Below are positions 1-64,000 of a stretch of DNA of 64,000 nt, piece after piece. The position numbers were made by a program, and so were the translations under genes. Numbering within the stretch: position 1 is the first letter of the stretch; each line of letters begins with the position of its first letter. The notes below the pieces were generated by a model, which saw nothing but the letters and a program-made list of their open reading frames with translations, had not been told where the DNA came from and made no database searches. Source of the stretch: a phage. Where the stretch lies: the NCBI GenBank assembly GCA_018175075.1, contig GCA_018175075.1_4100.1; one strand, given 5' to 3'.

Positions 1-165
1 CCTATTAGGAGTGGCAGTGTGAATAACAAAGAGTGGGAAGATTACCGCAAGAAGTGCCGAGAGTTTGATAAAGAACTCACAGGTGCAGTGAACGGGGTAA
101 TGTGGGTATCTGCAATTATTGCAGTACTTGGTTTGGGTGCTATTATTATTAATAAATTATTGTAA
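1..165 (+). CDS. hypothetical protein, 3' fragment entering window (hydrophobic C-terminus)
   Basis: open frame from position 1, stop TAA 163-165. Confidence 0.35.
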   Translation, partial: PIRSGSVNNKEWEDYRKKCREFDKELTGAVNGVMWVSAIIAVLGLGAIIINKLL

Positions 166-173
166 GGACTAAT

Positions 174-374
174 ATGTTTACTTTATATCTTGCAGTAGTA
201 CTAACTAATGGTGAAATCACTCGCACCGTTGGTGAAGGTGTATATAAAACACCTGATCAGTGTTACTCTGTAACTCATTGGCCTCGTGATGCTGGTGATG
301 AATCTCGCACTGAATACAAATGTATGAAGGTTAAAGGTGACTTTGTAAATCTAAAGGTTATTGAGACTAAGTAA
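174..374 (+). CDS. hypothetical protein, 66 aa
   Basis: ATG with AAGGA RBS about 7 nt upstream. Confidence 0.5.
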   Translation: MFTLYLAVVLTNGEITRTVGEGVYKTPDQCYSVTHWPRDAGDESRTEYKCMKVKGDFVNLKVIETK

Positions 375-892
375 TGGATATTAATGAGTTGTTGAAATTA
401 GTGTTTAATCGTGAACGCCGCGATACAAGACCAATTGAATATCAAGATGTGATACGCATTGAAACTGATTTCTGTTATGGTAAAACAACTCATGACCTTT
501 TGAATCTCTCTGGAAAACGCTATGCTGATGTTTGTTTTTCAGAGAGAAGTGATGGTTCGGAAATAACGAGTACTGATATTGTTTGTTACGCACGCAGTGC
601 TGATAAATCTTATGAAATAGAACTTATATATTCCCCTAGTTCTAAAACAAATCATCACCGCCATATTTTATATGATGTTTACACACCACCTGGTATTGCT
701 GAATATTTTGTTATTGATTATAGTACTGAAGAAAATGTGTTTCAACAAAGTTTGATTCATAACTTTGAGGTGAATGATCCATTAGTACCAAAGTTGTTCA
801 AACTACTTGACACCATAGATGTTGATTTTGAATTTGTTATGTGCATTAGAACTTCTTTATTCAATGAATTCATGGAACTTTTTAATATATGA
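374..892 (+). CDS. hypothetical protein, 172 aa
   Basis: ORF; start overlaps upstream stop (TAATG). Confidence 0.55.
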   Translation: MDINELLKLVFNRERRDTRPIEYQDVIRIETDFCYGKTTHDLLNLSGKRYADVCFSERSDGSEITSTDIVCYARSADKSYEIELIYSPSSKTNHHRHILYDVYTPPGIAEYFVIDYSTEENVFQQSLIHNFEVNDPLVPKLFKLLDTIDVDFEFVMCIRTSLFNEFMELFNI

Positions 893-1110
893 ATAGATAC
901 TATGTTGTGTATGAACACGTCTCTGAATTTAATAACATACGCGGGTTTTCCAGAGTAGTCACCAAGATGGATGTATTCATTCGTGCTCTTAGTGAAGTAG
1001 ATGCACTGTTTAAATTGTTTGATGAAATTACAAAGTATAACACACCTAAAACACACCGCTATGTGGAAACTGTACATAGCATTATGCTAACTGAAAGTGA
1101 TGAGGAATGA
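889..1110 (+). CDS. hypothetical protein, 73 aa
   Basis: ATGA start/stop overlap with upstream gene. Confidence 0.5.
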   Translation: MNRYYVVYEHVSEFNNIRGFSRVVTKMDVFIRALSEVDALFKLFDEITKYNTPKTHRYVETVHSIMLTESDEE

Positions 1111-1113
1111 TAA

Positions 1114-1332
1114 ATGAATTTATATCTAGTTGAAGGTTTAGTACAAGTCTATAAACCAGAAGGTGAAGGTCAACGTTTTTCACACGTAGAAGAATTTAAG
1201 TACGTTGTACAGGCTGATGGTCAGTACGATGCGGAAATTCAAGTAGATGAATCATTCCGTAAGAAAAATGAAATTGGTAAATTTCAATACCAGAACTTAC
1301 AATATAAAGTATGGCCTAGTATAAATGACTAA
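1114..1332 (+). CDS. hypothetical protein, 72 aa
   Basis: ATG with GAGGAA RBS. Confidence 0.5.
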   Translation: MNLYLVEGLVQVYKPEGEGQRFSHVEEFKYVVQADGQYDAEIQVDESFRKKNEIGKFQYQNLQYKVWPSIND

Positions 1333-1540
1333 GATGTGGTGGTGTCATGGTGTATATAACGTGTATGTAAATGGTAGATATAAAATGTCTAGTACCTATG
1401 CAAGACGTGTTAATGCGAACAACCAAGTTGATGCTGCTTGTGAGATCATTGAGTGGTATGCTGAGTTCAATGCACCTGACTATATGTACGAAATAGTTAC
1501 AATAAATGTTGTACAAATCGATACATCTTTGATACAATAA
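1325..1540 (+). CDS. hypothetical protein, 71 aa
   Basis: ORF overlapping upstream 3' end; start uncertain (alternative ATG at 1334). Confidence 0.4.
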   Translation: MTKMWWCHGVYNVYVNGRYKMSSTYARRVNANNQVDAACEIIEWYAEFNAPDYMYEIVTINVVQIDTSLIQ

Positions 1541-1572
1541 CCACATCAAAAAAATTGCATCTGAGGATACTT

Positions 1573-2235
1573 ATGTTAGTTAATCTTAATTTCATCACTT
1601 CACCTGACTGGGCATTACGTGGAGTTTCTTTAAACTTCAAGGAAACTATGTTTGACTACATTGGTGAGTGTACATTGGTAAATGCAACTTTTGATCCAAA
1701 TCATCCGTTTTGGGCTGAAATTCATGATCCAAATGTAAACAACAATACATCTGTTATGACTATTGTCCAGACTAAACATGCAGGTATCCTTGCAGGTTAT
1801 CGACCTGCACATGCAATTGAACACTTCACTGATTACGATGTCGTGGATGAATACCCAATGATCCATGAAGATGGAAGTCTATACACATCTGAAGACTTCC
1901 GTGCTATCTTTAATAGTACTGATGATATTCTACCAAGTGGACGTCCACGTCCTGAGTCTTATCTTATGCATCCATCTTATGGTGTAGCAGATACGCTTGA
2001 ACAGATTATGAATAAGTACAAGAACCTAATTGAAGGTCCAGAAGAAATTGTCCTGTGCTATCACCCAGTACTGAAGTCTGAACAACCAAAGGATGGTGGA
2101 TGGCGTTGGCATAAGAATGGTGATTATATTGGTACTAAACGAAGTAAAGAACGTTTTGAGTACTTGTATGATGAACCAGATGTTGATGTGGTTTTGTGTT
2201 ATAATTTTATTAAGGTGAAAAAGAAATGTATCTAG
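1573..2235 (+). CDS. hypothetical protein, 220 aa
   Basis: ATG with GAGGA RBS; the track ORF at 1555 begins on TTG. Confidence 0.55.
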   Translation: MLVNLNFITSPDWALRGVSLNFKETMFDYIGECTLVNATFDPNHPFWAEIHDPNVNNNTSVMTIVQTKHAGILAGYRPAHAIEHFTDYDVVDEYPMIHEDGSLYTSEDFRAIFNSTDDILPSGRPRPESYLMHPSYGVADTLEQIMNKYKNLIEGPEEIVLCYHPVLKSEQPKDGGWRWHKNGDYIGTKRSKERFEYLYDEPDVDVVLCYNFIKVKKKCI

Positions 2236-2465
2236 TACTAAGTTTTGTTGTTGCACTATTGTTTATGTTTTATCCTACACTAGTAGCATTAGCCACTAAA
2301 CGACCGATTGTAGATATCACTACTGTATTCTTGCTAAACGTGGCATTAGTACTGGTTTCTATTATCATTCCCGTGAGCTTTACTGTTATTGATATTATTT
2401 CGGTATTACTCTTCGTAATCAGTTATCTTATGCTTATTGAAGAAAAACCAGTTGACAACCATTAG
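2226..2465 (+). CDS. small membrane protein, 79 aa
   Basis: hydrophobic throughout; overlaps upstream stop. Confidence 0.5.
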   Translation: MYLVLSFVVALLFMFYPTLVALATKRPIVDITTVFLLNVALVLVSIIIPVSFTVIDIISVLLFVISYLMLIEEKPVDNH

Positions 2466-2525
2466 TAGTACTGTATAATGGTTCCTGTAGTCTGAAACTT
2501 AACACTTAAACTTGAGGTAAAAAAT

Positions 2526-2852
2526 ATGCTATCAGTACTAATTTCAATTCCGTCTTTAATTCTGATTTGGCTTCTGGTTTACGAATGCTTTATTACTGAT
2601 GATAATGATAAAAAAGAGTTCTCTGAGTTGTTTATGCTTGATTCACCGATTGTGCGTATTTTCTATACAGTCGTTGTGGTTTCAGTAATTGTATGGGTTT
2701 TGAGTTTTATCTTCCCACTCGGTGCAGTAGTTAAAACTTTGGATTTAGTTGAGAACTTTGTTGCAATTATGTGGCTAATCAAAGCACTATTTGCAGGAAA
2801 TGTTAAAATTTGGATTGATATTATCAAATTCAAGTTCACGAATAAGATGTAA
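2526..2852 (+). CDS. membrane protein, 108 aa
   Basis: GAGGT RBS; multiple hydrophobic segments. Confidence 0.5.
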   Translation: MLSVLISIPSLILIWLLVYECFITDDNDKKEFSELFMLDSPIVRIFYTVVVVSVIVWVLSFIFPLGAVVKTLDLVENFVAIMWLIKALFAGNVKIWIDIIKFKFTNKM

Positions 2853-2876
2853 CAGTCAAAATACCTCTATAGTATT

Positions 2877-2913
2877 AAATACTTCTGTACATATATATAG
2901 TACAGAAGTATTT
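2877..2913 (+). terminator. long perfect palindrome (14 bp arms around ATATATAT), probable terminator
   Basis: AAATACTTCTGTAC...GTACAGAAGTATTT immediately after gene 2526-2852. Confidence 0.45.
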
Positions 2914-2930
2914 CTCGTTAGAGGTTTGTT

Positions 2931-3290
2931 ATGAAAAGTTATATAAAATTAATAGCACTTGTGTGTGCATTATTTTCATGTTTTAGTTATGGTGCAGCAG
3001 CAGAAACATATTGTCGTAGTACTAAGGGAACGTGGCATGTATTGACTAACGACCCTAGAAATGGTAAAAATATAGTTGTTGATGGCGTGATTTATCGTTT
3101 TAAAGTAGAAAGTATTATTGGTAATAAAAAAATCTCGACTTATAGAGATGATTCTGGTACATTAGCAAACGTAATATTAATTGTAGACCCAAGAACTGGT
3201 AATGGTGATATCTATATAGTAATTTACTTGGACTCATCGGTACGCCGTGACCTAGATATAGATAAATTGAACTTACACTGTGAAATATAG
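2931..3290 (+). CDS. secreted small protein (signal peptide), 119 aa
   Basis: N-terminal hydrophobic signal ending AAA/E; AGAGG RBS. Confidence 0.55.
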   Translation: MKSYIKLIALVCALFSCFSYGAAAETYCRSTKGTWHVLTNDPRNGKNIVVDGVIYRFKVESIIGNKKISTYRDDSGTLANVILIVDPRTGNGDIYIVIYLDSSVRRDLDIDKLNLHCEI

Positions 3291-3301
3291 GACTTAAAAA
3301 A

Positions 3302-3679
3302 ATGGTAAACACTATTTTACTTTTGTTGTTGAATATTCCAATTATTCTGTCTTTTTTAATTTCTATTTTTATGGCAGGATATTGTTTAGTTGCAGTAATT
3401 CATTTTATTTTAACAAACAAATATGTCCTAATTTCTAAGCTTGATTCTATTTTTGCTTGCGATTCAATGGCTTATAACTTATGGTTAATTTGTTCTTGCA
3501 TTATGGGAGTAACTTTCCTTCTGCATGTATTTGATGTCCTTGACCAAAAGTTCGTATACATCAGTACTGGATTGGCTCTTTATCCTGCTACGTGGTACTT
3601 GATTTACGTTGGTGATATATGGTATAGTACTTATAAAGAATATCAGTACAAGAAATCACTTAACGTTGGAGGAAAATAA
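3302..3679 (+). CDS. membrane protein, 125 aa
   Basis: ORF with several hydrophobic helices. Confidence 0.5.
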   Translation: MVNTILLLLLNIPIILSFLISIFMAGYCLVAVIHFILTNKYVLISKLDSIFACDSMAYNLWLICSCIMGVTFLLHVFDVLDQKFVYISTGLALYPATWYLIYVGDIWYSTYKEYQYKKSLNVGGK

Positions 3680-3681
3680 TC

Positions 3682-4032
3682 ATGAAAATTATTTTATTTT
3701 TTGTATGTATGTTAATGTGTGGATTGTCATATGCTGAACCATTGGAAGGTTTAGTTTGTACAGATGGTAATATTAAACATATCTATCAAGGTGATAGTGA
3801 CGATCGAGATATTGTATATATTGATGGACAATCATATACGTTTGTTAAAGAGCATACAGTAGGCGACATTAGCTTCACTGAGTTTTCTAACGACACAGAC
3901 CCTAACTTCTTAGCGTTTATTGAAGTAGATGTATATGAAGATAGTAATGGCACACAATATGCTAAATTAGTTATGATGCGTCGTGGTGCTAAAGAAACTA
4001 GTTTTGGTGGCTTGTGTAAATATAAGGATTGA
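3682..4032 (+). CDS. secreted small protein (signal peptide), 116 aa
   Basis: GGAGGA RBS; signal peptide; similar architecture to 2931-3290. Confidence 0.55.
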   Translation: MKIILFFVCMLMCGLSYAEPLEGLVCTDGNIKHIYQGDSDDRDIVYIDGQSYTFVKEHTVGDISFTEFSNDTDPNFLAFIEVDVYEDSNGTQYAKLVMMRRGAKETSFGGLCKYKD

Positions 4033-4036
4033 TATT

Positions 4037-4228
4037 ATGTTGATTTATCAAAGTGATAATATTCGTGTTATGCAGCATCCCTACTTACAAATCTTTGATG
4101 TGCAGCAGTATATGGAAGGTGATGACCCAAGAACCTATGGTCGTAAGTATGATTACTTCACTGTAAAGCAGTGTAATAATATTAACGAAGTACGACAATT
4201 AGTTCAAGAACTTCAAAACAAAGGTTGA
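4037..4228 (+). CDS. hypothetical protein, 63 aa
   Basis: ATG with AAGGA RBS; stop lies inside terminator stem. Confidence 0.45.
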   Translation: MLIYQSDNIRVMQHPYLQIFDVQQYMEGDDPRTYGRKYDYFTVKQCNNINEVRQLVQELQNKG

Positions 4229-4246
4229 CTTCGGTCAGCCTTTTTT
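4223..4246 (+). terminator. rho-independent terminator
   Basis: GGTTGAC-TTCG-GTCAGCC hairpin followed by TTTTTT. Confidence 0.7.
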
Positions 4247-4282
4247 GTTATAATTCTCTTAATAAATTAGAGGATTTTAATT

Positions 4283-4723
4283 ATGTATGTATATCGTTTT
4301 GAACTTAAATTTAGTTACATTGAACCTAACTTAGATCCTGCACGAACTGTAGGTCCGTTTGCACGGTATTCAACCAGATACAGTACTAAAAATGGATTTG
4401 ACCGTTTGCTCATGACTACACCTTCTCAATTCCAACCTGAACCAACTGAGGATGGGATCTATTCAATCAAAAGTGGATGGGTATTTGGCTGTCAAAGTTT
4501 GAAAGATTTGTTCAGATTCTTCACTATGGACTTAGGTAAATTGCATCGTGCTGGGTTTGCTATATCTGTATATGAAGTTCCAGACCACCATGTAGACATT
4601 GGTCGTAATCAGGTTCAGTACTATTGCGGTAGTGCTAAATTAGTTCGTATCATGTCAGTTAAGGAAGCAAAGGATGAGTTCCGACAAAGTAAAAGAGAAA
4701 CACATGAGGTAATATATGGATAA
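4283..4723 (+). CDS. hypothetical protein, 146 aa
   Basis: ATG with AGAGGA RBS. Confidence 0.55.
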   Translation: MYVYRFELKFSYIEPNLDPARTVGPFARYSTRYSTKNGFDRLLMTTPSQFQPEPTEDGIYSIKSGWVFGCQSLKDLFRFFTMDLGKLHRAGFAISVYEVPDHHVDIGRNQVQYYCGSAKLVRIMSVKEAKDEFRQSKRETHEVIYG

Positions 4724-5060
4724 AACTCAAATAGAATTAAAGAAATTTGTTTCATTCTATCTTCCTGATGACCCACGTAATTCACAAAAAGATATTGAAT
4801 ATTATAATATCCTATCTAAACAGTTAATGAGAAAGTTTCAACAGTGTTTAACTATATTCAATACAGATGGAAGACGTAGATACCGAATCGTTTCAATGAA
4901 TGATGAAAACGCAAATTTCTTTGATTACGATGTGGTTTTTAGAGCATATAATGATGATCGTATAAAATTAAATTATGATCAAATTATACTTGACCTGAAT
5001 GTTATATGTGTTATAATCACTCACGTAGCCGAACTTAATGGTTTTAAAGAATGGTATTGA
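4716..5060 (+). CDS. hypothetical protein, 114 aa
   Basis: ORF overlapping upstream stop. Confidence 0.5.
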   Translation: MDKTQIELKKFVSFYLPDDPRNSQKDIEYYNILSKQLMRKFQQCLTIFNTDGRRRYRIVSMNDENANFFDYDVVFRAYNDDRIKLNYDQIILDLNVICVIITHVAELNGFKEWY

Positions 5061-5074
5061 ATAGAGGATAACAT

Positions 5075-5341
5075 ATGAAGCTTAAATTACAATATAATGG
5101 ATTTACTTTACGTAATGATACTGAATTTATTAATCGTTCTCCTGGTGCTGAACTGTTTTTACGAGAGATGAACATTCCTTTCATCATTACTACAGTGGGC
5201 GACCGTGAAGTTCTACAATACGCAGAGCATCCGATCATTGATGTTCCTTGGTACTCTGAGCATATGTACATGGATATGGCACGTCGCTACAACTGTAAGT
5301 TCGTAGTTGAAGGTGATAAAATTACAGTCGAATTTAAATAA
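5075..5341 (+). CDS. hypothetical protein, 88 aa
   Basis: ATG with GAGGA RBS. Confidence 0.5.
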   Translation: MKLKLQYNGFTLRNDTEFINRSPGAELFLREMNIPFIITTVGDREVLQYAEHPIIDVPWYSEHMYMDMARRYNCKFVVEGDKITVEFK

Positions 5342-5352
5342 GGTAAATTAAA

Positions 5353-5646
5353 ATGATCAGTACTTCAGTTAATGAAAGCATCGTCGCTGACGTAGAAATG
5401 GTTAAAGAATGTGCAGATGAAACTCTTCGTGATATGTACATTAATGATTTAATTACTGAATACGGTAGTCGTGGTGTACACGAATTTATTCGTTTAAGTG
5501 GAGAGTTGATGAAAAATCGAATTCGTATGAAGCTTAACGTACATCCAAAAGCATGGGCATTTACATTAAAATACGCAGAAGATATTGTTAATTTGCGTCG
5601 AACTGAAGTATATGAACGTTTGCACAATGGTATGTTAGATAAATGA
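5353..5646 (+). CDS. hypothetical protein, 97 aa
   Basis: ATG with AAGG RBS. Confidence 0.5.
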   Translation: MISTSVNESIVADVEMVKECADETLRDMYINDLITEYGSRGVHEFIRLSGELMKNRIRMKLNVHPKAWAFTLKYAEDIVNLRRTEVYERLHNGMLDK

Positions 5647-5655
5647 TTGTAAAAT

Positions 5656-5682
5656 AGGAATTCTTAAATGAATTCCTTTTTG
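5656..5682 (+). terminator. rho-independent terminator
   Basis: AGGAATTC...GAATTCCT hairpin followed by TTTTT. Confidence 0.6.
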
Positions 5683-5698
5683 TTTATAAGGTATAGTA

Positions 5699-5920
5699 AT
5701 GAAATATATAGTACTTGTACTGATATTATTCAGTACTGTTGTAAGTGCTAAACAAAAAGAATATGTTAAATGTATAAATTATGAAGAGAAATATGTTGAA
5801 ACATATAAAAAAAGTATAATTAAAAACGTTTCGATTACTAACAGAGCAACAATCATTGTACTTAAAAATGGGTTAATTATGCTATATAAACCACACGTTA
5901 AATGTGAAATTATTAATTGA
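5699..5920 (+). CDS. secreted small protein (signal peptide), 73 aa
   Basis: AT-rich ORF with N-terminal signal peptide. Confidence 0.45.
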   Translation: MKYIVLVLILFSTVVSAKQKEYVKCINYEEKYVETYKKSIIKNVSITNRATIIVLKNGLIMLYKPHVKCEIIN

Positions 5921-5927
5921 GGAAATT

Positions 5928-6500
5928 ATGAATCGTAAAGGTCGTTTTAAAGTATCAAAAAAGAACAAAAGTTCTAGGTTTAAACCTATTGTTTTAACAG
6001 TTAAATCTAACAAAGATTTAACTGCACTTAGTAAAAAGATAATTTCATCTAAGATTGAAGTATCATACGTAAATTCATTAAAATATATGAATGTCAAACC
6101 ACTGGACCAACTCATTTCACTTATATTTGAACGTAATGATTTTGAGATATCAGTAGATGATTATAGAGCCTATAATGCTGGTTTCATTAATGTTACTTGT
6201 AATAAAAAACTAACTGAGTTGGAAAATTTGTCATGTATAATAAATCTAGATAAAGGTGTTGTGAAGTACCATTTTGTACATTTCACTAATATCAATAATG
6301 GAATGGGTGTACAATCCAGACCTATAGTGCCTACGTGTGATGTTACTAAATTAGCAAAGCTCAATGATGAAGAATATTTTCAAGAAAGCATTGTAACTGA
6401 GCATTTAGATGATATAATAGCTACTTACAAAGAATGCATATGGGTGTTGAATGCTATAAAACCTAAATTGTGTTTAATGAATATTGTTCGTGATTTATGA
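5928..6500 (+). CDS. hypothetical protein, 190 aa
   Basis: ATG with GAGGAA RBS; track ORF at 5904 begins on GTG. Confidence 0.45.
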   Translation: MNRKGRFKVSKKNKSSRFKPIVLTVKSNKDLTALSKKIISSKIEVSYVNSLKYMNVKPLDQLISLIFERNDFEISVDDYRAYNAGFINVTCNKKLTELENLSCIINLDKGVVKYHFVHFTNINNGMGVQSRPIVPTCDVTKLAKLNDEEYFQESIVTEHLDDIIATYKECIWVLNAIKPKLCLMNIVRDL

Positions 6501-6513
6501 ATGGGGAATCGTA

Positions 6514-6957
6514 ATGAGTTGGGTAAATGTTAATAGTATTGAACTTAACGAACAAGATATTTTTGCATTTGTAAATTTAACTAATAACACAGTACTAAAA
6601 GGGCGTTTGTTCAGTGCTAGTGATGGGTACAAATGGATCTCTTTGATGGATGATAGTGGTGTGATTTATAATGTAATGCAATTACCCCAATGGGTATATA
6701 GTAACACTGCTGACGATGTTCTTACCGCAGTTATGCGTGAGTTTGAAAAACTCCCAGGTGGTGATATCAAAAACAAAGTTTTTAATGCAGAACGTAAAAA
6801 TTATACAGCACAGCAATTGGAATCCCTTGCCATTGCTGCTTATCAAGCTGCTATTAAGAAGCCAGAGTGCGTTATTCTTAAGTATGTACCAGACTTAAAA
6901 CTTACGTTGGAAAACATGGATGCATTCATTTTTACATCTGAACTTGATCAGTACTAA
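6514..6957 (+). CDS. hypothetical protein, 147 aa
   Basis: ATG with GGGGA RBS; track ORF at 6484 begins on TTG. Confidence 0.5.
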   Translation: MSWVNVNSIELNEQDIFAFVNLTNNTVLKGRLFSASDGYKWISLMDDSGVIYNVMQLPQWVYSNTADDVLTAVMREFEKLPGGDIKNKVFNAERKNYTAQQLESLAIAAYQAAIKKPECVILKYVPDLKLTLENMDAFIFTSELDQY

Positions 6958-6964
6958 TTTAACT

Positions 6965-6994
6965 TTGGGACAACCATTCTTATTATGATATAAT
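6965..6994 (+). promoter_or_regulatory. sigma70-like promoter
   Basis: TTGGGA, 18 nt, TATAAT followed by GTTTTA. Confidence 0.45.
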
Positions 6995-7072
6995 GTTTTA
7001 TGTCATTCGATATAAATGACAACGGAACTATAAATATTATAGTAAAATTTATCTCTTATAGGAGTTATAAAA

Positions 7073-7456
7073 ATGGTTGATAAATGGAATAAGAAAGATC
7101 CATCACATGATGTTGATATTTCTGGTCTAGACAATGCACATAAGCACAAGTATCTAGATTCACTAGGTCTTCTAAAACCAGACCAAAGTCTTGCACATGA
7201 TCGTCCATCCCGTGAAAAAGCATTTAGCCTAGAATCACTAGGTCATGAGCTTAATCGTGTGTTTGAGGATCACCCAATCTATGTACGTGATATTATCGAG
7301 AAACTTAAAGTAACTCCTAAAGAGCACTTTAAAGCAACTGTACACTCTGCATTCCGTGCATTACATGAATCTCTAAAGAAAACTCACAATCTTCGTAAAA
7401 TTCATGATGAAATCGTGAATGCAATCGAAAGTGAAAAACATAAGTTCAAGAAGTAA
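7073..7456 (+). CDS. hypothetical protein, 127 aa
   Basis: ATG with AGGAG RBS; shares SLGLL motif with 8800-10059 product. Confidence 0.55.
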   Translation: MVDKWNKKDPSHDVDISGLDNAHKHKYLDSLGLLKPDQSLAHDRPSREKAFSLESLGHELNRVFEDHPIYVRDIIEKLKVTPKEHFKATVHSAFRALHESLKKTHNLRKIHDEIVNAIESEKHKFKK

Positions 7457-7460
7457 TAAA

Positions 7461-7487
7461 AGGGTTGACTAAGGTCAGCCCTTTGTT
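7461..7487 (+). terminator. rho-independent terminator
   Basis: AGGGTTGACT-AAG-GTCAGCCCT hairpin then T-rich. Confidence 0.65.
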
Positions 7488-7523
7488 GTATCATAACTTC
7501 TCAATATAACTGAGGTATCATAT

Positions 7524-7637
7524 ATGCAAGGTTTGAAATTTGTAGTTGCTGCACTCATCGCTGCTGTTGTAGTGGGTACAGTATGTTATTCAATTGACAC
7601 CTATATCAATACACCTAGTGTTGAACAAACCAAATAA
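7524..7637 (+). CDS. small membrane peptide, 37 aa
   Basis: short ORF with GAGGT RBS and hydrophobic core; below the track size cutoff. Confidence 0.3.
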   Translation: MQGLKFVVAALIAAVVVGTVCYSIDTYINTPSVEQTK

Positions 7638-7645
7638 GGGATATC

Positions 7646-7909
7646 ATGGCTGAAACATTATCACTATATGCGTTAGTACTGTTATTTGTCGGATTTCTTC
7701 CCGCACTCATTACAGCCATTCGTGTTGTTAAACATGAAGCTGCATTGATTGTATGTAGTATTGGGTCGAACATTCTATTGTATTTCTTTTTGACAAATAC
7801 TATTGTACTGTTTGCTTTCTTTATCATGATTCTGTGGGTACTTGTAATTCTCGGATTCTTCATTTGGTCATTGGTTGATCCTAAGAAAAAATCAGGAGAA
7901 GTGAAATGA
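7646..7909 (+). CDS. membrane protein, 87 aa
   Basis: ATG with AAGGGA RBS; two hydrophobic helices. Confidence 0.5.
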   Translation: MAETLSLYALVLLFVGFLPALITAIRVVKHEAALIVCSIGSNILLYFFLTNTIVLFAFFIMILWVLVILGFFIWSLVDPKKKSGEVK

Positions 7910-8202
7910 AATTAATTATAGCAATGATAATGTGTTTGGCTTTCCCTGTACTGGCTACTCCTAATCTGGACTGCACACTGTTGCGTTCAGATGGTGACAC
8001 ACTTGAAATCAACACATATGAACTCTTTGGTCCAAGTGTAGTGGAGAATGAAACCACCTACAATTTCAAAGCTATTGACTTTGAAGGTAATGTTCCAGTA
8101 CTAACTACAATGACTATTGACAAAACTACTTTACTCGGACGAATCACCACACAACGCGGAGAAAGTAAAACATTCACAGCGAAAGCTGACTGTAACTACT
8201 AA
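7906..8202 (+). CDS. secreted small protein (signal peptide), 98 aa
   Basis: ATGA overlap with upstream gene; signal peptide; two Cys. Confidence 0.5.
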   Translation: MKLIIAMIMCLAFPVLATPNLDCTLLRSDGDTLEINTYELFGPSVVENETTYNFKAIDFEGNVPVLTTMTIDKTTLLGRITTQRGESKTFTAKADCNY

Positions 8203-8223
8203 TGGTATAGTACAGTGAAAATA

Positions 8224-8246
8224 GGGTTGACTTCGGTCAACCTTTA
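8224..8246 (+). terminator. rho-independent terminator
   Basis: GGGTTGAC-TTCG-GTCAACC hairpin then TTTATATA. Confidence 0.6.
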
Positions 8247-8252
8247 TATATA

Positions 8253-8795
8253 ATGGAAGAAATAAACATGGAACGTTGGAAATTAATTCCTGATTATGAC
8301 TATTCAATTTCTGATCATGGAAGAGTAAGAAACGAACAAACTGGATATATAAGTTGTGGATTTAAAAATAAAGATGGGTATGTGAAGGTCGATTTGTATC
8401 GCAATTCTGTGAAAAATAGAAAGGCGATTCATCGACTAGTAGCTGAAGCATTTTTACCACCACCCACACAGAAACAGTTACAGTGGGCGAGTAGAACAAA
8501 GAAAAAAGTTGTTCACATAAACCATAAAGATTGTAATAGAAGTAACAATCACTATTTGAATTTGGAATGGAACACAGCATCTGAAAACGTACTATATTCT
8601 TATTCACATGGTAACGCAACAACTAATCGTGGTGCTGCTGTGTTGACATGGGAAATTGTAAGAGAAATAAGAAAAGATTATAATGATAATTATAATGATG
8701 TGATAGAATATGCACGAGAAAATTGTAATAAATACCGTGTATGTAAAAAAACAATACGTCGTATTTTATACAATCAAACATGGATAGAGGATTAA
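8253..8795 (+). CDS. HNH homing endonuclease (NUMOD4-like N-terminus plus HNH motif)
   Basis: N-terminal WKLIPDYDYSISDHGRVRN and HNH-type INHKDCNRSNNHYLNLEW; free-standing between a terminator and the next gene; start may be the ATG at 8268. Confidence 0.75.
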   Translation: MEEINMERWKLIPDYDYSISDHGRVRNEQTGYISCGFKNKDGYVKVDLYRNSVKNRKAIHRLVAEAFLPPPTQKQLQWASRTKKKVVHINHKDCNRSNNHYLNLEWNTASENVLYSYSHGNATTNRGAAVLTWEIVREIRKDYNDNYNDVIEYARENCNKYRVCKKTIRRILYNQTWIED

Positions 8796-8799
8796 AAAT

Positions 8800-10059
8800 A
8801 TGCCACAAGATAATGGGGATATGAAACATCGTAATGGTGGACTAGTACAACACTCGGATAAATGGGCCGACCGAAATCGTCGCAAAAATAGTTATCAAGC
8901 AGGACAAGGTTCACGTGGTTCCAGAAACCAAGGAACGGGACTTGCTGGTAAGGCAAACGCAGAAGCAGGTGAAGTTAAGAGTACTGAGAACATGACTGAG
9001 CTAGAAAAGCTACGTTATGTTAATTCATTGGGACTTCTTAATGCTACACAAAAACAACGTCTAGCTGATATGGAACGTGAAGAAAAAGAAAAGTCTGCTC
9101 CTGCGAAAGAAGAACCAAAACAAGAAGCACCAAAGGCGGTTAACCCTGTCAAAGAACTGTCTGATAAGTTAGGTAAGATTTTTGCTAATAAACCACAACT
9201 TATCCAAGGTATTGTGAAAGAATTGCAATCTGTACCTAAAGAAGAATTAAAAGTCAAAGCACAAGCTGTACTTGATGCAATGAGTGGAAATACCAGTACT
9301 GAACCAACTGAAGTATTCAGTACTATAATGCGTGCACTTGAAGGTACGCAACAAGGTGATGTGCCTGCACAAGAGGAAGTAAGTCTTGAAAGCGTACTTA
9401 AAACATTTGATAGTATTGGTAAAGAAGACCGTGCTAATGCTCAACAAGTTAAGAATGTACTAGCTAAGTTAGAAAACCGTCTGGAAGGTAAAGACGATAA
9501 GATTAAATTAGTATCTGATGCAGTTAACGATGCACTTAAATCTTATGTACAAGGTGAAAAGAGTCGTTTTGTAACTGCAATGGATGCTGCATTCAATACT
9601 ATGAAAAAGTATGAAGCTGATCATGGTGAGAAGGTTACACGAGATGGTTATCTGATGCGTGATGATGAAGAAGGTGCAGTAGAACAGAATGATGTTCATT
9701 CAGACGAAGAAATTGATGACATGGAAGCTGAACTGTCACAAGACCGCCAAATGACTGAAAAATCCCATAACGAACTACAGAAATTAATGCAATGGGTTGC
9801 AGATGTTGGTGAAAAAGCTGGTGCTGATAAGAAGAGTATAAACCGAAATCTTAGTTGGATTAAAGATAAAGTTGGTAACAACGCTCGTAAACTACAAAAA
9901 GCGTGGACTGATGTAGTGAATGGTGCTGTTGACATTGATGTTGAATCCGGTGAGGCATATGATTATGCATTGACTACACTTGATGACTCTTTCCGTGATT
10001 ACGAAAATGGAAATGTAACTCCTTGGGAAAAGGATATCATGAGCAAATACGGTAAATGA
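8800..10059 (+). CDS. hypothetical acidic protein, 419 aa
   Basis: long ORF with AGAGGA RBS; Glu/Lys-rich. Confidence 0.55.
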   Translation: MPQDNGDMKHRNGGLVQHSDKWADRNRRKNSYQAGQGSRGSRNQGTGLAGKANAEAGEVKSTENMTELEKLRYVNSLGLLNATQKQRLADMEREEKEKSAPAKEEPKQEAPKAVNPVKELSDKLGKIFANKPQLIQGIVKELQSVPKEELKVKAQAVLDAMSGNTSTEPTEVFSTIMRALEGTQQGDVPAQEEVSLESVLKTFDSIGKEDRANAQQVKNVLAKLENRLEGKDDKIKLVSDAVNDALKSYVQGEKSRFVTAMDAAFNTMKKYEADHGEKVTRDGYLMRDDEEGAVEQNDVHSDEEIDDMEAELSQDRQMTEKSHNELQKLMQWVADVGEKAGADKKSINRNLSWIKDKVGNNARKLQKAWTDVVNGAVDIDVESGEAYDYALTTLDDSFRDYENGNVTPWEKDIMSKYGK

Positions 10060-10069
10060 TAAAACAAAA

Positions 10070-10096
10070 GGTTGACTTCGGTCAGCCTTTTTTTTG
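10070..10096 (+). terminator. rho-independent terminator
   Basis: GGTTGAC-TTCG-GTCAGCC hairpin then T9. Confidence 0.7.
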
Positions 10097-10131
10097 TAAA
10101 TACAAAAGAGGAATTAAGAAGAGGGATTACA

Positions 10132-10383
10132 ATGAAAAAATATATTATATTTGGAATTGTATTATTTTCCAGTACTGCTTATGGTGCAGATTATCATTGC
10201 TCCGTAGCAAGGCAGGATTTCAGAAATGGGGAGTTCTATACTACCTCATACACAAAAGGAATAATACACGACACCGACAGAACTATTGGATTTAATGTGT
10301 TTGACAACAAAGATTCATATACTTCAGGTATACTATCTGAGCATAAGACTGATGTAATGGGAATAGAAAAAGAGTTCCGGTGA
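10132..10383 (+). CDS. secreted small protein (signal peptide), 83 aa
   Basis: ATG with AGAGGGA RBS; signal peptide. Confidence 0.5.
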   Translation: MKKYIIFGIVLFSSTAYGADYHCSVARQDFRNGEFYTTSYTKGIIHDTDRTIGFNVFDNKDSYTSGILSEHKTDVMGIEKEFR

Positions 10384-10393
10384 TTCAGTAGTA

Positions 10394-10717
10394 ATGTGCA
10401 ATGACATTGAAAGTACTAAAACAATTTATTATAATAATGAACGTAACTATCGTTTTCATAATTTAACCACAAATAAAAGTTTACTATTTTACAATTGTAA
10501 AGAAGTAATACTCCCATCAGACAATAGCTGTACTCCAACTAATCAACCCCCAGCACAATGTAATACTCCCTCTGAACCTGATAAAAATAAAAAAGACAAA
10601 GATAAAGATAAAAAAGAAGACAAAAAACCTTTAAAAGATAAAAAGAAAGATAAAAAACCTAATCCGTTTAAAAATAATAAACCAGCACAACCCGATATGA
10701 CATGTAAAATAAAATAA
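10394..10717 (+). CDS. hypothetical protein with KDK-repeat low-complexity tail, 107 aa
   Basis: ORF with weak RBS; Lys/Asp repeats. Confidence 0.35.
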   Translation: MCNDIESTKTIYYNNERNYRFHNLTTNKSLLFYNCKEVILPSDNSCTPTNQPPAQCNTPSEPDKNKKDKDKDKKEDKKPLKDKKKDKKPNPFKNNKPAQPDMTCKIK

Positions 10718-10726
10718 GGATATATA

Positions 10727-11146
10727 ATGAAAAAGATTTTTTTAAGTATTATTTTAGTACTTTTTAGTTTTAATGTATATGCAGCAGATGCTAAACAGGT
10801 TGCAAATACAGTAAAAGATGTTATAGTAGATAATGCTCCTACATTAGAGGAAATTGGGGTAAAAACTTGTGATATAGTAATATATAATTTAGTTAATGAT
10901 GAACGAGTTATGTTGAATACGTATGAACAAGTAGTCCCATTGGTTGAATCTGGTGATGCTTTTAGCTTTACATATAAAGTTAAATTAACAGGAGGGGTTG
11001 AAGTTAATCTTGACATTGATACCGCTTCAGTACTAAAAGATAAACTAGGATATGTGTTCAATCGTATTCGTGAAGAAGGTCATCTTAAGTATGTTTATGA
11101 AAGTAAAATACTAAAACGTGCAATAGTTATAGAAAACTGTAAATGA
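10727..11146 (+). CDS. secreted protein (signal peptide), 139 aa
   Basis: ATG with AAGGA RBS; signal peptide ending VYA/AD. Confidence 0.55.
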   Translation: MKKIFLSIILVLFSFNVYAADAKQVANTVKDVIVDNAPTLEEIGVKTCDIVIYNLVNDERVMLNTYEQVVPLVESGDAFSFTYKVKLTGGVEVNLDIDTASVLKDKLGYVFNRIREEGHLKYVYESKILKRAIVIENCK

Positions 11147-11154
11147 TAATAAAA

Positions 11155-11179
11155 GGGTTGACTTCGGTCAGCCTTTTTT
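11155..11179 (+). terminator. rho-independent terminator
   Basis: GGGTTGAC-TTCG-GTCAGCC hairpin then TTTTTT. Confidence 0.7.
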
Positions 11180-11215
11180 GTTATGATGTTGGTATTAACT
11201 ACAGAGGATAAAGTA

Positions 11216-11857
11216 ATGACTAAGCAAGACATATTCAAAACTTTAATTGACATTTTGCGTCCATCAAAAACTCGTTGTGCGATGGAGTTTGATATTCCTT
11301 ATGCTGAACGCGTAATCTTTCCACAAGTTAAAGCTGCTGGACTTACTTTGCTTGGAATGGGGATGTACTCTGTAGTAGTTGAACATAAAAACTATCATGG
11401 ACGTGCATTTAAAGTAACCACTTCACGCTGGGATGGTTTTCGTGCTTATGCAAAGTACTGCATTGAAAACGCAGGAACCAAGTTTCTTCCAGTGATCTAC
11501 AGTGCCAACGAACAAGGAAACTTTGGATGGTATGAGATGGACAAGTACTATCCTATAATTAAACAAAAAAATAATTATGATGACTTTGTTAGTACTAAAA
11601 TTGGAGATTTATATTCTTATGCACATGCTGGTCAGTACGCTACTTCAGTGAATGATATGCGTGGAAATTCTGAAGAGATTGCTATTGCAACGGTCGCTGC
11701 TAACATCATGAAAGAGTTTCACGGGCGTTTTGTACCAGACATTCATTCAAGTAATGTGATGATGGATAAAGATGGCAATGTATTCATTACTGATCCTCTT
11801 TCGTGTGATGTACGTAGAGAAATACCAGTTACTGAAGAAGATCCAGTTTTTTATTGA
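11216..11857 (+). CDS. putative atypical protein-kinase-like protein, 213 aa
   Basis: GAGGA RBS; catalytic-loop-like DIHSSNVMMDKDGNVFITD shared in pattern with products of 14993 and 56147. Confidence 0.4.
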   Translation: MTKQDIFKTLIDILRPSKTRCAMEFDIPYAERVIFPQVKAAGLTLLGMGMYSVVVEHKNYHGRAFKVTTSRWDGFRAYAKYCIENAGTKFLPVIYSANEQGNFGWYEMDKYYPIIKQKNNYDDFVSTKIGDLYSYAHAGQYATSVNDMRGNSEEIAIATVAANIMKEFHGRFVPDIHSSNVMMDKDGNVFITDPLSCDVRREIPVTEEDPVFY

Positions 11858-11918
11858 CAGAACTGATGTTCTGGTGTATTCTTAATAAACCATAAAAATT
11901 GCGGTAAAGGATAAAATC

Positions 11919-12200
11919 ATGCGTTCATTTGAAAACTTAATAGGTAAGCATCTTTTATCTGAAATTGATGCAGACGTTAAAGAATTATCCAAATCAAAAA
12001 GTTACATTCATTTGGATGAACTGTTTATTAAGTACGGTGAGATTGGTTTTAAGTCATTATTTGTTTTTACTATGAAAGTACATAGTTTAAAGTACTTCGA
12101 TTTGAGTTCTAAAGATGGTGAACCGAATCTATATTACATGTATTACCTTAAGAACAAAGATGAAGCTAATACATTACTCTCTGAATATATATTGGGGTAA
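11919..12200 (+). CDS. hypothetical protein, 93 aa
   Basis: ATG with AAAGGA RBS. Confidence 0.5.
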   Translation: MRSFENLIGKHLLSEIDADVKELSKSKSYIHLDELFIKYGEIGFKSLFVFTMKVHSLKYFDLSSKDGEPNLYYMYYLKNKDEANTLLSEYILG

Positions 12201-12202
12201 AA

Positions 12203-12541
12203 ATGGAACAATATTTTGAATTAATAAACAAAGTATCATTTTATGTAGTATCTTTGGTTTGGGTGTATTATATGTTTTGCTATATTATTGCATTCTTCCG
12301 ATATACTACTTTATATGAACGTATCTACTATGATGCCCCAATTTCATTCTTGATGTTTTGTGCATGTACGTGGGGAATATTAGAAGTACTGATATGTGGG
12401 TATAGTACTGATGAATTAAATCTGGTATCGGTGTTGACTGGGTTTTCATTTGTTGTTATGATAGCTGCCGTTCCAGTATGGTTGTTCTTTGGACTAGTTC
12501 ATCGCATTGATATATGGCGTTCTAATATCCCTGAAAAGTAA
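12203..12541 (+). CDS. small membrane protein, family A paralog
   Basis: hydrophobic; C-terminal R.N.PE(K/R) tail shared with next two genes. Confidence 0.55.
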   Translation: MEQYFELINKVSFYVVSLVWVYYMFCYIIAFFRYTTLYERIYYDAPISFLMFCACTWGILEVLICGYSTDELNLVSVLTGFSFVVMIAAVPVWLFFGLVHRIDIWRSNIPEK

Positions 12542-12544
12542 GGA

Positions 12545-12892
12545 TTGGAAATGATTTATTACACTAACATGTTTGCCTATGCTGTTGCTTGCATTTACAT
12601 TGTTTACTTCTTATTCGGTGGAGTACTGTGCTTCTTTAAGTACAAAACGTTGTTCAACCGAATGTACCCAAATCATCCAATTGTAGTTGTACTTTTGATT
12701 CTTTCAGTTTCTCAAATAATCGTTGAAACTACAATGGGTATCAGTAGTGTACATTATAGTTTTGGCACTATAGTAATTATTACTATGCTTATTGCATACA
12801 TTTTAGTACTTGGATATGGTATCTTTGGTAATATTGGTATGAAAATGTATCATCGAATTAAAACATTACGTGATAATCTACCGGAGCGTTGA
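12545..12892 (+). CDS. small membrane protein, family A paralog
   Basis: paralog of 12203 gene. Confidence 0.55.
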   Translation: MEMIYYTNMFAYAVACIYIVYFLFGGVLCFFKYKTLFNRMYPNHPIVVVLLILSVSQIIVETTMGISSVHYSFGTIVIITMLIAYILVLGYGIFGNIGMKMYHRIKTLRDNLPER

Positions 12893-12893
12893 T

Positions 12894-13238
12894 ATGTATA
12901 ATTTGAACCTAATCTCATATATTATAACAACACTGTTTACATTCTATGCCTTTGTTGGTATAATCCTACTGTACTTTAAATTTTATAAAGTGTTTAACCG
13001 TTTCTATCCTTCAATGGAGAATGAGTTTTTCTTTGTGTTGTACGTAGGTTACACATTAATGGCTACATGTTTCACTGTAGCCGATGGTGTCATCGGCATT
13101 AAAACTGATTCCCCAAATGGTAGTACGCTGGTTGCATTTATTCTTACTGGATTCCTTGCAACTTATATTGCCTTCATTACAACATGGTCAGTGGTTGAAT
13201 TTCTCTTGCGACTACGAAAGAATATGCCGAATCGATAG
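12894..13238 (+). CDS. small membrane protein, family A paralog
   Basis: paralog; ATG 1 nt after upstream stop. Confidence 0.5.
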   Translation: MYNLNLISYIITTLFTFYAFVGIILLYFKFYKVFNRFYPSMENEFFFVLYVGYTLMATCFTVADGVIGIKTDSPNGSTLVAFILTGFLATYIAFITTWSVVEFLLRLRKNMPNR

Positions 13239-13247
13239 GAGACATAT

Positions 13248-13502
13248 ATGTTTGCGTTGCGTAATAAAAACACTAAAGAATTATTATGTATTGATACCGT
13301 ATGGGATTGTGCGGGATCAACTACAGTTCTTGAAGAAGGAACTGGATATTGCGTGTTTGTTGTTCATGATAGGAATGAACTCGAATTATTACTTGCTGAG
13401 TTCAATGCTGGTGGTAATCCTAACAGTACTGAATACCCTGAGATTATCAATCCAGCACCACCAGGCTCTTATGAAATTCTACAACTGTGGGAGTTGAAGT
13501 AA
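13248..13502 (+). CDS. hypothetical protein, 84 aa
   Basis: ATG with AGGAGA RBS. Confidence 0.5.
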   Translation: MFALRNKNTKELLCIDTVWDCAGSTTVLEEGTGYCVFVVHDRNELELLLAEFNAGGNPNSTEYPEIINPAPPGSYEILQLWELK

Positions 13503-13882
13503 TGCGTCAAATGCACAAAGTAACCGAGCTAAACAAGCGTCTGGTTAAACAATCAATGTTCGAGGATAAAGAGTCTTATTATAACTTTAAACGTGCTGTA
13601 GAGGCTGCTATCCACATTCAGAAGCTTAAAGAACGTGGTTGTATTATTCTGGAAAATGGGTCGGAAGTTGTAACGGATGACTTTAGTGTAGCGTTTGATG
13701 TTTCACCTGACGGGACGCTATCAATGCCCCGCTTAGGAACTGGAAACATGACTGTTTGGGTTGGCTTCACTATGGGGAATGTACCTGGTACTGTGTACGT
13801 AGATGATGCGGAATTGAAAGACAGTTTCAAAAACTTATCTTATCTTGAACCACAATACGCACATGAAATGAATTTATTTTGA
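13502..13882 (+). CDS. hypothetical protein, 126 aa
   Basis: ATG overlapping upstream stop (TAATG). Confidence 0.5.
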   Translation: MRQMHKVTELNKRLVKQSMFEDKESYYNFKRAVEAAIHIQKLKERGCIILENGSEVVTDDFSVAFDVSPDGTLSMPRLGTGNMTVWVGFTMGNVPGTVYVDDAELKDSFKNLSYLEPQYAHEMNLF

Positions 13883-13883
13883 G

Positions 13884-13940
13884 TTGACAAACACATTCAG
13901 TACTGTATAATGCTTATCAAGGGGATGAACTTCTCATCCC
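13884..13940 (+). promoter_or_regulatory. sigma70-like promoter plus leader hairpin
   Basis: TTGACA, 16 nt, TATAAT, then GGGGATGA...TCATCCC hairpin. Confidence 0.55.
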
Positions 13941-13958
13941 TACAATCGAGGAACTACC

Positions 13959-14513
13959 ATGATTACTTTTAAGAAAACTGCTAACCACATCCATGAAATC
14001 TACATTAACGGTCACAAAGCTGGCCTTCTTCGTTTACTCGCCCATCATCCTGATGTTACCGTATCTGATAATGAACCTAAAGATTGGCGTGTATTTTTCT
14101 TTGGAAAGTACAGTGATTTTCAAGTATCAAACCTGAAGAACATTCGTTCAGTATGCACGTTAACTGAAATTAAAGAAAAGTTAGAAAAAGCATTGAAAAC
14201 TAATCCAGATGGTGTTCTTCCACCTGATAACTTTGTAGAGAAAGGTTATGCATTAGCTCATTTCAAAGATGGTACTATTCAATCTATCAGTACTGAATAT
14301 GAATATCAATGGACTGAGTACTTCACTTATGGATCGCGTAATACATTGATGGCTTCACGTAGTAAATTGGAAGAAGTACTGACTCGTATGAATGAACGCG
14401 AACGTCAATTTTATGACAAACCAGAAATGTGGAGTTCAACTTACATTGACCGTATTGACTATGTTATTATGACTCCAATCTTTGACACTGCTTACTATGA
14501 TTCTTTGAAATAA
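13959..14513 (+). CDS. hypothetical protein, 184 aa
   Basis: ATG with GAGGAA RBS. Confidence 0.55.
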   Translation: MITFKKTANHIHEIYINGHKAGLLRLLAHHPDVTVSDNEPKDWRVFFFGKYSDFQVSNLKNIRSVCTLTEIKEKLEKALKTNPDGVLPPDNFVEKGYALAHFKDGTIQSISTEYEYQWTEYFTYGSRNTLMASRSKLEEVLTRMNERERQFYDKPEMWSSTYIDRIDYVIMTPIFDTAYYDSLK

Positions 14514-14524
14514 GGATAACTTAT

Positions 14525-14701
14525 ATGAAACTACGTACTCGTAATCGACTGATGGATGCACTGTACCATGAACAGCTTTCACTGAATGAAGTGAAGCGAC
14601 AGTTAATGTACACATATCTGTTACCCGCTCGCATTGCAAAACAACGTGCTAAAGAATTGCTGAAAGAAGCAATCGAGTACTGGGAATCTGATTCGTACTA
14701 A
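14525..14701 (+). CDS. hypothetical small protein, 58 aa
   Basis: ATG with AAGGA RBS; below track size cutoff. Confidence 0.4.
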   Translation: MKLRTRNRLMDALYHEQLSLNEVKRQLMYTYLLPARIAKQRAKELLKEAIEYWESDSY

Positions 14702-14729
14702 TTGTCACGTTAATTAAGTGAGGCGATAA

Positions 14730-14981
14730 ATGAAAATTTTATTAGTTCTAATACTACTAATTGTTTTACCATTTACGTTAGTATCCCCTGAACTTGCATG
14801 GAATGTGTTTGTGTACTTACTATGTACTATTGTAGTAAATGGTATCTTGTTCTTAGTTCTATTCATAAATGGAATAGGACACGGTGGAGGATGGACCAGT
14901 ACTGCTGATATTGTACATAAAACCACTATGTCTTTATTTGTAGTGTGGAATTTATTCTGGACTTGGTTTGTGTTCTTCTAA
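14730..14981 (+). CDS. membrane protein, 83 aa
   Basis: GAGG RBS; hydrophobic. Confidence 0.5.
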   Translation: MKILLVLILLIVLPFTLVSPELAWNVFVYLLCTIVVNGILFLVLFINGIGHGGGWTSTADIVHKTTMSLFVVWNLFWTWFVFF

Positions 14982-14992
14982 TTAAAAAAAAT

Positions 14993-15364
14993 ATGAATAT
15001 AGATTTGAAAGGTGCAACACGAACTGTCATACTCATTGGGGAATATGCTATCAAGATTCCAACCTTTAAAAGTTGGAAGCTATTCTTAACAGGGATGATA
15101 GCTAACCTCAATGAATGTTCGTGGATGCAGTACTCCAAGCGTAGTAATAGTGGTATCTGCCCTACGTTGTGGTCATCATGTACTGGACTAGTAACTGTAC
15201 AGAAACGTTGTAAGCCAGTACAACATAGGGGTTTATTTTGGGTGGAGTTGTGTGCTTTAGCATTGGATTCAGAGTTAAGTACTGACTTCTTCTATTCAGA
15301 TGCGAAGCCAGAAAACTTTGGGTATCTGTGTGGTAAGTTGGTTAAACTTGATTATGGAGATTAA
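14993..15364 (+). CDS. putative small protein-kinase-like protein, 123 aa
   Basis: AIKIP (VAIK-like) and DAKPENFG...KLDYG (catalytic loop plus DFG-like); weak RBS. Confidence 0.4.
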   Translation: MNIDLKGATRTVILIGEYAIKIPTFKSWKLFLTGMIANLNECSWMQYSKRSNSGICPTLWSSCTGLVTVQKRCKPVQHRGLFWVELCALALDSELSTDFFYSDAKPENFGYLCGKLVKLDYGD

Positions 15365-15365
15365 T

Positions 15366-15635
15366 ATGTACGCACTGTATAATAAAGAAAAGAAACGATT
15401 TGCTAAGGTTGAAATTTCGATTGATACATTTGACATGTTGGAGTACTGTATTGTAACGGACTTATATGCTAACTTGTATTACGTTCTTGATGACGTATCA
15501 GTACTGCAACGATTGCTTGAGAATTCCAAAAGTCAATGCCAGGACATCCATGATGGTTCATCTTATGAAACACCTGAGTGTCCCCACGGGCAACTCGATG
15601 GGTATGAGATTGTTAAGTTGGGAATTGTTGAGTAA
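15366..15635 (+). CDS. hypothetical protein, 89 aa
   Basis: ATG with GGAGA RBS right after upstream stop. Confidence 0.45.
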   Translation: MYALYNKEKKRFAKVEISIDTFDMLEYCIVTDLYANLYYVLDDVSVLQRLLENSKSQCQDIHDGSSYETPECPHGQLDGYEIVKLGIVE

Positions 15636-15641
15636 AAGGTA

Positions 15642-15670
15642 TTGACACCGTACTCATTTAACTGTATTAT
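15642..15670 (+). promoter_or_regulatory. sigma70-like promoter
   Basis: TTGACA, 17 nt, TATTAT. Confidence 0.5.
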
Positions 15671-15700
15671 GTATGTACACCAACTAATGAGGAATCGGAA

Positions 15701-16060
15701 ATGGCATCTTTATCTGAAATCACTGAACTGAATCCACTGGTAATTAGTACTGTTCAACGCACCAAGACGTTTTACTTCCGTCCTGCTGATGGATGGAAAC
15801 GTGGAATGAATGGTGACTATCGAGTACTGGAAGATTCGCTCATCGAGCGTATCAACTCTGAACTACAGAAGTATGAAGGTGTTAAAGTTGTCCGTTCAAC
15901 TTCTCGTTATTTTGAGTACTACATTGAGTCTTCAACTGTAAATGAAAACTCATCATTCTCGGTGGATAACACTGATATTCTTCGCAATGCAGTTGGTTTG
16001 CTATGCAACATTGCAGAAGAAATGGGATTAACTATCACCACAATGAGTGAGTTAGAATAG
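15701..16060 (+). CDS. hypothetical protein, 119 aa
   Basis: ATG with GAGGAA RBS. Confidence 0.55.
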   Translation: MASLSEITELNPLVISTVQRTKTFYFRPADGWKRGMNGDYRVLEDSLIERINSELQKYEGVKVVRSTSRYFEYYIESSTVNENSSFSVDNTDILRNAVGLLCNIAEEMGLTITTMSELE

Positions 16061-16070
16061 AATAAAAAAA

Positions 16071-16095
16071 GGGTTGACTTAGGTCGGCCCTTTTG
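16071..16095 (+). terminator. rho-independent terminator
   Basis: GGGTTGAC...GTCGGCCC hairpin then TTTT. Confidence 0.65.
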
Positions 16096-16130
16096 CTATT
16101 ATATCTATATCGAAACGAAGGAGACAAACC

Positions 16131-16904
16131 ATGACCCGTCAAGAGAAAGCAATCCAAATCGAAAAAAACTTCAATAGCATGATGGCTGCACTGGAATGCC
16201 TTCTTGATACACAAGCTAACTCTATCAACTCTCTGATCGTATCAGGTAAAGGTGGTGTTGGTAAAACTTATAACGTTGACCAACGGTTGCAGAAAGCTGA
16301 TGATAACTTTGAAATCGACTACAAGAAAATCAGTGGTAAAGTAACTACTTTGGGTCTGTACGAAGCACTGTATCGTTCACGTCATGCCGCATCAGTACTG
16401 TTACTTGATGACGTTGATATCTTCTCTGACGAGACTAACATTGATTTGCTTAAAGCTGTGTTGGATACGTCAGAGAAGCGTGTAGTTTCTTACGCGACTT
16501 CTGCTAAGTACCTGGAACAGCAGGGTATCCCTAAGCAGTTTGAATTCCGTGGTAAAGTAATCTTTCTGACTAACAAAAACCTGTCACAGATTGCTAAAGG
16601 TAAAAGCAGCTTAGCACCACACATCGATGCACTGATCACTCGTAGTATCTTTGTTGACCTGCAACTGTTCACCAACGAAGAAGTGATGATTCACATTGAG
16701 AACATCATGAACAAAACTAACATCCTTGAAAACAATGGTGTTAACAAAAATGGTTGTAAAGCAATCCTGAATTGGATGCTGAACAACGAAGAACGTTTGC
16801 GTAGTCCATCACTGCGTATGCCAGTACTGATCGCTGGTTTGTATAATAAATTCCCATACGATTGGGAATCAATGGCAGAGAATATGTTCCTTGAGAAAAT
16901 TTAA
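16131..16904 (+). CDS. P-loop NTPase (Walker A/B ATPase), 257 aa
   Basis: Walker A SGKGGVGKT, Walker B VLLLDDVD; AAGGAG RBS; codon usage unlike neighbours. Confidence 0.65.
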   Translation: MTRQEKAIQIEKNFNSMMAALECLLDTQANSINSLIVSGKGGVGKTYNVDQRLQKADDNFEIDYKKISGKVTTLGLYEALYRSRHAASVLLLDDVDIFSDETNIDLLKAVLDTSEKRVVSYATSAKYLEQQGIPKQFEFRGKVIFLTNKNLSQIAKGKSSLAPHIDALITRSIFVDLQLFTNEEVMIHIENIMNKTNILENNGVNKNGCKAILNWMLNNEERLRSPSLRMPVLIAGLYNKFPYDWESMAENMFLEKI

Positions 16905-16913
16905 TTACATGTA

Positions 16914-16942
16914 TTGACAGTACTACACTATGGTAGTACTAT
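16914..16942 (+). promoter_or_regulatory. sigma70-like promoter
   Basis: TTGACA, 17 nt, TACTAT. Confidence 0.5.
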
Positions 16943-16971
16943 AACTTAATATTCACCACCGGAGATACGAT

Positions 16972-17310
16972 ATGCTTGAGTTTTTTAATTCAGATACAAT
17001 GATTAGTATTACTTTGATTTATCTGTTTGGTTTTTTCTTTTATCATGCACTGGTTGTAGTACTGTGGTATTTTAAAAAGAAAATTGTTTTTAAACTGTAT
17101 CCAGTAAGGAATTCATCACTAGTTCTTTACACACTAGTTCAAGGTTTGTTTGCAATTGTTGGTCTTATGGCACACTTAATTTATTGTGCCAATCCTCACT
17201 TGAACTCAATCTCACAATATATTGTATTCTTTGGGTTGTTCATTTGGTTAGTTGTATACTTAATCCATCTCATTATTCATGGTAGAGATAAAATTCGCGG
17301 AGACTTCTAA
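16972..17310 (+). CDS. small membrane protein, family B paralog
   Basis: first of seven coupled hydrophobic ORFs with basic C-termini. Confidence 0.5.
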   Translation: MLEFFNSDTMISITLIYLFGFFFYHALVVVLWYFKKKIVFKLYPVRNSSLVLYTLVQGLFAIVGLMAHLIYCANPHLNSISQYIVFFGLFIWLVVYLIHLIIHGRDKIRGDF

Positions 17311-17657
17311 TGTTTGAAGCTTATCTTGAGTTTTTAAGGAGTAGTTCAGTTGCACATTCACTTGCAGGGATTATTCTAACAACTTATGTATCATTTTGGG
17401 TAGTTATGTTTCTAGGATGGTATTTTAAACGACAATTCTATAAACGTAATGGTGAAGATTTTATGAATTCTGCCATTAATCAATCGTTGTTTGCATCAAC
17501 ATTGATTGCATGTATTGTAGCAACACTCACAGGAAAGGTACTACCAGCTTTTTCCGCAGTTTACGGCACACTTGGGATGATATGTTTAACTTTTATATTG
17601 ACCATTAAAATTTGTTGTGTTATGATTGAACTTCGAAATAAGATACCGGAGGAATGA
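17310..17657 (+). CDS. small membrane protein, family B paralog
   Basis: start overlaps upstream stop. Confidence 0.5.
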   Translation: MFEAYLEFLRSSSVAHSLAGIILTTYVSFWVVMFLGWYFKRQFYKRNGEDFMNSAINQSLFASTLIACIVATLTGKVLPAFSAVYGTLGMICLTFILTIKICCVMIELRNKIPEE

Positions 17658-17992
17658 TGGAGTACTTTATTGATTTACTGCCGTGGTATATGAAAGTTAG
17701 TACCATGTACTATATTATTAGTGCTGGATTCTACTTTCTGATGTGGTTCTTTAAACGACCAATTTCAGTATTCATCGCTGATAACATGCTGCAATTAAAA
17801 TTACACGCATGGTTTGGTATGGCGATGATTATGCCTATTATTCACTACTCAATGATTAGTAGAGGTTTCCGTTCTAATGGTGAACCAATTGTATTAGTAT
17901 TCTATTGGGGTTCAACTATTGCATATGTAAGTTTGTTGTTGTTCCCAGTCGTTCATAAGTTACGTGCTAAAGTTCCTGATGCGAGGTACTAA
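17654..17992 (+). CDS. small membrane protein, family B paralog
   Basis: ATGA overlap. Confidence 0.5.
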   Translation: MMEYFIDLLPWYMKVSTMYYIISAGFYFLMWFFKRPISVFIADNMLQLKLHAWFGMAMIMPIIHYSMISRGFRSNGEPIVLVFYWGSTIAYVSLLLFPVVHKLRAKVPDARY

Positions 17993-18306
17993 TGGATATA
18001 GTAACATTGATTTACACGTTGTATTCATTCTATTTCATTATGTGTTGGGTTGGATTTTTATTTGTACTCAAGATGTTTGATTATGTTGAAAAACAGATAA
18101 AAGAATTTTGTATTCCTTTTATCGGTTCAACCATTATTAGTGTTTCTTGTGTGTATTTTTTGGTTTTTGATCCACCAGATAACACTGCAATGATTGACTT
18201 GATGTTACTACCAACAACTGTTACTTTTTTATGTAGTCTGATGCCGCCGATTAGCCGTGGACTAACAGAATTTAGACGCAATCAAAAGCGTAAACGAGGG
18301 ATGTAA
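17992..18306 (+). CDS. small membrane protein, family B paralog
   Basis: start overlaps upstream stop. Confidence 0.5.
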   Translation: MDIVTLIYTLYSFYFIMCWVGFLFVLKMFDYVEKQIKEFCIPFIGSTIISVSCVYFLVFDPPDNTAMIDLMLLPTTVTFLCSLMPPISRGLTEFRRNQKRKRGM

Positions 18307-28210: not shown

Positions 28211-29401
28211 TTACAATTGTCTAGGTGTATCCAGTACATATCTATTTGTACGAGGACCACCATCATCATGCGTTCCGGTTGAATATATATTTTTCATATC
28301 AGCAGTTAGGAAAGTACGATACGAACCGCGATATATTTTAATTTTATCATACATAGAATATGTTATTCCTGACGGCAATGGACATGCAGTAAATTTACCA
28401 ATGGTAACATTAGAACCAACACCTAATGTACCAGCATAACCACTCGCATTTAAACCAGTTGCATATACACCTGTACTCGTAACTAGTATACTAGATTGTG
28501 ATGCATATCCAGTATGGATTGAATAATAAGTTCCTGATGGTAATGTAGTACTATTATTCCCTAATACTGCTAGTGCTGTACTATTCGTAGTGTTATTACC
28601 CCATGCCCCATTATTAGCTAATCCACCAACTAGAAACTGACGTGCTCCTGTATTTGGATTCTCCACTAAAGCACTGACAGCACCAAATGAACAAACAGTA
28701 TATTGTAATGTTTTTGTATATGTGGTACTTGGCTTATACAAAGTATATTCATTAAATGGTGTCCATGTGGTACTAGTACTTATGCCAGATGTACTACCAC
28801 CAATATATAAATTATTTTGTGTATCAAAAAACATTGCACAGTAATTTGTTGACTGTATTTGTGCAATATCTACATCTGGTGTTACCGCTTTAACAAATGA
28901 ACCATCTGATATTTGATAAGTAGTTCCTGTACCATCTGCGAATTGTCTAGCACTATTCCACCCTGTACTCCATATTGTATTATTATCCATTAAGAAAGTA
29001 AACCACGTAGTACCTGCATACATCTGTTTAATTGAAGTACTTGAACTTTGTGTGTACAAATTTTCAATATATTGGTTATAACTTAAAAATGATGTAGTAC
29101 TAGTTTCTAAACCAATATGACTACCATATCCACAATAAAAATAATTTAAGTCATTATCTTGTACTAACAAAGTTCCTTGTGTCATCCAGCAATCTTTGAC
29201 ATTTTCTCTAATTAATGTCCACGACCTTACTGCATTATTATTTCCTCTACCAAACTTCCCATAACTATTACTGCCTCGTGCGTATAGTTGACCGTCGGTA
29301 TAAAGTACAACAACCTCAGTATCAGTTGGTATTATTTTCTTAATTTGTAGTGGTACAGGCACAATATTCCCATAATTCATCATTCTTGCAAAAGGTAACA
29401 T
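28211..29401 (-). CDS. RCC1-like repeat protein paralog H, 396 aa
   Basis: MLPFARMMNYGNI; repeats SNSYGKFGRG, GYAGTLGVG. Confidence 0.7.
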   Translation of the reverse strand: MLPFARMMNYGNIVPVPLQIKKIIPTDTEVVVLYTDGQLYARGSNSYGKFGRGNNNAVRSWTLIRENVKDCWMTQGTLLVQDNDLNYFYCGYGSHIGLETSTTSFLSYNQYIENLYTQSSSTSIKQMYAGTTWFTFLMDNNTIWSTGWNSARQFADGTGTTYQISDGSFVKAVTPDVDIAQIQSTNYCAMFFDTQNNLYIGGSTSGISTSTTWTPFNEYTLYKPSTTYTKTLQYTVCSFGAVSALVENPNTGARQFLVGGLANNGAWGNNTTNSTALAVLGNNSTTLPSGTYYSIHTGYASQSSILVTSTGVYATGLNASGYAGTLGVGSNVTIGKFTACPLPSGITYSMYDKIKIYRGSYRTFLTADMKNIYSTGTHDDGGPRTNRYVLDTPRQL

Positions 29402-29472
29402 AATTCCCCTCCTTATTCATTATACTATATTTAATACAAATAAGAAAGCCAGTATCAAGTACTGGCCTATAT
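29402..29472 (-). promoter_or_regulatory. late-type cassette: terminator hairpin, TATAAT, GGAGG RBS
   Basis: GCCAGTA-TCAA-GTACTGGC hairpin plus TATAAT/RBS. Confidence 0.55.
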
Positions 29473-30642
29473 TTAAACTGGCGAATCTAATATAAATTCT
29501 AAACTACTAATGCCACCATATGTGACATCTGTTCCCGTGCTATATACAAAATTACCATCAGTTATATAAGTTCGGTTATAACTACCTGCCATCTGTGACT
29601 TACTATAATCAAACCCATCAGGTACGATTGCTTTGGTATATACTAATGCATTAGTAGATGTACCAATACCTAACATACCAGCTTGTGTAGATTGATTGTA
29701 GCCGCAACAATATATACCATCTGTTGTAGCAATAACTTGGTTATAATATGAAGTATTGTTAGCAATGCTTACTACATCACCAGGTGGCATTAGTGATGCT
29801 GTTTGTACCTCAAATGCTCTATAATCTTTGAGAGAACCATCTTTCCCATCTGCTTGTGCACCAAATATTCTTGAACCACCATTTGCGATGATAGTTTTAC
29901 CAGTGGGATCAGTGCCTATTGCCATTGCCATTGAAGTACCATTATTCACATAGTACTTTATATTAATTGTATTACTTAAGCTGGTAGGAGCACCATAATA
30001 TATATTATATAACTTACTTCCTGAACTTGTAACTGCATTGACTCTTCCTGTATAAAATAACCATCCTTGGTTTGTAACATAACCGTGCATTAAATTACTT
30101 GCAAACAATTTAACAGGTAATTGATTTGCTGCGGTAGGAACAGTACTTTTGACGAATCTACCAGAAACATGGTTAATTGTTGTCCCATCACCCAACTGAC
30201 CATCCGACCCTACTCCAGTACTCCATATTGTTTGGTCTGATAGTAACACACTTGTAGTCTGATAACTAACGGCTATATCTAATATTGGTAATGTTAATGT
30301 ATTGAATATAGGCATAGCAGATGTCCATATTGATACTCCTGACCCTTTCATACCAACAGTTGTTGAACTTCCACTGTACCATATTTCATTATTGCTTTTC
30401 TTAACAACTATCGACGTGGCACCCATCCAAAAATCTTCAACACCAGAAGTACTAAAAGTCCATGTAGTAACAGTATTTTTGTGACCTAAACCCAAAATAC
30501 CATATGCATTATCACCACGCACATATAAATCACCACTGTTTGTTAAAACAGCAACATTATAGTTGTTAGCAAGTATTTTTTTAATATTTGGTTTATCAGG
30601 TGCAATATTCCCGTACTTAAACATCCTCGCAAAAGGTAACAT
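29473..30642 (-). CDS. RCC1-like repeat protein paralog I, 389 aa
   Basis: MLPFARMFKYGNIAP; repeats DNAYGILGLG, SDGQLGDG, TQAGMLGIG. Confidence 0.7.
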   Translation of the reverse strand: MLPFARMFKYGNIAPDKPNIKKILANNYNVAVLTNSGDLYVRGDNAYGILGLGHKNTVTTWTFSTSGVEDFWMGATSIVVKKSNNEIWYSGSSTTVGMKGSGVSIWTSAMPIFNTLTLPILDIAVSYQTTSVLLSDQTIWSTGVGSDGQLGDGTTINHVSGRFVKSTVPTAANQLPVKLFASNLMHGYVTNQGWLFYTGRVNAVTSSGSKLYNIYYGAPTSLSNTINIKYYVNNGTSMAMAIGTDPTGKTIIANGGSRIFGAQADGKDGSLKDYRAFEVQTASLMPPGDVVSIANNTSYYNQVIATTDGIYCCGYNQSTQAGMLGIGTSTNALVYTKAIVPDGFDYSKSQMAGSYNRTYITDGNFVYSTGTDVTYGGISSLEFILDSPV

Positions 30643-30711
30643 ATTTCCTCCTTATTCATTATACTATATTTAATACAAATAAGAATGCCAGTATCAAGTA
30701 CTGGCATTATG
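30643..30711 (-). promoter_or_regulatory. late-type cassette: terminator hairpin, TATAAT, GGAGG RBS
   Basis: GCCAGTATCAAGTACTGGC hairpin plus TATAAT/RBS. Confidence 0.55.
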
Positions 30712-31821
30712 TTATTTTGGTAAATCAATTTTAGTAAAGACTGCAACATCTGCACTTGCACCTGGAATGGCGTAATACGATCCAGTACTATATACATTCC
30801 CGTCTTTGGTTAATAATGATGTTAATCCGTCACTAAAAGCAACATCACTAATCTCACTAACTTCTACAGGTAATTGTAAATTAGCAGCACTATAGATAGC
30901 ACCCGTTTGAGAATTGTTTAATCCCAAACCACGGTTTCCCCCAATACCTTTCTGATATGCACTAGTTAATATAATTTGCGTAGCCGTGCTTGTTGCCTCT
31001 GAATTTGTCATAAACAAAGGTGAATTATTAGGTAAAGTACTTACAGGAACTGCTTTGAATGTAGTTGAATCTGAACTAAGAAAGTTTGGAGTTGTACCAC
31101 ATGTGAAATATGATGTACCATTATAGTAATTGAGTGTATGTCCACCAATAGCTGCATCTATTACACCAGAACTACGCAGTCCCCAAATGTTAACTTGTGT
31201 TCTGTTCCCTGTGCCATGTAATCCACGGTCATTCCACCCTGAACTATATAACTTATTATCTATGCTAATATACATACTATCATTAGGAGTAGACATAACT
31301 TTACGCACATTAGAAGCACATAGTGTTAATGTATATATTGATGAAGAACCAATCCCCAATACACCACGGTATCCATTAGCCCCAGCACCATAGAGTACTG
31401 AACTTGAACTTAGTACAAATATTACACCACTATTGCATACAATATTAGCAATTTGATTCACTGGTATTGTATTTGTAAACCACTCGGTTCTATCAACTAA
31501 TGTAGTACTGTAAGAAGTAGTTGTAGAAGATGTGAACCAGTACGTTTGACCTGATGTCCATATCGTATTATCATTTTTAATAATAACAAGTGTTCGTCCT
31601 CCAGTGAAAAAATTAGAAACATCTGCACTTACTAATATCCATGAAGATACCGTGTTGGTATTACCATTTCCAGATTCACCACCTTGATTTCTGCCTATGT
31701 AATACAATTCATGTGAATCAGTCAATACGAATTGACCTTGAGTAGAAGCACCAACTTTAATTATATTTTTAGGACCAGAGGTAATATTCCCATAATCAAA
31801 TAGTCTTACAAAAGGTAACAT
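30712..31821 (-). CDS. RCC1-like repeat protein paralog J, 369 aa
   Basis: start at MLPFVRLFDYGNI; RBS overlaps stop of K (TAGGAGGGAATATG). Confidence 0.65.
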   Translation of the reverse strand: MLPFVRLFDYGNITSGPKNIIKVGASTQGQFVLTDSHELYYIGRNQGGESGNGNTNTVSSWILVSADVSNFFTGGRTLVIIKNDNTIWTSGQTYWFTSSTTTSYSTTLVDRTEWFTNTIPVNQIANIVCNSGVIFVLSSSSVLYGAGANGYRGVLGIGSSSIYTLTLCASNVRKVMSTPNDSMYISIDNKLYSSGWNDRGLHGTGNRTQVNIWGLRSSGVIDAAIGGHTLNYYNGTSYFTCGTTPNFLSSDSTTFKAVPVSTLPNNSPLFMTNSEATSTATQIILTSAYQKGIGGNRGLGLNNSQTGAIYSAANLQLPVEVSEISDVAFSDGLTSLLTKDGNVYSTGSYYAIPGASADVAVFTKIDLPK

Positions 31822-31829
31822 ATTCCCTC

Positions 31830-33032
31830 CTATTGTTGCCATAACTGCGTTGGCATTAATGTTAGTGTAGTAATACTATAAGTGCCATCAGGCAATCTAC
31901 CACCATTACCATTCCAGCCACCACATGCATATAATTTATAATCTTTAGTAATTATTATGGTTCTGCTCCAATCTTTAGATGCCATAAGAACATTGTCATA
32001 ACCACCACTTATTGCACTAAGATTAAAAATAGCCCAAGTCTTAACTAATGTATTAGTTCCATTACCTTCTTGACCATATGAGTTAGGACCACTACTTCTA
32101 ACATATGGTGCGTATTGTGCCATAGGTGAACCAATTGATGCATTTCCCATATTACTTGGACAAATAAAATTACTGTACTTACTTACATCAACCGTGACCG
32201 ATGTATTCCTAATTGGTGTTAGCTGATTTACTGATGTAGTCGTACCATTACCAGCTTGTCCAGTATTGTTAGACCCACTATAATATACAGGCCCACCAGT
32301 AGTAAACCACCAAGTAACATTGTATGTAGTACTAATATGTTCTACATTACTAATCACGAATTTGTTCAAATATACAACAGAACTACCACCACATCCACTT
32401 TCACCAAAGTTATCCTTACCACAAAACCATGCATCTTTATTTGATTTAATATAGTGCGTTCCTTGTAATGAACATGCCATATCTATAACTTCACCCATAT
32501 TAGTCATAACTGTTAGTGTAGGGATTGAATTTTGATTACCCGACCCACATTCACCATTAGTATTTTTTCCACACGCAATTACTCTACCATCTGTTAATAA
32601 TATTCTAGTACTTTCACCTATATATACACTCTTGATCATATTAGCCATTACGCCAATTTTATTAAATGAAGCAGTAACATCAGTCCATGTTCTCAAATAA
32701 CCACTAACAGGTGTTGCATCTCCATAATCAGAAAATGCACCCACCGACCCAGTGTAGTATATTTTATTATCCAAATCAACCATCAATGAACCATGAACAC
32801 CCAGCCAATAGGCTGCACAGTTACGTGCAAGTACAGTAAATGACGGAACTGCTGCTGAATTCCCAAGACCAAATTGAGACATGTTATTACTACCATAACC
32901 ATATAAAGTATTAGTTGGGCTATGTAGATACATACAGTTTGTATAATGTTGTTGTAAAACATCTGAGAACTCTATAGGTTCTGGCCCTGGTGCAATATTA
33001 CCGTACTTAACCATTCTAGCAAAAGGTAACAT
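31830..33032 (-). CDS. RCC1-like repeat protein paralog K, 400 aa
   Basis: MLPFARMVKYGNIAP; repeats NNMSQFGLG, SYGQEGNG. Confidence 0.7.
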   Translation of the reverse strand: MLPFARMVKYGNIAPGPEPIEFSDVLQQHYTNCMYLHSPTNTLYGYGSNNMSQFGLGNSAAVPSFTVLARNCAAYWLGVHGSLMVDLDNKIYYTGSVGAFSDYGDATPVSGYLRTWTDVTASFNKIGVMANMIKSVYIGESTRILLTDGRVIACGKNTNGECGSGNQNSIPTLTVMTNMGEVIDMACSLQGTHYIKSNKDAWFCGKDNFGESGCGGSSVVYLNKFVISNVEHISTTYNVTWWFTTGGPVYYSGSNNTGQAGNGTTTSVNQLTPIRNTSVTVDVSKYSNFICPSNMGNASIGSPMAQYAPYVRSSGPNSYGQEGNGTNTLVKTWAIFNLSAISGGYDNVLMASKDWSRTIIITKDYKLYACGGWNGNGGRLPDGTYSITTLTLMPTQLWQQ

Positions 33033-33104
33033 ATTTCCCTCCTTTATTCATTATATTATATTTAATCAAAAATAAAAGCCAGTACTTGAGTACTGGCATA
33101 TCAA
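33033..33104 (-). promoter_or_regulatory. late-type cassette: terminator hairpin, TATAAT, GGAGG RBS
   Basis: perfect palindrome GCCAGTACT-TGA-AGTACTGGC plus TATAAT/RBS. Confidence 0.55.
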
Positions 33105-34271
33105 TTACGAAAAACGTGGATCATCAAGAACAAACACGGTACTACTTGGACCACCTTGTGTGGTGACAGCACTAGTACTGTAAAGAAAGTTACCATCTGT
33201 CATATAAGTTCTACGATTCGTACAAATAACTCTTACTTTATTCATATCGATATCAGGATTAGGTAATGGACATGAAGTATACACTGATACATCAGTACTT
33301 GTTCCTATTCCCAGCGTACCTTCATTTGTGGTTGAACCGCTATTCAACCCACTAGCATATATACCACTGCTTGTAATAACAAAAGTGGCGTAGAATGGAG
33401 AACCTTCACCTATATTTAATTTAGTTCCAGGTGGTTGTCTTGCCGCAGCAACCGCACCATATGCTTTCCCACCAGATGTGGCAAGATTACCAAGAGCACC
33501 ATACTGTTGTTGTCCACCATTATACACTGTGTTAGTGCCATCACTGTTAGTGTGGATACCAATAGAATTATAGTTACTGTTGCTATATACTAAAGCGGCA
33601 TTAGAAGTAACTGTATTTCGTGTATATACTTTATATTGTTGGGTAAAATTACCACTAGTGGACGTACCCTGTACAGTTCCAGTGTAGTATATATATCCGT
33701 CTGTACCAATGAATGAGTGCATAACACTACCTGCAAAAATTTTTTCTGGAGTAACACCTGACGGTATTGTTGATTGTACAAATCTACCCACTACATTTGT
33801 TGTTGTATTATTTCCCAATTGACCGGAGTCACCATAACCACTTGACCATATGGTATTGTTCTCAAGAAGAACACTAATTGATAATCTTGATAAAGCTATT
33901 TCTTTAACATCACTTTCTAATGTATCAAAAAATGAAGTACAATTTGTCCAAGTGTTCACTACGCTAGAACTAACACCAATTTGTTTATTATCACCAGAAC
34001 TATAATAATTCCCATCATATGTTTGTATAAGTATAACAGAACCACCAACCCATACTTTATCAACTGAACCAAACGTTCTTGTCCATGTGGTAACTATATC
34101 CCCGCTATTATTACCCAATCCAAAGCAACCACTACTATCTACGCCTCGTACATATAAATCTCCTGAAGTCATCAGAACTGCACAGAATGATTGTGCACCT
34201 TTAACATCTTTAATTGGCTCTGGTTCAGGTGCAACATTTCCATAATCAAACATTCTAACAAAAGGTAACAT
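33105..34271 (-). CDS. RCC1-like repeat protein paralog L, 388 aa
   Basis: start at MLPFVRMFDYGNV; repeats DSGQLGNN, NEGTLGIG; first gene of the cluster. Confidence 0.7.
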   Translation of the reverse strand: MLPFVRMFDYGNVAPEPEPIKDVKGAQSFCAVLMTSGDLYVRGVDSSGCFGLGNNSGDIVTTWTRTFGSVDKVWVGGSVILIQTYDGNYYSSGDNKQIGVSSSVVNTWTNCTSFFDTLESDVKEIALSRLSISVLLENNTIWSSGYGDSGQLGNNTTTNVVGRFVQSTIPSGVTPEKIFAGSVMHSFIGTDGYIYYTGTVQGTSTSGNFTQQYKVYTRNTVTSNAALVYSNSNYNSIGIHTNSDGTNTVYNGGQQQYGALGNLATSGGKAYGAVAAARQPPGTKLNIGEGSPFYATFVITSSGIYASGLNSGSTTNEGTLGIGTSTDVSVYTSCPLPNPDIDMNKVRVICTNRRTYMTDGNFLYSTSAVTTQGGPSSTVFVLDDPRFS

Positions 34272-34373
34272 ATTTCCTCCTTTATTCATTATATCATATT
34301 TACCCCATAAACAAAACCCTTGACAACCTTCCAGTACTGGTGTACTATAGAAGGAATATAAGGAGAACTACAC
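34272..34373. promoter_or_regulatory. divergent promoter region
   Basis: plus strand TTGACA (34320), 17 nt, TACTAT; minus strand TATAAT plus AGGAGG for paralog L. Confidence 0.5.
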
Positions 34374-34601
34374 ATGACAAATACTCTTAAGTACTACATT
34401 AATACTCTAAATGAACTAGAGTACGCGAAGTTTCTCGCGGATAGTTCGTGGCTAATTGAGCTAAAAAATTATAATAGTCCAGGATGCACCCTTATGATGA
34501 ACAATGCAATTGATACCCTCATTGTGAGTATTTTACACAGCAACATCTGCGGGGATAGAAACAAACAATTATCAAAAATCTTAGTACTGCTATCTATATG
34601 A
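34374..34601 (+). CDS. tandem family 1 small protein
   Basis: AAGGAG RBS; YYINTL N-terminal motif, hydrophobic C-terminus. Confidence 0.5.
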   Translation: MTNTLKYYINTLNELEYAKFLADSSWLIELKNYNSPGCTLMMNNAIDTLIVSILHSNICGDRNKQLSKILVLLSI

Positions 34602-34801
34602 ATATCGAACAGTACTACATCGATGCACTACCAACAAAAGGTCTACGTGAAAGCCTACTGCATACACAAACTAATTTCAAACACCTCAAACGTAGCCCTA
34701 AACTCCTGAACTCGTACAGGAATAATAACATAAGAAATGCTTTACAAGGGGTAGAATGTATGCAATACTATTACATCCTTACCCTATTAATCGAGTACTA
34801 A
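34598..34801 (+). CDS. tandem family 1 small protein
   Basis: ATGA overlap; family motifs. Confidence 0.5.
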   Translation: MNIEQYYIDALPTKGLRESLLHTQTNFKHLKRSPKLLNSYRNNNIRNALQGVECMQYYYILTLLIEY

Positions 34802-34802
34802 T

Positions 34803-35012
34803 ATGAATACTGAACATAAAGAATTCTACACCAAATACCTTAGCAACGAAGAACAATTGTTTCTAAGGAGTGTATCACCTGTAAGTACCAATACTCAATT
34901 CGGTAGAGATTGCTTTAATAATTGTATACGTAGTACTCTAGAAGCAATCGAATGCAATAACAAAAATATTATGTACTCAGGTTTAATAGGACTAATATAT
35001 TTCTATGAATAA
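34803..35012 (+). CDS. tandem family 1 small protein
   Basis: near-duplicate of 38188 gene (MNTEHKEFY...). Confidence 0.55.
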   Translation: MNTEHKEFYTKYLSNEEQLFLRSVSPVSTNTQFGRDCFNNCIRSTLEAIECNNKNIMYSGLIGLIYFYE

Positions 35013-35199
35013 TCATAAAGATTTCTATTGTAGTAAACTACCCAAACAAGAACAGCTATCATTCTCTTTAGCACCACCTATGAGAAAGGATAATCTGTAT
35101 TATAATTACGATTTCAGGATGGTGACACGTTATGCAATAGAACATCAGTTCCCTGAAACTAAGTACCGCTCTATCCTGAACCTCATCTTTAAGTTCTAA
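35005..35199 (+). CDS. tandem family 1 small protein
   Basis: related to 38390 gene (MNNHKDFY...). Confidence 0.55.
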   Translation: MNNHKDFYCSKLPKQEQLSFSLAPPMRKDNLYYNYDFRMVTRYAIEHQFPETKYRSILNLIFKF

Positions 35200-35251
35200 A
35201 AGGTACACCAGGGACCGAGTACTTTAATATAGTAAGGCTAATTACATTATA

Positions 35252-35437
35252 ATGAATCATATAAGCTACTACTACCAACAACTATCCGACAGAGACAAGT
35301 ACAGTCACAACTCCCATGTGTGGTACTACAAACGCGGCAGTATAAGAGACAAACAACATTACTTCTGTATTTCTATTAAAGAAGCACTGACAACTAAGTA
35401 CACGTACCGAGCAGTACTTAAACTTATTGAAATGTAA
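35252..35437 (+). CDS. tandem family 1 small protein
   Basis: C-terminal YTYRAVLKLIEM motif. Confidence 0.5.
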   Translation: MNHISYYYQQLSDRDKYSHNSHVWYYKRGSIRDKQHYFCISIKEALTTKYTYRAVLKLIEM

Positions 35438-35447
35438 AGAGAATACT

Positions 35448-35630
35448 ATGAACATTGAATTGTACTTAAGTAAATTACAGCCTGGCGATAGATTCATCTA
35501 CAATAAGTTCGAATTCAACTACAAGAACGGGAGCAACAAATATCGTCGAGGATACCTATATACAAGCACAAGAGATGCACAAAACGAAAAGTACACATAC
35601 AGAGAAGTACTTAAACTAATCTCTATTTGA
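35448..35630 (+). CDS. tandem family 1 small protein
   Basis: start at internal ATG (MNIELY); C-terminal YTYREVLKLISI. Confidence 0.5.
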   Translation: MNIELYLSKLQPGDRFIYNKFEFNYKNGSNKYRRGYLYTSTRDAQNEKYTYREVLKLISI

Positions 35631-35638
35631 GGTAATAT

Positions 35639-35824
35639 ATGAATACATTTGAGTACTATACCAATAAACTATCTATGCCTGAAAGATCTCATCTCTATGT
35701 GTGGAGAAATGCGTATAAAAGCGGCAATAAACTTATACAAAGAAATTCCCTTACAGTGTGTACAAATTTAATTAAAGCAGAGTACCGCACATATATTGAA
35801 GTACTGAAACTAATCTCTATCTAA
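35639..35824 (+). CDS. tandem family 1 small protein
   Basis: MNTFEYY...EVLKLISI. Confidence 0.5.
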   Translation: MNTFEYYTNKLSMPERSHLYVWRNAYKSGNKLIQRNSLTVCTNLIKAEYRTYIEVLKLISI

Positions 35825-35832
35825 GGTACTCT

Positions 35833-36012
35833 ATGCAAGAATTCTATATCTATAAACTTCAGCACAAAGATAGATACAACTATAATAAATTCCAAAGGTA
35901 CTACACAGTCGGGAACAAAAGAGATAAAAAACGATACTTTCTATCATGTACAGTAGAAGCACAAAACGAAAAGTACACGTACAGAGAAGTACTGAAACTC
36001 ATCTCTATGTAA
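35833..36012 (+). CDS. tandem family 1 small protein, 59 aa
   Basis: MQEFYIYKL...YTYREVLKLISM; below track size cutoff. Confidence 0.45.
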   Translation: MQEFYIYKLQHKDRYNYNKFQRYYTVGNKRDKKRYFLSCTVEAQNEKYTYREVLKLISM

Positions 36013-36020
36013 GGAATAAT

Positions 36021-36200
36021 ATGCAAGAATACTATATAGAACACATAAGCATTAAAGACCGTTTCATGTACGACACCTTCGTGAAGTACTACAACCTGGC
36101 AACTAACAGTACTAAAAATATTAATCTCAATAGCTGCATTCATCACGCACTAACAAAAGATAATCCCTTCAGGGAAATCCTCGCACTAGCATCTGTATAA
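36021..36200 (+). CDS. tandem family 1 small protein, 59 aa
   Basis: MQEYYIEH with AAGGA RBS; track ORF 35946 has spurious upstream extension. Confidence 0.45.
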   Translation: MQEYYIEHISIKDRFMYDTFVKYYNLATNSTKNINLNSCIHHALTKDNPFREILALASV

Positions 36201-36210
36201 AGGAAACCAA

Positions 36211-36870
36211 ATGAAACTTAATGCACACAGCAAACAATACCTTAAGCACTTTAAGTACCTCAACAGTATTCAAGCAGAATCTTTTACACCAGCATATACG
36301 TATCACCCAAATGTACTAAAGAAACGAAATAAAAAGAAAAAATCCAGAAATGTTCTCGTATCTAAGAACCTCAAATCGTACTTGAAGAAAAATAATATAG
36401 CTCTTGCTTTTATTAATATCTATAATACTGATTTAAAAGTATTGAGTACTAATACCAGCACAAAAGCACTAAAGAATGCATCTATCTATATACACATGGA
36501 TAATATCCCGTGCACTATAATTCTATCTTTCGGGAATGTATACTTCTTCGGGAATTGTAATAGCACCCATGATATCAGTACTGCACAATTCCAAATCGGC
36601 GATATGTACTGCATGGGTTCAGAAAAAATACACGATAACATGCACTTCTTCCAAAAGCAACGTACTAACGAAACTGATACAGTACTGCAATTCCTCAAAG
36701 AACTAGAACACAAAGAATTATCCGAGGAAGAAGAATTCATGTACAGTACTGTAATCGATAATCCAGAACTCTATAAAAACGCGTACAAACTAACAAAACA
36801 TGTACAGGAACTTATCAGTACTGATAAGAAATTTCATCACCTCATTACGTATATTTCAAACTATGTATAA
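36211..36870 (+). CDS. hypothetical protein, 219 aa, embedded in tandem array
   Basis: AAGGAAA RBS; unrelated larger ORF. Confidence 0.5.
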   Translation: MKLNAHSKQYLKHFKYLNSIQAESFTPAYTYHPNVLKKRNKKKKSRNVLVSKNLKSYLKKNNIALAFINIYNTDLKVLSTNTSTKALKNASIYIHMDNIPCTIILSFGNVYFFGNCNSTHDISTAQFQIGDMYCMGSEKIHDNMHFFQKQRTNETDTVLQFLKELEHKELSEEEEFMYSTVIDNPELYKNAYKLTKHVQELISTDKKFHHLITYISNYV

Positions 36871-37045
36871 AGAATACTACAAAGATAAAATCCCAATGCA
36901 TCTACAACACCATATACCAAACGTTGCATTGGGTATCAAAGATCACGCAAAGATAATGTTCCAACAATGTACTAAGTACACGCTCATATACGATGATAAT
37001 CCATATATGCTGTACTACGTAGTAATGCTAACATTCAGGTACTAA
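36863..37045 (+). CDS. tandem family 1 small protein
   Basis: MYKEYYKDKIP...MLTFRY; start overlaps upstream stop. Confidence 0.5.
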   Translation: MYKEYYKDKIPMHLQHHIPNVALGIKDHAKIMFQQCTKYTLIYDDNPYMLYYVVMLTFRY

Positions 37046-37046
37046 T

Positions 37047-37226
37047 ATGAATACTTATAAAGAATTCTACCTCTCGTACCTTAATTCCGATATAGTAACA
37101 TCCAATACATTCAGTACTAAAATTATCTATAATGAATTAATGAAAGAATGTATTAAAGGTGCTATTAACCCTAAAGATACGTATGACTTGTACTATGCAG
37201 TACTAACCCTTGTTTTCACGAAATAA
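37047..37226 (+). CDS. tandem family 1 small protein, 59 aa
   Basis: MNTYKEFYLSYL...LTLVFTK; below track size cutoff. Confidence 0.45.
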   Translation: MNTYKEFYLSYLNSDIVTSNTFSTKIIYNELMKECIKGAINPKDTYDLYYAVLTLVFTK

Positions 37227-37234
37227 CACATAAT

Positions 37235-37426
37235 ATGAATAACCACAAAGAATACTACATAGAGAAACTCCCAATGTATCTCCAACACCTTGTACCAACA
37301 GAACCATTGGGTATAGAAAAAAACTACGAAAAAGACTACTTCATTCAGTGCACTAAATCCTCGATATATATTGAAGACTATAATCGAGTACTGTATCACA
37401 TCCTTTTACTAATATATAGGTACTAA
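37235..37426 (+). CDS. tandem family 1 small protein
   Basis: MNNHKEYYIEKLP...LLLIYRY. Confidence 0.55.
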   Translation: MNNHKEYYIEKLPMYLQHLVPTEPLGIEKNYEKDYFIQCTKSSIYIEDYNRVLYHILLLIYRY

Positions 37427-37427
37427 T

Positions 37428-37610
37428 ATGCACAAAGAATACTACACACAATTTCTCCCCAGCATTTTTGAACACTACGCCAGATACAAAGTCCCTATGG
37501 ATAACGATTTGGCAGTACTGGGATTCAATAACTGCATAGAACGAAGTATAGAAAATAGTAGTAGTTATGACCAGCTATATAACACTATCCTACTTATATT
37601 CAGGTACTAA
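37428..37610 (+). CDS. tandem family 1 small protein
   Basis: MHKEYYTQFLP...LLIFRY. Confidence 0.55.
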   Translation: MHKEYYTQFLPSIFEHYARYKVPMDNDLAVLGFNNCIERSIENSSSYDQLYNTILLIFRY

Positions 37611-37611
37611 T

Positions 37612-37800
37612 ATGCATAAAGAATACTACACAAAATATTTCCCAATGTACCTCAGTACTAATCTATTAGATAAACCTCGCGGTATCAATGCACAAAACGA
37701 TAAAGTGTATTTTACTATGTGTACTAAAGCATGTATACTAGATTTTGACAGCTACCATCGAGTACTGTATCATACCCTGTACCTAGCTTTCGTATTCTAA
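37612..37800 (+). CDS. tandem family 1 small protein
   Basis: start at MHKEYYTKYF right after upstream stop. Confidence 0.5.
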   Translation: MHKEYYTKYFPMYLSTNLLDKPRGINAQNDKVYFTMCTKACILDFDSYHRVLYHTLYLAFVF

Positions 37801-37809
37801 AAGAACAAT

Positions 37810-37995
37810 ATGCATAAAGAATTCTACTTAAGCCATCTCGATCTAAACTCCCAAATGCTTATACCACTAATCCCAATAGATATCAAGGATAAGAAAAATA
37901 CCGAACAATTCATTTACCATACACAGTGTGCGATCACCCCAAATTACATTCCATATGAATTGTACTACATTATCGCCCTAATATATAGGTACTAA
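37810..37995 (+). CDS. tandem family 1 small protein
   Basis: MHKEFYLSHL...ALIYRY. Confidence 0.55.
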   Translation: MHKEFYLSHLDLNSQMLIPLIPIDIKDKKNTEQFIYHTQCAITPNYIPYELYYIIALIYRY

Positions 37996-37996
37996 T

Positions 37997-38182
37997 ATGC
38001 ATAGAGAATACTACACACAATTTGTTAAAGGGAACTACAAACATGCCGTACCCAGAACCCCTTTAAATTCTCATGACCCAAGTACTATATTCTTGTTTAA
38101 TGACGCAATACGTACAGTACTCAATACTAAAGATGAAGATGTGCAGTACGTATTCTTACTATTACTTATATACAGACACTAA
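37997..38182 (+). CDS. tandem family 1 small protein
   Basis: MHREYYTQFV...LLLIYRH. Confidence 0.55.
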   Translation: MHREYYTQFVKGNYKHAVPRTPLNSHDPSTIFLFNDAIRTVLNTKDEDVQYVFLLLLIYRH

Positions 38183-38187
38183 CTAAT

Positions 38188-38397
38188 ATGAATAAAGAAC
38201 ATAAAGAATTCTACTCCAAATACATAAGCCCCTCAGAACAAATGTTTCTAAGAACTACTCCACCTTTAAGTACTAATACATTTTTCGGCAGAGTATGCTA
38301 CAATAATTGTATTCAAATGACTTTAAACGCAAACGAAGATGGTAACAGTACTAACCTGTACTCAGGTATCATAGGTATACTATTCCTGTATGAATAA
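38188..38397 (+). CDS. tandem family 1 small protein
   Basis: near-duplicate of 34803 gene. Confidence 0.55.
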   Translation: MNKEHKEFYSKYISPSEQMFLRTTPPLSTNTFFGRVCYNNCIQMTLNANEDGNSTNLYSGIIGILFLYE

Positions 38398-38581
38398 TTA
38401 CAAAGACTTCTATTTGAATACACTACCTACTGTACTTTCTCTAAGTGCTCAATGTAAAATCCCGCTGGATAATGCTTACGCCAGATATAGCTATTCCATA
38501 ACTGTTAATCGATGTATAGAGAATCATTGCAGTACTAACACTAGTACTATCATATTAATTAATAGAGAATACTATGTATAA
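38390..38581 (+). CDS. tandem family 1 small protein
   Basis: MNNYKDFYLNTLP; related to 35005 gene. Confidence 0.5.
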   Translation: MNNYKDFYLNTLPTVLSLSAQCKIPLDNAYARYSYSITVNRCIENHCSTNTSTIILINREYYV

Positions 38582-38765
38582 AAACTTCTATATAAGTAAA
38601 CTAAAAGAAAATGAACAAGTATGGATTAGATCTATAATTCCACTGGCATTTAATAGATATGCATTTAACAGATGTACCGAGATTGCTATAGACCCTTATA
38701 ATATTAAAGAGAATGTACAGTATAATCAGTACTACTATATCTTAATGCTTATATATAGAAAGTAA
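38574..38765 (+). CDS. tandem family 1 small protein
   Basis: MYKNFYISKL...LMLIYRK; last member. Confidence 0.5.
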   Translation: MYKNFYISKLKENEQVWIRSIIPLAFNRYAFNRCTEIAIDPYNIKENVQYNQYYYILMLIYRK

Positions 38766-39403
38766 TTAAACACATAGAGACAGGGGAAGCTCCTAGTGAA
38801 CAACCTTTATGTACAGGCGAATTGTTAAAATTCAGCCTGGACAAATGCGATCACTAGGATTCTCCCCAGGCTAAACCCCGTAATCATAGGTAGTCATAAG
38901 TAATCATATATAAACATTTATATGAGCACCGTAGAATCACAGAATGATTATATATGATTCAGTACTGATTAGTATAGACAAGATTGCTCAAGAATGCACG
39001 GAAATGTGTGTGAATGATTCAGTACTGATATCCCACTAAGTAGGCAGAGGAAGTCTGCCGTACTTTGTAGTTTCCAAGCTCCTTTTCCATTTTGCAAATT
39101 ACATCAAATGTAATCAAAAGTAATCACACAATGATTAGTACTGAATTATTACTTTCACCTTAATTACAATTACCCTTTTACCCTTCGGGGTAAAATTCCA
39201 TTACCCCTTGAGGCTCCAGCAAAAAGTTGGTTAGTACTCCATCCTAAATCTCGATCCTAAAAATTTTGGAGTACCTATGAAATAAAAGTTGGATCTTCGA
39301 AAGTTGAAATTTACGTTGGGACGTTTATGATTTGTGGGATATAATGATGTTTGTAGTCGGGTAGTTCTCAAGAATATCAGTACTGAATGATGAAAGAAAG
39401 CTA

Positions 39404-39431
39404 TTGACTTTATGATTCAGTACTGTATAAT
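39404..39431 (+). promoter_or_regulatory. sigma70-like promoter with no ORF downstream (possible ncRNA promoter)
   Basis: TTGACT, 16 nt, TATAAT then GTTTTACAT; followed by about 110 nt non-coding and a T-tract. Confidence 0.4.
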
Positions 39432-39756
39432 GTTTTACATAGAGAGATGAGTTGCCGCAAACAATTCATTCACTCTACTTCCTGTCGTGAGACAGTACAG
39501 AAAGATAGTTCCTCCTATGGGTGGTACATCTTTTAGAACCTCTTTTTTCGTAATATGAACAGTACTGATATTAACAGAATGGTGTCAGTACTGATTTTAA
39601 TTTAATGCATTATGCCACCAGCACAAGCTGGTGGATTCCCTCTAACAGTATTCAGTACTACATGATGGTCTTCATCCTCCTAGGGTAACATAGTGAGGGC
39701 TATGATGGCAGTACTGAATACTCCCTTTCAAAAGATAGATCTATGGTATAGTACTG

Positions 39757-39950
39757 ACGGATTTTGGGCGTAGTTACCCTGGATGGATTTTGGGCGTAGA
39801 TATGTCTAGCCCTCCAGAAGTCTGGAAGTAAAGATGGCTATCCATCTAGACGGCTAAACGGCTAGATTTCTGGATGGCTGGATGGCTAGACGTTTGGACG
39901 GCTAAACGGCTAGATGGTTACACGTCTGGAAGTATAGACGGCTAAATCAA
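39757..39950. repeat. iteron-like short repeat cluster
   Basis: GGATTTTGGGCGTAG twice; at least 7 copies of (A/G)ACGGCTA/GATGGCTA within about 110 bp; TCTGGAAG three times. Confidence 0.55.
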
Positions 39951-40127
39951 AATTTTATTTTGTTTTTTCCAATAGTTCCCCTACCGCGTGGGGATAGTTT
40001 CCCCGCAGTATCTGGTGTTAGATTTTTCTGAATCTGGAATCATTATCTTATAAACTGGGGGCAATGTCAACGGCCTGGACGGATATTTTTAAAAATTTTT
40101 TCAGTACTGAATTTTGGGCGTAACTAT

Positions 40128-40141
40128 GCACCCGGTGGGCT
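40128..40141 (-). repeat. AGCCCACCGGGTGC element, inverted copy
   Basis: GCACCCGGTGGGCT is the reverse complement of the intergenic element found in forward orientation at 49540, 53530, 59062. Confidence 0.45.
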
Positions 40142-40561
40142 GGAGTCTTTCTCGACTTGATGGAACTATTATACAGTACTGGAAAAATAAAGCAATACCC
40201 TGGATGAAAAAAGTTTTAATTAATTTGCTTGCCATCCTGGGCCGGACTATGGTACTATAATTCAGTACTGAGAAAGTGCGTTAACCTGCTAGGGTGCGGG
40301 AGTGTATCCTTTTTTTATATCTTGAATTTTGGGCGTAATTCCGCACCCTCTGGGGTTTCCGCTTTCTCGCGTCTATGTAGTAATTATACGCTTTTTCAGG
40401 ATCAAGTCAATACCTAAAAACAAATAATTGAAAATAATTTAACGCGTTTAAACGGCCCGTAACGCCCTGGAATGATTAGAATGGTGCAAATGTATAGCTT
40501 AGGTGTATTAATGCGTTAGAATGCGTCTGAGGCCGTTTTATGGGGTGTAGTAGTGATTTGG

Positions 40562-40653
40562 TTGATTCAGTACTGAATAATAGTACTCCTATATAGAAAG
40601 ATAGTTCCCCTGGATTGATTCAGTACTGAATAATAGTACTCCTATATAGAAAG
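40562..40653. repeat. 37 bp direct repeat, two copies
   Basis: GATTCAGTACTGAATAATAGTACTCCTATATAGAAAG at 40564-40600 and 40617-40653. Confidence 0.6.
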
Positions 40654-40685
40654 AAAACTATTTTAAAAGTACATGTAGAAAGTAC

Positions 40686-40745
40686 TTGCACCGTACTGAT
40701 AAAAGCGTATAATGTTTTACATCGAGAGCGGGAACACTTCCCGCT
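40686..40745 (+). promoter_or_regulatory. class-I early promoter plus leader hairpin
   Basis: TTGCAC, 16 nt, TATAAT, GTTTTACATC, then AGCGGGAA-CAC-TTCCCGCT. Confidence 0.6.
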
Positions 40746-40768
40746 ACACTTTAAAAGAGATGAAAACG

Positions 40769-41131
40769 ATGGCGACTCAAATCAATAAAATCATGCTTAA
40801 CCTGGTAAACTTCCGCGATGAGATGAAAGGTCTTCCGGCTGAAACTGTAAAAATTCACATTGCAGCTTATCGGGAACTTATTGCAATGTTGCCGCTTAAG
40901 CGTGAACAATACGCCGCTACTTTGATGCTGGATTCAATGATCCATGTAATGATCTCAAATGATTTAACGATGGTTTATCAGTACATGGGAGAAAATTTCG
41001 CGGTGTGTAGTAAGCCAGTACCAGGGATGGCAACTACTGAGGAATTGCACGGTTTAAATTTAAAGCAAGATGCATGGGATAATATGCCTCGTTTCCTGGT
41101 ATGGGCTGACAGTGGCAAAATTTACAAATAA
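40769..41131 (+). CDS. hypothetical protein, 120 aa
   Basis: ATG after leader hairpin with AAAGAG RBS; alternative start 40760; track start 40712 lies in the -10 box. Confidence 0.55.
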   Translation: MATQINKIMLNLVNFRDEMKGLPAETVKIHIAAYRELIAMLPLKREQYAATLMLDSMIHVMISNDLTMVYQYMGENFAVCSKPVPGMATTEELHGLNLKQDAWDNMPRFLVWADSGKIYK

Positions 41132-41145
41132 GTTTAATAAAGTAC

Positions 41146-41202
41146 TTGCAAACTATGTTTAATGGCGTATAATGTTTTACATCAGGTGGGGAATAGTTCC
41201 CC
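41146..41202 (+). promoter_or_regulatory. class-I early promoter plus leader hairpin
   Basis: TTGCAA, 16 nt, TATAAT, then GGGGAA-TAG-TTCCCC. Confidence 0.6.
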
Positions 41203-41224
41203 ACTATATAAGAGGATTAAAAAA

Positions 41225-41464
41225 ATGGCTAAATCAAAAATGTTCTTAGGTCACAAAAACAAAACTCATTGGAATGTAAGCCTGTGGATTAATAACGATG
41301 AGGGATTGTATCGGTTGGCCCTGGATTTTATTAACGACAACACTAATCGCAATGATGCGGCCCGTCATATGATGTTATTTTTAGAACAGACTGGACAAGA
41401 TAAAACACCGGACGGATTCAAATATAGCACTACTGCGATCCGTGCGGCGATGGTTGGAATGTAA
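41225..41464 (+). CDS. hypothetical protein, 79 aa (paralog of 43265 gene)
   Basis: AAGAGGA RBS; shares GHKNKTHWNVSLWINN...PDGFKYSTTAIRAAMVGM. Confidence 0.65.
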   Translation: MAKSKMFLGHKNKTHWNVSLWINNDEGLYRLALDFINDNTNRNDAARHMMLFLEQTGQDKTPDGFKYSTTAIRAAMVGM

Positions 41465-41511
41465 TAGAATAGAATTTATTTAAAGTACTATCGCAAAAAA
41501 TGATAGTACTT

Positions 41512-41517
41512 TATAAT
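41512..41517 (+). promoter_or_regulatory. possible -10 element (weak -35)
   Basis: TATAAT 37 nt upstream of ATG 41555. Confidence 0.3.
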
Positions 41518-41554
41518 AGTGTTTTATTCATACACCAACGATAAGGGCAACAGC

Positions 41555-41818
41555 ATGAATATTAAGTATTTTGCGACGCGTGAACAAGCTCGGATCGCTG
41601 CACGCCAGGACGGGGCAACGTTTAAAGATATGGGCGTACAATCGGAACGTGGTAAACGTTGGGCCATTGTAAAGCGTAGTACCGCCAGATCATTACAGTA
41701 CTGGTTAGCGGCCTTAAAAAGTCCCGATAGTGTATCGCGTCGAGTGGTAGAAATAAAGCTCGACCGAAAGGGCAACCGCGTGACCGTGTACCGTACTAAA
41801 AAGATTGCAGTACTATAA
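41555..41818 (+). CDS. hypothetical protein, 87 aa (paralog of 54831 gene)
   Basis: AAGGG RBS; shares FATREQARIAARQDGA and DRKGNRVTVY. Confidence 0.6.
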   Translation: MNIKYFATREQARIAARQDGATFKDMGVQSERGKRWAIVKRSTARSLQYWLAALKSPDSVSRRVVEIKLDRKGNRVTVYRTKKIAVL

Positions 41819-41826
41819 AAAAGTAC

Positions 41827-41886
41827 TTGCAAACTCTGTTTAATGGCGTATAATGTTTTACATCGAGAGCGGGAACACTTCCCGCC
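41827..41886 (+). promoter_or_regulatory. class-I early promoter plus leader hairpin
   Basis: TTGCAA, 16 nt, TATAAT, then AGCGGGAACACTTCCCGC. Confidence 0.6.
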
Positions 41887-41906
41887 TATAACCTGGAGTA
41901 ATAAAA

Positions 41907-42137
41907 ATGACTAATATGTATATGACTGAAGTTAAAACCGTAAAAGATACTACCACAAATAAAGTTACTTACTTACAGCGGATCTGTGGTGTATGGCAAC
42001 GTATCAGCAAATCAAAGTACTATAAATTAACATCATATGCAAACCGTTCTGATTCATTCAGTACTGAAATAAAAGGTAATAAAGTACACCAATACGGCAC
42101 TTATTATTATTACAGCCTGGACGCGATTGCAGTATAA
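41907..42137 (+). CDS. hypothetical protein, 76 aa
   Basis: ATG with GGAG RBS. Confidence 0.55.
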   Translation: MTNMYMTEVKTVKDTTTNKVTYLQRICGVWQRISKSKYYKLTSYANRSDSFSTEIKGNKVHQYGTYYYYSLDAIAV

Positions 42138-42167
42138 GCAGTTTACAAATCTTTACAATTGCCGGTA

Positions 42168-42196
42168 TTGACTTATTTTGTCAGTACTGGCATAAT
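42168..42196 (+). promoter_or_regulatory. sigma70-like promoter with no ORF downstream
   Basis: TTGACT, 17 nt, CATAAT; downstream is repeat element, not coding. Confidence 0.4.
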
Positions 42197-42219
42197 GTAT
42201 TCATTGGCAGATAAGCCGT

Positions 42220-42247
42220 AGCCCATAGGGTGCGGGAGTGTATCTAT
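42220..42247 (+). repeat. AGCCCA(N)AGGGTGC element, forward copy
   Basis: AGCCCATAGGGTGCGGGAGTGTATCTAT; inverted partner GCACCCGGTGGG at 42279-42290. Confidence 0.45.
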
Positions 42248-42384
42248 AGAAAAATTAGTTTAGTATAGTTACAATTGTGCACCCGGTGGGTTAGCTGTTG
42301 TCATGGGGTATATTATGCCAGTACTGGATAGTGCTGTCAATACTTTTTTAATATTCAGTACTGAAAACTATTTTTAAAAAGTAC

Positions 42385-42412
42385 TTGCAAACTATGTTTA
42401 AAGGCGTATAAT
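42385..42412 (+). promoter_or_regulatory. class-I early promoter driving candidate ncRNA
   Basis: TTGCAA, 16 nt, TATAAT, GTTTTACATC. Confidence 0.55.
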
Positions 42413-42418
42413 GTTTTA

Positions 42419-42502
42419 CATCAGGACGGGGAACGAAATAAGTAACTTCCCGTTAAGTAGCCCAGGAGTAAGGCACACGAAAAACTCCCCTGATAAAATA
42501 GT
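42419..42502 (+). ncRNA. candidate structured RNA, copy 1
   Basis: about 80 nt without ATG; internal hairpin CGGGGAA...TTCCCG and terminal ATCAGG...CCTGAT pairing; near-identical copy at 53635. Confidence 0.4.
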
Positions 42503-42530
42503 TTGACAATTGTTTTTAAAAGCGTATAAT
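42503..42530 (+). promoter_or_regulatory. sigma70-like promoter
   Basis: TTGACA, 16 nt, TATAAT. Confidence 0.55.
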
Positions 42531-42562
42531 ACTTACATCAACTACTGAATGAGGGTTACAAA

Positions 42563-43174
42563 ATGAAAACTATCACTACTACTACTTTCGTTATGGATTT
42601 TTCTGAATTGAACGCAGAACAAAAAACGTCAGCTATCGAACTGGTTCGGGAACGTGAAAAAAACTCAAACGACAATTATTTTTCTGAAAGTGAAATTGAA
42701 TACTATAAAGAAACAGTACTACCGGAATATGGCATTAATGACGCTGAAATACAATTCAGTGGCTTTTGGTCCCAGGGTGACGGTGCATCAATCAGTACTG
42801 ACCACGTTGACGCAGTGAAGTTTTTACGCAAGGTAAGAGCATTAACTAAGTATCGCTCAATCCGTCACCTGCTGAATGAAGATGATTTGGCGATGAGTGT
42901 AAAGCGTTCGCACTCCCACTACTCGCATGAGAATACTGTAAGCGGGTACATTGAATCGGCTTACACTGATTTAACCGCAAAACAAGAAACGTTAGTTAAT
43001 GAGCTTGAGGAACTACTCACTGAAACTATTCGTGAATTGTCCCGCAAGTTGTACCGTGATTTAGAGAATGCATATGAGGATCAATTCACCACTGAAAACA
43101 TTACGGCACTGATTGAGGGTAACGAATATCAATTCAATGTTATTGATGGCGTAGTAGAATCAATCGAATATTAA
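42563..43174 (+). CDS. hypothetical acidic protein, 203 aa
   Basis: GAGGG RBS; acidic; WSQGDGASI and HSHYSHEN motifs. Confidence 0.55.
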   Translation: MKTITTTTFVMDFSELNAEQKTSAIELVREREKNSNDNYFSESEIEYYKETVLPEYGINDAEIQFSGFWSQGDGASISTDHVDAVKFLRKVRALTKYRSIRHLLNEDDLAMSVKRSHSHYSHENTVSGYIESAYTDLTAKQETLVNELEELLTETIRELSRKLYRDLENAYEDQFTTENITALIEGNEYQFNVIDGVVESIEY

Positions 43175-43186
43175 TTTAAAAAGTAC

Positions 43187-43246
43187 TTGCAAACTAAGTT
43201 TAAAAGCGTATAATACTTTATATCGAGGCGGGGAATGGTTCCCCGC
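43187..43246 (+). promoter_or_regulatory. class-I early promoter plus leader hairpin
   Basis: TTGCAA, 16 nt, TATAAT, then GCGGGGAATGGTTCCCCGC. Confidence 0.6.
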
Positions 43247-43264
43247 TCAAACGAGGATTTAAAA

Positions 43265-43504
43265 ATGGCTAGTACTAAAACTTACAACGGTCACAAAAAC
43301 AAAACTCATTGGAATGTAAGCCTTTGGATTAATAACGGTGAGTCATTGTATCGGCTTGCTCAAAGTTGCATCGCACAAAGTAGAACTAAAGATATTGCTG
43401 CGGAATGTATGTACCGCAGATTAAAAGCCAACGGTACTACTACAACGCCGGACGGCTTTAAGTATAGCACTACTGCGATCCGTGCTGCAATGGTTGGAAT
43501 GTAA
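43265..43504 (+). CDS. hypothetical protein, 79 aa (paralog of 41225 gene)
   Basis: GAGGA RBS; conserved C-terminus. Confidence 0.65.
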   Translation: MASTKTYNGHKNKTHWNVSLWINNGESLYRLAQSCIAQSRTKDIAAECMYRRLKANGTTTTPDGFKYSTTAIRAAMVGM

Positions 43505-43517
43505 TATTCAGTACTGA

Positions 43518-43546
43518 GATAATGGCGGGGAATGGTTCCCGCCTTT
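43518..43546 (+). promoter_or_regulatory. degenerate promoter/leader hairpin, may act as terminator
   Basis: GATAAT then GGCGGGGAATGGTTCCCGCC hairpin and TTT. Confidence 0.4.
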
Positions 43547-43561
43547 ACTGAGGGTTATCTA

Positions 43562-43849
43562 ATGAGTAAAGTAATAAAGTACAATGTGTTAAGTAAATCA
43601 TTGTCTATCAGTGAATGCACCGATGGTTTTTGGATGTACGATGAAACGCGTGGCATGAATTTAGCTATGCGTGCAAAAACTGCTGAGGCGGCGTATATTC
43701 AAGCACTGGAATACTACCAGGAACGTTTAAAGGAAGTAGAAGAAGATTATAAAAGCCTCAAAGCGAAAGTAGATCATTTCGTCGGTCAATTCGTGGAAGA
43801 CAACGACGAGGACGGGCACTACTGCGACCGTTGCGGATCTTACAGTTAA
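43562..43849 (+). CDS. hypothetical protein, 95 aa
   Basis: ATG with GAGGG RBS; C-terminal CDRCG. Confidence 0.5.
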   Translation: MSKVIKYNVLSKSLSISECTDGFWMYDETRGMNLAMRAKTAEAAYIQALEYYQERLKEVEEDYKSLKAKVDHFVGQFVEDNDEDGHYCDRCGSYS

Positions 43850-43866
43850 GTACTAAGGATTATATA

Positions 43867-44079
43867 ATGAGTGATTTAATTGAACGTATCAAAGAGCTTG
43901 AAGAAAAAGAATTGCAGTTGATCGGGTTACGGAATAAAGTATTCCATGATTTAGGTGGCTTTATTAATGCCTGGGATAGTGGCGATCCTGATGCGTTACC
44001 TGCTAACCGCCAGGCGATGATCAATGATGTGCGTGGTGTCTTTGAGTATGTTTTAAAAGTACTAGACACTAAGCAATAA
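43867..44079 (+). CDS. hypothetical protein, 70 aa
   Basis: ATG with AAGGA RBS. Confidence 0.5.
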   Translation: MSDLIERIKELEEKELQLIGLRNKVFHDLGGFINAWDSGDPDALPANRQAMINDVRGVFEYVLKVLDTKQ

Positions 44080-44090
44080 AGGCGTATAAT
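44063..44090 (+). promoter_or_regulatory. possible promoter
   Basis: TAGACA, 16 nt, TATAAT overlapping 3' end of upstream gene. Confidence 0.3.
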
Positions 44091-44140
44091 ACTTTATATT
44101 GGTACTGACAAACATTATAAGCGATTCAGGAGCTTTAATC

Positions 44141-44326
44141 ATGACAACATTATCTGAGGTTATCCGCGTTCAAGCTGCAAAGGCTGGAATGACTGTTATC
44201 AATGTAGGGATCAAGATTGAGATCTCCCCTAACGAGTTGCAAGGGATTCCCGATCCTACTAGCTGGGATCGTGCTGGGCGAATGATGCGTAATGCTTCAT
44301 TACTGGACGGTACAAAATTTAATTAA
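44141..44326 (+). CDS. hypothetical protein, 61 aa
   Basis: ATG with AGGAG RBS. Confidence 0.5.
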   Translation: MTTLSEVIRVQAAKAGMTVINVGIKIEISPNELQGIPDPTSWDRAGRMMRNASLLDGTKFN

Positions 44327-44333
44327 AAAGTAC

Positions 44334-44392
44334 TTGCAATTAGTTTTTAGTACTGTATAATGGTTTACATCAAAGGGAGAAATGGTTCTCCC
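44334..44392 (+). promoter_or_regulatory. class-I early promoter plus leader hairpin
   Basis: TTGCAA, 16 nt, TATAAT, then GGGAGAAATGGTTCTCCC. Confidence 0.6.
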
Positions 44393-44411
44393 TGGTAATG
44401 AGGAAAATAAA

Positions 44412-44633
44412 ATGGCTAATATCACTACTCTTTCCCAACTGGAAGCACTGGTTAAATCTATGCGGGAACATGCCGACAAAATCGGCGTACAAGATCCAGC
44501 CGTTTGCTTCTGCGACGAAATGAATGATGATACACTGGTAATAGCAGAAGTCCAGGACGTTTCTAACTATTCCTCGCGTTACACTGGCGGCGTAGCAAAT
44601 AAAGGTGACTTCTGTTTATACCTTACAAAATAA
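44412..44633 (+). CDS. hypothetical protein, 73 aa
   Basis: ATG with GAGGAAA RBS. Confidence 0.55.
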   Translation: MANITTLSQLEALVKSMREHADKIGVQDPAVCFCDEMNDDTLVIAEVQDVSNYSSRYTGGVANKGDFCLYLTK

Positions 44634-44637
44634 CAAC

Positions 44638-44668
44638 GCGGGGAGATAATAACTCCCCGTTACTTTTT
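44638..44668 (+). terminator. rho-independent terminator
   Basis: CGCGGGGAG...CTCCCCG hairpin then TTTTT. Confidence 0.6.
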
Positions 44669-44699
44669 CAGTACTGAATCATTTAATAGACGGATCTCG

Positions 44700-44711
44700 G
44701 CACCCGGTGGG
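44700..44711 (-). repeat. AGCCCACCGGGTGC element, inverted copy
   Basis: GCACCCGGTGGG. Confidence 0.4.
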
Positions 44712-44801
44712 TTAGTGACTGTTTCGTCTTGATGTAGTAATTATGCCAGTACTGGATGCACTTGTCAACAACTATTTTTCAAATACTTTTTATTAAAATA
44801 C

Positions 44802-44856
44802 TTGCAATTAGTTTTTAAACGCGTATAATGTTTTGCATAGGGGGAGCGGTTCCCCT
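44802..44856 (+). promoter_or_regulatory. class-I early promoter plus leader hairpin
   Basis: TTGCAA, 16 nt, TATAAT, then GGGGAGCGGTTCCCC. Confidence 0.6.
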
Positions 44857-44876
44857 GGTAACTAAGGAATAATAAA

Positions 44877-45113
44877 ATGCTTGAACAAATCAAATCAACG
44901 TCTGCGAATGTAACGGGAACGGTAGCACACTTTACTAGTGATGAATCGCGGGGCGTTCCCTATTGTGCTGTACATGTAAACACTGAGGGTAACTACTGGT
45001 TTACGGTTTACGGATCATATTCATTTGGACGGCCTGGACATCAAAAAATTCTGGATAAAGTACAGCCAACGGGTAAAAATATCACTGCTGAAATGTTTTA
45101 TAAAAAATCATAA
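44877..45113 (+). CDS. hypothetical protein, 78 aa
   Basis: ATG with AAGGAA RBS. Confidence 0.55.
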   Translation: MLEQIKSTSANVTGTVAHFTSDESRGVPYCAVHVNTEGNYWFTVYGSYSFGRPGHQKILDKVQPTGKNITAEMFYKKS

Positions 45114-45118
45114 AGTAC

Positions 45119-45178
45119 TTGATAATAGTTTTTAGTACTGTATAATATTTTACATCGCAAGGGGGGAGCGGTTCCCCC
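45119..45178 (+). promoter_or_regulatory. class-I early promoter plus leader hairpin
   Basis: TTGATA, 16 nt, TATAAT, then GGGGGAGCGGTTCCCCC. Confidence 0.55.
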
Positions 45179-45198
45179 TGGTAACTAAGGATAATCAA

Positions 45199-45498
45199 AT
45201 GAAAATTGCAATCATCGCCCTGGCTTTATCTGTTTCCTCTTTCGCTGTTAATGCGTCGTTAGATGTAAGTAGTGAAAAATTCATTCAGTGCACTGTAGCG
45301 ATGACCAATGAAAGTACTGGCGAGATTGTTTTAAAGGATTTAGAGATCCAGCCAGAAGCATTTAAAAACGGGCCGTTCCATGAAGAAGACGAAAAAGGTA
45401 GCACGACAATTTATTACGATGCAAGTACTAAACGCGGTTCGGTCACTGTTATGGATACTGAGAAAGTAACGCATTCCGGCGTTATTAATTGCCGTTGA
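45199..45498 (+). CDS. secreted protein (signal peptide), 99 aa
   Basis: AAGGA RBS; signal peptide ending VNA/S. Confidence 0.55.
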   Translation: MKIAIIALALSVSSFAVNASLDVSSEKFIQCTVAMTNESTGEIVLKDLEIQPEAFKNGPFHEEDEKGSTTIYYDASTKRGSVTVMDTEKVTHSGVINCR

Positions 45499-45519
45499 TA
45501 GATACTACGGGGTAACATC

Positions 45520-45750
45520 ATGACTAAGCGAATTGTTTTACTTAACGAAAGCAGTACTACACAACTACTTAACGCCGTGCATTATGATATTGAAACGAGC
45601 GTTAATCTTATCAGTACTGTAGTACTGTTGGACACTGGAAAGGTCGCCAATGATAAAGCGATTGCAGGTATATTAACGGATCTTGAGCCTGGTAGCAGTG
45701 CACCAATAACGTTAAATGGTAAAGTGTTTAATATTTTACTCACTGATTAA
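45520..45750 (+). CDS. hypothetical protein, 76 aa
   Basis: ATG with GGGG RBS. Confidence 0.45.
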   Translation: MTKRIVLLNESSTTQLLNAVHYDIETSVNLISTVVLLDTGKVANDKAIAGILTDLEPGSSAPITLNGKVFNILLTD

Positions 45751-45756
45751 GTACAT

Positions 45757-45778
45757 AGCCCACCTGGTGGGCTTTTTT
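45757..45778 (+). terminator. rho-independent terminator
   Basis: AGCCCACC-TGGTGGGCT hairpin then TTTTTT. Confidence 0.65.
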
Positions 45779-45832
45779 GTTTTTGTAGTATCGTAGTACT
45801 GAGATACTTTGAAAATAGTTTTAAAAAAATAG

Positions 45833-45860
45833 TTGACATTACCGCAAAAAGGCGTAGAAT
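45833..45860 (+). promoter_or_regulatory. sigma70-like promoter
   Basis: TTGACA, 16 nt, TAGAAT. Confidence 0.5.
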
Positions 45861-45866
45861 ATATTA

Positions 45867-45945
45867 CATCAAGACGGGGAGCACTAAGTAGACCGCCAGT
45901 AAGTCGAACGAAAAACTGGACACGTCGAGAAAACTTTGATACACT
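45867..45945 (+). ncRNA. candidate structured RNA, divergent copy 3 (or long 5' leader of 45984 gene)
   Basis: shares CATCARGACGGGGA, AGTAAG and ACGAAAAACT blocks with copies at 42419 and 53635; no ORF. Confidence 0.3.
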
Positions 45946-45983
45946 AATAAACGTAAACTAAACTTTAATTGAGGATTTATAAA

Positions 45984-46466
45984 ATGGCTAATGTAAAATC
46001 ATTCATCAAAGCACTGGTAGCAAATGAAACTAACGTCGCGGCTGAGATCCTGGCTGAACTGGATAACGATACCATGAAAGCGGTACGCAATAATTTTAAC
46101 ATCGCTTACAGTACTGCGAAAGAACTACAAGCAAATAAAGCGGCAGAAATTGAAGCGGCAAAGGCGGCCCGTGAAGCAGAACTACAAGCAACAATTGAAA
46201 GTATTCAGGCGGCAGTAGTTGGATTGGATCTGGAAGTAGTTACAGAGATGGCACAAAAAGCCCTGGCGAAAAAGTACGGTGAAGATAAGCCAGAAGTAAA
46301 AGCTAAAAAATGGATTCAAGAACGTGTAGCGGTAGTACTTGATAACGGGGAAGAATATCTGATTCCGGTGCGTGGTAACTGCATTGCGGTAGTACTGGAT
46401 GCGATTAACTCCAGTGGTATGACTCGCGAGGAATGGATCGAAGCTCATCGCAAAGTTGAAGCATAA
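45984..46466 (+). CDS. hypothetical protein, 160 aa (Ala/Glu-rich)
   Basis: ATG with GAGGA RBS. Confidence 0.55.
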   Translation: MANVKSFIKALVANETNVAAEILAELDNDTMKAVRNNFNIAYSTAKELQANKAAEIEAAKAAREAELQATIESIQAAVVGLDLEVVTEMAQKALAKKYGEDKPEVKAKKWIQERVAVVLDNGEEYLIPVRGNCIAVVLDAINSSGMTREEWIEAHRKVEA

Positions 46467-46487
46467 CAATTAAAGTACTGAATCATT

Positions 46488-46513
46488 AGCCCACTTATAC
46501 AGTGGGCTTTTTT
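46488..46513 (+). terminator. rho-independent terminator
   Basis: AGCCCACT-TATAC-AGTGGGCT hairpin then TTTTTT. Confidence 0.7.
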
Positions 46514-46667
46514 GTGTTTATCGTTTACCAGGCCACCAGCACCGCCTAGAAACGATTCTAACGTATTAAACTGTTTATCTGATGCATTGCCCTAGCTGGT
46601 GGCGTTAAAGTCGTTAGAATGCGATTGAGTGCGTTTAAAGTATTTTGCAAAAAGTAATAAAAAGTAC

Positions 46668-46725
46668 TTGCACGATTAAGAGATTAGCGTATAATGTTTT
46701 ACATCGAGAGGGGGAAACGGTTCTC
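46668..46725 (+). promoter_or_regulatory. class-I early promoter plus leader hairpin
   Basis: TTGCAC, 16 nt, TATAAT, then GGGGGAAACGGTTCTCC. Confidence 0.55.
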
Positions 46726-46750
46726 CTTCCAAATCAAAGGAATCAAAACA

Positions 46751-46978
46751 ATGGCTATTATCATTACTCGCGTATCTGGTACTACTGGCAACGAACAAGT
46801 AGTTGCAGTCATTACCAACAAGGAAGGTGCGGAATTGCAAAATGCAATGAATACCTGGGCCGTTAATGAGTTCGGTCAGTGGGCAAGTGTAGCATACATT
46901 GAAACCTATCAAGTGCCGTCGATTAGTTTAACTGATTTGGGCGTTGAGCGTATCCTTTGCCTTGATGAATTAAATTAA
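46751..46978 (+). CDS. hypothetical protein, 75 aa
   Basis: ATG with AAAGGA RBS; track start 46694 lies in the -10 box. Confidence 0.55.
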   Translation: MAIIITRVSGTTGNEQVVAVITNKEGAELQNAMNTWAVNEFGQWASVAYIETYQVPSISLTDLGVERILCLDELN

Positions 46979-46986
46979 AAAAGTAC

Positions 46987-47047
46987 TTGCAAAGTAAATC
47001 GAATAAAGTATAATACATTACATCAAGGGGAGAAAATGGTTCTCCCC
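46987..47047 (+). promoter_or_regulatory. class-I early promoter plus leader hairpin
   Basis: TTGCAA, 16 nt, TATAAT, then GGGGAGAAAATGGTTCTCCCC. Confidence 0.6.
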
Positions 47048-47064
47048 ACTACAAGGAAACTAAA

Positions 47065-47208
47065 ATGAAAACTTGTCAATGTGGTCAGAAATCTATTACT
47101 GGTTTAAAGCGGGGCGTTGCTCTTTGCCAGTACCATTATAATTTACAAGTATGGGGTAAAGAATGGGCCGACCAGGTGGAAGCAGCAAAGAAAGCAAAAA
47201 GTAAGTAA
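47065..47208 (+). CDS. small Cys-containing protein, 47 aa
   Basis: ATG with AAGGAAA RBS after leader hairpin; CQCG...CQYH; below track size cutoff. Confidence 0.45.
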   Translation: MKTCQCGQKSITGLKRGVALCQYHYNLQVWGKEWADQVEAAKKAKSK

Positions 47209-47227
47209 AAATATTATCACAGTACTA

Positions 47228-47256
47228 TTGACATAGTTTGATAGTACTGGCATAAT
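47228..47256 (+). promoter_or_regulatory. class-II promoter
   Basis: TTGACA, 17 nt, CATAAT within repeated AGTACTATTGACATAGTTTGATAGTACTGGCATAAT module. Confidence 0.55.
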
Positions 47257-47287
47257 AGATTTTATCAAAACAACTGAGGAAAATAAA

Positions 47288-47500
47288 ATGGCTATCATCA
47301 CTAAAATCAAAGTTAACAAGACTATCGTTAAACTGGCAGAAGTGAAAGAAGGTTATAAAGTATCTTGGTGCGGTATGTATCGGACGTTCGCAGATATAGA
47401 TGATGCAATCAATTACTACACTGACACGGTTAAAAACTTTGTTCGTGCTGATGTGGTTATGGCAGTGGCAACATATAAAGCAGCGAAAGAAAGTAAGTAA
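47288..47500 (+). CDS. hypothetical protein, 70 aa (paralog of 50419 gene)
   Basis: GAGGAAA RBS; MAII..K N-terminus. Confidence 0.55.
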   Translation: MAIITKIKVNKTIVKLAEVKEGYKVSWCGMYRTFADIDDAINYYTDTVKNFVRADVVMAVATYKAAKESK

Positions 47501-47519
47501 AAATATTATCACAGTACTA

Positions 47520-47548
47520 TTGACATAGTTTGATAGTACTGGCATAAT
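47520..47548 (+). promoter_or_regulatory. class-II promoter (duplicate module)
   Basis: TTGACA, 17 nt, CATAAT. Confidence 0.55.
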
Positions 47549-47589
47549 AGATTTTATCAAGACAACATATTAATTTAAGGAATACAAAA

Positions 47590-47913
47590 ATGGCTAAAAC
47601 TATCATTAACACCGTTTCCCTGGCTGCAATCCGTGCAATCAATGTTGACGGTAAACGTTGGACTGATTCATATGGCAATACTTATCATTCTTGTCATGTA
47701 AGCGTTGAACTGGATAACGGTTTGAATGATCTGGCGGTTGAATCATTTACTTATGGCTATGAAGATGCATATCAACAAACGGCGTTATCTCTCTTAAAGG
47801 AATCAGTAGACGGGCTTAATACTGATGAAACCTCCCTTACTCGTTTGTGTAATGATTTGTCTATCCCGTTGCATTGTACTGTACAGAATGTTAAACGCAA
47901 AAAAGATCTTTAA
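47590..47913 (+). CDS. hypothetical protein, 107 aa (paralog of 54412 gene)
   Basis: AAGGAA RBS; shares RWTDSYGNTYHSC...FTYGY...NDVKRKKD. Confidence 0.6.
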   Translation: MAKTIINTVSLAAIRAINVDGKRWTDSYGNTYHSCHVSVELDNGLNDLAVESFTYGYEDAYQQTALSLLKESVDGLNTDETSLTRLCNDLSIPLHCTVQNVKRKKDL

Positions 47914-47993
47914 TTAGCTTTACTTTATGCAGATACTTTGATATAGTGTCTGCATAGGGGAAAGAAATTAAATTAACTTAAGAGGATCGTATA

Positions 47994-48263
47994 ATGAAAA
48001 ATATCAGTACTTTAATCGACGCAGGTACACATGTTCGGCGGTCTATGGTTGCAACCAGTACTACAAAACAAGTAGCGAGCGGTTATCTTGTATTTGTGCA
48101 CGATGGTAAACTCCTGGAACGTTCAATCAATTTTGATGTTAAAAACAATTGCCGTTTTATTATCTTTAAGCGTGAACAATATAAAATCGATTTGCCAGCA
48201 AAGCCCATTAGCGGGGCGTACAACGTGCAATCATTGTTTGAGCGTCAACCTTACACCTATTAA
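47994..48263 (+). CDS. hypothetical protein, 89 aa
   Basis: ATG with AAGAGGA RBS. Confidence 0.5.
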   Translation: MKNISTLIDAGTHVRRSMVATSTTKQVASGYLVFVHDGKLLERSINFDVKNNCRFIIFKREQYKIDLPAKPISGAYNVQSLFERQPYTY

Positions 48264-48314
48264 TCAAAACATCGTTAGCGGTCGTTTTAGGCCGCTTATA
48301 TTGGGGATTATACC

Positions 48315-48587
48315 ATGAACGTTAATCAAGTACTGAATGAGATCGAAAGCATCATTAAACCGATGAAGCGTACTGATGCTATGTTAACACCGGAAGAATG
48401 CCGCCTTTATGAGCGTTACAGCGTCGAACAAGTCCAGGCAATGGCTATGGCTACCCCAGCCGTTAAACCGCCTGAGAATGCGTTACAGGACGTTACAGGG
48501 GATTATATCATCAATCCAGTACTAGGGAAGATGGCTGCAATCACCGAAGATCAACAAGACTACTTAAGCCAGTACTTAAAAGGTTAA
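48315..48587 (+). CDS. hypothetical protein, 90 aa
   Basis: ATG with GGGGA RBS. Confidence 0.5.
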   Translation: MNVNQVLNEIESIIKPMKRTDAMLTPEECRLYERYSVEQVQAMAMATPAVKPPENALQDVTGDYIINPVLGKMAAITEDQQDYLSQYLKG

Positions 48588-48592
48588 TTAAT

Positions 48593-48802
48593 ATGCTTAC
48601 TGTACAGGATAAGATCGACATCTTAAAGGTTAATATGTATGTGATTGATGCAGTACCTGGTAAAGTATTTGCATACGATGACACCACTGTAAGCGATTTC
48701 TACTATAGCCAGGCCGTGGGGGATCTTTCTGTACAGTCGGTTATTGAAAACGTAGTTAATGCAGCGTATGAGCATTTACTTTCAAATAGTACTTGCAATT
48801 AG
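48593..48802 (+). CDS. hypothetical protein, 69 aa
   Basis: ATG with AAAGG RBS. Confidence 0.5.
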   Translation: MLTVQDKIDILKVNMYVIDAVPGKVFAYDDTTVSDFYYSQAVGDLSVQSVIENVVNAAYEHLLSNSTCN

Positions 48803-48852
48803 TTTTTAAACGCGTATAATGTTTTACATGAAGGGGAGAAATGATTCTCCCC
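48793..48852 (+). promoter_or_regulatory. class-I early promoter plus leader hairpin
   Basis: TTGCAA, 16 nt, TATAAT, then GGGGAGAAATGATTCTCCCC. Confidence 0.6.
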
Positions 48853-48871
48853 ACTAATTAAGGAATATGAA

Positions 48872-49018
48872 ATGAAAGCATCAAAAAAGAGTACTAACAA
48901 GAAAGCACGTTCAACCTTAGATGGGGTATTCCCTTTACGTTTCGTTGATGAAGTGGTTTCCTACCCGCCTGGCCTTACTCCTGAGATGGTAGAAAGTTTG
49001 CGTAAATCTAAAAAATAG
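48872..49018 (+). CDS. small basic protein, 48 aa
   Basis: ATG with AAGGAA RBS after leader hairpin; below track size cutoff. Confidence 0.45.
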   Translation: MKASKKSTNKKARSTLDGVFPLRFVDEVVSYPPGLTPEMVESLRKSKK

Positions 49019-49021
49019 TAC

Positions 49022-49081
49022 TTGCAATTAGTTTTTAGTACTGTATAATGTTTTACATGAAGGGGAGAAATGATTCTCCCC
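49022..49081 (+). promoter_or_regulatory. class-I early promoter plus leader hairpin
   Basis: TTGCAA, 16 nt, TATAAT, then GGGGAGAAATGATTCTCCCC. Confidence 0.6.
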
Positions 49082-49099
49082 AATAACAGGAGAAACAAA

Positions 49100-49252
49100 A
49101 TGAAACAATACAACGCTCGGTTTGATGTTACTATCGGTAACGGCAAAGGTCAATTCTCTTTCAGTACTCGCCGCAGTTATACAGAAAACTTCCTGCGTAA
49201 TTGTGCACTGACCGCCGCACAAATTAAACATTACTTTCAGGCTAAAAAATGA
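49100..49252 (+). CDS. hypothetical small protein, 50 aa
   Basis: ATG with AGGAGAAA RBS; track ORF 49070 starts inside hairpin loop. Confidence 0.5.
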   Translation: MKQYNARFDVTIGNGKGQFSFSTRRSYTENFLRNCALTAAQIKHYFQAKK

Positions 49253-49338
49253 AATCATTAGCTTATTACAGTTCGGCCCTGGTCGGTGCATTGATCGCGG
49301 CATTGTTAGTAACCTATCTATTCTTTATGGTGATTTAA
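49249..49338 (+). CDS. small membrane peptide, 29 aa
   Basis: ATGA overlap with upstream stop; hydrophobic. Confidence 0.3.
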   Translation: MKSLAYYSSALVGALIAALLVTYLFFMVI

Positions 49339-49473
49339 ATGAATCCTAACGGTATAATTTACAGTACTCCTAAAACGAAAGCAGACAAGGTAAACGCTAA
49401 AAAAGCGAAAGTAAAGGAGTACATCAAGCAAGGCATGACGCGAAAGGCCGCAGTACTTAAAGCTAAAAAATAA
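49339..49473 (+). CDS. small basic protein, 44 aa
   Basis: TAAATG coupling; Lys-rich. Confidence 0.35.
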   Translation: MNPNGIIYSTPKTKADKVNAKKAKVKEYIKQGMTRKAAVLKAKK

Positions 49474-49484
49474 ATGAAAAAAGT

Positions 49485-49507
49485 GGTTGACTTCGGTCAG
49501 CCATTTT
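49485..49507 (+). terminator. rho-independent terminator
   Basis: GGTTGAC-TTCG-GTCAGCC hairpin then ATTTTG. Confidence 0.65.
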
Positions 49508-49539
49508 GCTATTATATATTCATTGAGAGATAGCTCACT

Positions 49540-49567
49540 AGCCCACAGGGTGCGGAAGTGTATCTAT
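49540..49567 (+). repeat. AGCCCACAGGGTGC element, forward copy
   Basis: AGCCCACAGGGTGCGGAAGTGTATCTAT between terminator and promoter. Confidence 0.45.
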
Positions 49568-49608
49568 TATATAAGTATTGAGTACTGAAAACTATTTTTA
49601 AAAAGTAC

Positions 49609-49668
49609 TTGCAAACTATCTCAATAGGCGTATAATGTTTTACATCGAAAGGGGAAACGGTTTCCCCT
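49609..49668 (+). promoter_or_regulatory. class-I early promoter plus leader hairpin
   Basis: TTGCAA, 16 nt, TATAAT, then GGGGAAACGGTTTCCCC. Confidence 0.6.
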
Positions 49669-49687
49669 GGTAATAAGGAAACAAATC

Positions 49688-50029
49688 ATGACTATTGCAA
49701 TTGCTCAATCTAACTTTGAAAATGAAATCATCGCTCAGACACTGCGTTTAAGTGATGGTCGGGCCGAAATTAATTACGGTTTCAATTCAGGCGGTTGTGA
49801 AAAATATCAGTACTTTGTAACGGCTGATGGCGGTGTCCTGGGTATCAATACAGTTATTGTAAACATACAGAAAATTAATTTCAATGATCCAGACGATAGC
49901 CAGTTTTACATCACAGGCGTAGACGTGAACTATGAGGATGACTCACTAACTGATGATCACACTGGCGAGCGGTTAGAAAGTGCATACGGTGAAGATGATT
50001 ATCAGTCCGGTCCAGAAGATTTCGAATAA
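49688..50029 (+). CDS. hypothetical acidic protein, 113 aa
   Basis: ATG with AAGGAAA RBS. Confidence 0.55.
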   Translation: MTIAIAQSNFENEIIAQTLRLSDGRAEINYGFNSGGCEKYQYFVTADGGVLGINTVIVNIQKINFNDPDDSQFYITGVDVNYEDDSLTDDHTGERLESAYGEDDYQSGPEDFE

Positions 50030-50042
50030 TATAAAAAATAGT

Positions 50043-50102
50043 TTGACAATAGATTATAGTACTGTATAATAGTTTACATCAAGGGGAGAAATGATTCTCC
50101 CC
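50043..50102 (+). promoter_or_regulatory. early promoter plus leader hairpin
   Basis: TTGACA, 16 nt, TATAAT, then GGGGAGAAATGATTCTCCCC. Confidence 0.6.
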
Positions 50103-50122
50103 ACTAACAGAGAGAAAACAAA

Positions 50123-50335
50123 ATGGCTAATATCTGCACTGTACTGAAAAATGCAAAACAAGTTTTATTTTCTGATCACGATCATTTAAACAAGGATATT
50201 ACTGGCGTTCGGAATATCAAAGATGTAAAAAGTGTTATGGGTATCTATTGCAATATGAAACGTGTTGGAACGTTCGGCGACAAAGTACTATACCAGGCAG
50301 GGGATTACAATTTTACACTGACTATCATTAACTAA
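50123..50335 (+). CDS. hypothetical protein, 70 aa
   Basis: ATG with AGAGAG RBS. Confidence 0.55.
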   Translation: MANICTVLKNAKQVLFSDHDHLNKDITGVRNIKDVKSVMGIYCNMKRVGTFGDKVLYQAGDYNFTLTIIN

Positions 50336-50354
50336 AAATATTATCACAGTACTA

Positions 50355-50383
50355 TTGACATAGTTTGATAGTACTGACATAAT
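50355..50383 (+). promoter_or_regulatory. class-II promoter (third copy of module)
   Basis: TTGACA, 17 nt, CATAAT. Confidence 0.5.
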
Positions 50384-50418
50384 AACTTTTATCAACTACA
50401 CTACTAAGGAATTAAAAA

Positions 50419-50598
50419 ATGGCTATCATCGCAAAAACTGAAATCGTTGGTCTGGATTCTATCATCATGACGTTTGAAGATCAAAAAGGTATGTATGTAG
50501 TTTCATATGGTGATTATGTTCGGGAGTATGAAACGGTAGACGAAGCCTTTGAAAGTTATATTCGCCAGGTGAATAAAGCATACGACGACTACCGCTAA
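50419..50598 (+). CDS. hypothetical protein, 59 aa (paralog of 47288 gene)
   Basis: AAGGAA RBS; MAIIAK N-terminus; below track size cutoff. Confidence 0.5.
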   Translation: MAIIAKTEIVGLDSIIMTFEDQKGMYVVSYGDYVREYETVDEAFESYIRQVNKAYDDYR

Positions 50599-50616
50599 AA
50601 TATATTACCAGTACTA

Positions 50617-50644
50617 TTGACAACGTTTGATAGTACTGTATAAT
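50617..50644 (+). promoter_or_regulatory. class-II promoter variant
   Basis: TTGACA, 16 nt, TATAAT. Confidence 0.5.
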
Positions 50645-50688
50645 AAGTTTTATAAACAGTAGTTAACTTAACCTAAGAGAGAAATAAA

Positions 50689-50832
50689 ATGATCGCACTG
50701 GATTCATTCATCGACGCAGTACTGGCAAAAACTGGCGAGGATCTGACCGCAGAACAATACGCAATGATCGAGCAATGCCAGCAAGACGGTAAATCGGTGA
50801 AAGATACTGTTAAGATTATCCGCAAGATGTAA
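50689..50832 (+). CDS. hypothetical small protein, 47 aa
   Basis: ATG with AAGAGAG RBS; followed by terminator. Confidence 0.45.
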   Translation: MIALDSFIDAVLAKTGEDLTAEQYAMIEQCQQDGKSVKDTVKIIRKM

Positions 50833-50838
50833 TATTAT

Positions 50839-50866
50839 AGCCCACTGGTTAACGCTGGTGGGCTTT
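50839..50866 (+). terminator. terminator-like hairpin
   Basis: AGCCCAC...GTGGGCT hairpin then TTTAATT. Confidence 0.5.
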
Positions 50867-50937
50867 AATTCATTACCCTATACAATGCCAGTACTAAACC
50901 GTTTATCTCGTTAGAATGCATTACAGGACGTTTGACA

Positions 50938-51135
50938 ATGATTAGCATGAAATCAGTACAAAAACAAATAGAAACATTATCAAAAATTAAACGTAAACAG
51001 TACTCGTTAGAATATACAATCAATGGTAACTATCATCTAATGAAAGAAAATAATTTTATAGTCATTGATGAATCATTGCAAATCATTAGTATAGTACTGA
51101 AAGCATTAATTAATGATAGAAAAAAATTAAAATAA
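50938..51135 (+). CDS. hypothetical protein, about 65 aa (AT-rich)
   Basis: ORF; start ambiguous (track start 50932 is TTG). Confidence 0.35.
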   Translation: MISMKSVQKQIETLSKIKRKQYSLEYTINGNYHLMKENNFIVIDESLQIISIVLKALINDRKKLK

Positions 51136-51139
51136 TCTA

Positions 51140-51168
51140 TTGACAATATCCTCCAGTACTGGCATAAT
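51140..51168 (+). promoter_or_regulatory. sigma70-like promoter
   Basis: TTGACA, 17 nt, CATAAT. Confidence 0.5.
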
Positions 51169-51228
51169 ACTTACATCAAGACGAGAACGTCACTAACCCA
51201 TAGGGTGCACAAATGTAACTATATAACA

Positions 51229-51305
51229 TCGATCAATAAATGATCAAAAAAGTACTGGATCAATTTAGCATAAGGCGTATAATTCTGATCAATTCTTGAT
51301 CAAAG
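51229..51305. repeat. cluster of five TGATCAA (GATC) sites
   Basis: GATC at about 51231, 51242, 51258, 51287, 51298 in a non-coding leader. Confidence 0.5.
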
Positions 51306-51464
51306 GCAATATACGCAGTTGAATTTATATAGACAGTACAAAGGCGTTACTATCCGTGGTAATGCTGGTGGATATGTAGTATCATGTGGTTTGAATAAGA
51401 TTAGCACTAGTAGTATTATTGTAGCATTACAGTACTATAGTATTTTTATAATGAGGTTAAAATA

Positions 51465-51722
51465 ATGGCAGTAGGATACGCGAAAGACGGGGCCGAACAA
51501 GACGAGATTAACGCAGTGATTCAGGCCGCCGTTAACCACGCTAGAAAGCAAATTAACGCACAAAGAGAATCACTAGTACATTGCCTCGACTGCGGCGATA
51601 AAATCCCTGAGAATCGACGCCAGGCCGTTATAGGGTGCATGTATTGTATTACTTGCCAGGCGGATCATGATAGTACTTTTAAAAGAGATCCGCGTAATTG
51701 TTGGCATAGATCTATGAGATAA
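51465..51722 (+). CDS. TraR/DksA-family C4 zinc-finger protein, 85 aa
   Basis: C-x2-C-x17-C-x2-C (CLDCGDKIPENRR...CMYCITC) with RKQINAQR upstream, typical of TraR/DksA. Confidence 0.7.
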   Translation: MAVGYAKDGAEQDEINAVIQAAVNHARKQINAQRESLVHCLDCGDKIPENRRQAVIGCMYCITCQADHDSTFKRDPRNCWHRSMR

Positions 51723-51729
51723 AAAGTAA

Positions 51730-51757
51730 TTGACAGTACTGAAAGATAGTGTATAAT
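51730..51757 (+). promoter_or_regulatory. sigma70-like promoter
   Basis: TTGACA, 16 nt, TATAAT, GTTTTATATC. Confidence 0.55.
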
Positions 51758-51786
51758 GTTTTATATCTTAAATGAGGATAGAAATC

Positions 51787-52143
51787 ATGGGAATACAACA
51801 TATCACGCGTACTACTGACAATGGCGAGATCACTGGTTATCAGGTACAGGGCAAAGTAGCACAATTGCAGTACTGGTTTGTTAAACGTGGAATCATTGCA
51901 CCGGATCTTGATTATGACCGTGTTGCTTTCATTGATTCTCTTTATGTTGATCCTGATAGTCGGGGCAATGGTGAAGGTAACGAATTAATGAATGCCTTTA
52001 TCGATGCCGCCGATGATTCAGATTGTATCATCTTAGAATGCGATACGGGAGAAGATAACGCCTTTAATCTTAAAGAATGGTACGAAGGTTTCGGATTCGA
52101 GGTATTGATAGATAGTGAATATCCTATCATGATTTTATCATAG
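51787..52143 (+). CDS. putative GNAT-family acetyltransferase-like protein, 118 aa
   Basis: GAGGA RBS; SRGNGEGNELMNAFIDAA and WYEGFGFE resemble GNAT motifs. Confidence 0.45.
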   Translation: MGIQHITRTTDNGEITGYQVQGKVAQLQYWFVKRGIIAPDLDYDRVAFIDSLYVDPDSRGNGEGNELMNAFIDAADDSDCIILECDTGEDNAFNLKEWYEGFGFEVLIDSEYPIMILS

Positions 52144-52146
52144 TAC

Positions 52147-52203
52147 TTGCATTTAGTTTTCAGTACTGTTATAGTACTTACATCAAGGGGAAACATCTTC
52201 CCC
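52147..52203 (+). promoter_or_regulatory. class-I early promoter plus leader hairpin
   Basis: TTGCAT, 17 nt, TATAGT, then GGGGAAACATCTTCCCC. Confidence 0.55.
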
Positions 52204-52221
52204 TACTAAGAGGAAATGAAA

Positions 52222-52410
52222 ATGGAAAACTTATCAAGTATTTTAGTACAAGATGATTTCGGTAATCCTGGAAGTGCTATCATAGTTCGGGGCAATAAAG
52301 CAACGTTTGTTATTGCTGGTGGACCCGTACAGCGTAGCATTAAAAATAATGCTGTTACCATTAATAATGTACGCTATCGCTTAGATAAAGAATTAATTCA
52401 TAAACTGTAA
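52222..52410 (+). CDS. hypothetical protein, 62 aa
   Basis: ATG with AAGAGGAAA RBS (alternative start 52216). Confidence 0.5.
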   Translation: MENLSSILVQDDFGNPGSAIIVRGNKATFVIAGGPVQRSIKNNAVTINNVRYRLDKELIHKL

Positions 52411-52437
52411 TATTAATTTAATAGAGGATAACAATAA

Positions 52438-52761
52438 ATGTACATTCATACTACTATCACAAAGGAAGTCCGTTGCCAGTTCGAAAGTATTCCGGGCGTA
52501 TGTTTCATCACTGGTACGTTTTCCCCTGGTGATCGTGATAATCCAGTACTGTTACAATTACGCCATCCATCATGGGATAAAGCATTTGATCTACCGTTGA
52601 ATGAATTCGCAACTACTGCTGAAAAGTACATTAAAAATATTCGCGAGAATGATCGACTATTCATTAATGCTTTTAGTGATTCCGCGTTAAGCGAGATCCA
52701 CGGTGTATTGGTTGCAATCATGGAATCAATGGAGAAAACTAAATTCAAACAAGGTGAATAA
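52438..52761 (+). CDS. hypothetical protein, 107 aa
   Basis: ATG with AGAGGA RBS. Confidence 0.55.
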   Translation: MYIHTTITKEVRCQFESIPGVCFITGTFSPGDRDNPVLLQLRHPSWDKAFDLPLNEFATTAEKYIKNIRENDRLFINAFSDSALSEIHGVLVAIMESMEKTKFKQGE

Positions 52762-52767
52762 AAACTA

Positions 52768-52827
52768 TTGACAAGATAATCTAGTACTGTATAATAAGTT
52801 ACATGAAGGGGAGAAATGATTCTCCCC
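52768..52827 (+). promoter_or_regulatory. early promoter plus leader hairpin
   Basis: TTGACA, 16 nt, TATAAT, then GGGGAGAAATGATTCTCCCC. Confidence 0.6.
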
Positions 52828-52844
52828 ACTGAGAGGAAAGAAAA

Positions 52845-53057
52845 ATGCAAGGTCAACTAATCGTTCGTAAATGGTCTGATACTAACGCTAAACCGTGGGA
52901 TGTACAATACATCGGCCCCAATGGTGAATCCAGATATCAACCAGGTGTAACGCATAGTACTGAGCAATTCGCCGCCGCTCATCGTGAACGTCTGTTACAA
53001 TCAATGCAGCAAGGTTCCGGTGAAAAATTCATTCAGGATCATTGGCTGAAAGATTAA
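52845..53057 (+). CDS. hypothetical protein, 70 aa
   Basis: ATG with GAGAGGAAA RBS. Confidence 0.55.
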   Translation: MQGQLIVRKWSDTNAKPWDVQYIGPNGESRYQPGVTHSTEQFAAAHRERLLQSMQQGSGEKFIQDHWLKD

Positions 53058-53064
53058 AAAGTAC

Positions 53065-53121
53065 TTGCACAGTACTGAATAAAGTGTATAATGTTTTATA
53101 TCGGAAGGGGAATAGTTCCCC
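53065..53121 (+). promoter_or_regulatory. class-I early promoter plus leader hairpin
   Basis: TTGCAC, 16 nt, TATAAT, then GGGGAATAGTTCCCC. Confidence 0.6.
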
Positions 53122-53143
53122 TCCCAACAAAGAGGAAAGTATA

Positions 53144-53317
53144 ATGATCCAAGTAGAATTATCAGTACTGAAAGATCTGTTTTATCGGTTAGGTACTAAT
53201 GGCGAGTATCCTAAAAGTGATACCGCAAAACTTTTTGTATCACTCGACTTATGGCAACGCGAACAATTAGTAATGTCCTGGCGTAAAGGTAAAGCAGATC
53301 GCGAGGTGAAAGCATGA
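53144..53317 (+). CDS. hypothetical protein, 57 aa
   Basis: ATG with AGAGGAAA RBS; track ORF 53042 extends into the promoter. Confidence 0.5.
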   Translation: MIQVELSVLKDLFYRLGTNGEYPKSDTAKLFVSLDLWQREQLVMSWRKGKADREVKA

Positions 53318-53463
53318 AAGAATTCTTATTCGAAGTAGTGTTTCAAGGTGTCGGTAGTAACCAACTGATTCGATCAAGTGGTTACAATGTCAACCAGGCA
53401 TGGAATAACATTAAACAAATGTACCCGAACGCTATCACCTATCGCAACCCGAAAGAAGTTTAA
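53314..53463 (+). CDS. hypothetical small protein, 49 aa
   Basis: ATGA overlap with upstream stop; followed by terminator. Confidence 0.4.
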   Translation: MKEFLFEVVFQGVGSNQLIRSSGYNVNQAWNNIKQMYPNAITYRNPKEV

Positions 53464-53477
53464 AAATAATTGAAAAA

Positions 53478-53502
53478 GGGATTGACTCCGGTCAGTCCCT
53501 TT
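53478..53502 (+). terminator. rho-independent terminator
   Basis: GGGATTGACTCCGGTCAGTCCC hairpin then TTT. Confidence 0.65.
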
Positions 53503-53529
53503 GCTATTATATACGCATAGAAACAAATC

Positions 53530-53557
53530 AGCCCACCGGGTGCATAAATGTATCTAT
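53530..53557 (+). repeat. AGCCCACCGGGTGC element, forward copy
   Basis: AGCCCACCGGGTGCATAAATGTATCTAT, followed by GCTGGTGG. Confidence 0.45.
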
Positions 53558-53600
53558 TGTTTGCTGGTGGCTAGTACTGAAAACTATTTTAAAAAAGTAC

Positions 53601-53628
53601 TTGCATTGTACTTAGAATAAAGTATAAT
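53601..53628 (+). promoter_or_regulatory. class-I early promoter driving candidate ncRNA
   Basis: TTGCAT, 16 nt, TATAAT, GTTTTACATC. Confidence 0.55.
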
Positions 53629-53634
53629 GTTTTA

Positions 53635-53715
53635 CATCAGGACGGGGAACGAAACAAGTAACCCCGTTAAGTAGTCCAGGAGTAAGACATACGAAAAACT
53701 CCCCTGATAAAATAG
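53635..53715 (+). ncRNA. candidate structured RNA, copy 2
   Basis: near-identical to 42419-42502 with stem changes that keep pairing (CGGGG...CCCCG); no ORF. Confidence 0.4.
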
Positions 53716-53716
53716 T

Positions 53717-53744
53717 TTGACAATAGAAAGTAAACGAGTATAAT
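53717..53744 (+). promoter_or_regulatory. sigma70-like promoter
   Basis: TTGACA, 16 nt, TATAAT. Confidence 0.55.
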
Positions 53745-53777
53745 ACTCACATCAACCACTGATAAGGAAACATAAAA

Positions 53778-54053
53778 ATGCGGATTCTACTGACAGCTAA
53801 CGAAATCGAACAAGTACTGACTACTAACCTGGAAGACTGGAAACGTGAAGCAGATATCCAGGCGGTTCAACAGCTTAACGATGAGTTAACGCCGGATGAC
53901 TTAAGCAAGATTGTAGATCCTCAATTCTACGAAGATATCCACGACACCGCGTTAAGCGTCGAGGATGTACTAGATAAGCACTACATTGATATTGATTTGC
54001 AGGTTTACGGTCGTAAAAACTTTATCACTATTCACGACATTTACAATAATTAA
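53778..54053 (+). CDS. hypothetical acidic protein, 91 aa
   Basis: ATG with AAGGAAA RBS. Confidence 0.55.
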   Translation: MRILLTANEIEQVLTTNLEDWKREADIQAVQQLNDELTPDDLSKIVDPQFYEDIHDTALSVEDVLDKHYIDIDLQVYGRKNFITIHDIYNN

Positions 54054-54056
54054 GTA

Positions 54057-54118
54057 TTGACAAAGTATCTTAGTACTGTATAATAGTTTACATCGAGTGA
54101 GGGGAAACGGTTCCCCTC
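54057..54118 (+). promoter_or_regulatory. early promoter plus leader hairpin (about 90 bp module, copy 1)
   Basis: TTGACA, 16 nt, TATAAT, then GAGGGGAAACGGTTCCCCTC. Confidence 0.6.
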
Positions 54119-54141
54119 CTAACAAAGAGAGAGAAATAAAA

Positions 54142-54324
54142 ATGGCTAAGTGCACTATCTGCAAGAAAGAAATAGTATTAGTTCCAAGTGCCCGTGAACG
54201 TGCCGCTCGGTTCGGTGGCAAAGCGTCAGACTATACAAAAATGTTTACTACCCATGCAGCTTGCCAGGTAGCAAAACGTTCACAAGAAAGCGTAGAATTA
54301 ATGCGTAAACTTTCCAAAAAATAA
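54142..54324 (+). CDS. small Cys-containing protein, 60 aa
   Basis: AGAGAGA RBS; CTIC...HAAC. Confidence 0.5.
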   Translation: MAKCTICKKEIVLVPSARERAARFGGKASDYTKMFTTHAACQVAKRSQESVELMRKLSKK

Positions 54325-54327
54325 GTA

Positions 54328-54388
54328 TTGACAAAGTATCTTAGTACTGTATAATAGTTTACATCAAGTGAGGGGAATGGTTCCCCTC
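54328..54388 (+). promoter_or_regulatory. early promoter plus leader hairpin (module copy 2)
   Basis: TTGACA, 16 nt, TATAAT, then GAGGGGAATGGTTCCCCTC. Confidence 0.6.
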
Positions 54389-54411
54389 CTAACTAAAAGA
54401 GAGAAATAAAA

Positions 54412-54735
54412 ATGGCTATGATCCTTGCCCAGAAAGTAGAATTGAAAATTGTAACCTCATTTGACATTAACGTTAATCGGTGGACTGATTCACACGGCAA
54501 TACTTACCACTCTTGCTACGTGTCTGCGTTAATTGGCGACCGCTGGGAAGACCTGGGACATGAAACCTTTACATACGGTTACGGCACACAAGGCGAATAC
54601 ACGGGCTTGGAGATCATTAAAGAAACCGTTATAGGTTTCAACCCGAAAGAAAAAGTTATTCACCAAATCGAAAAAGAGATTAACAAAGAAATAACAGTTC
54701 GATACAACGATGTAAAACGTAAGAAAGACATGTAA
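54412..54735 (+). CDS. hypothetical protein, 107 aa (paralog of 47590 gene)
   Basis: AGAGAGAAA RBS; conserved motifs. Confidence 0.6.
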   Translation: MAMILAQKVELKIVTSFDINVNRWTDSHGNTYHSCYVSALIGDRWEDLGHETFTYGYGTQGEYTGLEIIKETVIGFNPKEKVIHQIEKEINKEITVRYNDVKRKKDM

Positions 54736-54757
54736 TAGAATCCATTTAAAGTACTAT

Positions 54758-54786
54758 TTGACATTGCCCAGATAGTACTTTATAAT
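54758..54786 (+). promoter_or_regulatory. sigma70-like promoter
   Basis: TTGACA, 17 nt, TATAAT. Confidence 0.55.
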
Positions 54787-54830
54787 AGACTCTAACTTGT
54801 AGTACTAACTTAACTAATAGGATGTATACC

Positions 54831-55226
54831 ATGATTACTAAATTCTACGCTACCCGTGAAGCTGCCCGTATTGTTGCACGCGAGGAAGGAGCAGCATTTA
54901 AAGACATGGGCAAAGATGCACCGAAAGGCCAACGCTGGGCCGTACAGTTCAAAGAGATCTCTGATATTGTGAATTCACCTGAGCCAGTACTAACAGCAGC
55001 AGAACTAAAACGAGCGGATATGCTGGCGGCAATACTTGACGCACAAGATGAGTTTATCGCTGGTTCTGATATCAAAGTACAGGTAAACCACACCGCATGG
55101 ACTCACGCGGATCACCTGGCAAACCTTAAGCGTCCAAGTGAACTGATTCGCAACCAGAAAGAGATCCGACATGATCGTAAGGGTAATCGTGTAACAGTAT
55201 ACAGTAAACGCCGCCAGGTTATCTAA
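54831..55226 (+). CDS. hypothetical protein, 131 aa (paralog of 41555 gene)
   Basis: AGGA RBS; conserved N- and C-terminal blocks. Confidence 0.6.
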   Translation: MITKFYATREAARIVAREEGAAFKDMGKDAPKGQRWAVQFKEISDIVNSPEPVLTAAELKRADMLAAILDAQDEFIAGSDIKVQVNHTAWTHADHLANLKRPSELIRNQKEIRHDRKGNRVTVYSKRRQVI

Positions 55227-55248
55227 TAACTTGCAGTACTAACAACAC

Positions 55249-55273
55249 GGCGGGATCAGTTCCCGCCTTTTTT
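55249..55273 (+). terminator. rho-independent terminator
   Basis: GGCGGGA-TCAGT-TCCCGCC hairpin then TTTTTT. Confidence 0.7.
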
Positions 55274-55287
55274 ATAGGACAAACAAA

Positions 55288-55542
55288 ATGATTAAGGTTC
55301 AACTATATAAAGATAACATCTTACGGGTACACTATAAAGCACCTCAGAGAATCATCACAAAGGCCGTACAGCTTGCTAATGAGTTTATTAATGGTAACCT
55401 ATTACCTAGGAAGTTAAGCAACGGGAAACTGCGTGTAATCGACGTGGACACTAACAACAGGATAGTAATCGAGAACACAGGAAAGATAAACCTTTATGAG
55501 CATCAACAATACAATAAGAAAATAAAACTAATATCACGTTGA
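55288..55542 (+). CDS. hypothetical protein, 84 aa
   Basis: ATG with AGGA RBS. Confidence 0.5.
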   Translation: MIKVQLYKDNILRVHYKAPQRIITKAVQLANEFINGNLLPRKLSNGKLRVIDVDTNNRIVIENTGKINLYEHQQYNKKIKLISR

Positions 55543-55567
55543 CAGTACTCAAATGTTTTAGTACTAT
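55539..55567 (+). promoter_or_regulatory. sigma70-like promoter (module copy 1)
   Basis: TTGACA, 17 nt, TACTAT. Confidence 0.5.
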
Positions 55568-55595
55568 GTACACATACCAACACGGGAGAAACAAA

Positions 55596-55814
55596 ATGAA
55601 ATTATCTAAAATCGAAAAGAAAACTATTGATGAAGCAGTTAAGCACGGTTATACCTTTCGTAATGATTCACATTTTACCAATTTTCAACAAGGGTATCGT
55701 ACTATTAAAAAACTAATTGACAAAGGTTTATTAGTTGAAGTCAATAACGGTAACGGTATCGAGTATCAACCAACACAAGACGCATTTTATTTTAAGAAAT
55801 ATAATATTATCTAA
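55596..55814 (+). CDS. hypothetical protein, 72 aa
   Basis: ATG with GGGAGAAA RBS. Confidence 0.5.
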   Translation: MKLSKIEKKTIDEAVKHGYTFRNDSHFTNFQQGYRTIKKLIDKGLLVEVNNGNGIEYQPTQDAFYFKKYNII

Positions 55815-55843
55815 TTGACAGTACTCAAATGTTTTAGTACTAT
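55815..55843 (+). promoter_or_regulatory. sigma70-like promoter (module copy 2)
   Basis: TTGACA, 17 nt, TACTAT; about 60 bp direct repeat of 55539 module. Confidence 0.5.
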
Positions 55844-55872
55844 ATGTACATACCAACACGGGGAGAAACAAA

Positions 55873-56115
55873 ATGATTACTTTAGAAAAACGTATCAAAG
55901 AAACTACATCGCTGGTGGAACTGTTAACAGTACTGAAATGTAAAACAACACCATTCAGCACGCCGGACTTTATTAATATGGTTGATGTTAATGGTCGCTA
56001 TCGTATCACGGTCGTGAATGGTGCGGCGAAAGTATTCAGTACTAAAAACACTAAGGAAGTGATCCACGCCGTTAATGTTAAAAAAGTAGTTGCCATTGAT
56101 AGTAAAGTACTGTAA
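55873..56115 (+). CDS. hypothetical protein, 80 aa
   Basis: ATG with GGGGAGAAA RBS. Confidence 0.5.
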   Translation: MITLEKRIKETTSLVELLTVLKCKTTPFSTPDFINMVDVNGRYRITVVNGAAKVFSTKNTKEVIHAVNVKKVVAIDSKVL

Positions 56116-56146
56116 GATAGTTTCATTAACTCAAGGAGTAAATGCA

Positions 56147-56731
56147 ATGCGTAATTATACTAAATTCATCCGTACACTGTCAGAAATGGAAACCAACAAA
56201 GAGATCCTTTCAGCTTGTCGGTTAGCTGGCCTGGAGATCATCGGGGCGGGATCTTCCCGTATAGTTTTCGCTTTAAATGATCGGTTAGTGATTAAGGTCG
56301 CGAATTGTGATGCGGGTGTAGAACAAAATGAAACTGAATGTAAGGTATGGAATTTTTTAGACTATGACCGCCCTCAGTTGAAACAGTACTTTGCAAAGGT
56401 GCATATGCATTTATGCGATCCTGATAATATGTTTATCGTTATGGATCGGTTGAGTACTGCAAGCAAAGGCAGTGTGAAGCACGTTAACGCGTGCAATGAA
56501 TTAAAGTACAATATTAAACGTAATGCAATCGAACGCCAGCACCGCTTTGCTGATGCACTACAACACGTTGATGATACATTATCAACACTAACGATAAGAG
56601 ATATCAGAAAACAGAATATCGGCCAGGATCGTAATGGACTTATTAAAGTACTTGATTACGGTTTAACCCGCAATATCTGGAATCAGTACTATAAAAAGCG
56701 TGATGTAGCAGCAAGTAAGGTAACACGATAA
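56147..56731 (+). CDS. putative protein-kinase-like protein, 194 aa
   Basis: AAGGAG RBS; Gly-loop-like IIGAGSSRIV, VIKVA, catalytic-loop-like RDIRKQNIG and LDYG (DFG-like). Confidence 0.5.
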   Translation: MRNYTKFIRTLSEMETNKEILSACRLAGLEIIGAGSSRIVFALNDRLVIKVANCDAGVEQNETECKVWNFLDYDRPQLKQYFAKVHMHLCDPDNMFIVMDRLSTASKGSVKHVNACNELKYNIKRNAIERQHRFADALQHVDDTLSTLTIRDIRKQNIGQDRNGLIKVLDYGLTRNIWNQYYKKRDVAASKVTR

Positions 56732-56746
56732 AAAAGATTAAAAAAG

Positions 56747-56771
56747 GGATTGACTCCGGTCAGTCCCTTTG
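56747..56771 (+). terminator. rho-independent terminator
   Basis: GGGATTGACTCCGGTCAGTCCC hairpin then TTT. Confidence 0.65.
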
Positions 56772-56802
56772 CTATTATATATTCATTGAGAGATAACTCA
56801 CT

Positions 56803-56830
56803 GACCCATAGGGTGCATAAGTGTATCTAT
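56803..56830 (+). repeat. AGCCCA(N)AGGGTGC element, forward copy
   Basis: GACCCATAGGGTGCATAAGTGTATCTAT. Confidence 0.45.
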
Positions 56831-56871
56831 TATATAAGTATTCAGTACTGGAAACTATTTTTAAAAAGTAC

Positions 56872-56931
56872 TTGCATTGTACTTAGAATCAAGTATAATG
56901 TTTTATATCGAGAGGGGGAAATGGTTCTCCC
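56872..56931 (+). promoter_or_regulatory. class-I early promoter plus leader hairpin
   Basis: TTGCAT, 16 nt, TATAAT, then GGGGGAAATGGTTCTCCC. Confidence 0.6.
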
Positions 56932-56953
56932 TGGTACATTAAGGAATAAAATC

Positions 56954-57175
56954 ATGACTACAATGACTTGCATTCACGCTTCAAACCTGCTTAATGATGC
57001 GGCCTTTAATGTTGATTCAGAATATCAATGTTATCGGGATGAAAATAAAAAAGTTTTTGTAGTTGATAATAATGGTTTCCATATTGAATTACAATCCGGC
57101 TTCACTGGTGTTGATGGTAAATCAGTATGGGGCGTACAGGATGATAAAGGTACATATCATTTTAAACGTAATTAA
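56954..57175 (+). CDS. hypothetical protein, 73 aa
   Basis: ATG with AAGGAA RBS; track ORF 56750 runs through terminator and promoter. Confidence 0.55.
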   Translation: MTTMTCIHASNLLNDAAFNVDSEYQCYRDENKKVFVVDNNGFHIELQSGFTGVDGKSVWGVQDDKGTYHFKRN

Positions 57176-57178
57176 GTA

Positions 57179-57237
57179 TTGACAAAGTATATCAGTACTG
57201 TATAATAGTTTACATCAAGGGGAGAATAGTTCTCCCC
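57179..57237 (+). promoter_or_regulatory. early promoter plus leader hairpin
   Basis: TTGACA, 16 nt, TATAAT, then GGGGAGAATAGTTCTCCCC. Confidence 0.6.
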
Positions 57238-57261
57238 ACACCAATAAAAGGAAACAAAATT

Positions 57262-57534
57262 ATGTCCAGCTACTCCGCTACTATGATCATTAAAGATATG
57301 AACGGTAATCCTACTTCTGCTGGTGGATCATTTGGAAACATTAATTTAGATGGTCGGTTATCCATGCAATCAGCCATTGATGCAGCTAAAGAAGTTTTTA
57401 AGAATGAATGTACTGTAAGCAAGCTGGATTATATGGGATTCGCTATCGAGAAAACTAATCGTTTTGTGAACTACAAAAAGCCTATGATGATTGATACTAA
57501 CCTGAAAGCTAACGAAGTGGAATACTTATTATGA
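57262..57534 (+). CDS. hypothetical protein, 90 aa
   Basis: ATG with AAAGGAAA RBS. Confidence 0.55.
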   Translation: MSSYSATMIIKDMNGNPTSAGGSFGNINLDGRLSMQSAIDAAKEVFKNECTVSKLDYMGFAIEKTNRFVNYKKPMMIDTNLKANEVEYLL

Positions 57535-57722
57535 CAGTAGAAGAAGTTAAAAAAGTACTGGCAGTACTACGCTATCATAATCATTGTAAGGTGAAGAATG
57601 ATCCTGATTATCTTGATTCATCCCTGGAGGAAGACACCTTAAACGCGATAAGCTATATGCAAACATTAGCAAAGCGTATGACCGAAAAGAATAGGCCGGA
57701 CTATATAGGAAATAAAATTTAA
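57531..57722 (+). CDS. hypothetical protein, 63 aa
   Basis: ATGA overlap with upstream stop. Confidence 0.5.
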   Translation: MTVEEVKKVLAVLRYHNHCKVKNDPDYLDSSLEEDTLNAISYMQTLAKRMTEKNRPDYIGNKI

Positions 57723-57729
57723 AAAGTAC

Positions 57730-57790
57730 TTGCATTGTAGTTAGATTAACGTATAATGTTTTATATCGAGAGGGGGAAATGGTTTCCCCT
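57730..57790 (+). promoter_or_regulatory. class-I early promoter plus leader hairpin
   Basis: TTGCAT, 16 nt, TATAAT, then GGGGGAAATGGTTTCCCC. Confidence 0.6.
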
Positions 57791-57809
57791 CAAGTCCAGG
57801 AGATACACC

Positions 57810-58073
57810 ATGAACACTATCGAAATCACTATCAATGCACACGTATACGACAACGTAGTACTGCAAACTACTATGACCGCTAATGATACCAGTACTTTGC
57901 GGAATACTGTTATTAGTGCCGTATGTGCTGCAATCGGTGATGTCGCCCTGGAAAATGCAAAACACGTAAACGATGGTTTCACTATGTGCAAACGTGATAA
58001 CGCAAAACATATCATCGTGGAAGGTTACGGCGGTGTAGAATTTAATGTTTATATGAAAAAAGTACTTGCATAA
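57810..58073 (+). CDS. hypothetical protein, 87 aa
   Basis: ATG with AGGAGA RBS; track start 57756 lies in the -10 box. Confidence 0.55.
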   Translation: MNTIEITINAHVYDNVVLQTTMTANDTSTLRNTVISAVCAAIGDVALENAKHVNDGFTMCKRDNAKHIIVEGYGGVEFNVYMKKVLA

Positions 58074-58122
58074 TAACTAAAACAAAGTATAATGTTTTGC
58101 ATAGGGGGAGATATCCTCCCCC
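58066..58122 (+). promoter_or_regulatory. class-I early promoter plus leader hairpin
   Basis: TTGCAT, 16 nt, TATAAT, then GGGGGAGATATCCTCCCCC; -35 overlaps upstream stop. Confidence 0.6.
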
Positions 58123-58140
58123 ACTAAAAGGAGTAATAAA

Positions 58141-58365
58141 ATGGCTAACTTTGATGAACTGATGCGGGAAGTAGCTACCCTGGCAGAAGAGAAGAAATCA
58201 TTCGATTCTATCTATAACACCGCTCACCGTGATTCAGTACTGGCATGTACTCAGGATCAAAAAGATGAACTAATCGCCACCTATCATGAAGCATGGAAGT
58301 ACTACCGCCAATGGGAGAAAGAAGAAAGCGAGTCTACCATCAACGGCATCAATAATCTAATCTAA
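58141..58365 (+). CDS. hypothetical protein, 74 aa
   Basis: ATG with AAGGAG RBS. Confidence 0.55.
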   Translation: MANFDELMREVATLAEEKKSFDSIYNTAHRDSVLACTQDQKDELIATYHEAWKYYRQWEKEESESTINGINNLI

Positions 58366-58384
58366 AAGTTTTATTTCAGTACTA

Positions 58385-58413
58385 TTGACATAGCTTGATA
58401 GTACTGATGTAAT
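58385..58413 (+). promoter_or_regulatory. class-II promoter variant
   Basis: TTGACA, 17 nt, TGTAAT. Confidence 0.45.
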
Positions 58414-58441
58414 AACTTTACTAACTACAAGGGGAAACATC

Positions 58442-58699
58442 ATGGAACAATTCACACAATATCGGGTAAATCCTCAAGCTATGGCCTACGTAGAAGACCA
58501 TAAAACGTTACCAGTACTGCAACCAGTTAAAGGCCATATCTATCGTGGCCTTGCCTGGGATACGGCCCAGGATGGATATAAAACCGTCGCAGTGGGGATG
58601 TATTGCGGGAATGGTGAATGGTTTGATCCTAACAATCCGATTGCACTTGACAGTACTGAAAAAATGAAATGGGCCGACTACATCGAAGATATTTCATAA
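58442..58699 (+). CDS. hypothetical protein, 85 aa
   Basis: ATG with AAGGGGAAA RBS. Confidence 0.55.
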   Translation: MEQFTQYRVNPQAMAYVEDHKTLPVLQPVKGHIYRGLAWDTAQDGYKTVAVGMYCGNGEWFDPNNPIALDSTEKMKWADYIEDIS

Positions 58700-58706
58700 A
58701 AACTAT

Positions 58707-58767
58707 TTGACAGTACTAACCAGTAATGTATAATGTTTTACATAGAGCGGGGGAATAGTTCTCCCGC
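58707..58767 (+). promoter_or_regulatory. early promoter plus leader hairpin
   Basis: TTGACA, 16 nt, TATAAT, then GCGGGGGAATAGTTCTCCCGC. Confidence 0.6.
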
Positions 58768-58789
58768 CAATAGTTTGGAGTAAAACATT

Positions 58790-58990
58790 ATGTCTATCGC
58801 TATCGCCCTGGTTGAAGTACTGAAAGAAGCTAAAGCCAACCTTATCGATGTACAGATTAAGGAATTGCAAAACGGCTTAATCGGCTGTACTTGTACCGCT
58901 GGCGGTGCGGCAGACTATCGAGAACACGAATCACTCGAATCACTGGTTCGGTATCTTACCATGATCGTTGATGATTGGAGAATCATCTAA
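58790..58990 (+). CDS. hypothetical protein, 66 aa
   Basis: ATG with GGAG RBS. Confidence 0.55.
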   Translation: MSIAIALVEVLKEAKANLIDVQIKELQNGLIGCTCTAGGAADYREHESLESLVRYLTMIVDDWRII

Positions 58991-59009
58991 CAAAAAAAGA
59001 ATAAAAAAA

Positions 59010-59034
59010 GGGATTGACTCCGGTCAGTCCCTTT
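59010..59034 (+). terminator. rho-independent terminator
   Basis: GGGATTGACTCCGGTCAGTCCC hairpin then TTT. Confidence 0.65.
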
Positions 59035-59061
59035 GCTATTATATACGCATAGACAAAAACT

Positions 59062-59087
59062 AGCCCACAGGGTGCATAAGTGTATCC
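59062..59087 (+). repeat. AGCCCACAGGGTGC element, forward copy
   Basis: AGCCCACAGGGTGCATAAGTGTATCC, followed by GCTGGTGG at 59122. Confidence 0.45.
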
Positions 59088-59156
59088 AAAATATATAGTT
59101 AATAACGGTGAGTAACTATCTGCTGGTGGAGTGAAAACTATTAATAAAAAAAAGTA

Positions 59157-59185
59157 TTGACAAAGTATATCAGTACTGCAATAAT
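59157..59185 (+). promoter_or_regulatory. sigma70-like promoter
   Basis: TTGACA, 17 nt, AATAAT. Confidence 0.45.
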
Positions 59186-59238
59186 GTATCTCGTAGGGCG
59201 GCAATGGTGCGACGGCCCACAAAGTTAGGAGATTCAAA

Positions 59239-59571
59239 ATGACTACTTCAATCGCTATCGTTAAAGCTTTCATCCGTACTAATGTTTCCTCTGTATTCAT
59301 CGACGGCCTCGACCGTAACGTAGAATACTCAATCATTATCGCACAAACGGCAAACGGTTCTCGGTACATCCTGAATGATAGTGAAGCAAATCACTACTAC
59401 TTCACTAAAGCCACTGGCTTTAAACGCATCGATGCTGATGTAGTATACGCTAAGATGAATAAGCTGGTAGACAAGATTAACGCGAAAGGTACTATCGATT
59501 TACAGTACTGGACCGAAACCGATCCAGAATATGGATCTCACCGCTACCTGAATCCAGGTATTAAAATGTAA
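59239..59571 (+). CDS. hypothetical protein, 110 aa
   Basis: ATG with TAGGAGA RBS. Confidence 0.55.
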   Translation: MTTSIAIVKAFIRTNVSSVFIDGLDRNVEYSIIIAQTANGSRYILNDSEANHYYFTKATGFKRIDADVVYAKMNKLVDKINAKGTIDLQYWTETDPEYGSHRYLNPGIKM

Positions 59572-59578
59572 AAAGTAC

Positions 59579-59638
59579 TTGCATAGTACTTAGAATCAAG
59601 TATAATGTTTTACATAGAGAGGGGGAAATGGTTCTCCC
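59579..59638 (+). promoter_or_regulatory. class-I early promoter plus leader hairpin
   Basis: TTGCAT, 16 nt, TATAAT, then GGGGGAAATGGTTCTCCC. Confidence 0.6.
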
Positions 59639-59660
59639 TCCTACTTTAAGGAGTATTATC

Positions 59661-60062
59661 ATGACCTTCACTATCACTTCTTACGCTGACGTTTTAGTAC
59701 TGGCCCGGACTTTTGGTAAAGCTGGCCTTGAACACGCTGTAAGTAATGGTCATATGCACCCTGAATATTGCCGCATCATTGGAAGCTGTAAACGTTGGGC
59801 CGTGTCCCGTAACATTGAGATTGAAAACTTCAATGACGGTAACAACGAATATACAGTTGATGCAGTATTCGAATCCGTTGATCTCGGCGGTATCTATAAC
59901 ACTAACCTGAATGATGTGCGTATCGTTCGCACGGGGTTCGGTGCTTATGATGTATCTATCCGTGAAGCTATGGACAAGGGATACATTAGCAAGGACCAGT
60001 TAGCTTACATCATGCAGCAAACTAAGGAACGTAACGAAGCACGTACTATCTTAGGGCTGTAA
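59661..60062 (+). CDS. hypothetical protein, 133 aa
   Basis: ATG with AAGGAG RBS. Confidence 0.55.
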   Translation: MTFTITSYADVLVLARTFGKAGLEHAVSNGHMHPEYCRIIGSCKRWAVSRNIEIENFNDGNNEYTVDAVFESVDLGGIYNTNLNDVRIVRTGFGAYDVSIREAMDKGYISKDQLAYIMQQTKERNEARTILGL

Positions 60063-60086
60063 GCAATACACATCACCAAACATCAT

Positions 60087-60106
60087 AGGCCGCTCTCTAG
60101 CGGCCT
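60087..60106 (+). terminator. terminator-like hairpin (no T-tract)
   Basis: AGGCCGCT-CTCT-AGCGGCCT. Confidence 0.4.
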
Positions 60107-60130
60107 TAACTATATCAGGAGGGCATACAT

Positions 60131-60340
60131 ATGTTCTATACAGTATACAGCGTTCTAGGCACTATTGCAGGCGTACATGATAACGTCAATGATGCTATGC
60201 GTACAGTACTGCAACAGGTTCCACTAAAGCCTAAGACCATTAAGCAGATGACAGCACGACTAACCAGGGCGACCGATGGCGTGGAAGTATGGCAGGACTA
60301 CGGGGATACACAGATAATCGTTAGCGTAACGAAGGATTAA
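60131..60340 (+). CDS. hypothetical protein, 69 aa
   Basis: ATG with AGGAGGG RBS. Confidence 0.5.
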   Translation: MFYTVYSVLGTIAGVHDNVNDAMRTVLQQVPLKPKTIKQMTARLTRATDGVEVWQDYGDTQIIVSVTKD

Positions 60341-60531
60341 TGCGTAAAGGGATCTAGTACTGATTCAGAAAAAAGTCAAGGCGTTTTTAAAATTATGCGT
60401 TAAAAAAATGCATAGGTAATCCCTTGACTTTTTTGAAATAAAAGGGATTGGACTATGGCAAAATGCGTAGGGGGCTAAAGGGCGGGTAACCTTAGCGACT
60501 TCGATAAAGGGGTATTACGAATAAAATGTTA

Positions 60532-60559
60532 TTGACTTTTTATATGAATCGTATAAAAT
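60532..60559 (+). promoter_or_regulatory. possible promoter for tandem family 2 array
   Basis: TTGACT, 16 nt, TAAAAT; preceded by inverted repeat GAAAAAAGTCAAGG / CCTTGACTTTTTT. Confidence 0.35.
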
Positions 60560-60589
60560 ATGATTGATATTAATTTTAAGGGAGTCCCT

Positions 60590-60787
60590 ATGCGTATTTT
60601 AACTAAAGAACAGCACCACGAAAGACTTATCAATAACATGGCTATGATAATGTATAAGTCCCATGACCGTGGTATTGCCTATAAGCGTGAATTAATTATG
60701 GCACTATTCATTGGAACTAACTTTCAGGAAAGGTATGTCAACGATTGGATTTGGTATTTAATTGAAGATATAACGAGTAAACTATGA
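60590..60787 (+). CDS. tandem family 2 small protein
   Basis: AAGGGAG RBS; IGTNFQERY motif; first member. Confidence 0.55.
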   Translation: MRILTKEQHHERLINNMAMIMYKSHDRGIAYKRELIMALFIGTNFQERYVNDWIWYLIEDITSKL

Positions 60788-60984
60788 AAATGCGTATTTT
60801 AAATAAAGAAGAATATCAATCACTGTTACGTAAAAACTACGTAAAGATTTACAACACAGACACACATGTAGAACGAATGGAGTTATACCTTTTGATTACA
60901 TTGGGAACAAACTATCAGGGTAGATGGGTGTGGCAATATATGGATACATTGAAAAATAAAATATTGTCCACGAGGAAACAATGA
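60784..60984 (+). CDS. tandem family 2 small protein
   Basis: ATGA coupling; LGTNYQGRW motif. Confidence 0.55.
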   Translation: MKMRILNKEEYQSLLRKNYVKIYNTDTHVERMELYLLITLGTNYQGRWVWQYMDTLKNKILSTRKQ

Positions 60985-61190
60985 AAACTATAACACGAAC
61001 CCAATCATACGGTCTTATCTTGAAATACATGGACTTAATGGTGGATATCAGCAAAGACCTGCCTAAAACTGAAATTGAAGTTGCAAGAGCAGAGATCCGC
61101 ATGTTGGCTGTACTGAACACAAACCATCAGGAAGAGTATGTTCAAGATTGGATTCGATTTTTAATAGAAGATATTAAGAGTAAACTATGA
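60981..61190 (+). CDS. tandem family 2 small protein
   Basis: ATGA coupling; family motif. Confidence 0.55.
   Translation: MKTITRTQSYGLILKYMDLMVDISKDLPKTEIEVARAEIRMLAVLNTNHQEEYVQDWIRFLIEDIKSKL

Positions 61191-64000: not shown

Follow-up and report, generated by a model that had tools for sequence, protein, structure and literature searches.

Seven small genes in a giant phage, each of which begins like the gene of an exported protein, raise the question of what their products do for the phage. The window, by which we mean the whole 64-kb stretch of DNA analysed, comes from an Asteriusvirus jumbo coliphage (a giant E. coli phage) and is 99% identical to phAPEC6. For over 80% of the genes in jumbo phages no function is known. 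The seven ORFs, 73-139 aa in length, are all present on the plus strand where a first-pass annotation had placed them, and every one starts at an ATG after a Shine-Dalgarno-like motif. They are g2931 (2931-3290; 119 aa, of which 95 would be mature) and its paralogue g3682 (3682-4032; 116 aa, 98 mature), g5699 (5699-5920; 73 aa, 56 mature), g7906 (7906-8202; 98 aa, 81 mature) and its paralogue g45199 (45199-45498; 99 aa, 80 mature), g10132 (10132-10383; 83 aa, 65 mature, ending CGG-TGA) and g10727 (10727-11146; 139 aa, about 120-125 mature, with predicted cleavage at VYA↓AD). Five are full-length matches to PHROG families (g2931 to phrog_25709, g3682 to 27330, g5699 to 31284, g10132 to 28901 and g45199 to 31669; E 1e-50 to 1e-64), all of them small and annotated without a function. 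There is no PHROG match for g7906, for g10727 or for the ORF that precedes the latter, g10394. Homologues of the secreted proteins occur only in RaK2-like jumbo phages; that of g2931 in Klebsiella phage RaK2 is ORF265.

The same annotation had assigned N-terminal signal peptides to all seven, which is borne out by a heuristic scan of every ORF on both strands of the window. The heuristic asks for a positive n-region, an h-region of at least 10 hydrophobic residues, small residues at -3 and -1, and no later transmembrane segment. Proteins that begin 'MK...' (Lys at residue 2) with a signal peptide and no later transmembrane segment are exactly these seven; the scan returned a few additional candidates, all weak or unconvincing. 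Predicted cleavage sites across the set are SYG/AAA↓E, SYA↓E, VSA↓K, VLA↓T, AYG↓A, VYA↓A and VNA↓S. Neither the seven proteins nor their orthologues have a conserved lipobox, so the signal peptides would be of the SPase I type. That the proteins are exported by Sec, cleaved by SPase I and located in the periplasm is thus a well-supported prediction from sequence.

Six of the seven carry one cysteine near the mature N-terminus and another 2-5 residues from the C-terminus. In mature numbering these are residues 4 and 93 of 95 in g2931, 8 and 94 of 98 in g3682, 8 and 52 of 56 in g5699, 6 and 79 of 81 in g7906, and 12 and 79 of 80 in g45199. In g10727 they fall at about 29-34 and about 119-124, depending on the cleavage site, with a spacing of 90 residues that equals the spacing in g2931. 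The exception is g10132, whose single cysteine, near the mature N-terminus, has no C-terminal partner. Among the other putative proteins of the window, 12 of 116 have a cysteine within the last 6 residues, and at this background rate the binomial probability of finding at least six in seven is 8e-6. No orthologue recovered, even at about 30% identity, has lost either cysteine. A disulfide between the paired terminal cysteines had been thought likely from the first; this pattern, the conservation and the cysteine positions in two structural models make it a well-supported prediction.

The models, made with AlphaFold, cover two of the seven proteins, one from each paralogous pair, and were built on shallow alignments of 12-14 sequences. 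The g2931 model is an eight-stranded meander β-barrel (pLDDT 79.6, pTM 0.69) with Cys4 within strand 1 and Cys93 within strand 8. The g45199 model is a small meander β-barrel of six long strands and a short helix (pLDDT 88.4, pTM 0.71); its first strand contains Cys12 and its last Cys79. Since the cysteines are predicted to lie in the first and last strands, a disulfide, once formed in the oxidising environment of the periplasm, would staple the seam of the barrel. The BFVD model of a 116-aa slurp01 protein, taken as the g3682 orthologue, aligns with the g2931 model at a TM score of 0.68. The mature g5699 protein, at 56 aa, is too short for an eight-stranded barrel.

Structural neighbours of the g2931 model include the periplasmic lysozyme inhibitors MliC/PliC and ACP. 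These are eight-stranded barrels with a conserved β1-β8 disulfide; MliC/PliC carry the conserved motifs SxSGAxY and YxxxTKG, and ACP is a lysozyme inhibitor that lacks them (PMC5507604). The g2931 model appears to share the eight-stranded antiparallel barrel of MliC/PliC, Neisseria ACP and Brucella PhiA, and in both models the conserved cysteines fall within the strands predicted as first and last. The proteins differ from MliC/PliC in being encoded by phages, and among these only by RaK2-like jumbo phages, and the g45199 model retrieves no lysozyme inhibitor among its top 60 structural matches. Pfam MliC membership was considered and rejected, with no match at E ≤ 1 for any of eight proteins, and profiles A3 and A4 found no PliC, MliC or ACP chain in the PDB at E ≤ 10. 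The motifs SxSGAxY and YxxxTKG are absent from the family alignments; a 'YTKG' in g10132 does not have the required spacing.

The secreted genes belong to an accessory region, where they are interleaved with genes for small inner-membrane proteins, and three directly follow a small multi-TM gene. The first such unit begins with an exact match (12/12) to the sigma-70 consensus, TTGACA-16-TATAAT (2452-2479, plus strand, like all features given here), upstream of four genes. These encode a 108-aa membrane protein with about three hydrophobic segments (2526-2852; phrog_31401, of unknown function; homologue of RaK2 ORF264), g2931, a 125-aa membrane protein (3302-3679; phrog_31707; homologue of RaK2 ORF266) and g3682. 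This membrane-secreted-membrane-secreted order is kept in RaK2 ORF264-267. The unit ends at a hairpin, GGTTGACTTCGGTCAGCC (4223-4240), a terminator stem that includes a -35 box and is followed by TATAAT, and which also begins the next unit. Sigma-70-like promoter matches and hairpin-promoter repeats, recognised as sequence matches, flank the secreted genes. Promoter matches in the region number 65, as against 68 expected from shuffled sequence, and as they are not enriched, early timing would be indicated only by the few near-perfect sites.

Two further groups of secreted genes lie in cassettes bordered by such hairpins. The g7906 cassette runs between hairpin/promoter repeats at 7463-7480 and 8225-8242. 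It encodes a 37-aa single-TM protein (7524-7637), an 87-aa protein with three hydrophobic segments (7646-7909) and g7906, whose start overlaps the stop of the preceding gene (ATGA). The gene for the 37-aa protein contains a recombination junction, its 5' side resembling phAPEC6 and its 3' side vB_Ec-M-J; phAPEC6 lacks g7906, and a lineage that is divergent elsewhere carries it at 97-99% identity. Sequence comparison thus indicates that the cassette was gained through recombination. In JNE01, g7906-like genes are present without the membrane partner. The g10132-g10727 cassette lies between a hairpin/terminator repeat (10070-10087) and a hairpin/promoter repeat (11156-11173) that precedes a T7 gp0.7-like kinase gene, and phage UE-S1 does not have it. 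Identity to vB_Ec-M-J is 41-78% for the secreted proteins and 79-95% for their cytoplasmic neighbours (Mann-Whitney p = 0.0016). From these comparisons some of the secreted genes are seen to lie in cassettes bounded by hairpins, and the lineages differ through gain, loss and recombination of these cassettes.

We propose, with a confidence that stops somewhat short of even, that the proteins are periplasmic β-barrels acting in superinfection exclusion, g2931 and g3682 by inhibition of a hydrolase in the manner of MliC/PliC/ACP. The genes would be expressed early from host-type promoters, and their products, in the periplasm of the infected cell, would act as tight-binding blockers against attack by a second phage. 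For g2931 and g3682 the most likely mechanism would be MliC/PliC/ACP-like inhibition of a peptidoglycan hydrolase, for which the tail-associated lysozyme of virions of this phage group is a candidate target. Their membrane partners may have a function like that of Imm in T4, or may serve as an anchor for the complex. Virions of phAPEC6 contain a lysozyme-family protein, Gp241, and the virion proteome of that phage does not list the annotated secreted homologues gp032c, gp034c, gp040c and gp047c. Exclusion or receptor masking, the role suggested by the first-pass annotation, is plausible, being compatible with this non-virion status, the promoter matches, the membrane neighbours, the mobility of the cassettes, the divergence and the g2931 fold. 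No annotation linking any of the seven proteins to exclusion was found.

The precedent, to which such inhibition would be analogous in function, is T4, whose Spackle (gp61.3) is a small early periplasmic protein with a cleaved signal peptide and one disulfide that blocks the tail lysozyme of the superinfecting phage, and whose Imm provides a small inner-membrane partner function (PMC7677548). The secreted proteins of the present phage likewise adjoin small membrane proteins; Spackle itself is an α-helical bundle, whereas the g2931 and g45199 models are all-β barrels. Membership of the Spackle family (phrog_1586) is rejected: g45199 alone matches it, at E = 0.2, and the aligned residues, 1-40, are those of the signal peptide. 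The sole database label that hints at exclusion is 'immunity to superinfection', carried by the vB_Ec-M-J homologue of the 87-aa membrane protein, and this label has no statistical support because the PHROG match is non-significant (E = 4.9). Assignment of the 87-aa neighbour as Imm-like is likewise rejected (phrog_1039, E = 4.9 for the protein at 7646-7909 and E = 0.02 for EcMJ_535), and the Pfam superinfection-immunity (Imm) family is not among its matches at E ≤ 0.1.

T5 Llp and Cor-type lipoproteins are small phage envelope proteins that prevent superinfection. By analogy with Llp on FhuA, the barrels might attach to an outer-membrane receptor on its periplasmic side, or to some part of the DNA-entry route, and so block adsorption or genome entry. 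The periplasmic, early-type, non-virion, fast-evolving and cassette-borne context fits such masking equally well, and the g45199 model resembles the binding barrels of surface lipoproteins (hemophilin, NHBA, fHbp, TbpB), not lysozyme inhibitors. No similarity to known masking proteins was found, however, and none of the seven has a sequence or PHROG match to Llp or Cor. Llp and Cor are lipoproteins with a lipobox cysteine; the seven proteins have no conserved lipobox and would thus not be anchored in the membrane in the same way. We regard masking as unlikely, if the strongest of the alternatives. A role in takeover of the host envelope is improbable: the barrels would bind small ligands, as lipocalins or avidin do, or inhibit periplasmic host enzymes such as proteases, autolysins or stress sensors, and so stabilise the envelope while the jumbo phage completes its infection cycle. 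Such housekeeping sits poorly with patchy presence, swapping by recombination and rapid divergence, and no ligand-binding motif was identified.

The seven proteins are not one demonstrable family. Profile-profile comparison with hhalign links g2931 to g3682 (probability 93.6%, E 2e-7; shuffle test z 4.1), and a shuffle test links g7906 to g45199 (z 4.3). All pairs other than g2931-g3682 have an hhalign probability of at most 5%, and for the 19 remaining family pairs neither test is significant. A single paralogous superfamily is accordingly rejected, and on sequence comparison two paralogous pairs are supported. These results favour the view that there is no common function and that the seven are unrelated secreted ORFans in which a terminal disulfide is a generic stabiliser of small periplasmic proteins, as do g5699, which falls below barrel length, and g10132, which has no second cysteine. 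We consider this rather improbable. Under the exclusion model g5699 would be a shortened form of the terminal-cysteine barrel plan.

Another reading is control of lysis timing, in which the secreted and membrane proteins would work in pairs, either antiholin/holin-like or endolysin-restraining (compare T4 RI and T), to prevent lysis from coming too soon. The three secreted genes directly behind a small multi-TM gene, one with a stop/start overlap, suit such pairs, and an MliC-like fold would suit a protein that inhibits the GH24 lysozyme encoded by the phage itself. In lytic phages that have been well studied lysis genes belong to the late class, while these genes lie in an apparently early region with sigma-70-like matches and a T7 gp0.7-like kinase nearby. 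Their products resemble neither RI nor any holin or spanin and have no lipobox, and several of the genes are dispensable in close relatives. We therefore doubt this reading strongly. Least probable of all is that the barrels neutralise peptidoglycan-hydrolase toxins with which competitors attack the periplasm (T6SS effectors, colicin M or pesticin-type bacteriocins) so that the infected cell survives until lysis, for which the likeness is weak and at the level of fold only, sequence searches connect the proteins to no immunity family and we know of no precedent in lytic phages.

With these proteins, part of the dark matter of jumbo-phage genes becomes a coherent class, with a predicted periplasmic address and a predicted staple from first to last strand. 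If exclusion or hydrolase inhibition is correct, it would explain how these phages defend the infected cell and would constitute a second, independently evolved solution beside T4 Spackle. It would also be relevant to phage cocktails that contain Asteriusvirus, because members could exclude one another. The exclusion hypothesis is directly testable, as the proteins are small, stable and easily expressed.

A broader proposal, improbable as a whole, is that RaK2-like phages possess a shufflable, multi-target exclusion island of stapled barrel inhibitors and inner-membrane partners. In it g2931 and g3682 would be the first phage inhibitors of tail lysozyme with the MliC/PliC/ACP fold, independent of Spackle, and a conserved +1 frameshift at CGG-UGA would join g10132 to g10394, placing a Cys-rich Lys/Asp/Pro tail on an exported domain. 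The putative second part, g10394, is a 107-aa ORF (10394-10717) with no signal peptide of its own, which lies in the +1 frame 10 nt past g10132. It has five conserved cysteines and a tail rich in Lys, Asp and Pro.

Window 2500-11500 matched 49 phage records by megablast. The closest is Escherichia phage vB_EcoM_phAPEC6 (99.2% identity, 86% of the query covered), followed by JP4, SP27, G17, PBECO4 and 121Q, all jumbo myoviruses of ~350 kb. Every matching record whose taxonomy was examined belongs to the genus Asteriusvirus. The region is AT-rich (GC 32-37%) and all of its genes lie on the + strand. Across the window, gene orientation and GC skew flip at ~20000 and ~38500, being + over 1-20 kb, - over 20-38.5 kb and + thereafter.

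All seven small secreted-protein ORFs, named here by start position (g2931, g3682, g5699, g7906, g10132, g10727 and g45199), are present with the positions and sizes first annotated, and each opens with ATG and has a Shine-Dalgarno-like motif ahead of it. The signal-peptide heuristic, applied to every ORF on both strands, accepted a protein when its n-region was non-negative, when it contained 10-26 uncharged residues in a row around a strongly hydrophobic core, when small residues at -3/-1 marked a cleavage site within residues 14-35, and when no hydrophobic 19-mer came afterwards. A classic 'MK...' signal peptide with no later membrane segment was found in exactly these seven ORFs, which bears out the first-pass annotation; the other ORFs flagged are either membrane proteins with several TM segments or weak antisense ORFs. 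None of the seven possesses a conserved lipobox, and the h-region cysteines of g2931 and g3682 are either unconserved among orthologues or not preceded by the residue needed at -1. SPase I cleavage to a soluble periplasmic product is therefore predicted. The periplasmic localisation suggested at first reading stands as a prediction, given signal peptides with neither a lipobox nor a later membrane segment; predicted export, cleavage and periplasmic location are all well supported. We reject an identity as lipoproteins or spanins, since a conserved lipobox is lacking and the partner membrane proteins have several TM segments and no periplasmic coiled coil. True lipoboxes (LLTA↓C, LLSA↓C) are found in small proteins of related phages, which have 3-5 Cys and lie outside the window, ~4 kb ahead of the g2931 homologue (locus L005, 5882-6127 and 6495-6770; L006, 6430-6675; L007, 5988-6239), so predicted lipoproteins too are part of the accessory region.

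The N-terminal cysteine sits at mature residue 4-12 in five proteins and at residue 34 in g10727, and in six of the seven a second cysteine lies 2-5 residues before the C-terminus, g10132 having the N-terminal Cys only. A Cys occurs in the last six residues of 12 of the 116 other putative proteins of the window, where Cys accounts for 1.5% of residues, and the binomial probability of at least six of seven by chance is 8e-6. The cysteine pattern is non-random. Both Cys are invariant in all orthologues found, down to ~30% identity, and most other positions vary. The paired arrangement first described, one Cys near each end of the mature protein, thus holds for all except g10132, and the disulfide then considered likely is, as a prediction, well supported by the invariance of both residues.

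AlphaFold2, run on paralogue-plus-orthologue alignments, models mature g2931 with eight β-strands (pLDDT 79.6, pTM 0.69), strand 1 (residues 2-6) holding Cys4 and strand 8 (88-94) holding Cys93. The model of mature g45199 (pLDDT 88.4, pTM 0.71) consists of six long strands plus one short helix; its first strand holds Cys12 and its last Cys79. A compact β-barrel is a well supported prediction for these two representatives. Structural matches of the g2931 model include five periplasmic hydrolase-inhibitor barrels, which are among those of lowest rmsd and are each covered over most of their length. The modelled g2931 fold is also generic: its two top matches are unrelated barrels, 2qmi and Cap15. 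The g45199 model retrieved no lysozyme inhibitors. Significant matches in a BFVD fold search were a slurp01 protein, taken as the g3682 orthologue, and unnamed proteins; none of the matches has a known function.

The periplasmic lysozyme inhibitors MliC/PliC and ACP are eight-stranded barrels with a preserved β1-β8 disulfide, and ACP inhibits lysozyme despite the absence of the MliC/PliC motifs SxSGAxY and YxxxTKG (PMC5507604). The models suggest that g2931 and g3682 share this architecture, but neither has a Pfam MliC match, the two motifs or a PDB profile match. Because these sequence signatures are missing, the two should not be filed as MliC/PliC members. T4 Spackle is a small, early, disulfide-bonded periplasmic protein that excludes superinfecting phage by blocking the tail lysozyme (PMC7677548); its fold, in contrast, is helical.

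Sequence comparison identifies g2931 and g3682 as clear paralogues. Their alignment runs end to end with few gaps, they cross-hit in reciprocal tblastn (1e-3 to 1e-4) and across PHROGs (0.0025), and hhalign gives a probability of 93.6% (E 2e-7) with a shuffle z of 4.1. g7906 and g45199 are 25-27% identical over their whole length with both Cys in register (shuffle z 4.3; hhalign weak). No other pairing among the secreted proteins was significant by hhalign or shuffle test. A single superfamily of all seven is rejected on present evidence, since only these two pairs link up. That the seven have no common function is one rival to the proposal made below.

No significant Pfam family was found for any of eight ORFs, these being the seven and g10394, a 107-aa ORF at 10394-10717 that adjoins g10132 downstream. 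The PHROG matches are tiny families with no assigned function, and PDB sequence and profile searches gave no match. With g3682 as query, a word-indexed search among 5.8 billion proteins returned 6 matches, all close relatives from records labelled as phage or E. coli. The g2931/g3682 profile, run exhaustively with HMMER against 1.84 billion cluster representatives, matched only 9 proteins at E <= 1e-3, every one with a signal peptide and the two Cys; the two most divergent that were traced lie on metagenomic contigs with RaK2-like gene order. The g2931/g3682 family therefore lacks relatives that these searches could detect in bacteria or in phages further afield, and its distribution is very narrow. 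We found no published work on the seven proteins. The last 46 residues of P0031, a 191-aa protein from ENA, are identical to the g7906 C-terminus, but the 145 residues before them are unrelated and resemble a lipoprotein; a chimeric metagenome assembly is the probable explanation.

The secreted-gene region looks early. A perfect TTGACA-16-TATAAT promoter match (2452-2479) precedes the unit 2526 (membrane), g2931, 3302 (membrane) and g3682, with several 11/12 matches downstream. Promoter-like sites in total are no commoner than in shuffled sequence, so early timing is something we infer. A T7 gp0.7-like protein kinase (11183-11857; phrog_15752, E 1e-96) lies directly downstream of the last secreted-protein cassette. 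Further on, at 12203-13238, at least three tandem paralogous genes encode proteins of ~112-122 aa with three hydrophobic segments each, terminating in '...LPE(K/R)' or 'MPNR', another expanded small-membrane-protein family.

An 18-nt hairpin, GGTTGACTTCGGTCAGCC, has ten + strand copies (0 expected), starting at 4223, 7463, 8225, 10070, 11156, 16072, 49485, 53480, 56748 and 59012. It combines an intrinsic-terminator stem with a -35 box (TTGACT), and a TATAAT-like -10 box follows 16-18 nt downstream, which gives putative promoters at 4225, 7465 and 8227. It resembles the 'promoter-early stem-loop' shuffling elements of T4-type phages. The copies bracket small gene cassettes that vary among related phages. 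One, 7463-8242, comprises a 37-aa TM protein, an 87-aa 3-TM protein and g7906, and is missing from phAPEC6. Another, 10070-11173, holds g10132, g10394 and g10727; it is missing from the related phage UE-S1, in which nothing separates the virion-protein gene from the kinase gene after it. The 7463-8242 cassette is 97-99% identical to a lineage that elsewhere is only ~60-80% identical. A recombination junction falls at ~7560-7570, inside the 37-aa ORF (7524-7637); sequence upstream is phAPEC6-like, and that onward to 8242 is of the type of phage vB_Ec-M-J and brings in the 87-aa membrane protein and g7906. Just past the 8225 hairpin is an HNH_3/NUMOD4 homing endonuclease (8253-8795) for which none of the seven related loci compared has a counterpart, and the virion-protein gene downstream of it (8800-10059) has a 5' end unlike that of its homologues.

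The membrane-secreted-membrane-secreted unit is kept in Klebsiella phage RaK2 (genus Alcyoneusvirus), where it corresponds to ORF264-267. Identity to vB_Ec-M-J is 41-78% for the secreted proteins and 44-59% for their two membrane partners, compared with 79-95% for nine cytoplasmic neighbours (Mann-Whitney p = 0.0016). Modular, fast evolution of the secreted genes is well supported.

We reject the possibility that these are virion proteins, since homologues are missing from the phAPEC6 virion proteome although neighbouring products gp035c (window 8800-10059) and gp037c (7073-7456) are present. Unlisted there are gp032c, gp034c, gp040c and gp047c, the homologues of g10727, g10132, g5699 and g3682. 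The check covers these four, g2931 being unannotated in phAPEC6, g7906 absent and g45199 unmapped, and for these four non-virion status is well supported. The genes at 7073-7456 and 8800-10059 place virion-associated proteins inside an otherwise early-looking accessory region; they look mutually related, as both match PHROGs 16530 and 20398. The 'chromosome segregation protein' label of gp035c has no Pfam support.

We propose, tentatively, that the secreted proteins bind tightly within the infected cell's periplasm and would shield that cell from a second attack. In its most specific version, g2931 and g3682 would inhibit a peptidoglycan hydrolase in the manner of MliC/PliC/ACP. A plausible target exists, as phAPEC6 virions contain the 96-kDa lysozyme-family protein Gp241; the genus Asteriusvirus also encodes a GH24 T4-type lysozyme. 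The seven, uncharacterised and lineage-restricted, look like small proteins with which a phage protects its host cell from within the periplasm, based on a stapled barrel of MliC/ACP-like type. Superinfection exclusion or receptor masking, as suggested in the first-pass annotation, is reasonable but unproven. Rival explanations would have the proteins mask the receptor or entry route, serve host-envelope or ligand-binding roles, control the timing of lysis, or confer immunity to bacterial peptidoglycan-hydrolase toxins. An 'immunity to superinfection' label in GenBank OQ718158, on small membrane proteins at 3716-3952 and 5741-6004 of related locus L003 and, by homology, on the 87-aa membrane protein (7646-7909), should not count as evidence, because it is statistically unsupported (phrog_1039, E = 4.9 for 7646-7909 and 0.02 for its homologue EcMJ_535; no Pfam Imm match).

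g10132 ends in CGG, the rarest Arg codon of the phage, followed by UGA, and is the sole gene of 123 ending in CGG. After a further 10 nt g10394 begins, in the +1 frame (junction at 10366-10396); it lacks both a signal peptide and an obvious ribosome-binding site. Its five conserved Cys and the one in g10132 make six. vB_Ec-M-J keeps the TT(C/T)-CGG-TGA junction, its spacing and frame relation, with the halves only 65% and 50% identical, and no unsplit homologue was found in 5.8 billion proteins. We reject a recently broken gene, since both halves are conserved at 50-65% identity and no unsplit form was found. As the junction is conserved, again with no unsplit homologue, a programmed +1 frameshift may join the two into one exported six-Cys protein. 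Against this, a tRNA shifting from CGG to GGU would re-pair poorly. When the hypothetical fusion was compared by profile with the other families, the results were mutually inconsistent; the junction peptide of the fusion would read ...EKEFR-DSVVMCNDIESTK...

Follow-up and report, generated by a model that had tools for sequence, protein, structure and literature searches.

The HNH gene and its neighbours

The window, which is the whole 64-kb stretch of DNA that was analysed, is an Asteriusvirus-type jumbo coliphage genome, and the genes and signals of the locus described here lie on its plus strand. The locus begins with a gp199-like virion gene (7073–7456), whose phAPEC6 orthologue, gp037c, was identified as a virion protein by mass spectrometry (PMC7247149). 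It is followed by a gp200-like ORF encoding a 37-aa single-pass membrane protein (7524–7637), an ORF encoding an 87-aa multi-pass membrane protein by hydropathy (7646–7909), and an ORF encoding a 98-aa protein with an N-terminal signal-peptide-like segment (7906–8202). A composite terminator hairpin and probable promoter (8224–8254) then precedes the HNH homing endonuclease gene (8268–8795, 175 aa), which is assigned from Pfam, PHROG and I-HmuI sequence and fold matches. The next gene (8800–10059) encodes a gp201-like virion structural protein of 419 aa (PHROG 20398 at 9e-170), and its phAPEC6 orthologue, gp035c, was likewise found in virions by mass spectrometry (PMC7247149). Four nt separate the HNH stop codon from the start of this gene at 8800, and the next intrinsic terminator is located at 10066–10091, so the HNH gene and the virion gene form one terminator-bounded unit. 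Of the terminator flanking given in the original prediction, the upstream side stands, with the hairpin at 8225–8242, and the downstream side does not. The neighbours of the HNH gene are small membrane or secreted ORFs and the virion proteins gp199 and gp201; a terminase-associated packaging HNH of the HK97 gp74 type was rejected, with no PF01844 match in the protein and no terminase among these neighbours.

The complete HNH ORF spans 8253–8795 and contains 180 codons, and the earlier start at 8253 is probably not the one used. A start matching the ATG at 8268 is found in 16 of 16 homologues, each with a Shine-Dalgarno-like motif before it, and both EC.P1 and the protein database entries place the start at this ATG. 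The ATG at 8253 is also overlapped by the −10 box (8249–8254) of a sigma70-like promoter. Based on these observations, the true start is most likely the ATG at 8268 (MERWK..., 175 aa), and the five codons between 8253 and 8268 are probably left untranslated.

The protein is composed of a NUMOD4 beta-sheet DNA-binding domain, an HNH_3 catalytic domain and a C-terminal three-helix HTH-like domain. The NUMOD4 match (residues 7–49, 30.6 bits) and the HNH_3 match (residues 58–113, 30.1 bits) both exceed the curated Pfam gathering cut-offs of 23.4 and 24.8 bits respectively, in agreement with the NUMOD4-like N-terminus and HNH motif originally predicted, and PHROG 59 "HNH endonuclease" was matched with E=5e-37. 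Among PDB entries, I-HmuI (1U3E) alone reaches significance by sequence (E=2e-5), and a Foldseek search of the PDB likewise returned it as the sole significant fold match (1u3e_M, E=2.2e-7, probability 1.00, 182 aligned columns, TM 0.56, full length). The AlphaFold model of the protein has a mean pLDDT of 86, and fold comparison identifies its C-terminal helices as homeodomain/HTH-like.

I-HmuI of Bacillus phage SPO1, the relatives of which include I-HmuII, I-BasI and I-TwoI, is a strand-specific nickase of 174 aa. It shares the NUMOD4-type sheet, the HNH_3 core and the C-terminal helical domain with the 175-aa HNH protein, although the two are only ~23% identical and I-HmuI is encoded within a group I intron of a DNA polymerase gene. 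The general-base His and the metal-binding Asn are common to both, with His91 corresponding to I-HmuI His75 and Asn112 to I-HmuI Asn96 in the alignment (180-aa numbering), and the catalytic block NH.D..N..NLEW is unchanged across the 16 HNH homologues. The position of the metal-binding Asp74 of I-HmuI is occupied by Asn in the HNH protein and in all other members of its subfamily, which indicates a family-wide substitution and not decay. The HNH subclade also differs from I-HmuI by an insertion of 12 residues ahead of the catalytic His. The dN/dS of the HNH gene is 0.08 against the 85% identical homologue, within a range of 0.08–0.3, and the gene is under purifying selection. Judged from its sequence, it is an intact I-HmuI-type gene that has kept its active-site residues, and its product is predicted to have nuclease activity.

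A tblastn search of the 64-kb window identified no paralogues of the HNH gene, and an Rfam search of 6900–10300 returned no match to a group I intron or to any other RNA family at E<=1. In HNH-minus relatives, the flanking ORFs are contiguous, and each of them is complete. The HNH gene is free-standing, as had been proposed, and lies outside any intron or intein between complete genes.

The imported tract and the distribution of the HNH gene

Outside the block containing the HNH gene, the window is ~99.5% identical to phAPEC6 across 15 kb, and phAPEC6 does not carry the HNH gene. Differences between the two are dense only in 7562–8952, with four in 6500–7561 and five in 8953–10500. They mark an imported recombination tract of 1.39 kb (~7557–8952), with the left crossover at 7557–7562 in the gp200-like ORF and the last right donor-type marker at 8952. 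The tract contains the two small ORFs (87 and 98 aa), the HNH gene and a foreign gp201 5′ end, and it exhibits 98–100% identity to EC.P1, whereas the EC.P1 flanks exhibit 65–92%. In alignments the gp200-like ORF is chimeric, with a 5′ third of the phAPEC6/121Q type and a remainder of the EC.P1/fEgEco12 type, and it thus contains the left crossover.

The 87-aa ORF is missing in phAPEC6/121Q-type genomes and is native to the fEgEco12 clade, and the 121Q/phAPEC6/G17 group is otherwise without either passenger ORF. Searches of both ORFs against Pfam and PHROGs returned nothing significant. The homologue of the 87-aa protein in vB_Ec-M-J carries the label "immunity to superinfection", which is unsupported (PHROG 1039, E=4.9). 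EC.P1 itself was rejected as the direct donor, since the two-ORF segment of the window is nearer to fEgEco12 (6 differences versus 11), a private 1-nt insertion in EC.P1 fuses its two small ORFs, and the foreign tract to the right of the HNH gene is longer in the window than in EC.P1.

Phage fEgEco12 retains both small ORFs and represents a natural HNH-minus allele. Relative to this allele, BLAST and alignment junctions place the HNH-specific DNA at 8246–8885, comprising the HNH gene and the diverged gp201 5′ end. It has taken the place of 107 nt that carried gp201's own TATAAATA box as well as its first ~15 codons. Over 8246–8921 (676 nt) the window and EC.P1 exhibit one difference, which is synonymous.

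The comparison of related phages for presence or absence found the HNH gene at this site in one of 45 matching phage records, with phAPEC6 and fEgEco12 among those without it. An identical HNH protein is encoded on 23 contigs in two backbones, at the same site every time, with left recombination end-points at ~7481, ~7553 and ~7557–7562 and right end-points at ~8920 and ~9024. An island of 98–100% identity within a 65–92% background, in two backbones and with varying end-points, indicates a recent transfer of the gene, along with its two small neighbours, from one jumbo E. coli phage lineage to another, diverged one, and this fits the mobility that was predicted. Two outcomes named beforehand as refuting the prediction, the lack of an HNH profile match and the presence of an immobile gene in all relatives, were both tested and neither applies. 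Between the window and L021, dS is equal for the HNH gene and gp201 (about 1.05–1.09), so the pair can also pass vertically over long periods.

Transcription signals and the gp201 insertion site

The composite element upstream of the HNH gene was identified by promoter scan and hairpin folding. Its G+C-rich hairpin at 8225–8242 (GGTTGACTTCGGTCAACC, then TTTATATA), just 5′ of the HNH gene, is annotated as a terminator in relatives. The 5′ arm of the hairpin provides a TTGACT −35 box and a TATAAT box (8249–8254) follows 16 nt further on, which together constitute a sigma70-like promoter with 11 of 12 consensus matches. Seven copies of the hairpin are present in the 64-kb window compared to zero expected, and six of the seven are followed by a −10-like box after 16–18 nt. 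The element is the probable early promoter of the HNH gene, and the HNH-specific DNA starts directly after the hairpin, at 8246. No late promoter (TATAAATA or ATAAATA) was found 5′ of the gene in 8203–8267. A search for RNA structure that hides the HNH ribosome-binding site, of the kind known from T4 endonuclease genes, turned up no stable fold other than the terminator hairpin, with the region being unexceptional (z = −1.33).

The only copy of the TATAAATA late-promoter motif in the window (7029–7036) is located 37 nt 5′ of the gp199-like gene and was used as the reference. In phAPEC6, 121Q, G17 and fEgEco12 this motif is also found 41–47 nt 5′ of gp201, and it is gone from that position in the window and EC.P1; the insertion deleted the native box of gp201. 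Within the HNH ORF, a late-promoter-like ATAAATA core (8728–8734, codons Asn-Lys-Tyr) is situated 66 nt 5′ of the gp201-like start. The related phage CBB is reported to have a late-promoter motif of this type (PMC5259590). The 64-kb window contains two copies of ATAAATA compared to 44.5 expected, and both precede genes whose phAPEC6 orthologues are the virion proteins confirmed by mass spectrometry. Just two copies, at these positions, are likewise present in phAPEC6 (37.5 kb) and EC.P1 (50 kb). The motif sits at the same position in the HNH homologues with 85%, 59% and 57% identity, each of whose contigs holds no other copy, but it is missing from that position in the 54% homologue (L026). 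The embedded box reads AATAAATA, unlike the TATAAATA of both native sites, and it coincides with codons for a conserved (N/D)-K-Y protein motif, so its conservation could partly be a by-product of protein constraint. We propose that the embedded ATAAATA replaces the deleted late promoter of gp201, and infer that it is an active promoter. In T4, the promoter of the downstream gene is embedded in the endonuclease ORF for segG and the mob genes (PMC2988022).

On its right side, the HNH-specific DNA ends within the 5′ end of gp201, where the first ~28 codons (8800–8885) represent a foreign allele; differences from phAPEC6 in 8904–8952 are all synonymous. HNH homologues at 85, 59, 57 and 54% identity adjoin gp201 homologues as well, 1–10 nt upstream. 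The gp201-like gene is the probable homing-target gene, in line with the suggestion that a neighbouring gene would be the target. The diverged gp201 5′ end (MPQDNGDMKHRNGG...) was considered as a cleavage-immune target. This idea is weakened by the HNH-plus lineages L022, L023 and L026, which have the common type of gp201 N-terminal allele, so a recoded, cleavage-immune 5′ end is no general feature. The odd allele of the window looks like the leftover of an exchange with a RaK2/TH47-like lineage.

In UB (257 aa), TH47 (394 aa) and RaK2 (ORF274) the site is taken up by a different endonuclease, of the zinc-finger type (PHROG 681, with CapR/zinc-finger repeats), and the presence of this second endonuclease class makes the site an insertion hotspot, as was predicted. 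These proteins resemble the T5orf172/CapR-zinc-finger homing endonucleases described by Barth et al. 2023 (PMC10448857). The UB and TH47 proteins were placed in this T5orf172/GIY-YIG-like class through PHROG 681 and their zinc-finger architecture, the GIY-YIG-like MUG113 match of the UB protein being sub-threshold and a Pfam search of the TH47 protein identifying no nuclease domain. The zinc-finger nucleases share with the HNH gene a position directly 5′ of gp201, a patchy distribution and an ATAAATA box of gp201, which is retained beside or within their 3′ ends. They differ in belonging to an unrelated family with CapR and treble-clef repeats and in replacing gp200, whereas the HNH gene follows two small ORFs. 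For the phAPEC6 protein gp019c ("exonuclease ABC C subunit"), which the window lacks, a role as another homing endonuclease was rejected, as the protein contains zero Pfam domains.

Free-standing HNH genes are also described in the Rak2-like jumbo phage CBB (CBB_420, CBB_528, CBB_535), a phage from the same wider group, and one of them is placed where a gene for a virion structural protein ends (PMC5259590). The CBB report contains no analysis of mobility, target or promoter for its HNH genes (PMC5259590).

Proposed homing and alternative explanations

We consider it probable, from the sequence comparisons as a whole, that the locus contains a free-standing I-HmuI-type homing endonuclease gene that is inserted upstream of gp201, has spread by homing and carries an embedded replacement promoter for gp201. 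During co-infection, the enzyme, probably expressed from the composite hairpin/sigma70-type promoter directly upstream of its gene, would nick or cut an HNH-minus allele in or near the gp201 promoter and 5′ end. Resection and subsequent recombinational repair off the HNH-plus genome would then copy the HNH gene and its flanks into the recipient. In a phAPEC6-type backbone, repair would extend to the nearest shared homology, within gp200, and repair reaching back this far would import the 1.39-kb block with its two passengers and the foreign gp201 5′ end. As the insertion removed the TATAAATA of gp201, the ATAAATA towards the 3′ end of the HNH ORF would substitute for it. With the gp201 promoter embedded in this way, a phage that lost the HNH gene would pay a cost, as in the case of segG and the mob genes of T4.

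The T4 mob (HNH) and seg (GIY-YIG) genes, especially segG beside gene 32 and mobE, are likewise free-standing and adjacent to an important gene (PMC2988022, PMC2790892). Transfer with co-conversion of flanking markers, displacement of a native promoter and a promoter inside the endonuclease ORF would be features of both systems, those of the window being drawn by comparison, and a T4-type late promoter motif is common to the two. The targets differ, with T4 nrd genes or gene 32 on one side and a virion protein gene of an Asteriusvirus jumbo phage on the other, and searches detected no close sequence relationship between the HNH protein and the T4 mob proteins.

The main alternative is that the HNH gene rides passively on an accessory module moved by ordinary homologous recombination, with the nuclease being inactive or irrelevant. 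These genomes are mosaic at several places unrelated to the HNH gene, for example at 16–17 kb and 26–33 kb, so general homologous recombination could produce such an island without a nuclease, and the seven-copy intergenic hairpin and the conserved flanking genes would supply the homology. The intact, invariant active site and the low dN/dS argue against an inert gene, however, and an HNH-centred island with varied end-points in two backbones is what break-initiated gene conversion would be expected to leave. The occupation of one exact site by two unrelated nuclease families in two phage genera is also hard to explain without nuclease-driven insertion. We therefore regard passive carriage as unlikely and infer that the nuclease, rather than general recombination, drove the transfers. 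The repeated loss of an ancestral HNH gene at this site would account for the patchy distribution and for the 54–85% homologues next to gp201 at the same position in diverged lineages. It cannot yield a 99–100% identical 1.4-kb island between backbones differing by 8–35% on either side, leaves unexplained why the gp200 ORF at the left junction is chimeric, and is at odds with a block that adds two ORFs otherwise lacking in the 121Q/phAPEC6/G17 group. For the window and EC.P1 this explanation is already contradicted by the identity island, and we consider it very improbable.

The gene may instead be kept for the benefit of the phage, either as a competition weapon that damages co-infecting HNH-minus relatives and causes marker exclusion, or as a domesticated regulator of the gp201 promoter region. 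Such roles would fit the long-term co-divergence of the HNH gene and gp201 with equal dS, the strong purifying selection and an association kept across deep divergence. Precedents are intron endonucleases that serve jumbo phages in interference competition with one another (PMC11620839) and the I-TevI autorepressor at a late promoter (PMC2988022). Parallels for marker exclusion are I-HmuI/II of SPO1/SP82 and gp210 of PhiPA3. On the other hand, the large majority of related genomes do without the gene, so it is dispensable, and the sequence does not separate these roles from homing, with which they can hold together. As the reason for the presence of the gene, a phage-serving role appears marginally less likely still than passive carriage.

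With homing as the preferred reading, the locus belongs to a familiar kind of selfish gene, of which it is a clean case, and involves no new mechanism. The original prediction had missed the 1.39-kb block with two passengers, the lost native promoter and its apparent replacement in the HNH ORF. The analysis also corrects "hypothetical protein" annotations and flags a recombination hotspot beside a virion gene in phages proposed for therapy. Homing endonuclease genes are increasingly viewed as drivers of phage mosaicism and of competition during co-infection (PMC10448857, PMC11620839). Sequenced jumbo coliphages provide an unusually complete natural series at this site, comprising the empty state, passengers only, passengers joined by the HNH gene, which is seen in two backbones and with differing conversion tracts, and a second nuclease family. 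Isolates already available, among them phAPEC6, fEgEco12 and EC.P1, would allow direct tests of homing, of the length of co-conversion, of hitch-hiking by cargo and of promoter capture. A broader reading, which we advance tentatively and with some doubt, is that the gp201 promoter and 5′ end may be a long-lived landing pad of two unrelated nuclease families in at least two jumbo-phage genera, with the HNH gene hard to lose because of the captured promoter and moving accessory genes for membrane and secreted proteins, possibly with an exclusion function, between clades. If this is true, the locus would be a natural and tractable jumbo-phage system for promoter capture ("addiction") and cargo hitch-hiking.

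An HNH endonuclease gene between two virion genes

The window comes from a jumbo coliphage of the Asteriusvirus group (121Q, PBECO4, phAPEC6), and its first 15.6 kb are ~99.5% identical to phAPEC6. The HNH gene is flanked by a gp199-like gene upstream (7073–7456, 127 aa) and a gp201-like gene downstream (8800–10059), both with 'virion structural protein' PHROG matches. Their phAPEC6 orthologues, gp037c and gp035c respectively, were found in virions by mass spectrometry (PMC7247149). PHROG 16530 matches the gp199-like protein as well as roughly the first 180 residues of the gp201-like protein, which makes these virion genes on either side of the hotspot paralogues.

The HNH ORF is encoded on the plus strand (8253–8795, 180 codons). 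A Pfam profile search of its product bore out the expected NUMOD4 (residues 7–49, 30.6 bits) and HNH_3 (residues 58–113, 30.1 bits) domains, both above their cut-offs of 23.4 and 24.8 bits, and the product also matches PHROG 59 'HNH endonuclease' (E=5e-37). Among solved structures, only the SPO1 intron endonuclease I-HmuI is significantly similar in sequence (1U3E; E=2e-5, residues 8–127). In the alignment (180-aa numbering), His91 pairs with His75 and Asn112 with Asn96, the general base and the metal ligand of I-HmuI according to its structure paper, and the position of Asp74, which also binds metal in I-HmuI, is occupied by Asn90. The block N-H-x-D...N...N-L-E-W, Asn90 included, is invariant across an alignment of 16 homologues (35–85% identity), and because of this the change from Asp74 to Asn is read as a subfamily trait and not as decay. 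An AlphaFold model built from the 16-homologue alignment is confident (mean pLDDT 86.3), with I-HmuI as its sole significant PDB neighbour over the full length (E=2.2e-7, probability 1.00) and a C-terminal three-helix bundle predicted to be homeodomain/HTH-like. The dN/dS ratio is 0.08 against the 85%-identical homologue and 0.19–0.30 against more distant homologues, and the gene is intact and under purifying selection. I-HmuI is intron-encoded in SPO1, whereas this gene is genuinely free-standing, as the original prediction held: no Rfam family matched 6900–10300 at E<=1, and therefore no group I intron.

The predicted ORF is real, but its start is most likely the second ATG at 8268 (MERWK...), the start shared by every homologue, by the annotated EC.P1 gene and by the database cluster, with a Shine-Dalgarno-like motif 6–12 nt 5' of it in each homologue. 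In addition, the -10 box of a near-consensus sigma70-type promoter (TTGACT-16-TATAAT, 8227–8254, 11/12 matches) overlaps the ATG at 8253, so a transcript from this promoter would exclude that codon. The -35 box of the promoter is part of the 5' arm of the terminator hairpin preceding the gene (8225–8242, plus strand). The 18-nt hairpin GGTTGACTTCGGTCAGCC is present in seven copies in the window against 0 expected (4223, 7463, 8225, 10070, 11156, 16072 and 49485, plus strand). A T-run follows each copy, and in six of them a -10-like hexamer lies 16–18 nt past the stem TTGACT. The copies look like the standard composite terminator and sigma70-type promoter units of the phage, punctuating the early-gene region; they could also be portable homology for recombination. 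The proposed terminator-flanked setting holds on the upstream side only: the HNH stop and the start of the gp201-like gene are 4 nt apart, leaving no terminator between them, and the next one is located at 10066–10091.

States of the locus and recent transfer

Comparison with annotated relatives identified four states of the locus. State A (121Q, phAPEC6, G17 and SD phages) consists of gp199, gp200 (37 aa), the hairpin, TATAAATA and gp201. State B (fEgEco12 clade) adds two small ORFs of 87 aa and 98 aa past gp200 without the HNH gene, and state C (the window and EC.P1) adds the HNH gene to these. In state D (UB and TH47), a 257-aa or 394-aa PHROG 681 'endonuclease' protein takes the place of gp200. 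The state D proteins contain CapR and treble-clef zinc-finger repeats and a weak MUG113/GIY-YIG-like C-terminal region; the CapR/zinc-finger architecture is that of T5orf172-class homing endonucleases (PMC10448857). The Klebsiella jumbo phage RaK2, of another genus, has the gene for a related endonuclease (ORF274) immediately before its gp201 homologue (43% identity). Three phages from two genera thus have a putative homing endonuclease gene of the PHROG 681 family at the HNH site before gp201 (UB, L005 2035–2808; TH47, L006 2019–3203; RaK2, L033 2072–3268). Since two unrelated nuclease families occupy one site, the suggestion of an insertion hotspot is upheld. The endonuclease copy and the gp201 N-terminus of TH47 are both RaK2-like, which suggests exchange between genera.

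The locus comparison also supports mobility of the HNH gene, which is absent in 121Q, phAPEC6, G17 and fEgEco12 and lies in an island of identity to EC.P1. Across 7557–8921 there are 12 differences between the window and EC.P1, of which a single, synonymous one is in the 676 nt of HNH-specific DNA, and identity drops to 65–92% on either side of the island. Against phAPEC6, differences are dense in 7562–8952 only; the 1062 nt before this stretch contain 4 and the 1548 nt after it 5. From these opposite patterns, the backbone of the window is phAPEC6-type, and a ~1.39-kb patch in it derives from a phage of the fEgEco12/EC.P1 clade that had the HNH gene. EC.P1 itself is ruled out as the donor: the two-ORF segment of the window is nearer to fEgEco12 (6 differences versus 11), a private 1-nt insertion in EC.P1 fuses the two ORFs, and the window is foreign up to 8952, whereas in EC.P1 the native backbone resumes at ~8921.

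Public assemblies yielded 23 contigs that encode the exact 175-aa protein, and the gene order on them is invariably 87 aa, 98 aa, HNH, gp201. Among ten listed places, five have the 419-aa (phAPEC6-type) gp201 and five the 497-aa (EC.P1-type). On phAPEC6-type backbones the left end of the tract falls at ~7481 (L015), ~7553 (L011, L017) or ~7557–62 (the window, L014, L020); on EC.P1-type backbones the right end falls at ~8919–22 (five loci) or ~9024 (L016). The simplest reading is that recombination took place around the HNH gene on several independent occasions; ancestral presence with many losses could not yield such identity islands. Across 7300–9400, L020 (an ERR3500718 contig) is identical to the window and L014 (GCA_052240675.1 DBJWRT010000020.1) differs by 1 base; therefore, the window's phage or a near-clone was assembled from E. 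coli-associated sequencing data. The phage is not in the phage collection searched.

The passenger ORFs are predicted to encode one multi-pass membrane protein and one signal-peptide protein. In EC.P1 (L001 3649–4206), the insertion is at the equivalent of window ~7885 and the fused ORF is annotated as 185 aa; in some metagenomic copies the first ORF is 85 aa. The passenger genes may be decaying in some genomes, or these may be sequencing errors. A homologue of the 87-aa ORF in vB_Ec-M-J (EcMJ_540, L032 1449–1712) is labelled 'immunity to superinfection' in one GenBank record, a function that profile searches did not back (PHROG 1039, E=4.9). Elsewhere, window ~15640–16100 is another indel hotspot, adjoining the hairpin copy at 16072. 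Here the window has a 119-aa ORF (15701–16060) and is missing two genes of phAPEC6 (L009 18713–21904): gp022c, a DenV-type pyrimidine-dimer glycosylase (Pfam Pyr_excise), and gp019c (628 aa), annotated as 'exonuclease ABC C subunit' with no Pfam match. At ~20100–23900 on the minus strand, a series of large paralogous ORFs (298, 401 and 411 aa) is similar to the RCC1-repeat virion proteins of phAPEC6 (gp001–gp010); neither phAPEC6 nor EC.P1 aligns to ~20.5–22.5 kb, which marks these ORFs as a multigene family in rapid diversification.

Junctions and proposed mechanism of transfer

HNH-specific DNA starts at the first base past the terminator hairpin. Relative to the HNH-minus allele of fEgEco12, 107 nt are replaced by window 8246–8850, and relative to phAPEC6, 201 nt are replaced by 7568–8850 (1283 nt). 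The outer left crossover is inside the gp200 ORF (7524–7637), the 5' part of which is phAPEC6-type and the remainder EC.P1/fEgEco12-type. The right edge of the HNH-specific DNA falls within gp201, where the first ~28 codons (8800–8885) form a diverged homologous allele (MPQDNGDMKHRNGGLVQHSDKWADRNRRK in the window, MPSNFTDKNGGNMAGHSDKWSERNRRP in phAPEC6) similar to those of TH47, RaK2 and Klebsiella phage KP13-7. Beyond 8885, up to 8952, all differences from phAPEC6 in gp201 are synonymous.

Judging from its family and this anatomy, the enzyme would have an extended recognition site on HNH-minus genomes, within or close to the promoter and 5' region of gp201, and would nick or cut there. I-HmuI-type enzymes are strand-specific nickases. 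The break would then be resected and repaired from a co-infecting HNH-plus genome, with the extent copied set by the nearest left homology of the recipient. In phAPEC6-type recipients this would be gp200, so the two passenger ORFs would be co-transferred. For free-standing endonucleases, resection must reach homology flanking the gene (PMC2988022). The genomes of this phage group are mosaic, and general recombination rather than a nuclease is a live but less likely source of the transfers. A role of the enzyme in inter-phage competition or regulation would also be compatible with the data (PMC11620839).

A candidate embedded late promoter and the HNH-gp201 association

Genomes that lack the HNH gene have TATACTATAAATA after the hairpin, and the gp201 start is ~45 nt further on. 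The octamer TATAAATA, the T4 late-promoter consensus, has one copy in the window (7029–7036, 5' of the gp199-like gene) against 13.8 expected; the copy belonging to gp201 was deleted by the HNH insertion. ATAAATA has 2 copies in the 64-kb window against 44.5 expected and is thus strongly avoided, as expected if the motif suffices as a promoter. The second copy (8728–8734) is inside the HNH ORF, 66 nt before gp201 begins, at codons Asn-Lys-Tyr. Exactly two copies, in corresponding places, are present in each of phAPEC6 (L009 1–37500, 37.5 kb) and EC.P1 (L010 4001–54000, 50 kb). The 85, 59 and 57% HNH homologues have ATAAATA at the equivalent codons, 66–75 nt before gp201, as the only copy per contig; the 54% homologue is missing it at those codons and has a single copy further upstream within the HNH gene. 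UB, TH47 and RaK2 retain the motif between, or overlapping, the endonuclease gene and gp201. By a simple estimate, the chance of the sole extra ATAAATA falling on the right strand in the 100 nt before gp201 is ~100 in 128,000. In the related jumbo phage CBB, ATAAATA upstream of structural genes was proposed as the late promoter (PMC5259590). The extreme depletion of ATAAATA and TATAAATA, with surviving copies only upstream of the two genes with mass-spectrometry-confirmed virion orthologues in phAPEC6, argues strongly, if indirectly, for the short motif as the late promoter of this phage group. We read 8728–8734, which overlaps a conserved protein motif, as a candidate embedded replacement late promoter because a promoter-capture arrangement of exactly such kind is described in the T4 literature (PMC2988022).

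Four HNH homologues are all encoded 1–10 nt upstream of a gp201 homologue, with HNH/gp201 identities of 85/84% (P0002), 59/43% (P0004), 57/60% (P0005) and 54/35% (P0006). For the 85% pair, dS is equal in the HNH gene (1.09) and the adjacent gp201 (1.05), and therefore the two have also co-diverged as a unit. The HNH-gp201 association is old and site-specific, with the HNH gene maintained vertically in some lineages and transferred laterally into others. The mobile-block anatomy, the natural allele series, the second nuclease family and the promoter-capture arrangement extend the original prediction, and all four fit established T4 paradigms.

Follow-up and report, generated by a model that had tools for sequence, protein, structure and literature searches.

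Kinase-like genes of two families in a segment of an Asteriusvirus jumbo phage genome

Recent work showed that the T7 kinase, gp0.7 (T7K), disarms many of the defence systems of bacteria via mass phosphorylation, and experiments with it and other Autographiviridae homologues revealed promiscuous phosphorylation of Ser, Thr and Tyr together with anti-defence activity (T7K paper). Its kinase domain ends about 25 residues past DPV, the equivalent of the DFG motif, and is followed by a C-terminal shut-off (SO)/DNA-binding domain. Other points of comparison are the Hanks-type kinases (TTK/MPS1, MKK4/MKK7, PknB) and several shorter enzymes. The minimal bacterial effector kinases OspG, NleH1/2 and HopBF1 have chains of 160-176 residues, are secreted into eukaryotic cells and are not encoded by phages; the small atypical kinases RIO, Bud32 and the archaeal RNA kinase Ark1 keep the helical C-lobe in 173-270 residues. 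Three genes described here, ORF1, ORF2 and ORF3, encode protein-kinase-like (PKL) products, none of which contains a complete bilobal Pkinase domain (APE, αF, αG-αI). No sequence-level relationship to the effector kinases and no sequence similarity to the small atypical kinases was detected for these ORFs, and ORF2 is some 40 residues shorter than the former.

Genes and their setting

The window, the whole stretch of 64,000 nucleotides that was analysed, comes from an Asteriusvirus, a jumbo coliphage of the 121Q/G17 type, as judged by 95-99% DNA identity to 121Q, G17, PBECO4 and others. A preliminary description of this DNA had proposed three ORFs carrying kinase motifs, and all three, with the motifs quoted for them, are indeed in place on the plus strand (Table 1). 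They lie within a long array of small plus-strand genes interspersed with terminator/sigma70-promoter modules. The hairpin and promoter directly upstream of ORF1 are a variant of this repeated module, and the G17 annotation has a terminator at the equivalent place. The perfect consensus site heading the gene string of ORF2 would, from its sequence, act as a promoter. In phage vB_Ec-M-J, the orthologue of ORF3 is found inside the 21.5-kb direct terminal repeat. Because of this punctuated small-gene array and the location of ORF3 in a terminal repeat, ORF1, ORF2 and ORF3 are probably expressed early by the host RNA polymerase, the timing being read from consensus promoter matches only. Depletion of Ser, Thr and Tyr has been reported as a mark of phages with T7K, but in the proteins of the window it did not reach significance.

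The starts of ORF1 and ORF3 are preceded by the Shine-Dalgarno sequences AGAGGA and AGGAG, respectively, and that of ORF2 is the same as in the G17 annotation. An alternative ATG for ORF1 at 11183 was rejected, as it lies within the -10 hexamer of the promoter-like site and the homologues all start with MTK.

Table 1. Positions of the three genes, their kinase motifs and the neighbouring transcription signals
Feature	Position	Strand	Description
Terminator hairpin overlapping sigma70-like promoter	11153-11190	+	TTGACT-18-TATGAT; directly 5' of ORF1; sequence and promoter scan
ORF1	11216-11857	+	213 aa; T7 gp0.7 (T7K)-family kinase domain without shut-off domain, by sequence
ORF1 Gly loop	11348-11380	+	LGMGMYSVV
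ORF1 Lys66	11405-11416	+	AFKV
ORF1 catalytic loop	11738-11755	+	DIHSSN (context VPDIHSSNVM)
ORF1 DFG equivalent	11789-11800	+	TDPL (context ITDPL)
Promoter-like site, perfect sigma70 consensus	13884-13911	+	TTGACA-16-TATAAT; head of ORF2-containing gene string
ORF2	14993-15364	+	123 aa; mini-kinase ending one residue past DFG-like DYG
ORF2 Gly loop	15008-15028	+	KGATRTV
ORF2 Lys21	15047-15055	+	AIK
ORF2 αC Glu41	15092-15115	+	..NLNE
ORF2 catalytic loop	15296-15322	+	SDAKPENFG
ORF2 DFG-like motif	15347-15364	+	LDYGD, then stop codon
ORF3	56147-56731	+	194 aa; PHROG 4301 kinase-like protein
ORF3 Gly loop	56237-56266	+	IIGAGSSRIV
ORF3 Lys50	56285-56302	+	VIKVA (context LVIKVA)
ORF3 αC Glu64	56336-56338	+	
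ORF3 catalytic loop	56597-56617	+	RDIRKQN (context IRDIRKQNIG)
ORF3 DFG-like motif	56651-56668	+	LDYGLT (context VLDYGLT)
Terminator hairpin and sigma70-like promoter module	56743-56780	+	closes ORF3 transcription unit

ORF1 and the T7 kinase family

On sequence grounds, ORF1 is a kinase domain of the T7K family that lacks the shut-off domain. It matches PHROG 15752 (E 1.8e-90) and PHROG 2828, the T7 kinase family (E 2.7e-15), and shares 26% identity with T7K in BLASTP (E 1e-7); its family profile aligns by hhalign with residues 61-230 of gp0.7 with a probability of 98.5% (E 3.9e-15). All active-site motifs of T7K have a counterpart, as seen in the aligned pairs LGMGMYS/LGNGHFS, FKV/IKV, DIHSSN/DMHSGN and ITDPL/ITDPV, and G47, G49, K66, D175, H177, N180, D193 and P194 are invariant in 26 homologues, among which the αC Glu was not identified. 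The third position of the DPV-type motif is Leu rather than Val, and this Val has been found to be less conserved in jumbophage T7K homologues (T7K paper). The chain ends at residue 213, only 18 residues past DPL, much as the T7K kinase domain ends soon after DPV, and the alignment stops at residue 230 of the 359 in gp0.7, leaving out the SO domain. That domain is a hallmark of the T7-like architecture and not of the kinase-domain family. No match to the Pfam Pkinase model (PF00069) was obtained for ORF1.

Both genes occupy an early-type region, yet T7K comes from a T7-like podovirus and ORF1 from a 350-kb myovirus; the T7K homologues are hyper-promiscuous Ser/Thr/Tyr kinases that disarm defence systems. 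The G17 orthologue is annotated as 'putative protein kinase, PHA00451' and has been published as a jumbophage T7K homologue, listed as having no SO domain (T7K paper). The Sharanji orthologue (WNN14432.1) has likewise been published already, and the Sharanji genome paper lists the orthologue of ORF3 (WNN14351.1) as 'another protein kinase'. The novelty resides in the family of ORF2; orthologues of the other two had been flagged as kinases previously.

ORF2, ORF3 and the PHROG 4301 superfamily

ORF2 and ORF3 are members of a single superfamily, PHROG 4301, which is specific to phages and derives from the Hanks-type Ser/Thr kinases. The HMM of this group, catalogued as 'unknown function', recognizes both of them about equally well (E 2.5e-42 for ORF2, 8.1e-42 for ORF3) and all 141 sampled members of the ORF2 family (E down to 8e-44), and a broad ORF2-family profile aligns with the ORF3 family by hhalign at 95.9% (E 5.2e-9). 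What is new here, for a group without functional annotation, is the kinase assignment and an architecture that ends at DFG. The three distinct small kinases of the preliminary description thus stand as three PKL genes, but not as three unrelated inventions, and their co-occurrence in one segment is less unusual than it sounds, two of them having been flagged in published genome analyses.

The fold of ORF2 is seen in a confident AF2 model (pLDDT 90, pTM 0.81), ORF2 being the only one of the three for which a fold is shown. The strands and helices of the model come in the order of a kinase N-lobe, then αE, the catalytic loop and β7-β8, and no helix follows β8. Over these elements the model matches the PKL fold of solved kinases: Foldseek returned kinases only among the PDB matches listed, and viral kinases plus many uncharacterised phage proteins of 117-210 residues from BFVD. 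At the level of sequence the similarity is faint. Neither ORF2 nor any of 141 family members (at E≤0.01) matches Pfam Pkinase, and the best PDB hit of the ORF2 profile alone is TTK at E 0.07. The family comprises at least 1,212 representative clusters (50% identity, E≤1e-3), and its members are small: nearly all of the 145 inspected fall within 105-150 residues and all but 5 within 92-164 (median about 123). Of 60 C-termini inspected, about 40 end 0-2 residues past the D-Y/F-G/A motif. Among 154 sequences, K21 and E41 are conserved in 100%, G7, R10, G110 and D120 in 99-100%, D/E103 in 99%, N/S108 in 97% and K105 in 87%, with about one-third of the family having E..S in place of D..N. ORF2 itself is 91-99% conserved among Asteriusvirus records. 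An orthologue is present in phAPEC6, where it carries no annotation.

ORF3 has an N-terminal helical extension of about 30 residues, a standard spacing from hinge to catalytic loop and a 22-residue basic tail past DYG. Its match to Pkinase (E 0.002, profile positions 26-152) falls below the Pfam threshold, with 17.9 bits against a cut-off of 31.7. Searched against the PDB, the family profile aligns from the Gly loop to past DFG with MKK4 (E 1.6e-4) and MKK7 (E 5e-4), marginal values, and retrieves 252 sequences at E≤1, kinases being all but two of the 60 listed. A weak match to the PD-T4-6 defence-kinase models was also found (E 2.4e-4). Residues G33, G35, S36, R38, K50, E64, D152, D170 and G172 are invariant in the family, while the catalytic loop varies at positions +2 to +4 (DIRKQN, DISKTN, DMREQQ, DMHCRN). 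The structure model of ORF3 is of low confidence (pLDDT 49), so that its fold rests on these marginal sequence and profile matches and on kinship with ORF2. A 194-residue RaK2 protein in BFVD, whose predicted structure matches the ORF2 model (E 8e-5), is probably RaK2_00356, the ORF3 orthologue.

In each of the families there is little or no variation in the Gly loop, the β3 Lys, the catalytic (HRD-type) Asp, the Asn or the DFG-type Asp. The αC Glu is invariant in those of ORF2 and ORF3, in which all six catalytic features of the Hanks type (these five and the αC Glu) are conserved. With the Hanks-type kinases the two share the Gly loop, VAIK-type Lys, αC Glu and DYG(L)/DFG; ORF2 also has the D-x-K-x-x-N form of the catalytic loop, which reads D-I-R-K-Q-N in ORF3. 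Both lack the activation segment with APE, αF, αG, αH and αI. In ORF2, αD is missing as well, and only 31 residues separate β5 from the catalytic Asp, compared with about 45 in PKA.

As judged from sequence, the kinase assignment is proven by homology and conservation rather than by the loose motif. The latter, D-x4-N...D[YFP], occurs four times in all ORFs of the window against 4.85 expected from shuffles, that is, at chance level; the strict form ending in G occurs twice against 0.155 expected. The preliminary description would have yielded to chance motifs or to a lack of fold similarity. Instead, comparison with kinase folds by profile and structure found kinase similarity, and each of the three products has independent homology evidence (PHROG, hhalign or profile against PDB).

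Possible function and alternative readings

From homology, the ORF2 fold, conserved catalytic residues and gene organisation we infer an enzymatic activity, timing, substrates and biological role for the three products. ORF2 and ORF3 keep the N-lobe, helix αE, the catalytic loop and the Mg-binding DYG, and their chains stop at DYG or 22 residues on. The Lys-Glu pair would grip ATP together with the Gly loop, the Asn and the DYG Asp would bind Mg2+, and the catalytic-loop Asp would transfer the γ-phosphate. Because the chain ends at or near DYG, the activation segment and the substrate-binding sub-lobe αF-αI are both absent. Without an activation loop these proteins would be constitutively 'on'. 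With no lobe for substrate docking, they would either have low selectivity or rely on self-association or on binding a host protein. By analogy with T7K, the targets may be host (and phage) proteins, during takeover and the disarming of defence systems. The best explanation as a whole, which we consider reasonably probable, is that these are three real, conserved PKL genes of two families, with a likely role as constitutively active early phosphotransferases in takeover or anti-defence. A bolder proposal, which we put forward tentatively and would not yet bet on, is that ORF2-type proteins are the smallest natural protein kinases, a very large phage family missed by Pfam and routine annotation. 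They would work on their own as phosphotransferases without regulation, or else as 'half-kinases' that obtain the missing C-lobe through self-association or from the host protein under attack. Jumbo phages would then use T7K-like, ORF3-type and ORF2-type enzymes side by side against defence and housekeeping proteins of the host, disarming these by phosphorylation.

ORF2 and ORF3 might instead be pseudokinases or ATP-binding proteins that transfer no phosphate and, by binding nucleotide or a protein of the host, serve as sponge, decoy or allosteric inhibitor. What follows DFG in other kinases is absent from them, including αF, around which the catalytic spine is organised in the known kinase structures; the catalytic loop of the ORF3 family is variable at +2 to +4, and the E..S form is found in about a third of the ORF2 family. 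However, pseudokinases typically lose at least one of the Lys, Glu, catalytic Asp and DFG Asp, and these are kept at 99-100% in the 154 ORF2-family sequences and are invariant in the ORF3 family, which makes such a reading unlikely. Equally improbable is an action on small molecules or nucleic acids (a nucleotide signal, metabolite, antibiotic-like compound or RNA), or another chemistry on the kinase fold such as AMPylation or glutamylation: D-A-K-P-E-N and DYG(L) are the Ser/Thr protein-kinase versions (HRDLKPEN, DFGL), the H-x-D-x4-N 'Brenner' motif and helical substrate-binding C-lobe of the APH/ChoK type were not found, and at the level of sequence only Hanks kinases (TTK, MKK4/7, PknB-type) were matched.

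The kinases could also be defensive, directed not at the host but at competing phages, through superinfection exclusion or abortive infection. The Stk kinase of prophage 933W excludes phage HK97, an ORF2-family member sits in a moron position between Rz and Nu1 in Salmonella lambdoid prophages, and the weak similarity of ORF3 to the PD-T4-6 models points the same way. Yet the genes considered here belong to a virulent jumbo phage and to a small-gene array with sigma70-type promoters, and anti-defence activity has been demonstrated for the family of ORF1, so that we give this idea little credence. That ORF2 is what decay has left of a longer kinase gene, or that the motifs are chance matches, is scarcely credible. 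The loose motif does occur at chance rate, ORF2 does stop one residue past DYG, and its phAPEC6 orthologue is unannotated; but this reading is refuted by the number of clusters, among whose 145 inspected members length (about 120 residues) and, mostly, end point are alike, by the conservation within Asteriusvirus, by the compact AF2 fold and by the highly significant homology of ORF1 to T7K. The genes downstream of ORF2-family members are mutually unrelated in different phages, and no split C-lobe gene was evident among them.

A T7K-type kinase and two kinase-like genes of another family in one phage suggest that takeover by phosphorylation has a wider and more modular basis than T7 alone would indicate. 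If the ORF2 family is active, it would tell how little of the kinase fold suffices, namely the N-lobe, αE, catalytic loop and DFG in about 120 residues, a matter relevant to kinase structural biologists and protein engineers; if inactive, it would still be a widespread unannotated phage ATP-binding module worth naming. A single role for the whole family is unlikely because its genes are also found within structural modules and, in lambdoid prophages, at late or moron positions. The question is directly testable, as the family is large and present in tractable phages; its carriers include T-even-like coliphages (among them the K-12-infecting PaulHMueller), Pseudomonas siphophages and Salmonella prophages.

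Three kinase-like genes and the T7K-type domain of ORF1

The DNA around the three ORFs (Table) is 95-99% identical to that of Escherichia jumbo phages of the genus Asteriusvirus, among them 121Q, PBECO4, G17, phAPEC6 and Sharanji, with genomes of 348-386 kb; the window has a GC content of 36%, and the region consists of densely packed small genes on the plus strand. The preliminary description had proposed three divergent small protein-kinase-like genes here, arguing from D-x4-N and DFG-like motifs. All three ORFs are borne out, and the motifs quoted were found in each. The called starts are also right: AGAGGA precedes the ATG of ORF1 and MTK opens all of its homologues (the ATG of a longer ORF, at 11183, falls within a -10 hexamer), AGGAG precedes the ATG of ORF3, and ORF2 begins at the same ATG as in the G17 annotation. 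As a bare pattern, the loose motif proved worthless, 4.85 matches being expected in all window ORFs and 4 observed; its strict form, D-x4-N...D[YFP]G, occurs only in ORF2 and ORF3 (2 matches against 0.155 expected in all window ORFs). It is homology, not the motif, that supplies the decisive evidence for kinase relatedness, and on that basis the kinase-like reading is sound. A comparison of all six-frame ORFs of the window with the three family HMMs found no further kinase-like genes. Of the annotation libraries, NCBIfam contributed nothing of use and PADLOC no more than weak matches to ORF3.

Table. Features of the window
Feature	Coordinates	Strand	Description
ORF1	11216-11857	+	213 aa, T7K homologue
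ORF2	14993-15364	+	123 aa, mini-kinase
ORF3	56147-56731	+	194 aa, kinase-like
Repeated module	16074-16104		near-identical copy
Repeated module	49487-49517		near-identical copy
Repeated module	53482-53512		near-identical copy
Repeated module	56750-56780		near-identical copy
Repeated module	59014-59044		near-identical copy
Repeated module	11153-11190		variant
Small ORF	10394-10717		Lys/Asp-rich tail
Tandem paralogues	12203-13238		three proteins, 112-115 aa
denV comparison region	15366-16060		no denV match
ORF3 and neighbours	~39450-60980		corresponds to terminal repeat

ORF1 is related to the phage T7 gp0.7 protein kinase (T7K). It matches PHROG 15752 (E 1.8e-90), whose label, 'protein kinase; inhibitor of host transcription...', comes from T7 gp0.7, as well as PHROG 2828 (E 2.7e-15), of which gp0.7 itself is a member (T7K paper). 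A profile of 26 ORF1 homologues aligned with gp0.7 residues 61-230 at a probability of 98.5% (E 3.9e-15), and pairwise BLASTP gave 26% identity (E 1e-7), with active-site pairs LGMGMYS/LGNGHFS, FKV/IKV, DIHSSN/DMHSGN and ITDPL/ITDPV. Residues G47, G49, K66, D175, H177, N180, D193 and P194 are invariant among the homologues. Unlike gp0.7, ORF1 has no counterpart of the C-terminal shut-off (SO) domain, and its chain ends 18 residues past the DPL motif. The homology had been published before: WNN14432.1 is the ORF1 orthologue given in the Sharanji genome paper, and that of G17 is annotated 'putative protein kinase, PHA00451'. ORF1 itself had no match in the Pfam copy searched, which lacks PF27024; since all ORF1 homologues compared (P0029-P0055) carry a precomputed match to PF27024.1, a Pfam family devoted to the T7K-type kinase domain seems to be a very recent addition.

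The ORF2 family and its relationship to ORF3

ORF2 had no match in Pfam, NCBIfam or PADLOC, and a 15-sequence profile found nothing in the PDB; it matches PHROG 4301 ('unknown function'; E 2.5e-42), the family that ORF3 matches too. Its AF2 model is confident (pLDDT 90.2, pTM 0.81) and runs through β1-β3, with Lys21 on β3, a long αC carrying Glu41, β4-β5, an αE helix (79-92), a short helix and β7-β8, the chain closing at D120-Y-G-D. When this model was compared with the PDB using Foldseek, only kinases were found among the matches listed, with a probability of ~1 and TM values of 0.5-0.65.

When 1.84 billion representatives were searched exhaustively with the family HMM, the ORF2 family comprised 1,212 clusters at E≤1e-3, of which 638 reached E≤1e-10. 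All but five of 145 members inspected are 92-164 aa long (median ~123), and about two-thirds of 60 C-termini lie 0-2 residues past the D-Y/F-G/A motif. The longer members (160-257 aa) showed no recognisable Pfam domain; a 1,073-aa match was rejected as a translated tandem repeat. In an alignment of 154 sequences, K21 and E41 are conserved in 100%, G7, R10, P23, G34, G110 and D120 in 99-100%, K105 in 87%, Asp or Glu at the catalytic position in 99%, and Asn or Ser at position 108 in 97%. In about one third of the members, E...S replaces D...N at ORF2 positions 103 and 108 (for example, P0084, P0087, P0089 and P0097), and Glu for the catalytic Asp and Ser for the Mg-binding Asn occur mostly in the same sequences (..VE.K..SFG..). 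The two substitutions seem to covary, and such an active-site variant could denote a subfamily of distinct function. All 141 members searched match PHROG 4301, and none matched Pkinase at E≤0.01; against the PDB, the broad family profile gave 23 sub-threshold matches, all but the last of them to TTK kinase (E 0.07-0.2). By tblastn, the family is present in 115 phage records, including Asteriusvirus, T-even-like coliphages (JS10, IME341 and PaulHMueller, a phage of E. coli K-12), Kuravirus-size phages, Aeromonas and Erwinia jumbo phages and Pseudomonas siphophages, where a few of the genes bear the machine annotation 'serine/threonine kinase'.

ORF3 is far rarer, with only 13 relatives in an index of 5.8 billion proteins, and these are restricted by tblastn to RaK2-like jumbo phages of Escherichia, Klebsiella, Salmonella, Erwinia, Yersinia and Pectobacterium, variously annotated as 'hypothetical', 'protein kinase', 'PknA' or 'PRP4'. 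Alone, it gave a below-threshold match to Pkinase (E 0.002; profile positions 26-152, from the N-lobe to DFG), a match to MKK4 in the PDB (E 0.008) and only weak matches to the PADLOC PD-T4-6 models. The ORF3-family profile matched MKK4 (E 1.6e-4) and MKK7 (E 5e-4), with an alignment extending from the Gly loop to beyond DFG, and hit 252 PDB sequences at E≤1, kinases making up all but two of the 60 matches listed. Invariant in the family are G33, G35, S36 and R38 of the Gly loop, K50, E64, D152, D170 and G172, and the catalytic Asp lies ~51 residues from β5, a normal kinase distance; 22 residues follow DYG, and the N-terminus carries an additional helical stretch of ~30 residues. The AF2 model, built on a 14-sequence alignment, is unusable as a fold (pLDDT 49), the β1-β2-β3-αC order being seen only in its N-terminal third, which scored better (pLDDT 61-83 by block). 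The predicted structure of a 194-aa RaK2 protein in BFVD matches the ORF2 model (E 8e-5); this protein, which can almost certainly be equated with RaK2_00356, an orthologue 36% identical to ORF3, gives the ORF3 fold indirect structural support.

The broad ORF2-family profile aligned with the ORF3 family end to end (95.9%, E 5.2e-9; the narrow profile gave 66%), and the two proteins are distant paralogues within one phage superfamily. ORF1 represents a distinct lineage. Its direct kinship with ORF2 or ORF3 was considered and rejected, profile comparisons being not significant (hhalign probability 1.6-3.8%) and a weak 'AGLxxLGxG' stretch being the only likeness seen. What the three have in common is a chain that ends at or shortly past the DFG-equivalent, and therefore has neither an activation segment nor αF-αI.

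Proposed mechanism and novelty

If the proteins work as their mechanistically characterised kinase homologues do, ATP would be held in position by the Gly loop and the Lys-Glu pair, Mg2+ would be bound by the Asn and the Asp of DYG or DPL, and the catalytic-loop Asp would act as the base. The Lys at +2 (D-A-K-P-E-N in ORF2) is a Ser/Thr-kinase signature. With no activation loop, regulation by phosphorylation is not expected and activity should be constitutive; similarly, as there is no P+1 loop or αG platform, intrinsic substrate selectivity is expected to be low. Alternatively, dimerisation or binding to a host protein might provide stability and specificity, in the way that OspG gains them from its partner, E2~Ub; a 'minimal and atypical' kinase fold has a precedent in HopBF1. 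T7K is the best functional model for ORF1, which would then phosphorylate host and phage proteins promiscuously and in a burst; in the case of T7K this inactivates defence systems (T7K paper). ORF1 would be expected to lack the bias of T7K towards nucleic-acid-binding proteins because it has no DNA-binding SO domain. The pooled Ser/Thr/Tyr content was 17.9% in window proteins versus 21.7% in G17 structural proteins (per-protein p = 0.17), a comparison confounded by S/T-rich fibre proteins.

Two of the three genes had already been reported, ORF3 having been noticed as a kinase in silico: the Sharanji paper lists its orthologue WNN14351.1 as 'another protein kinase, which function is unknown'. 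The ORF2 family is a real surprise for kinase structure. ORF2 is unannotated in Asteriusvirus, and a literature search for a phage 'minimal/mini kinase' family or PHROG 4301 returned nothing relevant. The kinase nature of the family, its size and its DFG-terminal architecture appear to be undescribed in the literature searched, in the Pfam copy and in the precomputed Pfam matches of its relatives.

Transcription and gene neighbourhoods

A hairpin-terminator/TTGACT-18-TATGAT module lies directly upstream of ORF1 and another hairpin-terminator/promoter module directly downstream of ORF3, and the gene string with ORF2 is headed by a perfect TTGACA-16-TATAAT. The repeated intergenic module combines a GC-rich terminator hairpin with a sigma70-like promoter, whose -35 box (TTGACT) lies within the hairpin and is followed by GCTATTATAT. 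Five copies of the exact form, TTGACTyCGGTCAGyCCyTTTGCTATTATAT, were counted in the window, where 0 are expected; the module probably punctuates early transcription units. These elements suggest transcription of the kinase-like genes by the host sigma70 polymerase, and therefore early expression.

The related-locus search, seeded with alignment A2, gave 31 loci. When all ORFs of 36 mini-kinase loci were clustered, no broadly shared neighbour emerged as a candidate trans C-lobe or substrate, and the genes directly downstream were mutually unrelated; on this evidence it seems to be a gene that stands alone, and these loci gave no sign of a separately encoded C-lobe for the mini-kinase. The sole recurrent neighbour is a denV-like gene, found in two lineages (6 loci). 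In 121Q and G17, a single gene separates the ORF2 orthologue from a T4 endonuclease V-like denV downstream of it, and five viral contigs resembling Pseudomonas siphophages have a denV-like gene immediately 3' of their mini-kinase; tblastn found no denV in the window. The comparison set window 15366-16060 against L001 6375-7227 and L011 3711-4226, and also covered L030 and L033-L036. As the two lineages are unrelated, the pairing may be either meaningful or coincidental. Contexts otherwise vary widely, the gene adjoining terminase in a 69-kb phage and lying inside a head-tail module in another context. In a 64-kb metagenomic phage contig (L006), an accessory island holds a Tad2-like (anti-Thoeris) gene (2159-2524) 1.5 kb upstream of the mini-kinase (4001-4381), consistent with an anti-defence gene neighbourhood. 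In Salmonella lambdoid prophages (L007 and L008, 4001-4372), the family member P0025 occupies a 'moron' position between Rz and Nu1, flanked on either side by 270-400 bp of non-coding DNA.

In phage vB_Ec-M-J, the ORF3 orthologue lies within the 21.5-kb direct terminal repeat and is therefore present in two copies per genome, close to a physical end. ORF3 and its neighbours correspond to this repeat (vB_Ec-M-J 1-21525, L010), with boundaries that are extrapolated rather than aligned, and the window would therefore seem to pass from unique DNA into the terminal repeat. The gene string that contains ORF1 continues, directly after it, with three tandem paralogous small hydrophobic proteins, 22-31% identical, which share FFKY..LFNR.YP and a C-terminal R.N.PER motif and are probably membrane proteins. 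The product of another small ORF, hypothetical in G17, ends in a Lys/Asp-rich low-complexity tail (KNKKDKDKDKKEDKKPLKDKKKDKKPNPFKNNKP).

Follow-up and report, generated by a model that had tools for sequence, protein, structure and literature searches.

A repeat-rich non-coding region at the probable left chromosome end of an Asteriusvirus jumbo phage

What is the function of a gene-free and repeat-rich region that lies where a minus-strand gene cluster gives way to a plus-strand block of early genes? The region was noted in a stretch of 64,000 nucleotides (NCBI GenBank assembly GCA_018175075.1, contig GCA_018175075.1_4100.1; referred to as the window), the source phage of which is an Asteriusvirus, i.e. 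a PBECO4/121Q/G17-like jumbo coliphage. A first-pass annotation, made from the letters alone, suggested a replication origin, a packaging site or a small-RNA locus. We report that positions 38766-40711 likely constitute the left boundary of an approximately 21 kb direct terminal repeat (DTR), with the packaged chromosome starting at 39039, and that this concatemer-junction and packaging region probably also functions in early transcription and as a Chi leader. The DTR as such has been described before; accounts of Rak2-like phages (G17, fEgEco12, Sharanji, vB_Ec-M-J, CBB, Muenster and fENko-Kae01) describe 20-22 kb with many small early genes and RpoD-type promoters. The anatomy of the end and its leader has not, and the fEgEco12, Sharanji, Kae01 and CBB papers give no account of the leader, of the sequence at the cut site, of the conserved element, of the arrays or of the AGTACT palindrome.

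The absence of genes is real and the gap is slightly longer than first given, since it extends from the end of the last small ORF upstream (38765) to the start of the first early ORF (40712). Several automatically annotated records have five to eight "hypothetical proteins" in the region and fEgEco12 has one annotated ORF, in the right DTR copy only, as might be expected if there are genes for small proteins in the region that are overlooked or inconsistently predicted by gene callers. However, of the 13 gap ORFs with a length of at least 25 aa not one is intact throughout the eight relatives compared (most are broken in at least half of them), the variable sites show no third-codon-position bias, and the gap is without CDS in the curated records of 121Q, A4, G17, vB_Ec-M-J and PBECO4. 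We therefore reject a hidden protein-coding gene on the basis of ORF integrity and codon-position counts in the eight relatives, and consider the small-protein reading extremely improbable; the conserved coding potential that the first-pass annotation had named as counter-evidence was looked for in the same relatives and not found.

The position of the end comes from five independently deposited GenBank records of near-identical phages (G17, fEgEco12, vB_Ec-M-J, BAU.Micro_ELP-22 and E9.1), for which window position 39039 (CCCACTA^AGTAGG, where ^ marks the cut) is the exact start or end base; the terminus of the window phage is transferred from these relatives, which are 95.5-98.8% identical across the first 400 nt. 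Specifically, a sequence of 20,668 bp is found at either end of the G17 record with 100% identity, mapping to window 39039 and 60492, which represents an exact direct repeat at both ends of the virion DNA in a relative, and doubled coverage was seen by the G17 authors (PMC6563267). The fEgEco12 record begins at window 39039 and its ends were set using PhageTerm and confirmed with ten restriction enzymes (PMC13070987), while vB_Ec-M-J (annotated DTR 1..21525), BAU.Micro_ELP-22 and E9.1 have the same start base. For Sharanji, PhageTerm gave a DTR of 20,668 bp, and evidence of the repeat from read depth or read starts has been reported for G17, CBB, fEgEco12 and Sharanji. In these relatives the ends are hence fixed and non-permuted (five records with the same base, one of them checked by restriction digests), and of the functions first suggested a packaging site or terminus is strongly supported, the independently determined ends falling exactly at 39039. 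The first-pass annotation did not recognise that the right-hand "early block" is a terminal repeat, nor that a chromosome end splits the region into 273 bp of unique junction DNA (38766-39038) and 1.65 kb of non-coding DTR leader (39039-40711; Table 1). Many deposited relatives have been opened arbitrarily, have the repeat collapsed or have spurious genes called in the region.

Table 1. Features of the left chromosome end, the leader and the repeat boundaries (window coordinates; ^ marks the cut)
Feature	Position	Strand	Description
Pre-terminus junction DNA	38766..39038	.	unique; precedes DTR in concatemers and the right-hand DTR copy in virions
GTAATCA repeats, 10-bp phased	38880..38908	+	131-159 nt outside cut
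CAGTACTG palindrome	39020..39027	.	ends 11 nt outside cut
Left cut motif 5'-CTA^AG-3'	39036..39040	+ (top)	packaged genome begins at 39039, AGTAGGCAG...
DTR copy	39039..60492	+	21,454 bp; small early genes, all + strand, behind sigma-70 type promoters
Terminal hairpin GGCAGA-GGAAG-TCTGCC	39043..39059	.	5-21 nt inside end; identical in 7/8 relatives
ATCAAAAGTA/GTAATCA repeats, 10-bp phased	39103..39126	+	65-88 nt inside end
Terminal conserved element (TCE)	39209..39275	+	CTCCAGCAAAAAGTTGG, then GTACTCC/GGAGTAC inverted repeat around two ATCCTAAA and AAAAATTTT
Consensus sigma-70 promoter TTGACT-16-TATAAT	39404..39431	+	CAGTACTG in spacer; 365 nt from end, pointing inward
Candidate ncRNA, ~200 nt	39438..39645	+	7 helices; one with GNRA-type (GUGA) loop, one from two CAGUACUG copies
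Back-to-back Chi hairpin CCACCAGC-ACAA-GCTGGTGG	39615..39634	.	helix 7 of candidate RNA
Four GRATTTTGGGCGTAR repeats	39762, 39788, 40112, 40327 (39762..40337)	+	each one arm of a small hairpin; found in this leader only
8-bp tandem array	39816..39943	+	~16 units RGAYGGCT, then T-rich tract and CCCCTACCGCG
Leftward promoter TTGACA-17-GATAAT	40042..40070	-	both hexamers identical in 8/8 relatives
Leftward promoter TTGCTT-N-TATAAT	40168..40197	-	CAGTACTG in spacer; precedes AGCCCACCGGGTGC (40128-40141)
Long imperfect hairpin GAGAAAGTGCG...AGGGTGCGG / CCGCACCCT...CGCTTTCTC	40270..40368	.	between weak rightward and strong leftward promoter
Leftward promoter TTGACT-16-TATAAT	40383..40410	-	11/12 match; hexamers identical in 8/8 relatives
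53-bp tandem duplication	40562..40654	+	two perfect 40-nt copies, TTCAGTACTGAA in each
First early-gene promoter TTGCAC-16-TATAAT and GTTTTACAT	40686..40713	+	marks leader end; first early ORF 40712-41131
Right cut motif 5'-CTA^AG-3'	60491..60495	- (bottom; top strand CT|TAG)	DTR ends at 60492; outside region, same system
Window ends, 5' to 3' into packaged DNA			left CACTA^AGTAGG; right CGCTA^AGGTTA
Muenster and RaK2 ends			Muenster right GTGCTA^AGCCTA; RaK2/Muenster left GCCACTA^AGTCCG
Kae01 ends			right GGCTA^AGGCAT; left CCGCTA^TATCTT

At the two DTR boundaries the same pentamer, CTA^AG, is present on opposite strands, and it recurs in the Klebsiella phages Muenster/RaK2 and in fENko-Kae01. 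At six of six repeat boundaries from three genera (those for which outside sequence was read) CTA^ precedes the 5' end, and in five of these ^AG comes next, the Kae01-type left end having ^TA instead; ^AG is also found at Muenster's own left end, for which the outside sequence is that of its relative RaK2. Equivalent cut signals on opposite strands of the boundaries are what a T7-type scheme predicts, where staggered cuts are followed by copying of the repeat. In the genome of one relative CTAAG is not avoided (431 observed vs 418 expected in a Markov model), and hence the pentamer alone cannot specify the cut.

Several elements surround the cut. Within the junction DNA positions 38825-38924 are conserved to 93-100% while 38925-39024 are variable; conservation then climbs sharply at some 15 nt ahead of the cut, from 0.5-0.7 to 0.92-1.0, and remains high throughout the leader in the eight relatives. 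Phased 10-bp repeats just outside the left cut are present also in RaK2 and a Kae01-like contig, with different sequences, and an AGTACT palindrome is found at a similar distance from the left cut in RaK2, Kae01 and Hallingskeid and from the right cut in Muenster. Inside the end, Kae01 and Hallingskeid carry an unrelated hairpin at the position of the terminal hairpin. The TCE is a single-copy element of approximately 65 nt, 170-237 nt inside the end, and its 15-nt core occurs once in the genome of a relative (350 of 352 kb read). The core lies 60-240 nt inside the end in four to five genera (Asteriusvirus, the Kae01 group, XbC2, Hallingskeid and partly Muenster); in a 15-mer scan of viral contigs most matches were due to chance and the jumbo-size contigs alone were informative. 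Moreover, both ATCCTAAA repeats of the TCE are changed together to ATCGTAAA in UE-S1 and A4. It is conceivable, albeit rather doubtful, that Rak2-like jumbo phages share a hitherto undescribed cis packaging signal in which 5'-(R)CTA^AG would be cut on opposite strands 20-21 kb apart, with an AGTACT palindrome and 10-bp phased repeats outside positioning the cut and a hairpin and the cross-genus element of approximately 65 nt inside, and in which (C)AGTACT(G) would be bound by a phage protein linking early-promoter control, chromosome organisation and end recognition. If this is true, duplication of the repeat would need strand-displacement synthesis of approximately 21 kb per genome.

The leader is rich in repeats, most of which had been noted. 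The many CAGTACTG palindromes amount to 12 in the region and 64 in the window (0.97 expected), and no hexamer family is more strongly over-represented in the genome than (C)AGTACT(G); the spacing of AGTACT sites shows no preferred distance and is indistinguishable from local random placement. The copies in the region are probably local representatives of a genome-wide over-represented, promoter-overlapping site that binds protein. All four copies of TTTTGGGCGTA(A/G) lie in the region, and in the genome of a relative (350 of 352 kb read) the two exact copies are both in the leader. The repeats TTAGAATGG (at 40476) and TTAGAATGC (at 40516) are present as described. The element said to have inverted copies is there as GCACCCGGTGGGCT at 40128, but its partners, an exact inverted copy at 53530 and 11-nt cores at 42280 and 44701, are outside the region. 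Likewise, a direct repeat exists but is not 37 bp long; it consists of perfect 40-nt copies with a 53-bp period (40562-40601 and 40615-40654). This duplication is strain-variable, one copy being absent from G17, and is probably not essential. The 8-bp array varies by whole units among relatives, and the same array with its flank is found in the leader of Mimasvirus XbC2. This array was not included in the first-pass annotation, nor were the three conserved leftward promoters, the Chi/Chi hairpin and the genome terminus at 39039.

Both variable repeats would fit a region of decayed early-gene DNA, that is, remnants of promoters, leaders and genes without ORFs that act as a spacer and have no function beyond the cut site, and so would the early-gene-like pieces that it contains (TATAATGTTTTACAT at 39425, GAAAGATAGTTCC repeats and GGGGATAGTTTCCCC leader-like hairpins). 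We find this highly improbable, given that 39025-40550 is conserved at 0.9-1.0 in the eight relatives whereas the adjoining junction DNA falls to 0.5, that little or no variation is seen in the promoter hexamers and in most motif copies, and that a different genus retains the order of elements (TCE, promoter, 8-bp array with T-rich flank).

Alternatively, the region might be or contain the primary replication origin. The TTTTGGGCGTA units and the 8-bp array would then be bound by an initiator, while convergent promoters would serve to open the DNA or to provide an R-loop primer, in the manner of T4 oriF/oriG or the T7 primary origin; the terminus function would be compatible with such an origin. 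In the genome of the relative (350 of 352 kb read) the repeats are confined to the leader, the array, which is also conserved in Mimasvirus XbC2, lies between conserved convergent promoters (39404, +; 40070/40197, -), and the global minimum of the cumulative GC skew is at the terminus. That minimum, the outcome of a GC-skew check proposed at the outset, is however confounded with gene orientation, which the skew follows genome-wide, and with local composition, nearby negative skew being that of particular gene families. In addition, DnaA boxes (TTWTNCACA) are absent from the region and their number in the window (13) is as chance would give; there is no AT-rich block in a 100-nt profile, the region having 39% GC against 34% for the genome and 47-49% in the array; sites with a period of 8 bp do not share a face of the helix; and the copy number of the array drifts between strains. 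With neither DnaA boxes nor an AT-rich unwinding block the suggested origin gained no independent support, and we consider it unlikely.

Turning to transcription, the orphan promoter-like sites at 39404 (11/12 match) and 42168 (10/12) were both confirmed, although the latter is outside the region to which it had been assigned. The -10 hexamer at 39404 is invariant in 8/8 relatives and the -35 hexamer is TTGACT or TTGACA; in Muenster and RaK2, as in the window, a consensus inward promoter is present at 260-370 nt from the end. Together with 39404 (+), the sites at 40070, 40197 and 40410 (-) are predicted sigma-70 promoters kept in 8/8 relatives, all three leftward sites with unchanged hexamers, and the one at 40168-40197 belongs to four paralogous promoter-plus-motif units in the DTR.

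Downstream of the 39404 promoter, a candidate structured RNA gave a fold with z -5.27 and 95.8% of cells paired. Compensatory double changes were seen for 11 pairs compared with 3.5 ± 1.2 in shuffles and 0-4 in slid controls, among eight close relatives and with the structure derived from the same alignment; at least six conserved G-U pairs favour a plus-strand RNA. The equivalent promoter-downstream region of the Kae01-like contig L081 gave z -5.8, while at four of five other-genus loci (Muenster, RaK2, Hallingskeid and XbC2; z -0.3 to -1.2) it was not unusually structured. The tRNA and ncRNA scans, which had been proposed as a check, were run and were negative: no tRNA or tmRNA in an ARAGORN scan, and no Rfam match at the gathering score in the whole window or at E≤1 in the region. 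No intrinsic terminator was found: the strongest hairpin, 39615-39634, is followed by ATTCCCTCT and no T run, and the matches of a terminator scan in the region are weak or pairs of palindromes. In G17 this hairpin is annotated as a terminator. Taken together, a promoter followed by approximately 200 nt of strong fold with compensatory changes lends moderate support to the suggested small-RNA locus.

It could then be argued that the leader is mainly a small-RNA or regulatory locus, with several sRNA genes and operators for an AGTACT-binding regulator, and that its position at the chromosome end is incidental. Apart from the four conserved predicted promoters and the structured plus-strand RNA, the long hairpin between convergent promoters (z -4.1 on the plus and -3.2 on the minus strand) has a paralogous unit at 42168-42340, there is a family of four promoter-plus-CCCACCGGGTG units, and in the more distant relative PA5oct RNA-seq revealed two abundant ncRNAs within the DTR (PMC7318152). 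Conversely, conservation between genera extends to the end-proximal element and the context of the cut and not to the RNAs, the other genera compared (Muenster and XbC2) have a non-coding leader of 1.3-1.7 kb in this position, the four CCCACCGGGTG units have no shared fold (a common 4-bp helix only, with mixed z-scores), and Rfam is negative. On this evidence we regard an incidental position as quite improbable.

The leader also contains Chi. There are 15 copies in the window (0.69 expected) and 11 in the 21 kb repeat, nine on the top and two on the bottom strand, against approximately 0.07 expected per strand. The nine top-strand copies, exact matches to GCTGGTGG, face the right end, and RecBCD coming from a nearby end meets Chi at its 3' side (PMC12315714). 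For RecBCD that enters at the left end, the first Chi in the correct orientation is the top-strand CCACCAGC at 39615 (+577). The Chi hairpin is retained in 8/9 relatives and lost in phage A4; no Chi was found in the Muenster and RaK2 leaders.

For the preferred reading, a chromosome end with a leader, we infer the following mechanism. The terminase or an associated nuclease would recognise the junction in replicative concatemers, where the phased repeats and the AGTACT palindrome outside the cut and the hairpin and TCE inside are candidate recognition elements; the 8-bp array and the TTTTGGGCGTA hairpins may be binding sites for the terminase small subunit or an initiator. The top strand would be cut at 5'-CTA^AG and the bottom strand at the same pentamer at the far boundary, 60492. 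After injection the leader would serve as an entry and buffer zone, in which the consensus promoter 365 nt from the end would be fired inward by the host RNA polymerase to give the structured RNA of approximately 200 nt. This RNA would end in the double Chi hairpin, which would halt degradation by RecBCD that had entered at the left end and direct that end into recombination with the other repeat copy, yielding circles or concatemers. The three conserved leftward promoters are without a role in this scheme.

A fixed chromosome start corrects the orientation and annotation of such genomes. Moreover, the cut pentamer at both boundaries, the end-proximal element and the arrays are concrete cis elements for Rak2-like packaging, signals that are undescribed in the literature examined, and the end and leader elements are the ones to keep intact in phage engineering and therapy. 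Finally, the repeat contains Chi sites that face each of the ends, and these suggest a way in which a linear genome of 350 kb may protect and recombine its ends.

Among known systems, the left ends of G17, fEgEco12 and vB_Ec-M-J are the exact homologue of window 39039 at the same locus; the papers examined give the repeat length alone whereas we describe the leader anatomy. The concatemer junction and left-end leader of T7/T3 have reportedly been treated by Dunn and Studier in 1983 and by Fujisawa and Morita in 1997. These phages have an exact non-permuted terminal repeat with site-specific cuts at both boundaries, duplicated by DNA synthesis, short (7-bp) tandem-repeat arrays that adjoin the repeat, and, at a distance of a few hundred bp from the left end, strong inward promoters for the host polymerase. 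The likeness extends to the exact repeat, the boundary cut signals, the short tandem array and the inward left-end promoter. However, the T7 repeat is 160 bp and not 21 kb, its arrays and promoters are outside the repeat, there is no sequence similarity, and the terminase here is that of a T4-like jumbo phage lineage.

Long terminal repeats with pre-early or host-takeover genes are known from T5 (10 kb) and the Bacillus phage SPO1 (13 kb), and as in these the repeat described here is long and exact, with many small early genes, strong host promoters and repeat-rich non-coding DNA inside. The repeat-rich non-coding block of T5, its injection stop region, is however at the inner end of the repeat while here the block is at the outer, left end, and T5 DNA has strand nicks. 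The phi29 pRNA gene gives a structured RNA of approximately 170-200 nt from an early promoter near the left chromosome end; its likeness to our candidate RNA is a positional analogy only, Rfam being negative with no match in sequence or structure, and unlike this phage phi29 has protein-primed ends.

Terminally clustered Chi has precedents in phage P1 and the lambdoid phage LLS, where it is thought to switch RecBCD from degradation to recombination (PMC12315714). In all three the octamers are strongly enriched and orientation-biased near the chromosome ends or in the terminal redundancy. The ends here are fixed, while P1 uses headful packaging from a pac site and the ends of LLS are of the cos type; unlike LLS this phage lineage encodes its own recombinase; and, in contrast to both, two of the Chi sites pair in a hairpin that at the same time makes up the 3' helix of a candidate RNA.

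The gene-free region at window positions 38766-40711 is matched by 42 phage records, 34 of them across at least 80% of its length, with identities of 88-98%. All full-length matches, e.g. PBECO4, 121Q, G17, phAPEC6 and fEgEco12, are Asteriusvirus-type jumbo phages (310-386 kb; hosts E. coli or Salmonella). Carefully curated records have a gap of approximately 2 kb without genes at the homologous place, while several automatically annotated records place 5-8 'hypothetical proteins' there. That no plausible ORF is present, as the first-pass annotation had it, is borne out over the whole gap: none of its 13 ORFs of at least 25 aa is intact in all eight relatives compared, and the variable sites of these ORFs have no codon-position bias, i.e. 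conserved coding potential was looked for in the eight relatives and not found. A tRNA scan of the region gave no hit and the Rfam search no match, including at E≤1.

The G17 record is linear and its first 20,668 bp recur at the other end with 100% identity; the counterpart of this repeat in the window runs from 60492 back to 39039. The fEgEco12 ends were set by PhageTerm and confirmed with ten-enzyme digestion (PMC13070987), and its record begins with AGTAGGCAGAGGAAGTCTGCC, that is, at window 39039. The same first nucleotide is found in the records of vB_Ec-M-J (where 'Direct Terminal Repeats' are annotated at 1..21525), BAU.Micro_ELP-22 and E9.1. For Sharanji, PhageTerm gave a repeat of 20,668 bp (PMC11895373), and doubled coverage was seen by the G17 authors (PMC6563267). 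Since the ends of near-identical phages map to 39039, the chromosome end splits the gene-free region: by this comparison 38766-39038 is the last unique DNA ahead of the repeat, and 39039-40711 forms the non-coding leader of a direct terminal repeat of 21,454 bp, which ends at 60492 within a 220-nt intergenic gap. The earlier suggestion of a packaging site is strongly supported by the determined ends of near-identical relatives, and the plus-strand early block that had been noted is this repeat. All copies of the early-promoter motif GTATAATGTTTTACAT lie inside the repeat, both in the window (12/12) and in the genome of the relative OR845138.1 (13/13, plus strand). The layout recurs in other genera: PhageTerm gave a repeat at 1..20030 for Klebsiella phage Muenster (Alcyoneusvirus), whose gene-free leader is 1.3 kb long, and the first 1.7 kb of Xanthomonas phage XbC2 (Mimasvirus) are without genes.

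Several observations concern annotation and the surrounding genes. ORF g614 of fEgEco12 is called in the right repeat copy and not in the identical left copy, and many GenBank records of relatives open at arbitrary points or lack the second copy. An early promoter class, AAAGTACTTGCAA...TATAATGTTTTACAT (40686-59615), is confined to the terminal repeat; each of the copies examined in 40.7-42.5 kb has a short, GC-rich hairpin in the 5' leader downstream of it (e.g. CGGGAAcacTTCCCG), ahead of the ribosome-binding site. Ahead of the region are approximately eleven tandem paralogous genes of ~400 aa (20097-34289, minus strand), which records of relatives label 'DNA condensation' or 'regulator of chromosome condensation'-like, and then a tandem array of ~60-aa genes (34500-38765, plus strand) with negative GC skew despite its plus-strand position. 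Just past the right repeat end (60493-64000), paralogous genes of ~70 aa overlap one after another.

Features of the terminus and junctions at chromosome ends (junctions written 5' to 3' into the packaged DNA, one per end; ^, cut)
Feature	Window position	Strand	Remark
Left end	39039		CCCACTA^AGTAGG
Right end	60492	bottom	GTCGCTA^AGGTTA
Muenster right end			AGTGCTA^AGCCTA
RaK2 left end			TGCCACTA^AGTCCG; Muenster itself starts ^AGTCCG
fENko-Kae01 right end			GTGGCTA^AGGCAT
fENko-Kae01 left end			TCCGCTA^TATCTT
10-bp phased GTAATCA repeats	38880-38908		outside left cut
CAGTACTG palindrome			outside left cut
Hairpin	39043-39059		inside left cut
Further phased repeats	39103-39126		inside left cut
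Terminal conserved element	39209-39275		inside left cut
Sigma-70-like promoter, TTGACT-16-TATAAT	39404	+	CAGTACTG in spacer; conserved; directed inward; 365 nt from end
Double Chi hairpin, CCACCAGC-ACAA-GCTGGTGG			last helix of candidate RNA; Chi on both strands; missed in first pass
8-bp tandem array	39816-39943		~16 units; missed in first pass
Leftward promoters	40070, 40197, 40410	-	hexamers invariant; missed in first pass
Long hairpin	40270-40368		between convergent promoters; paralogue at 42168-42340

All six boundaries with outside sequence read have CTA just before the cut, and AG follows the cut at five of these and at the Muenster start; beyond CTA/AG, left and right junction sequences are unrelated. 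The 19 nt ahead of the left cut are near-identical in this phage (CAGTACTGATATCCCACTA) and RaK2 (AAGTACTGATATGCCACTA), with different flanks, and the Kae01 form (AGTACT, a C-rich stretch, CTA^TATCTTCT and a hairpin) recurs in Hallingskeid and an IMG/VR contig. In a T7-type scheme one nuclease would make staggered cuts flanking the repeat, which would then be copied, and the same pentamer on opposite strands at both boundaries is as this scheme predicts; from the shared pentamer we infer such cutting and copying here. CTAAG has 431 copies in the relative's genome and is neither rare nor avoided, and other elements must therefore supply the specificity. Candidates are the phased repeats and palindrome outside the left cut and, inside it, the hairpin, the further phased repeats and the terminal conserved element.

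Among the eight relatives, conservation is 0.5-0.7 at 38925-39024, rises to 0.92-1.0 starting ~15 nt before the cut and is held for ~1.5 kb. Phased 10-bp repeats of other sequence are also found just outside the cut in RaK2 and a Kae01-like contig. With a 600-nt terminus-proximal query in blastn, other genera were matched only by the terminal conserved element and the 39404 promoter. The element can be aligned across Asteriusvirus, Kae01, XbC2, Hallingskeid and, in part, Muenster, at a distance of 60-240 nt from the end. Its core has one copy in the window and one in the relative's genome, of which 350 of 352 kb were read. Both its ATCCTAAA repeats became ATCGTAAA together in UE-S1 and A4, as would be expected if a single protein reads both sites.

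The first-pass repeat counts hold: there are 12 CAGTACTG palindromes in the region and 64 in the window (0.97 expected), and the four copies of TTTTGGGCGTA all lie within the region. In the relative's genome no hexamers are more over-represented than AGTACT (913 vs ~119 expected) and CAGTAC/GTACTG, at 7.6-8.9 fold. Palindrome hexamers number 56-69 per 10 kb in the repeat vs 11-38 elsewhere and, in the window, 9.2 per kb in non-coding vs 3.3 in coding DNA, where they occupy all three reading frames; the density of the 8-mer peaks in the leader (6.2 per kb). The sites overlap the promoter spacer or -35 and adjoin cut sites, and AGTACT is enriched 16-27 fold in leaders of four other Rak2-like lineages (comparison of loci L008, L009, L010, L081 and L095). 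A preferred spacing between AGTACT sites was looked for and not found. The palindrome is likely to be a protein-binding site. At the repeat's right end an AGTACT density of ~6 per kb gives way to 3.5 kb with no copy at all (60493-64000). Separately, GCGC is absent from the 64 kb window (67 expected) and from 350 kb of OR845138.1 (292 expected), and CAGCTG, ACCGGT, CGATCG and GACGTC are strongly depleted; the complete loss of a tetranucleotide points to lethal selection, e.g. by a GCGC-cutting host restriction system or a phage nuclease directed against host DNA.

The promoter-like sites previously noted at 39404 and 42168 are both true consensus matches, and consensus promoters are also present at +271 (nt inside the left end) in Muenster and +260 in RaK2. 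The ~200 nt downstream of the 39404 promoter have a predicted fold of -64.9 kcal/mol (z -5.27); the consensus structure over eight relatives comprises 57 pairs, and 95.8% of its cells are paired. Double changes occur in 11 pairs, whereas shuffles gave 3.5±1.2 (0 of 500) and slid controls 0-4. If the opposite strand were the RNA, several conserved G-U pairs would become mismatches. The conserved promoter and the fold with its double changes thus favour the proposed small-RNA locus, but four of five equivalent regions in other genera lack unusual structure; together we consider this moderate evidence for a plus-strand RNA. In the distant relative PA5oct, RNA-seq defined two abundant ncRNAs in the repeat (PMC7318152). 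A promoter ahead of AACCCACCGGGTGC occurs in four paralogous units (40197, 42340, 44770 and 53480), for which no common fold was found. The three units other than that of the leader also lie in the repeat, at 42168-42340, 44650-44770 and 53480-53580; two are minus-strand and one is plus-strand. In the first of these an upstream AGCCCATAGGGTGC arm pairs with GCACCCGGTGGGTT, and the three units may therefore encode small antisense RNAs in between early genes.

The 37 bp direct repeat reported before is present; its copies are identical over 40 nt and recur with a period of 53 bp, and it varies among strains. The leader-specific repeats and the 8-bp array could be initiator sites, and a replication origin, as once suggested, is a minor reading that need not exclude a terminus: the array and its T-rich flank are common to this phage and XbC2, and the global GC-skew minimum falls at the terminus. 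However, no DnaA boxes and no AT-rich block were found in the region, the skew is accounted for by gene orientation and local gene families, and the array length shifts by whole units from strain to strain.

There are 15 Chi octamers in the window (0.69 expected), eleven of them in the repeat (39615-59129). Of these, nine are top-strand copies, whose contexts are unrelated, and two are bottom-strand; the counts for the G17 repeat are 9 and 1. RecBCD that enters from the right responds to Chi on the top strand (PMC12315714), and the nine thus face the right chromosome end, the nearest 1.36 kb away, while the first Chi facing the left end is CCACCAGC at +577. Chi clustered at termini is known in P1 and LLS (PMC12315714). 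The first ~580 bp would then be an expendable buffer, and at Chi RecBCD would switch to recombining the two copies of the repeat. The double Chi hairpin is retained in 8/9 relatives; its loop (39623-39626) reads ACAA or the complement TTGT depending on strain, with identical stems, and at homologous positions (loci L001, L002, L006, L011-L014 and L016) the palindrome has flipped as a unit. Outside the repeat the relative has 17 Chi vs ~2 expected.

For sister phages the repeat has already been made public, coordinates included. To these we add the leader anatomy, the shared cut pentamer, the cross-genus element and the candidate RNA, no description of which was found in the fEgEco12, Sharanji, Kae01 and CBB literature, and the Chi arrangement, which was not seen described in these papers. 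The phage shares the overall organization of T7, T5 and SPO1: the repeat is exact, early genes are preceded by host promoters, and arrays of short repeats lie close to the ends.
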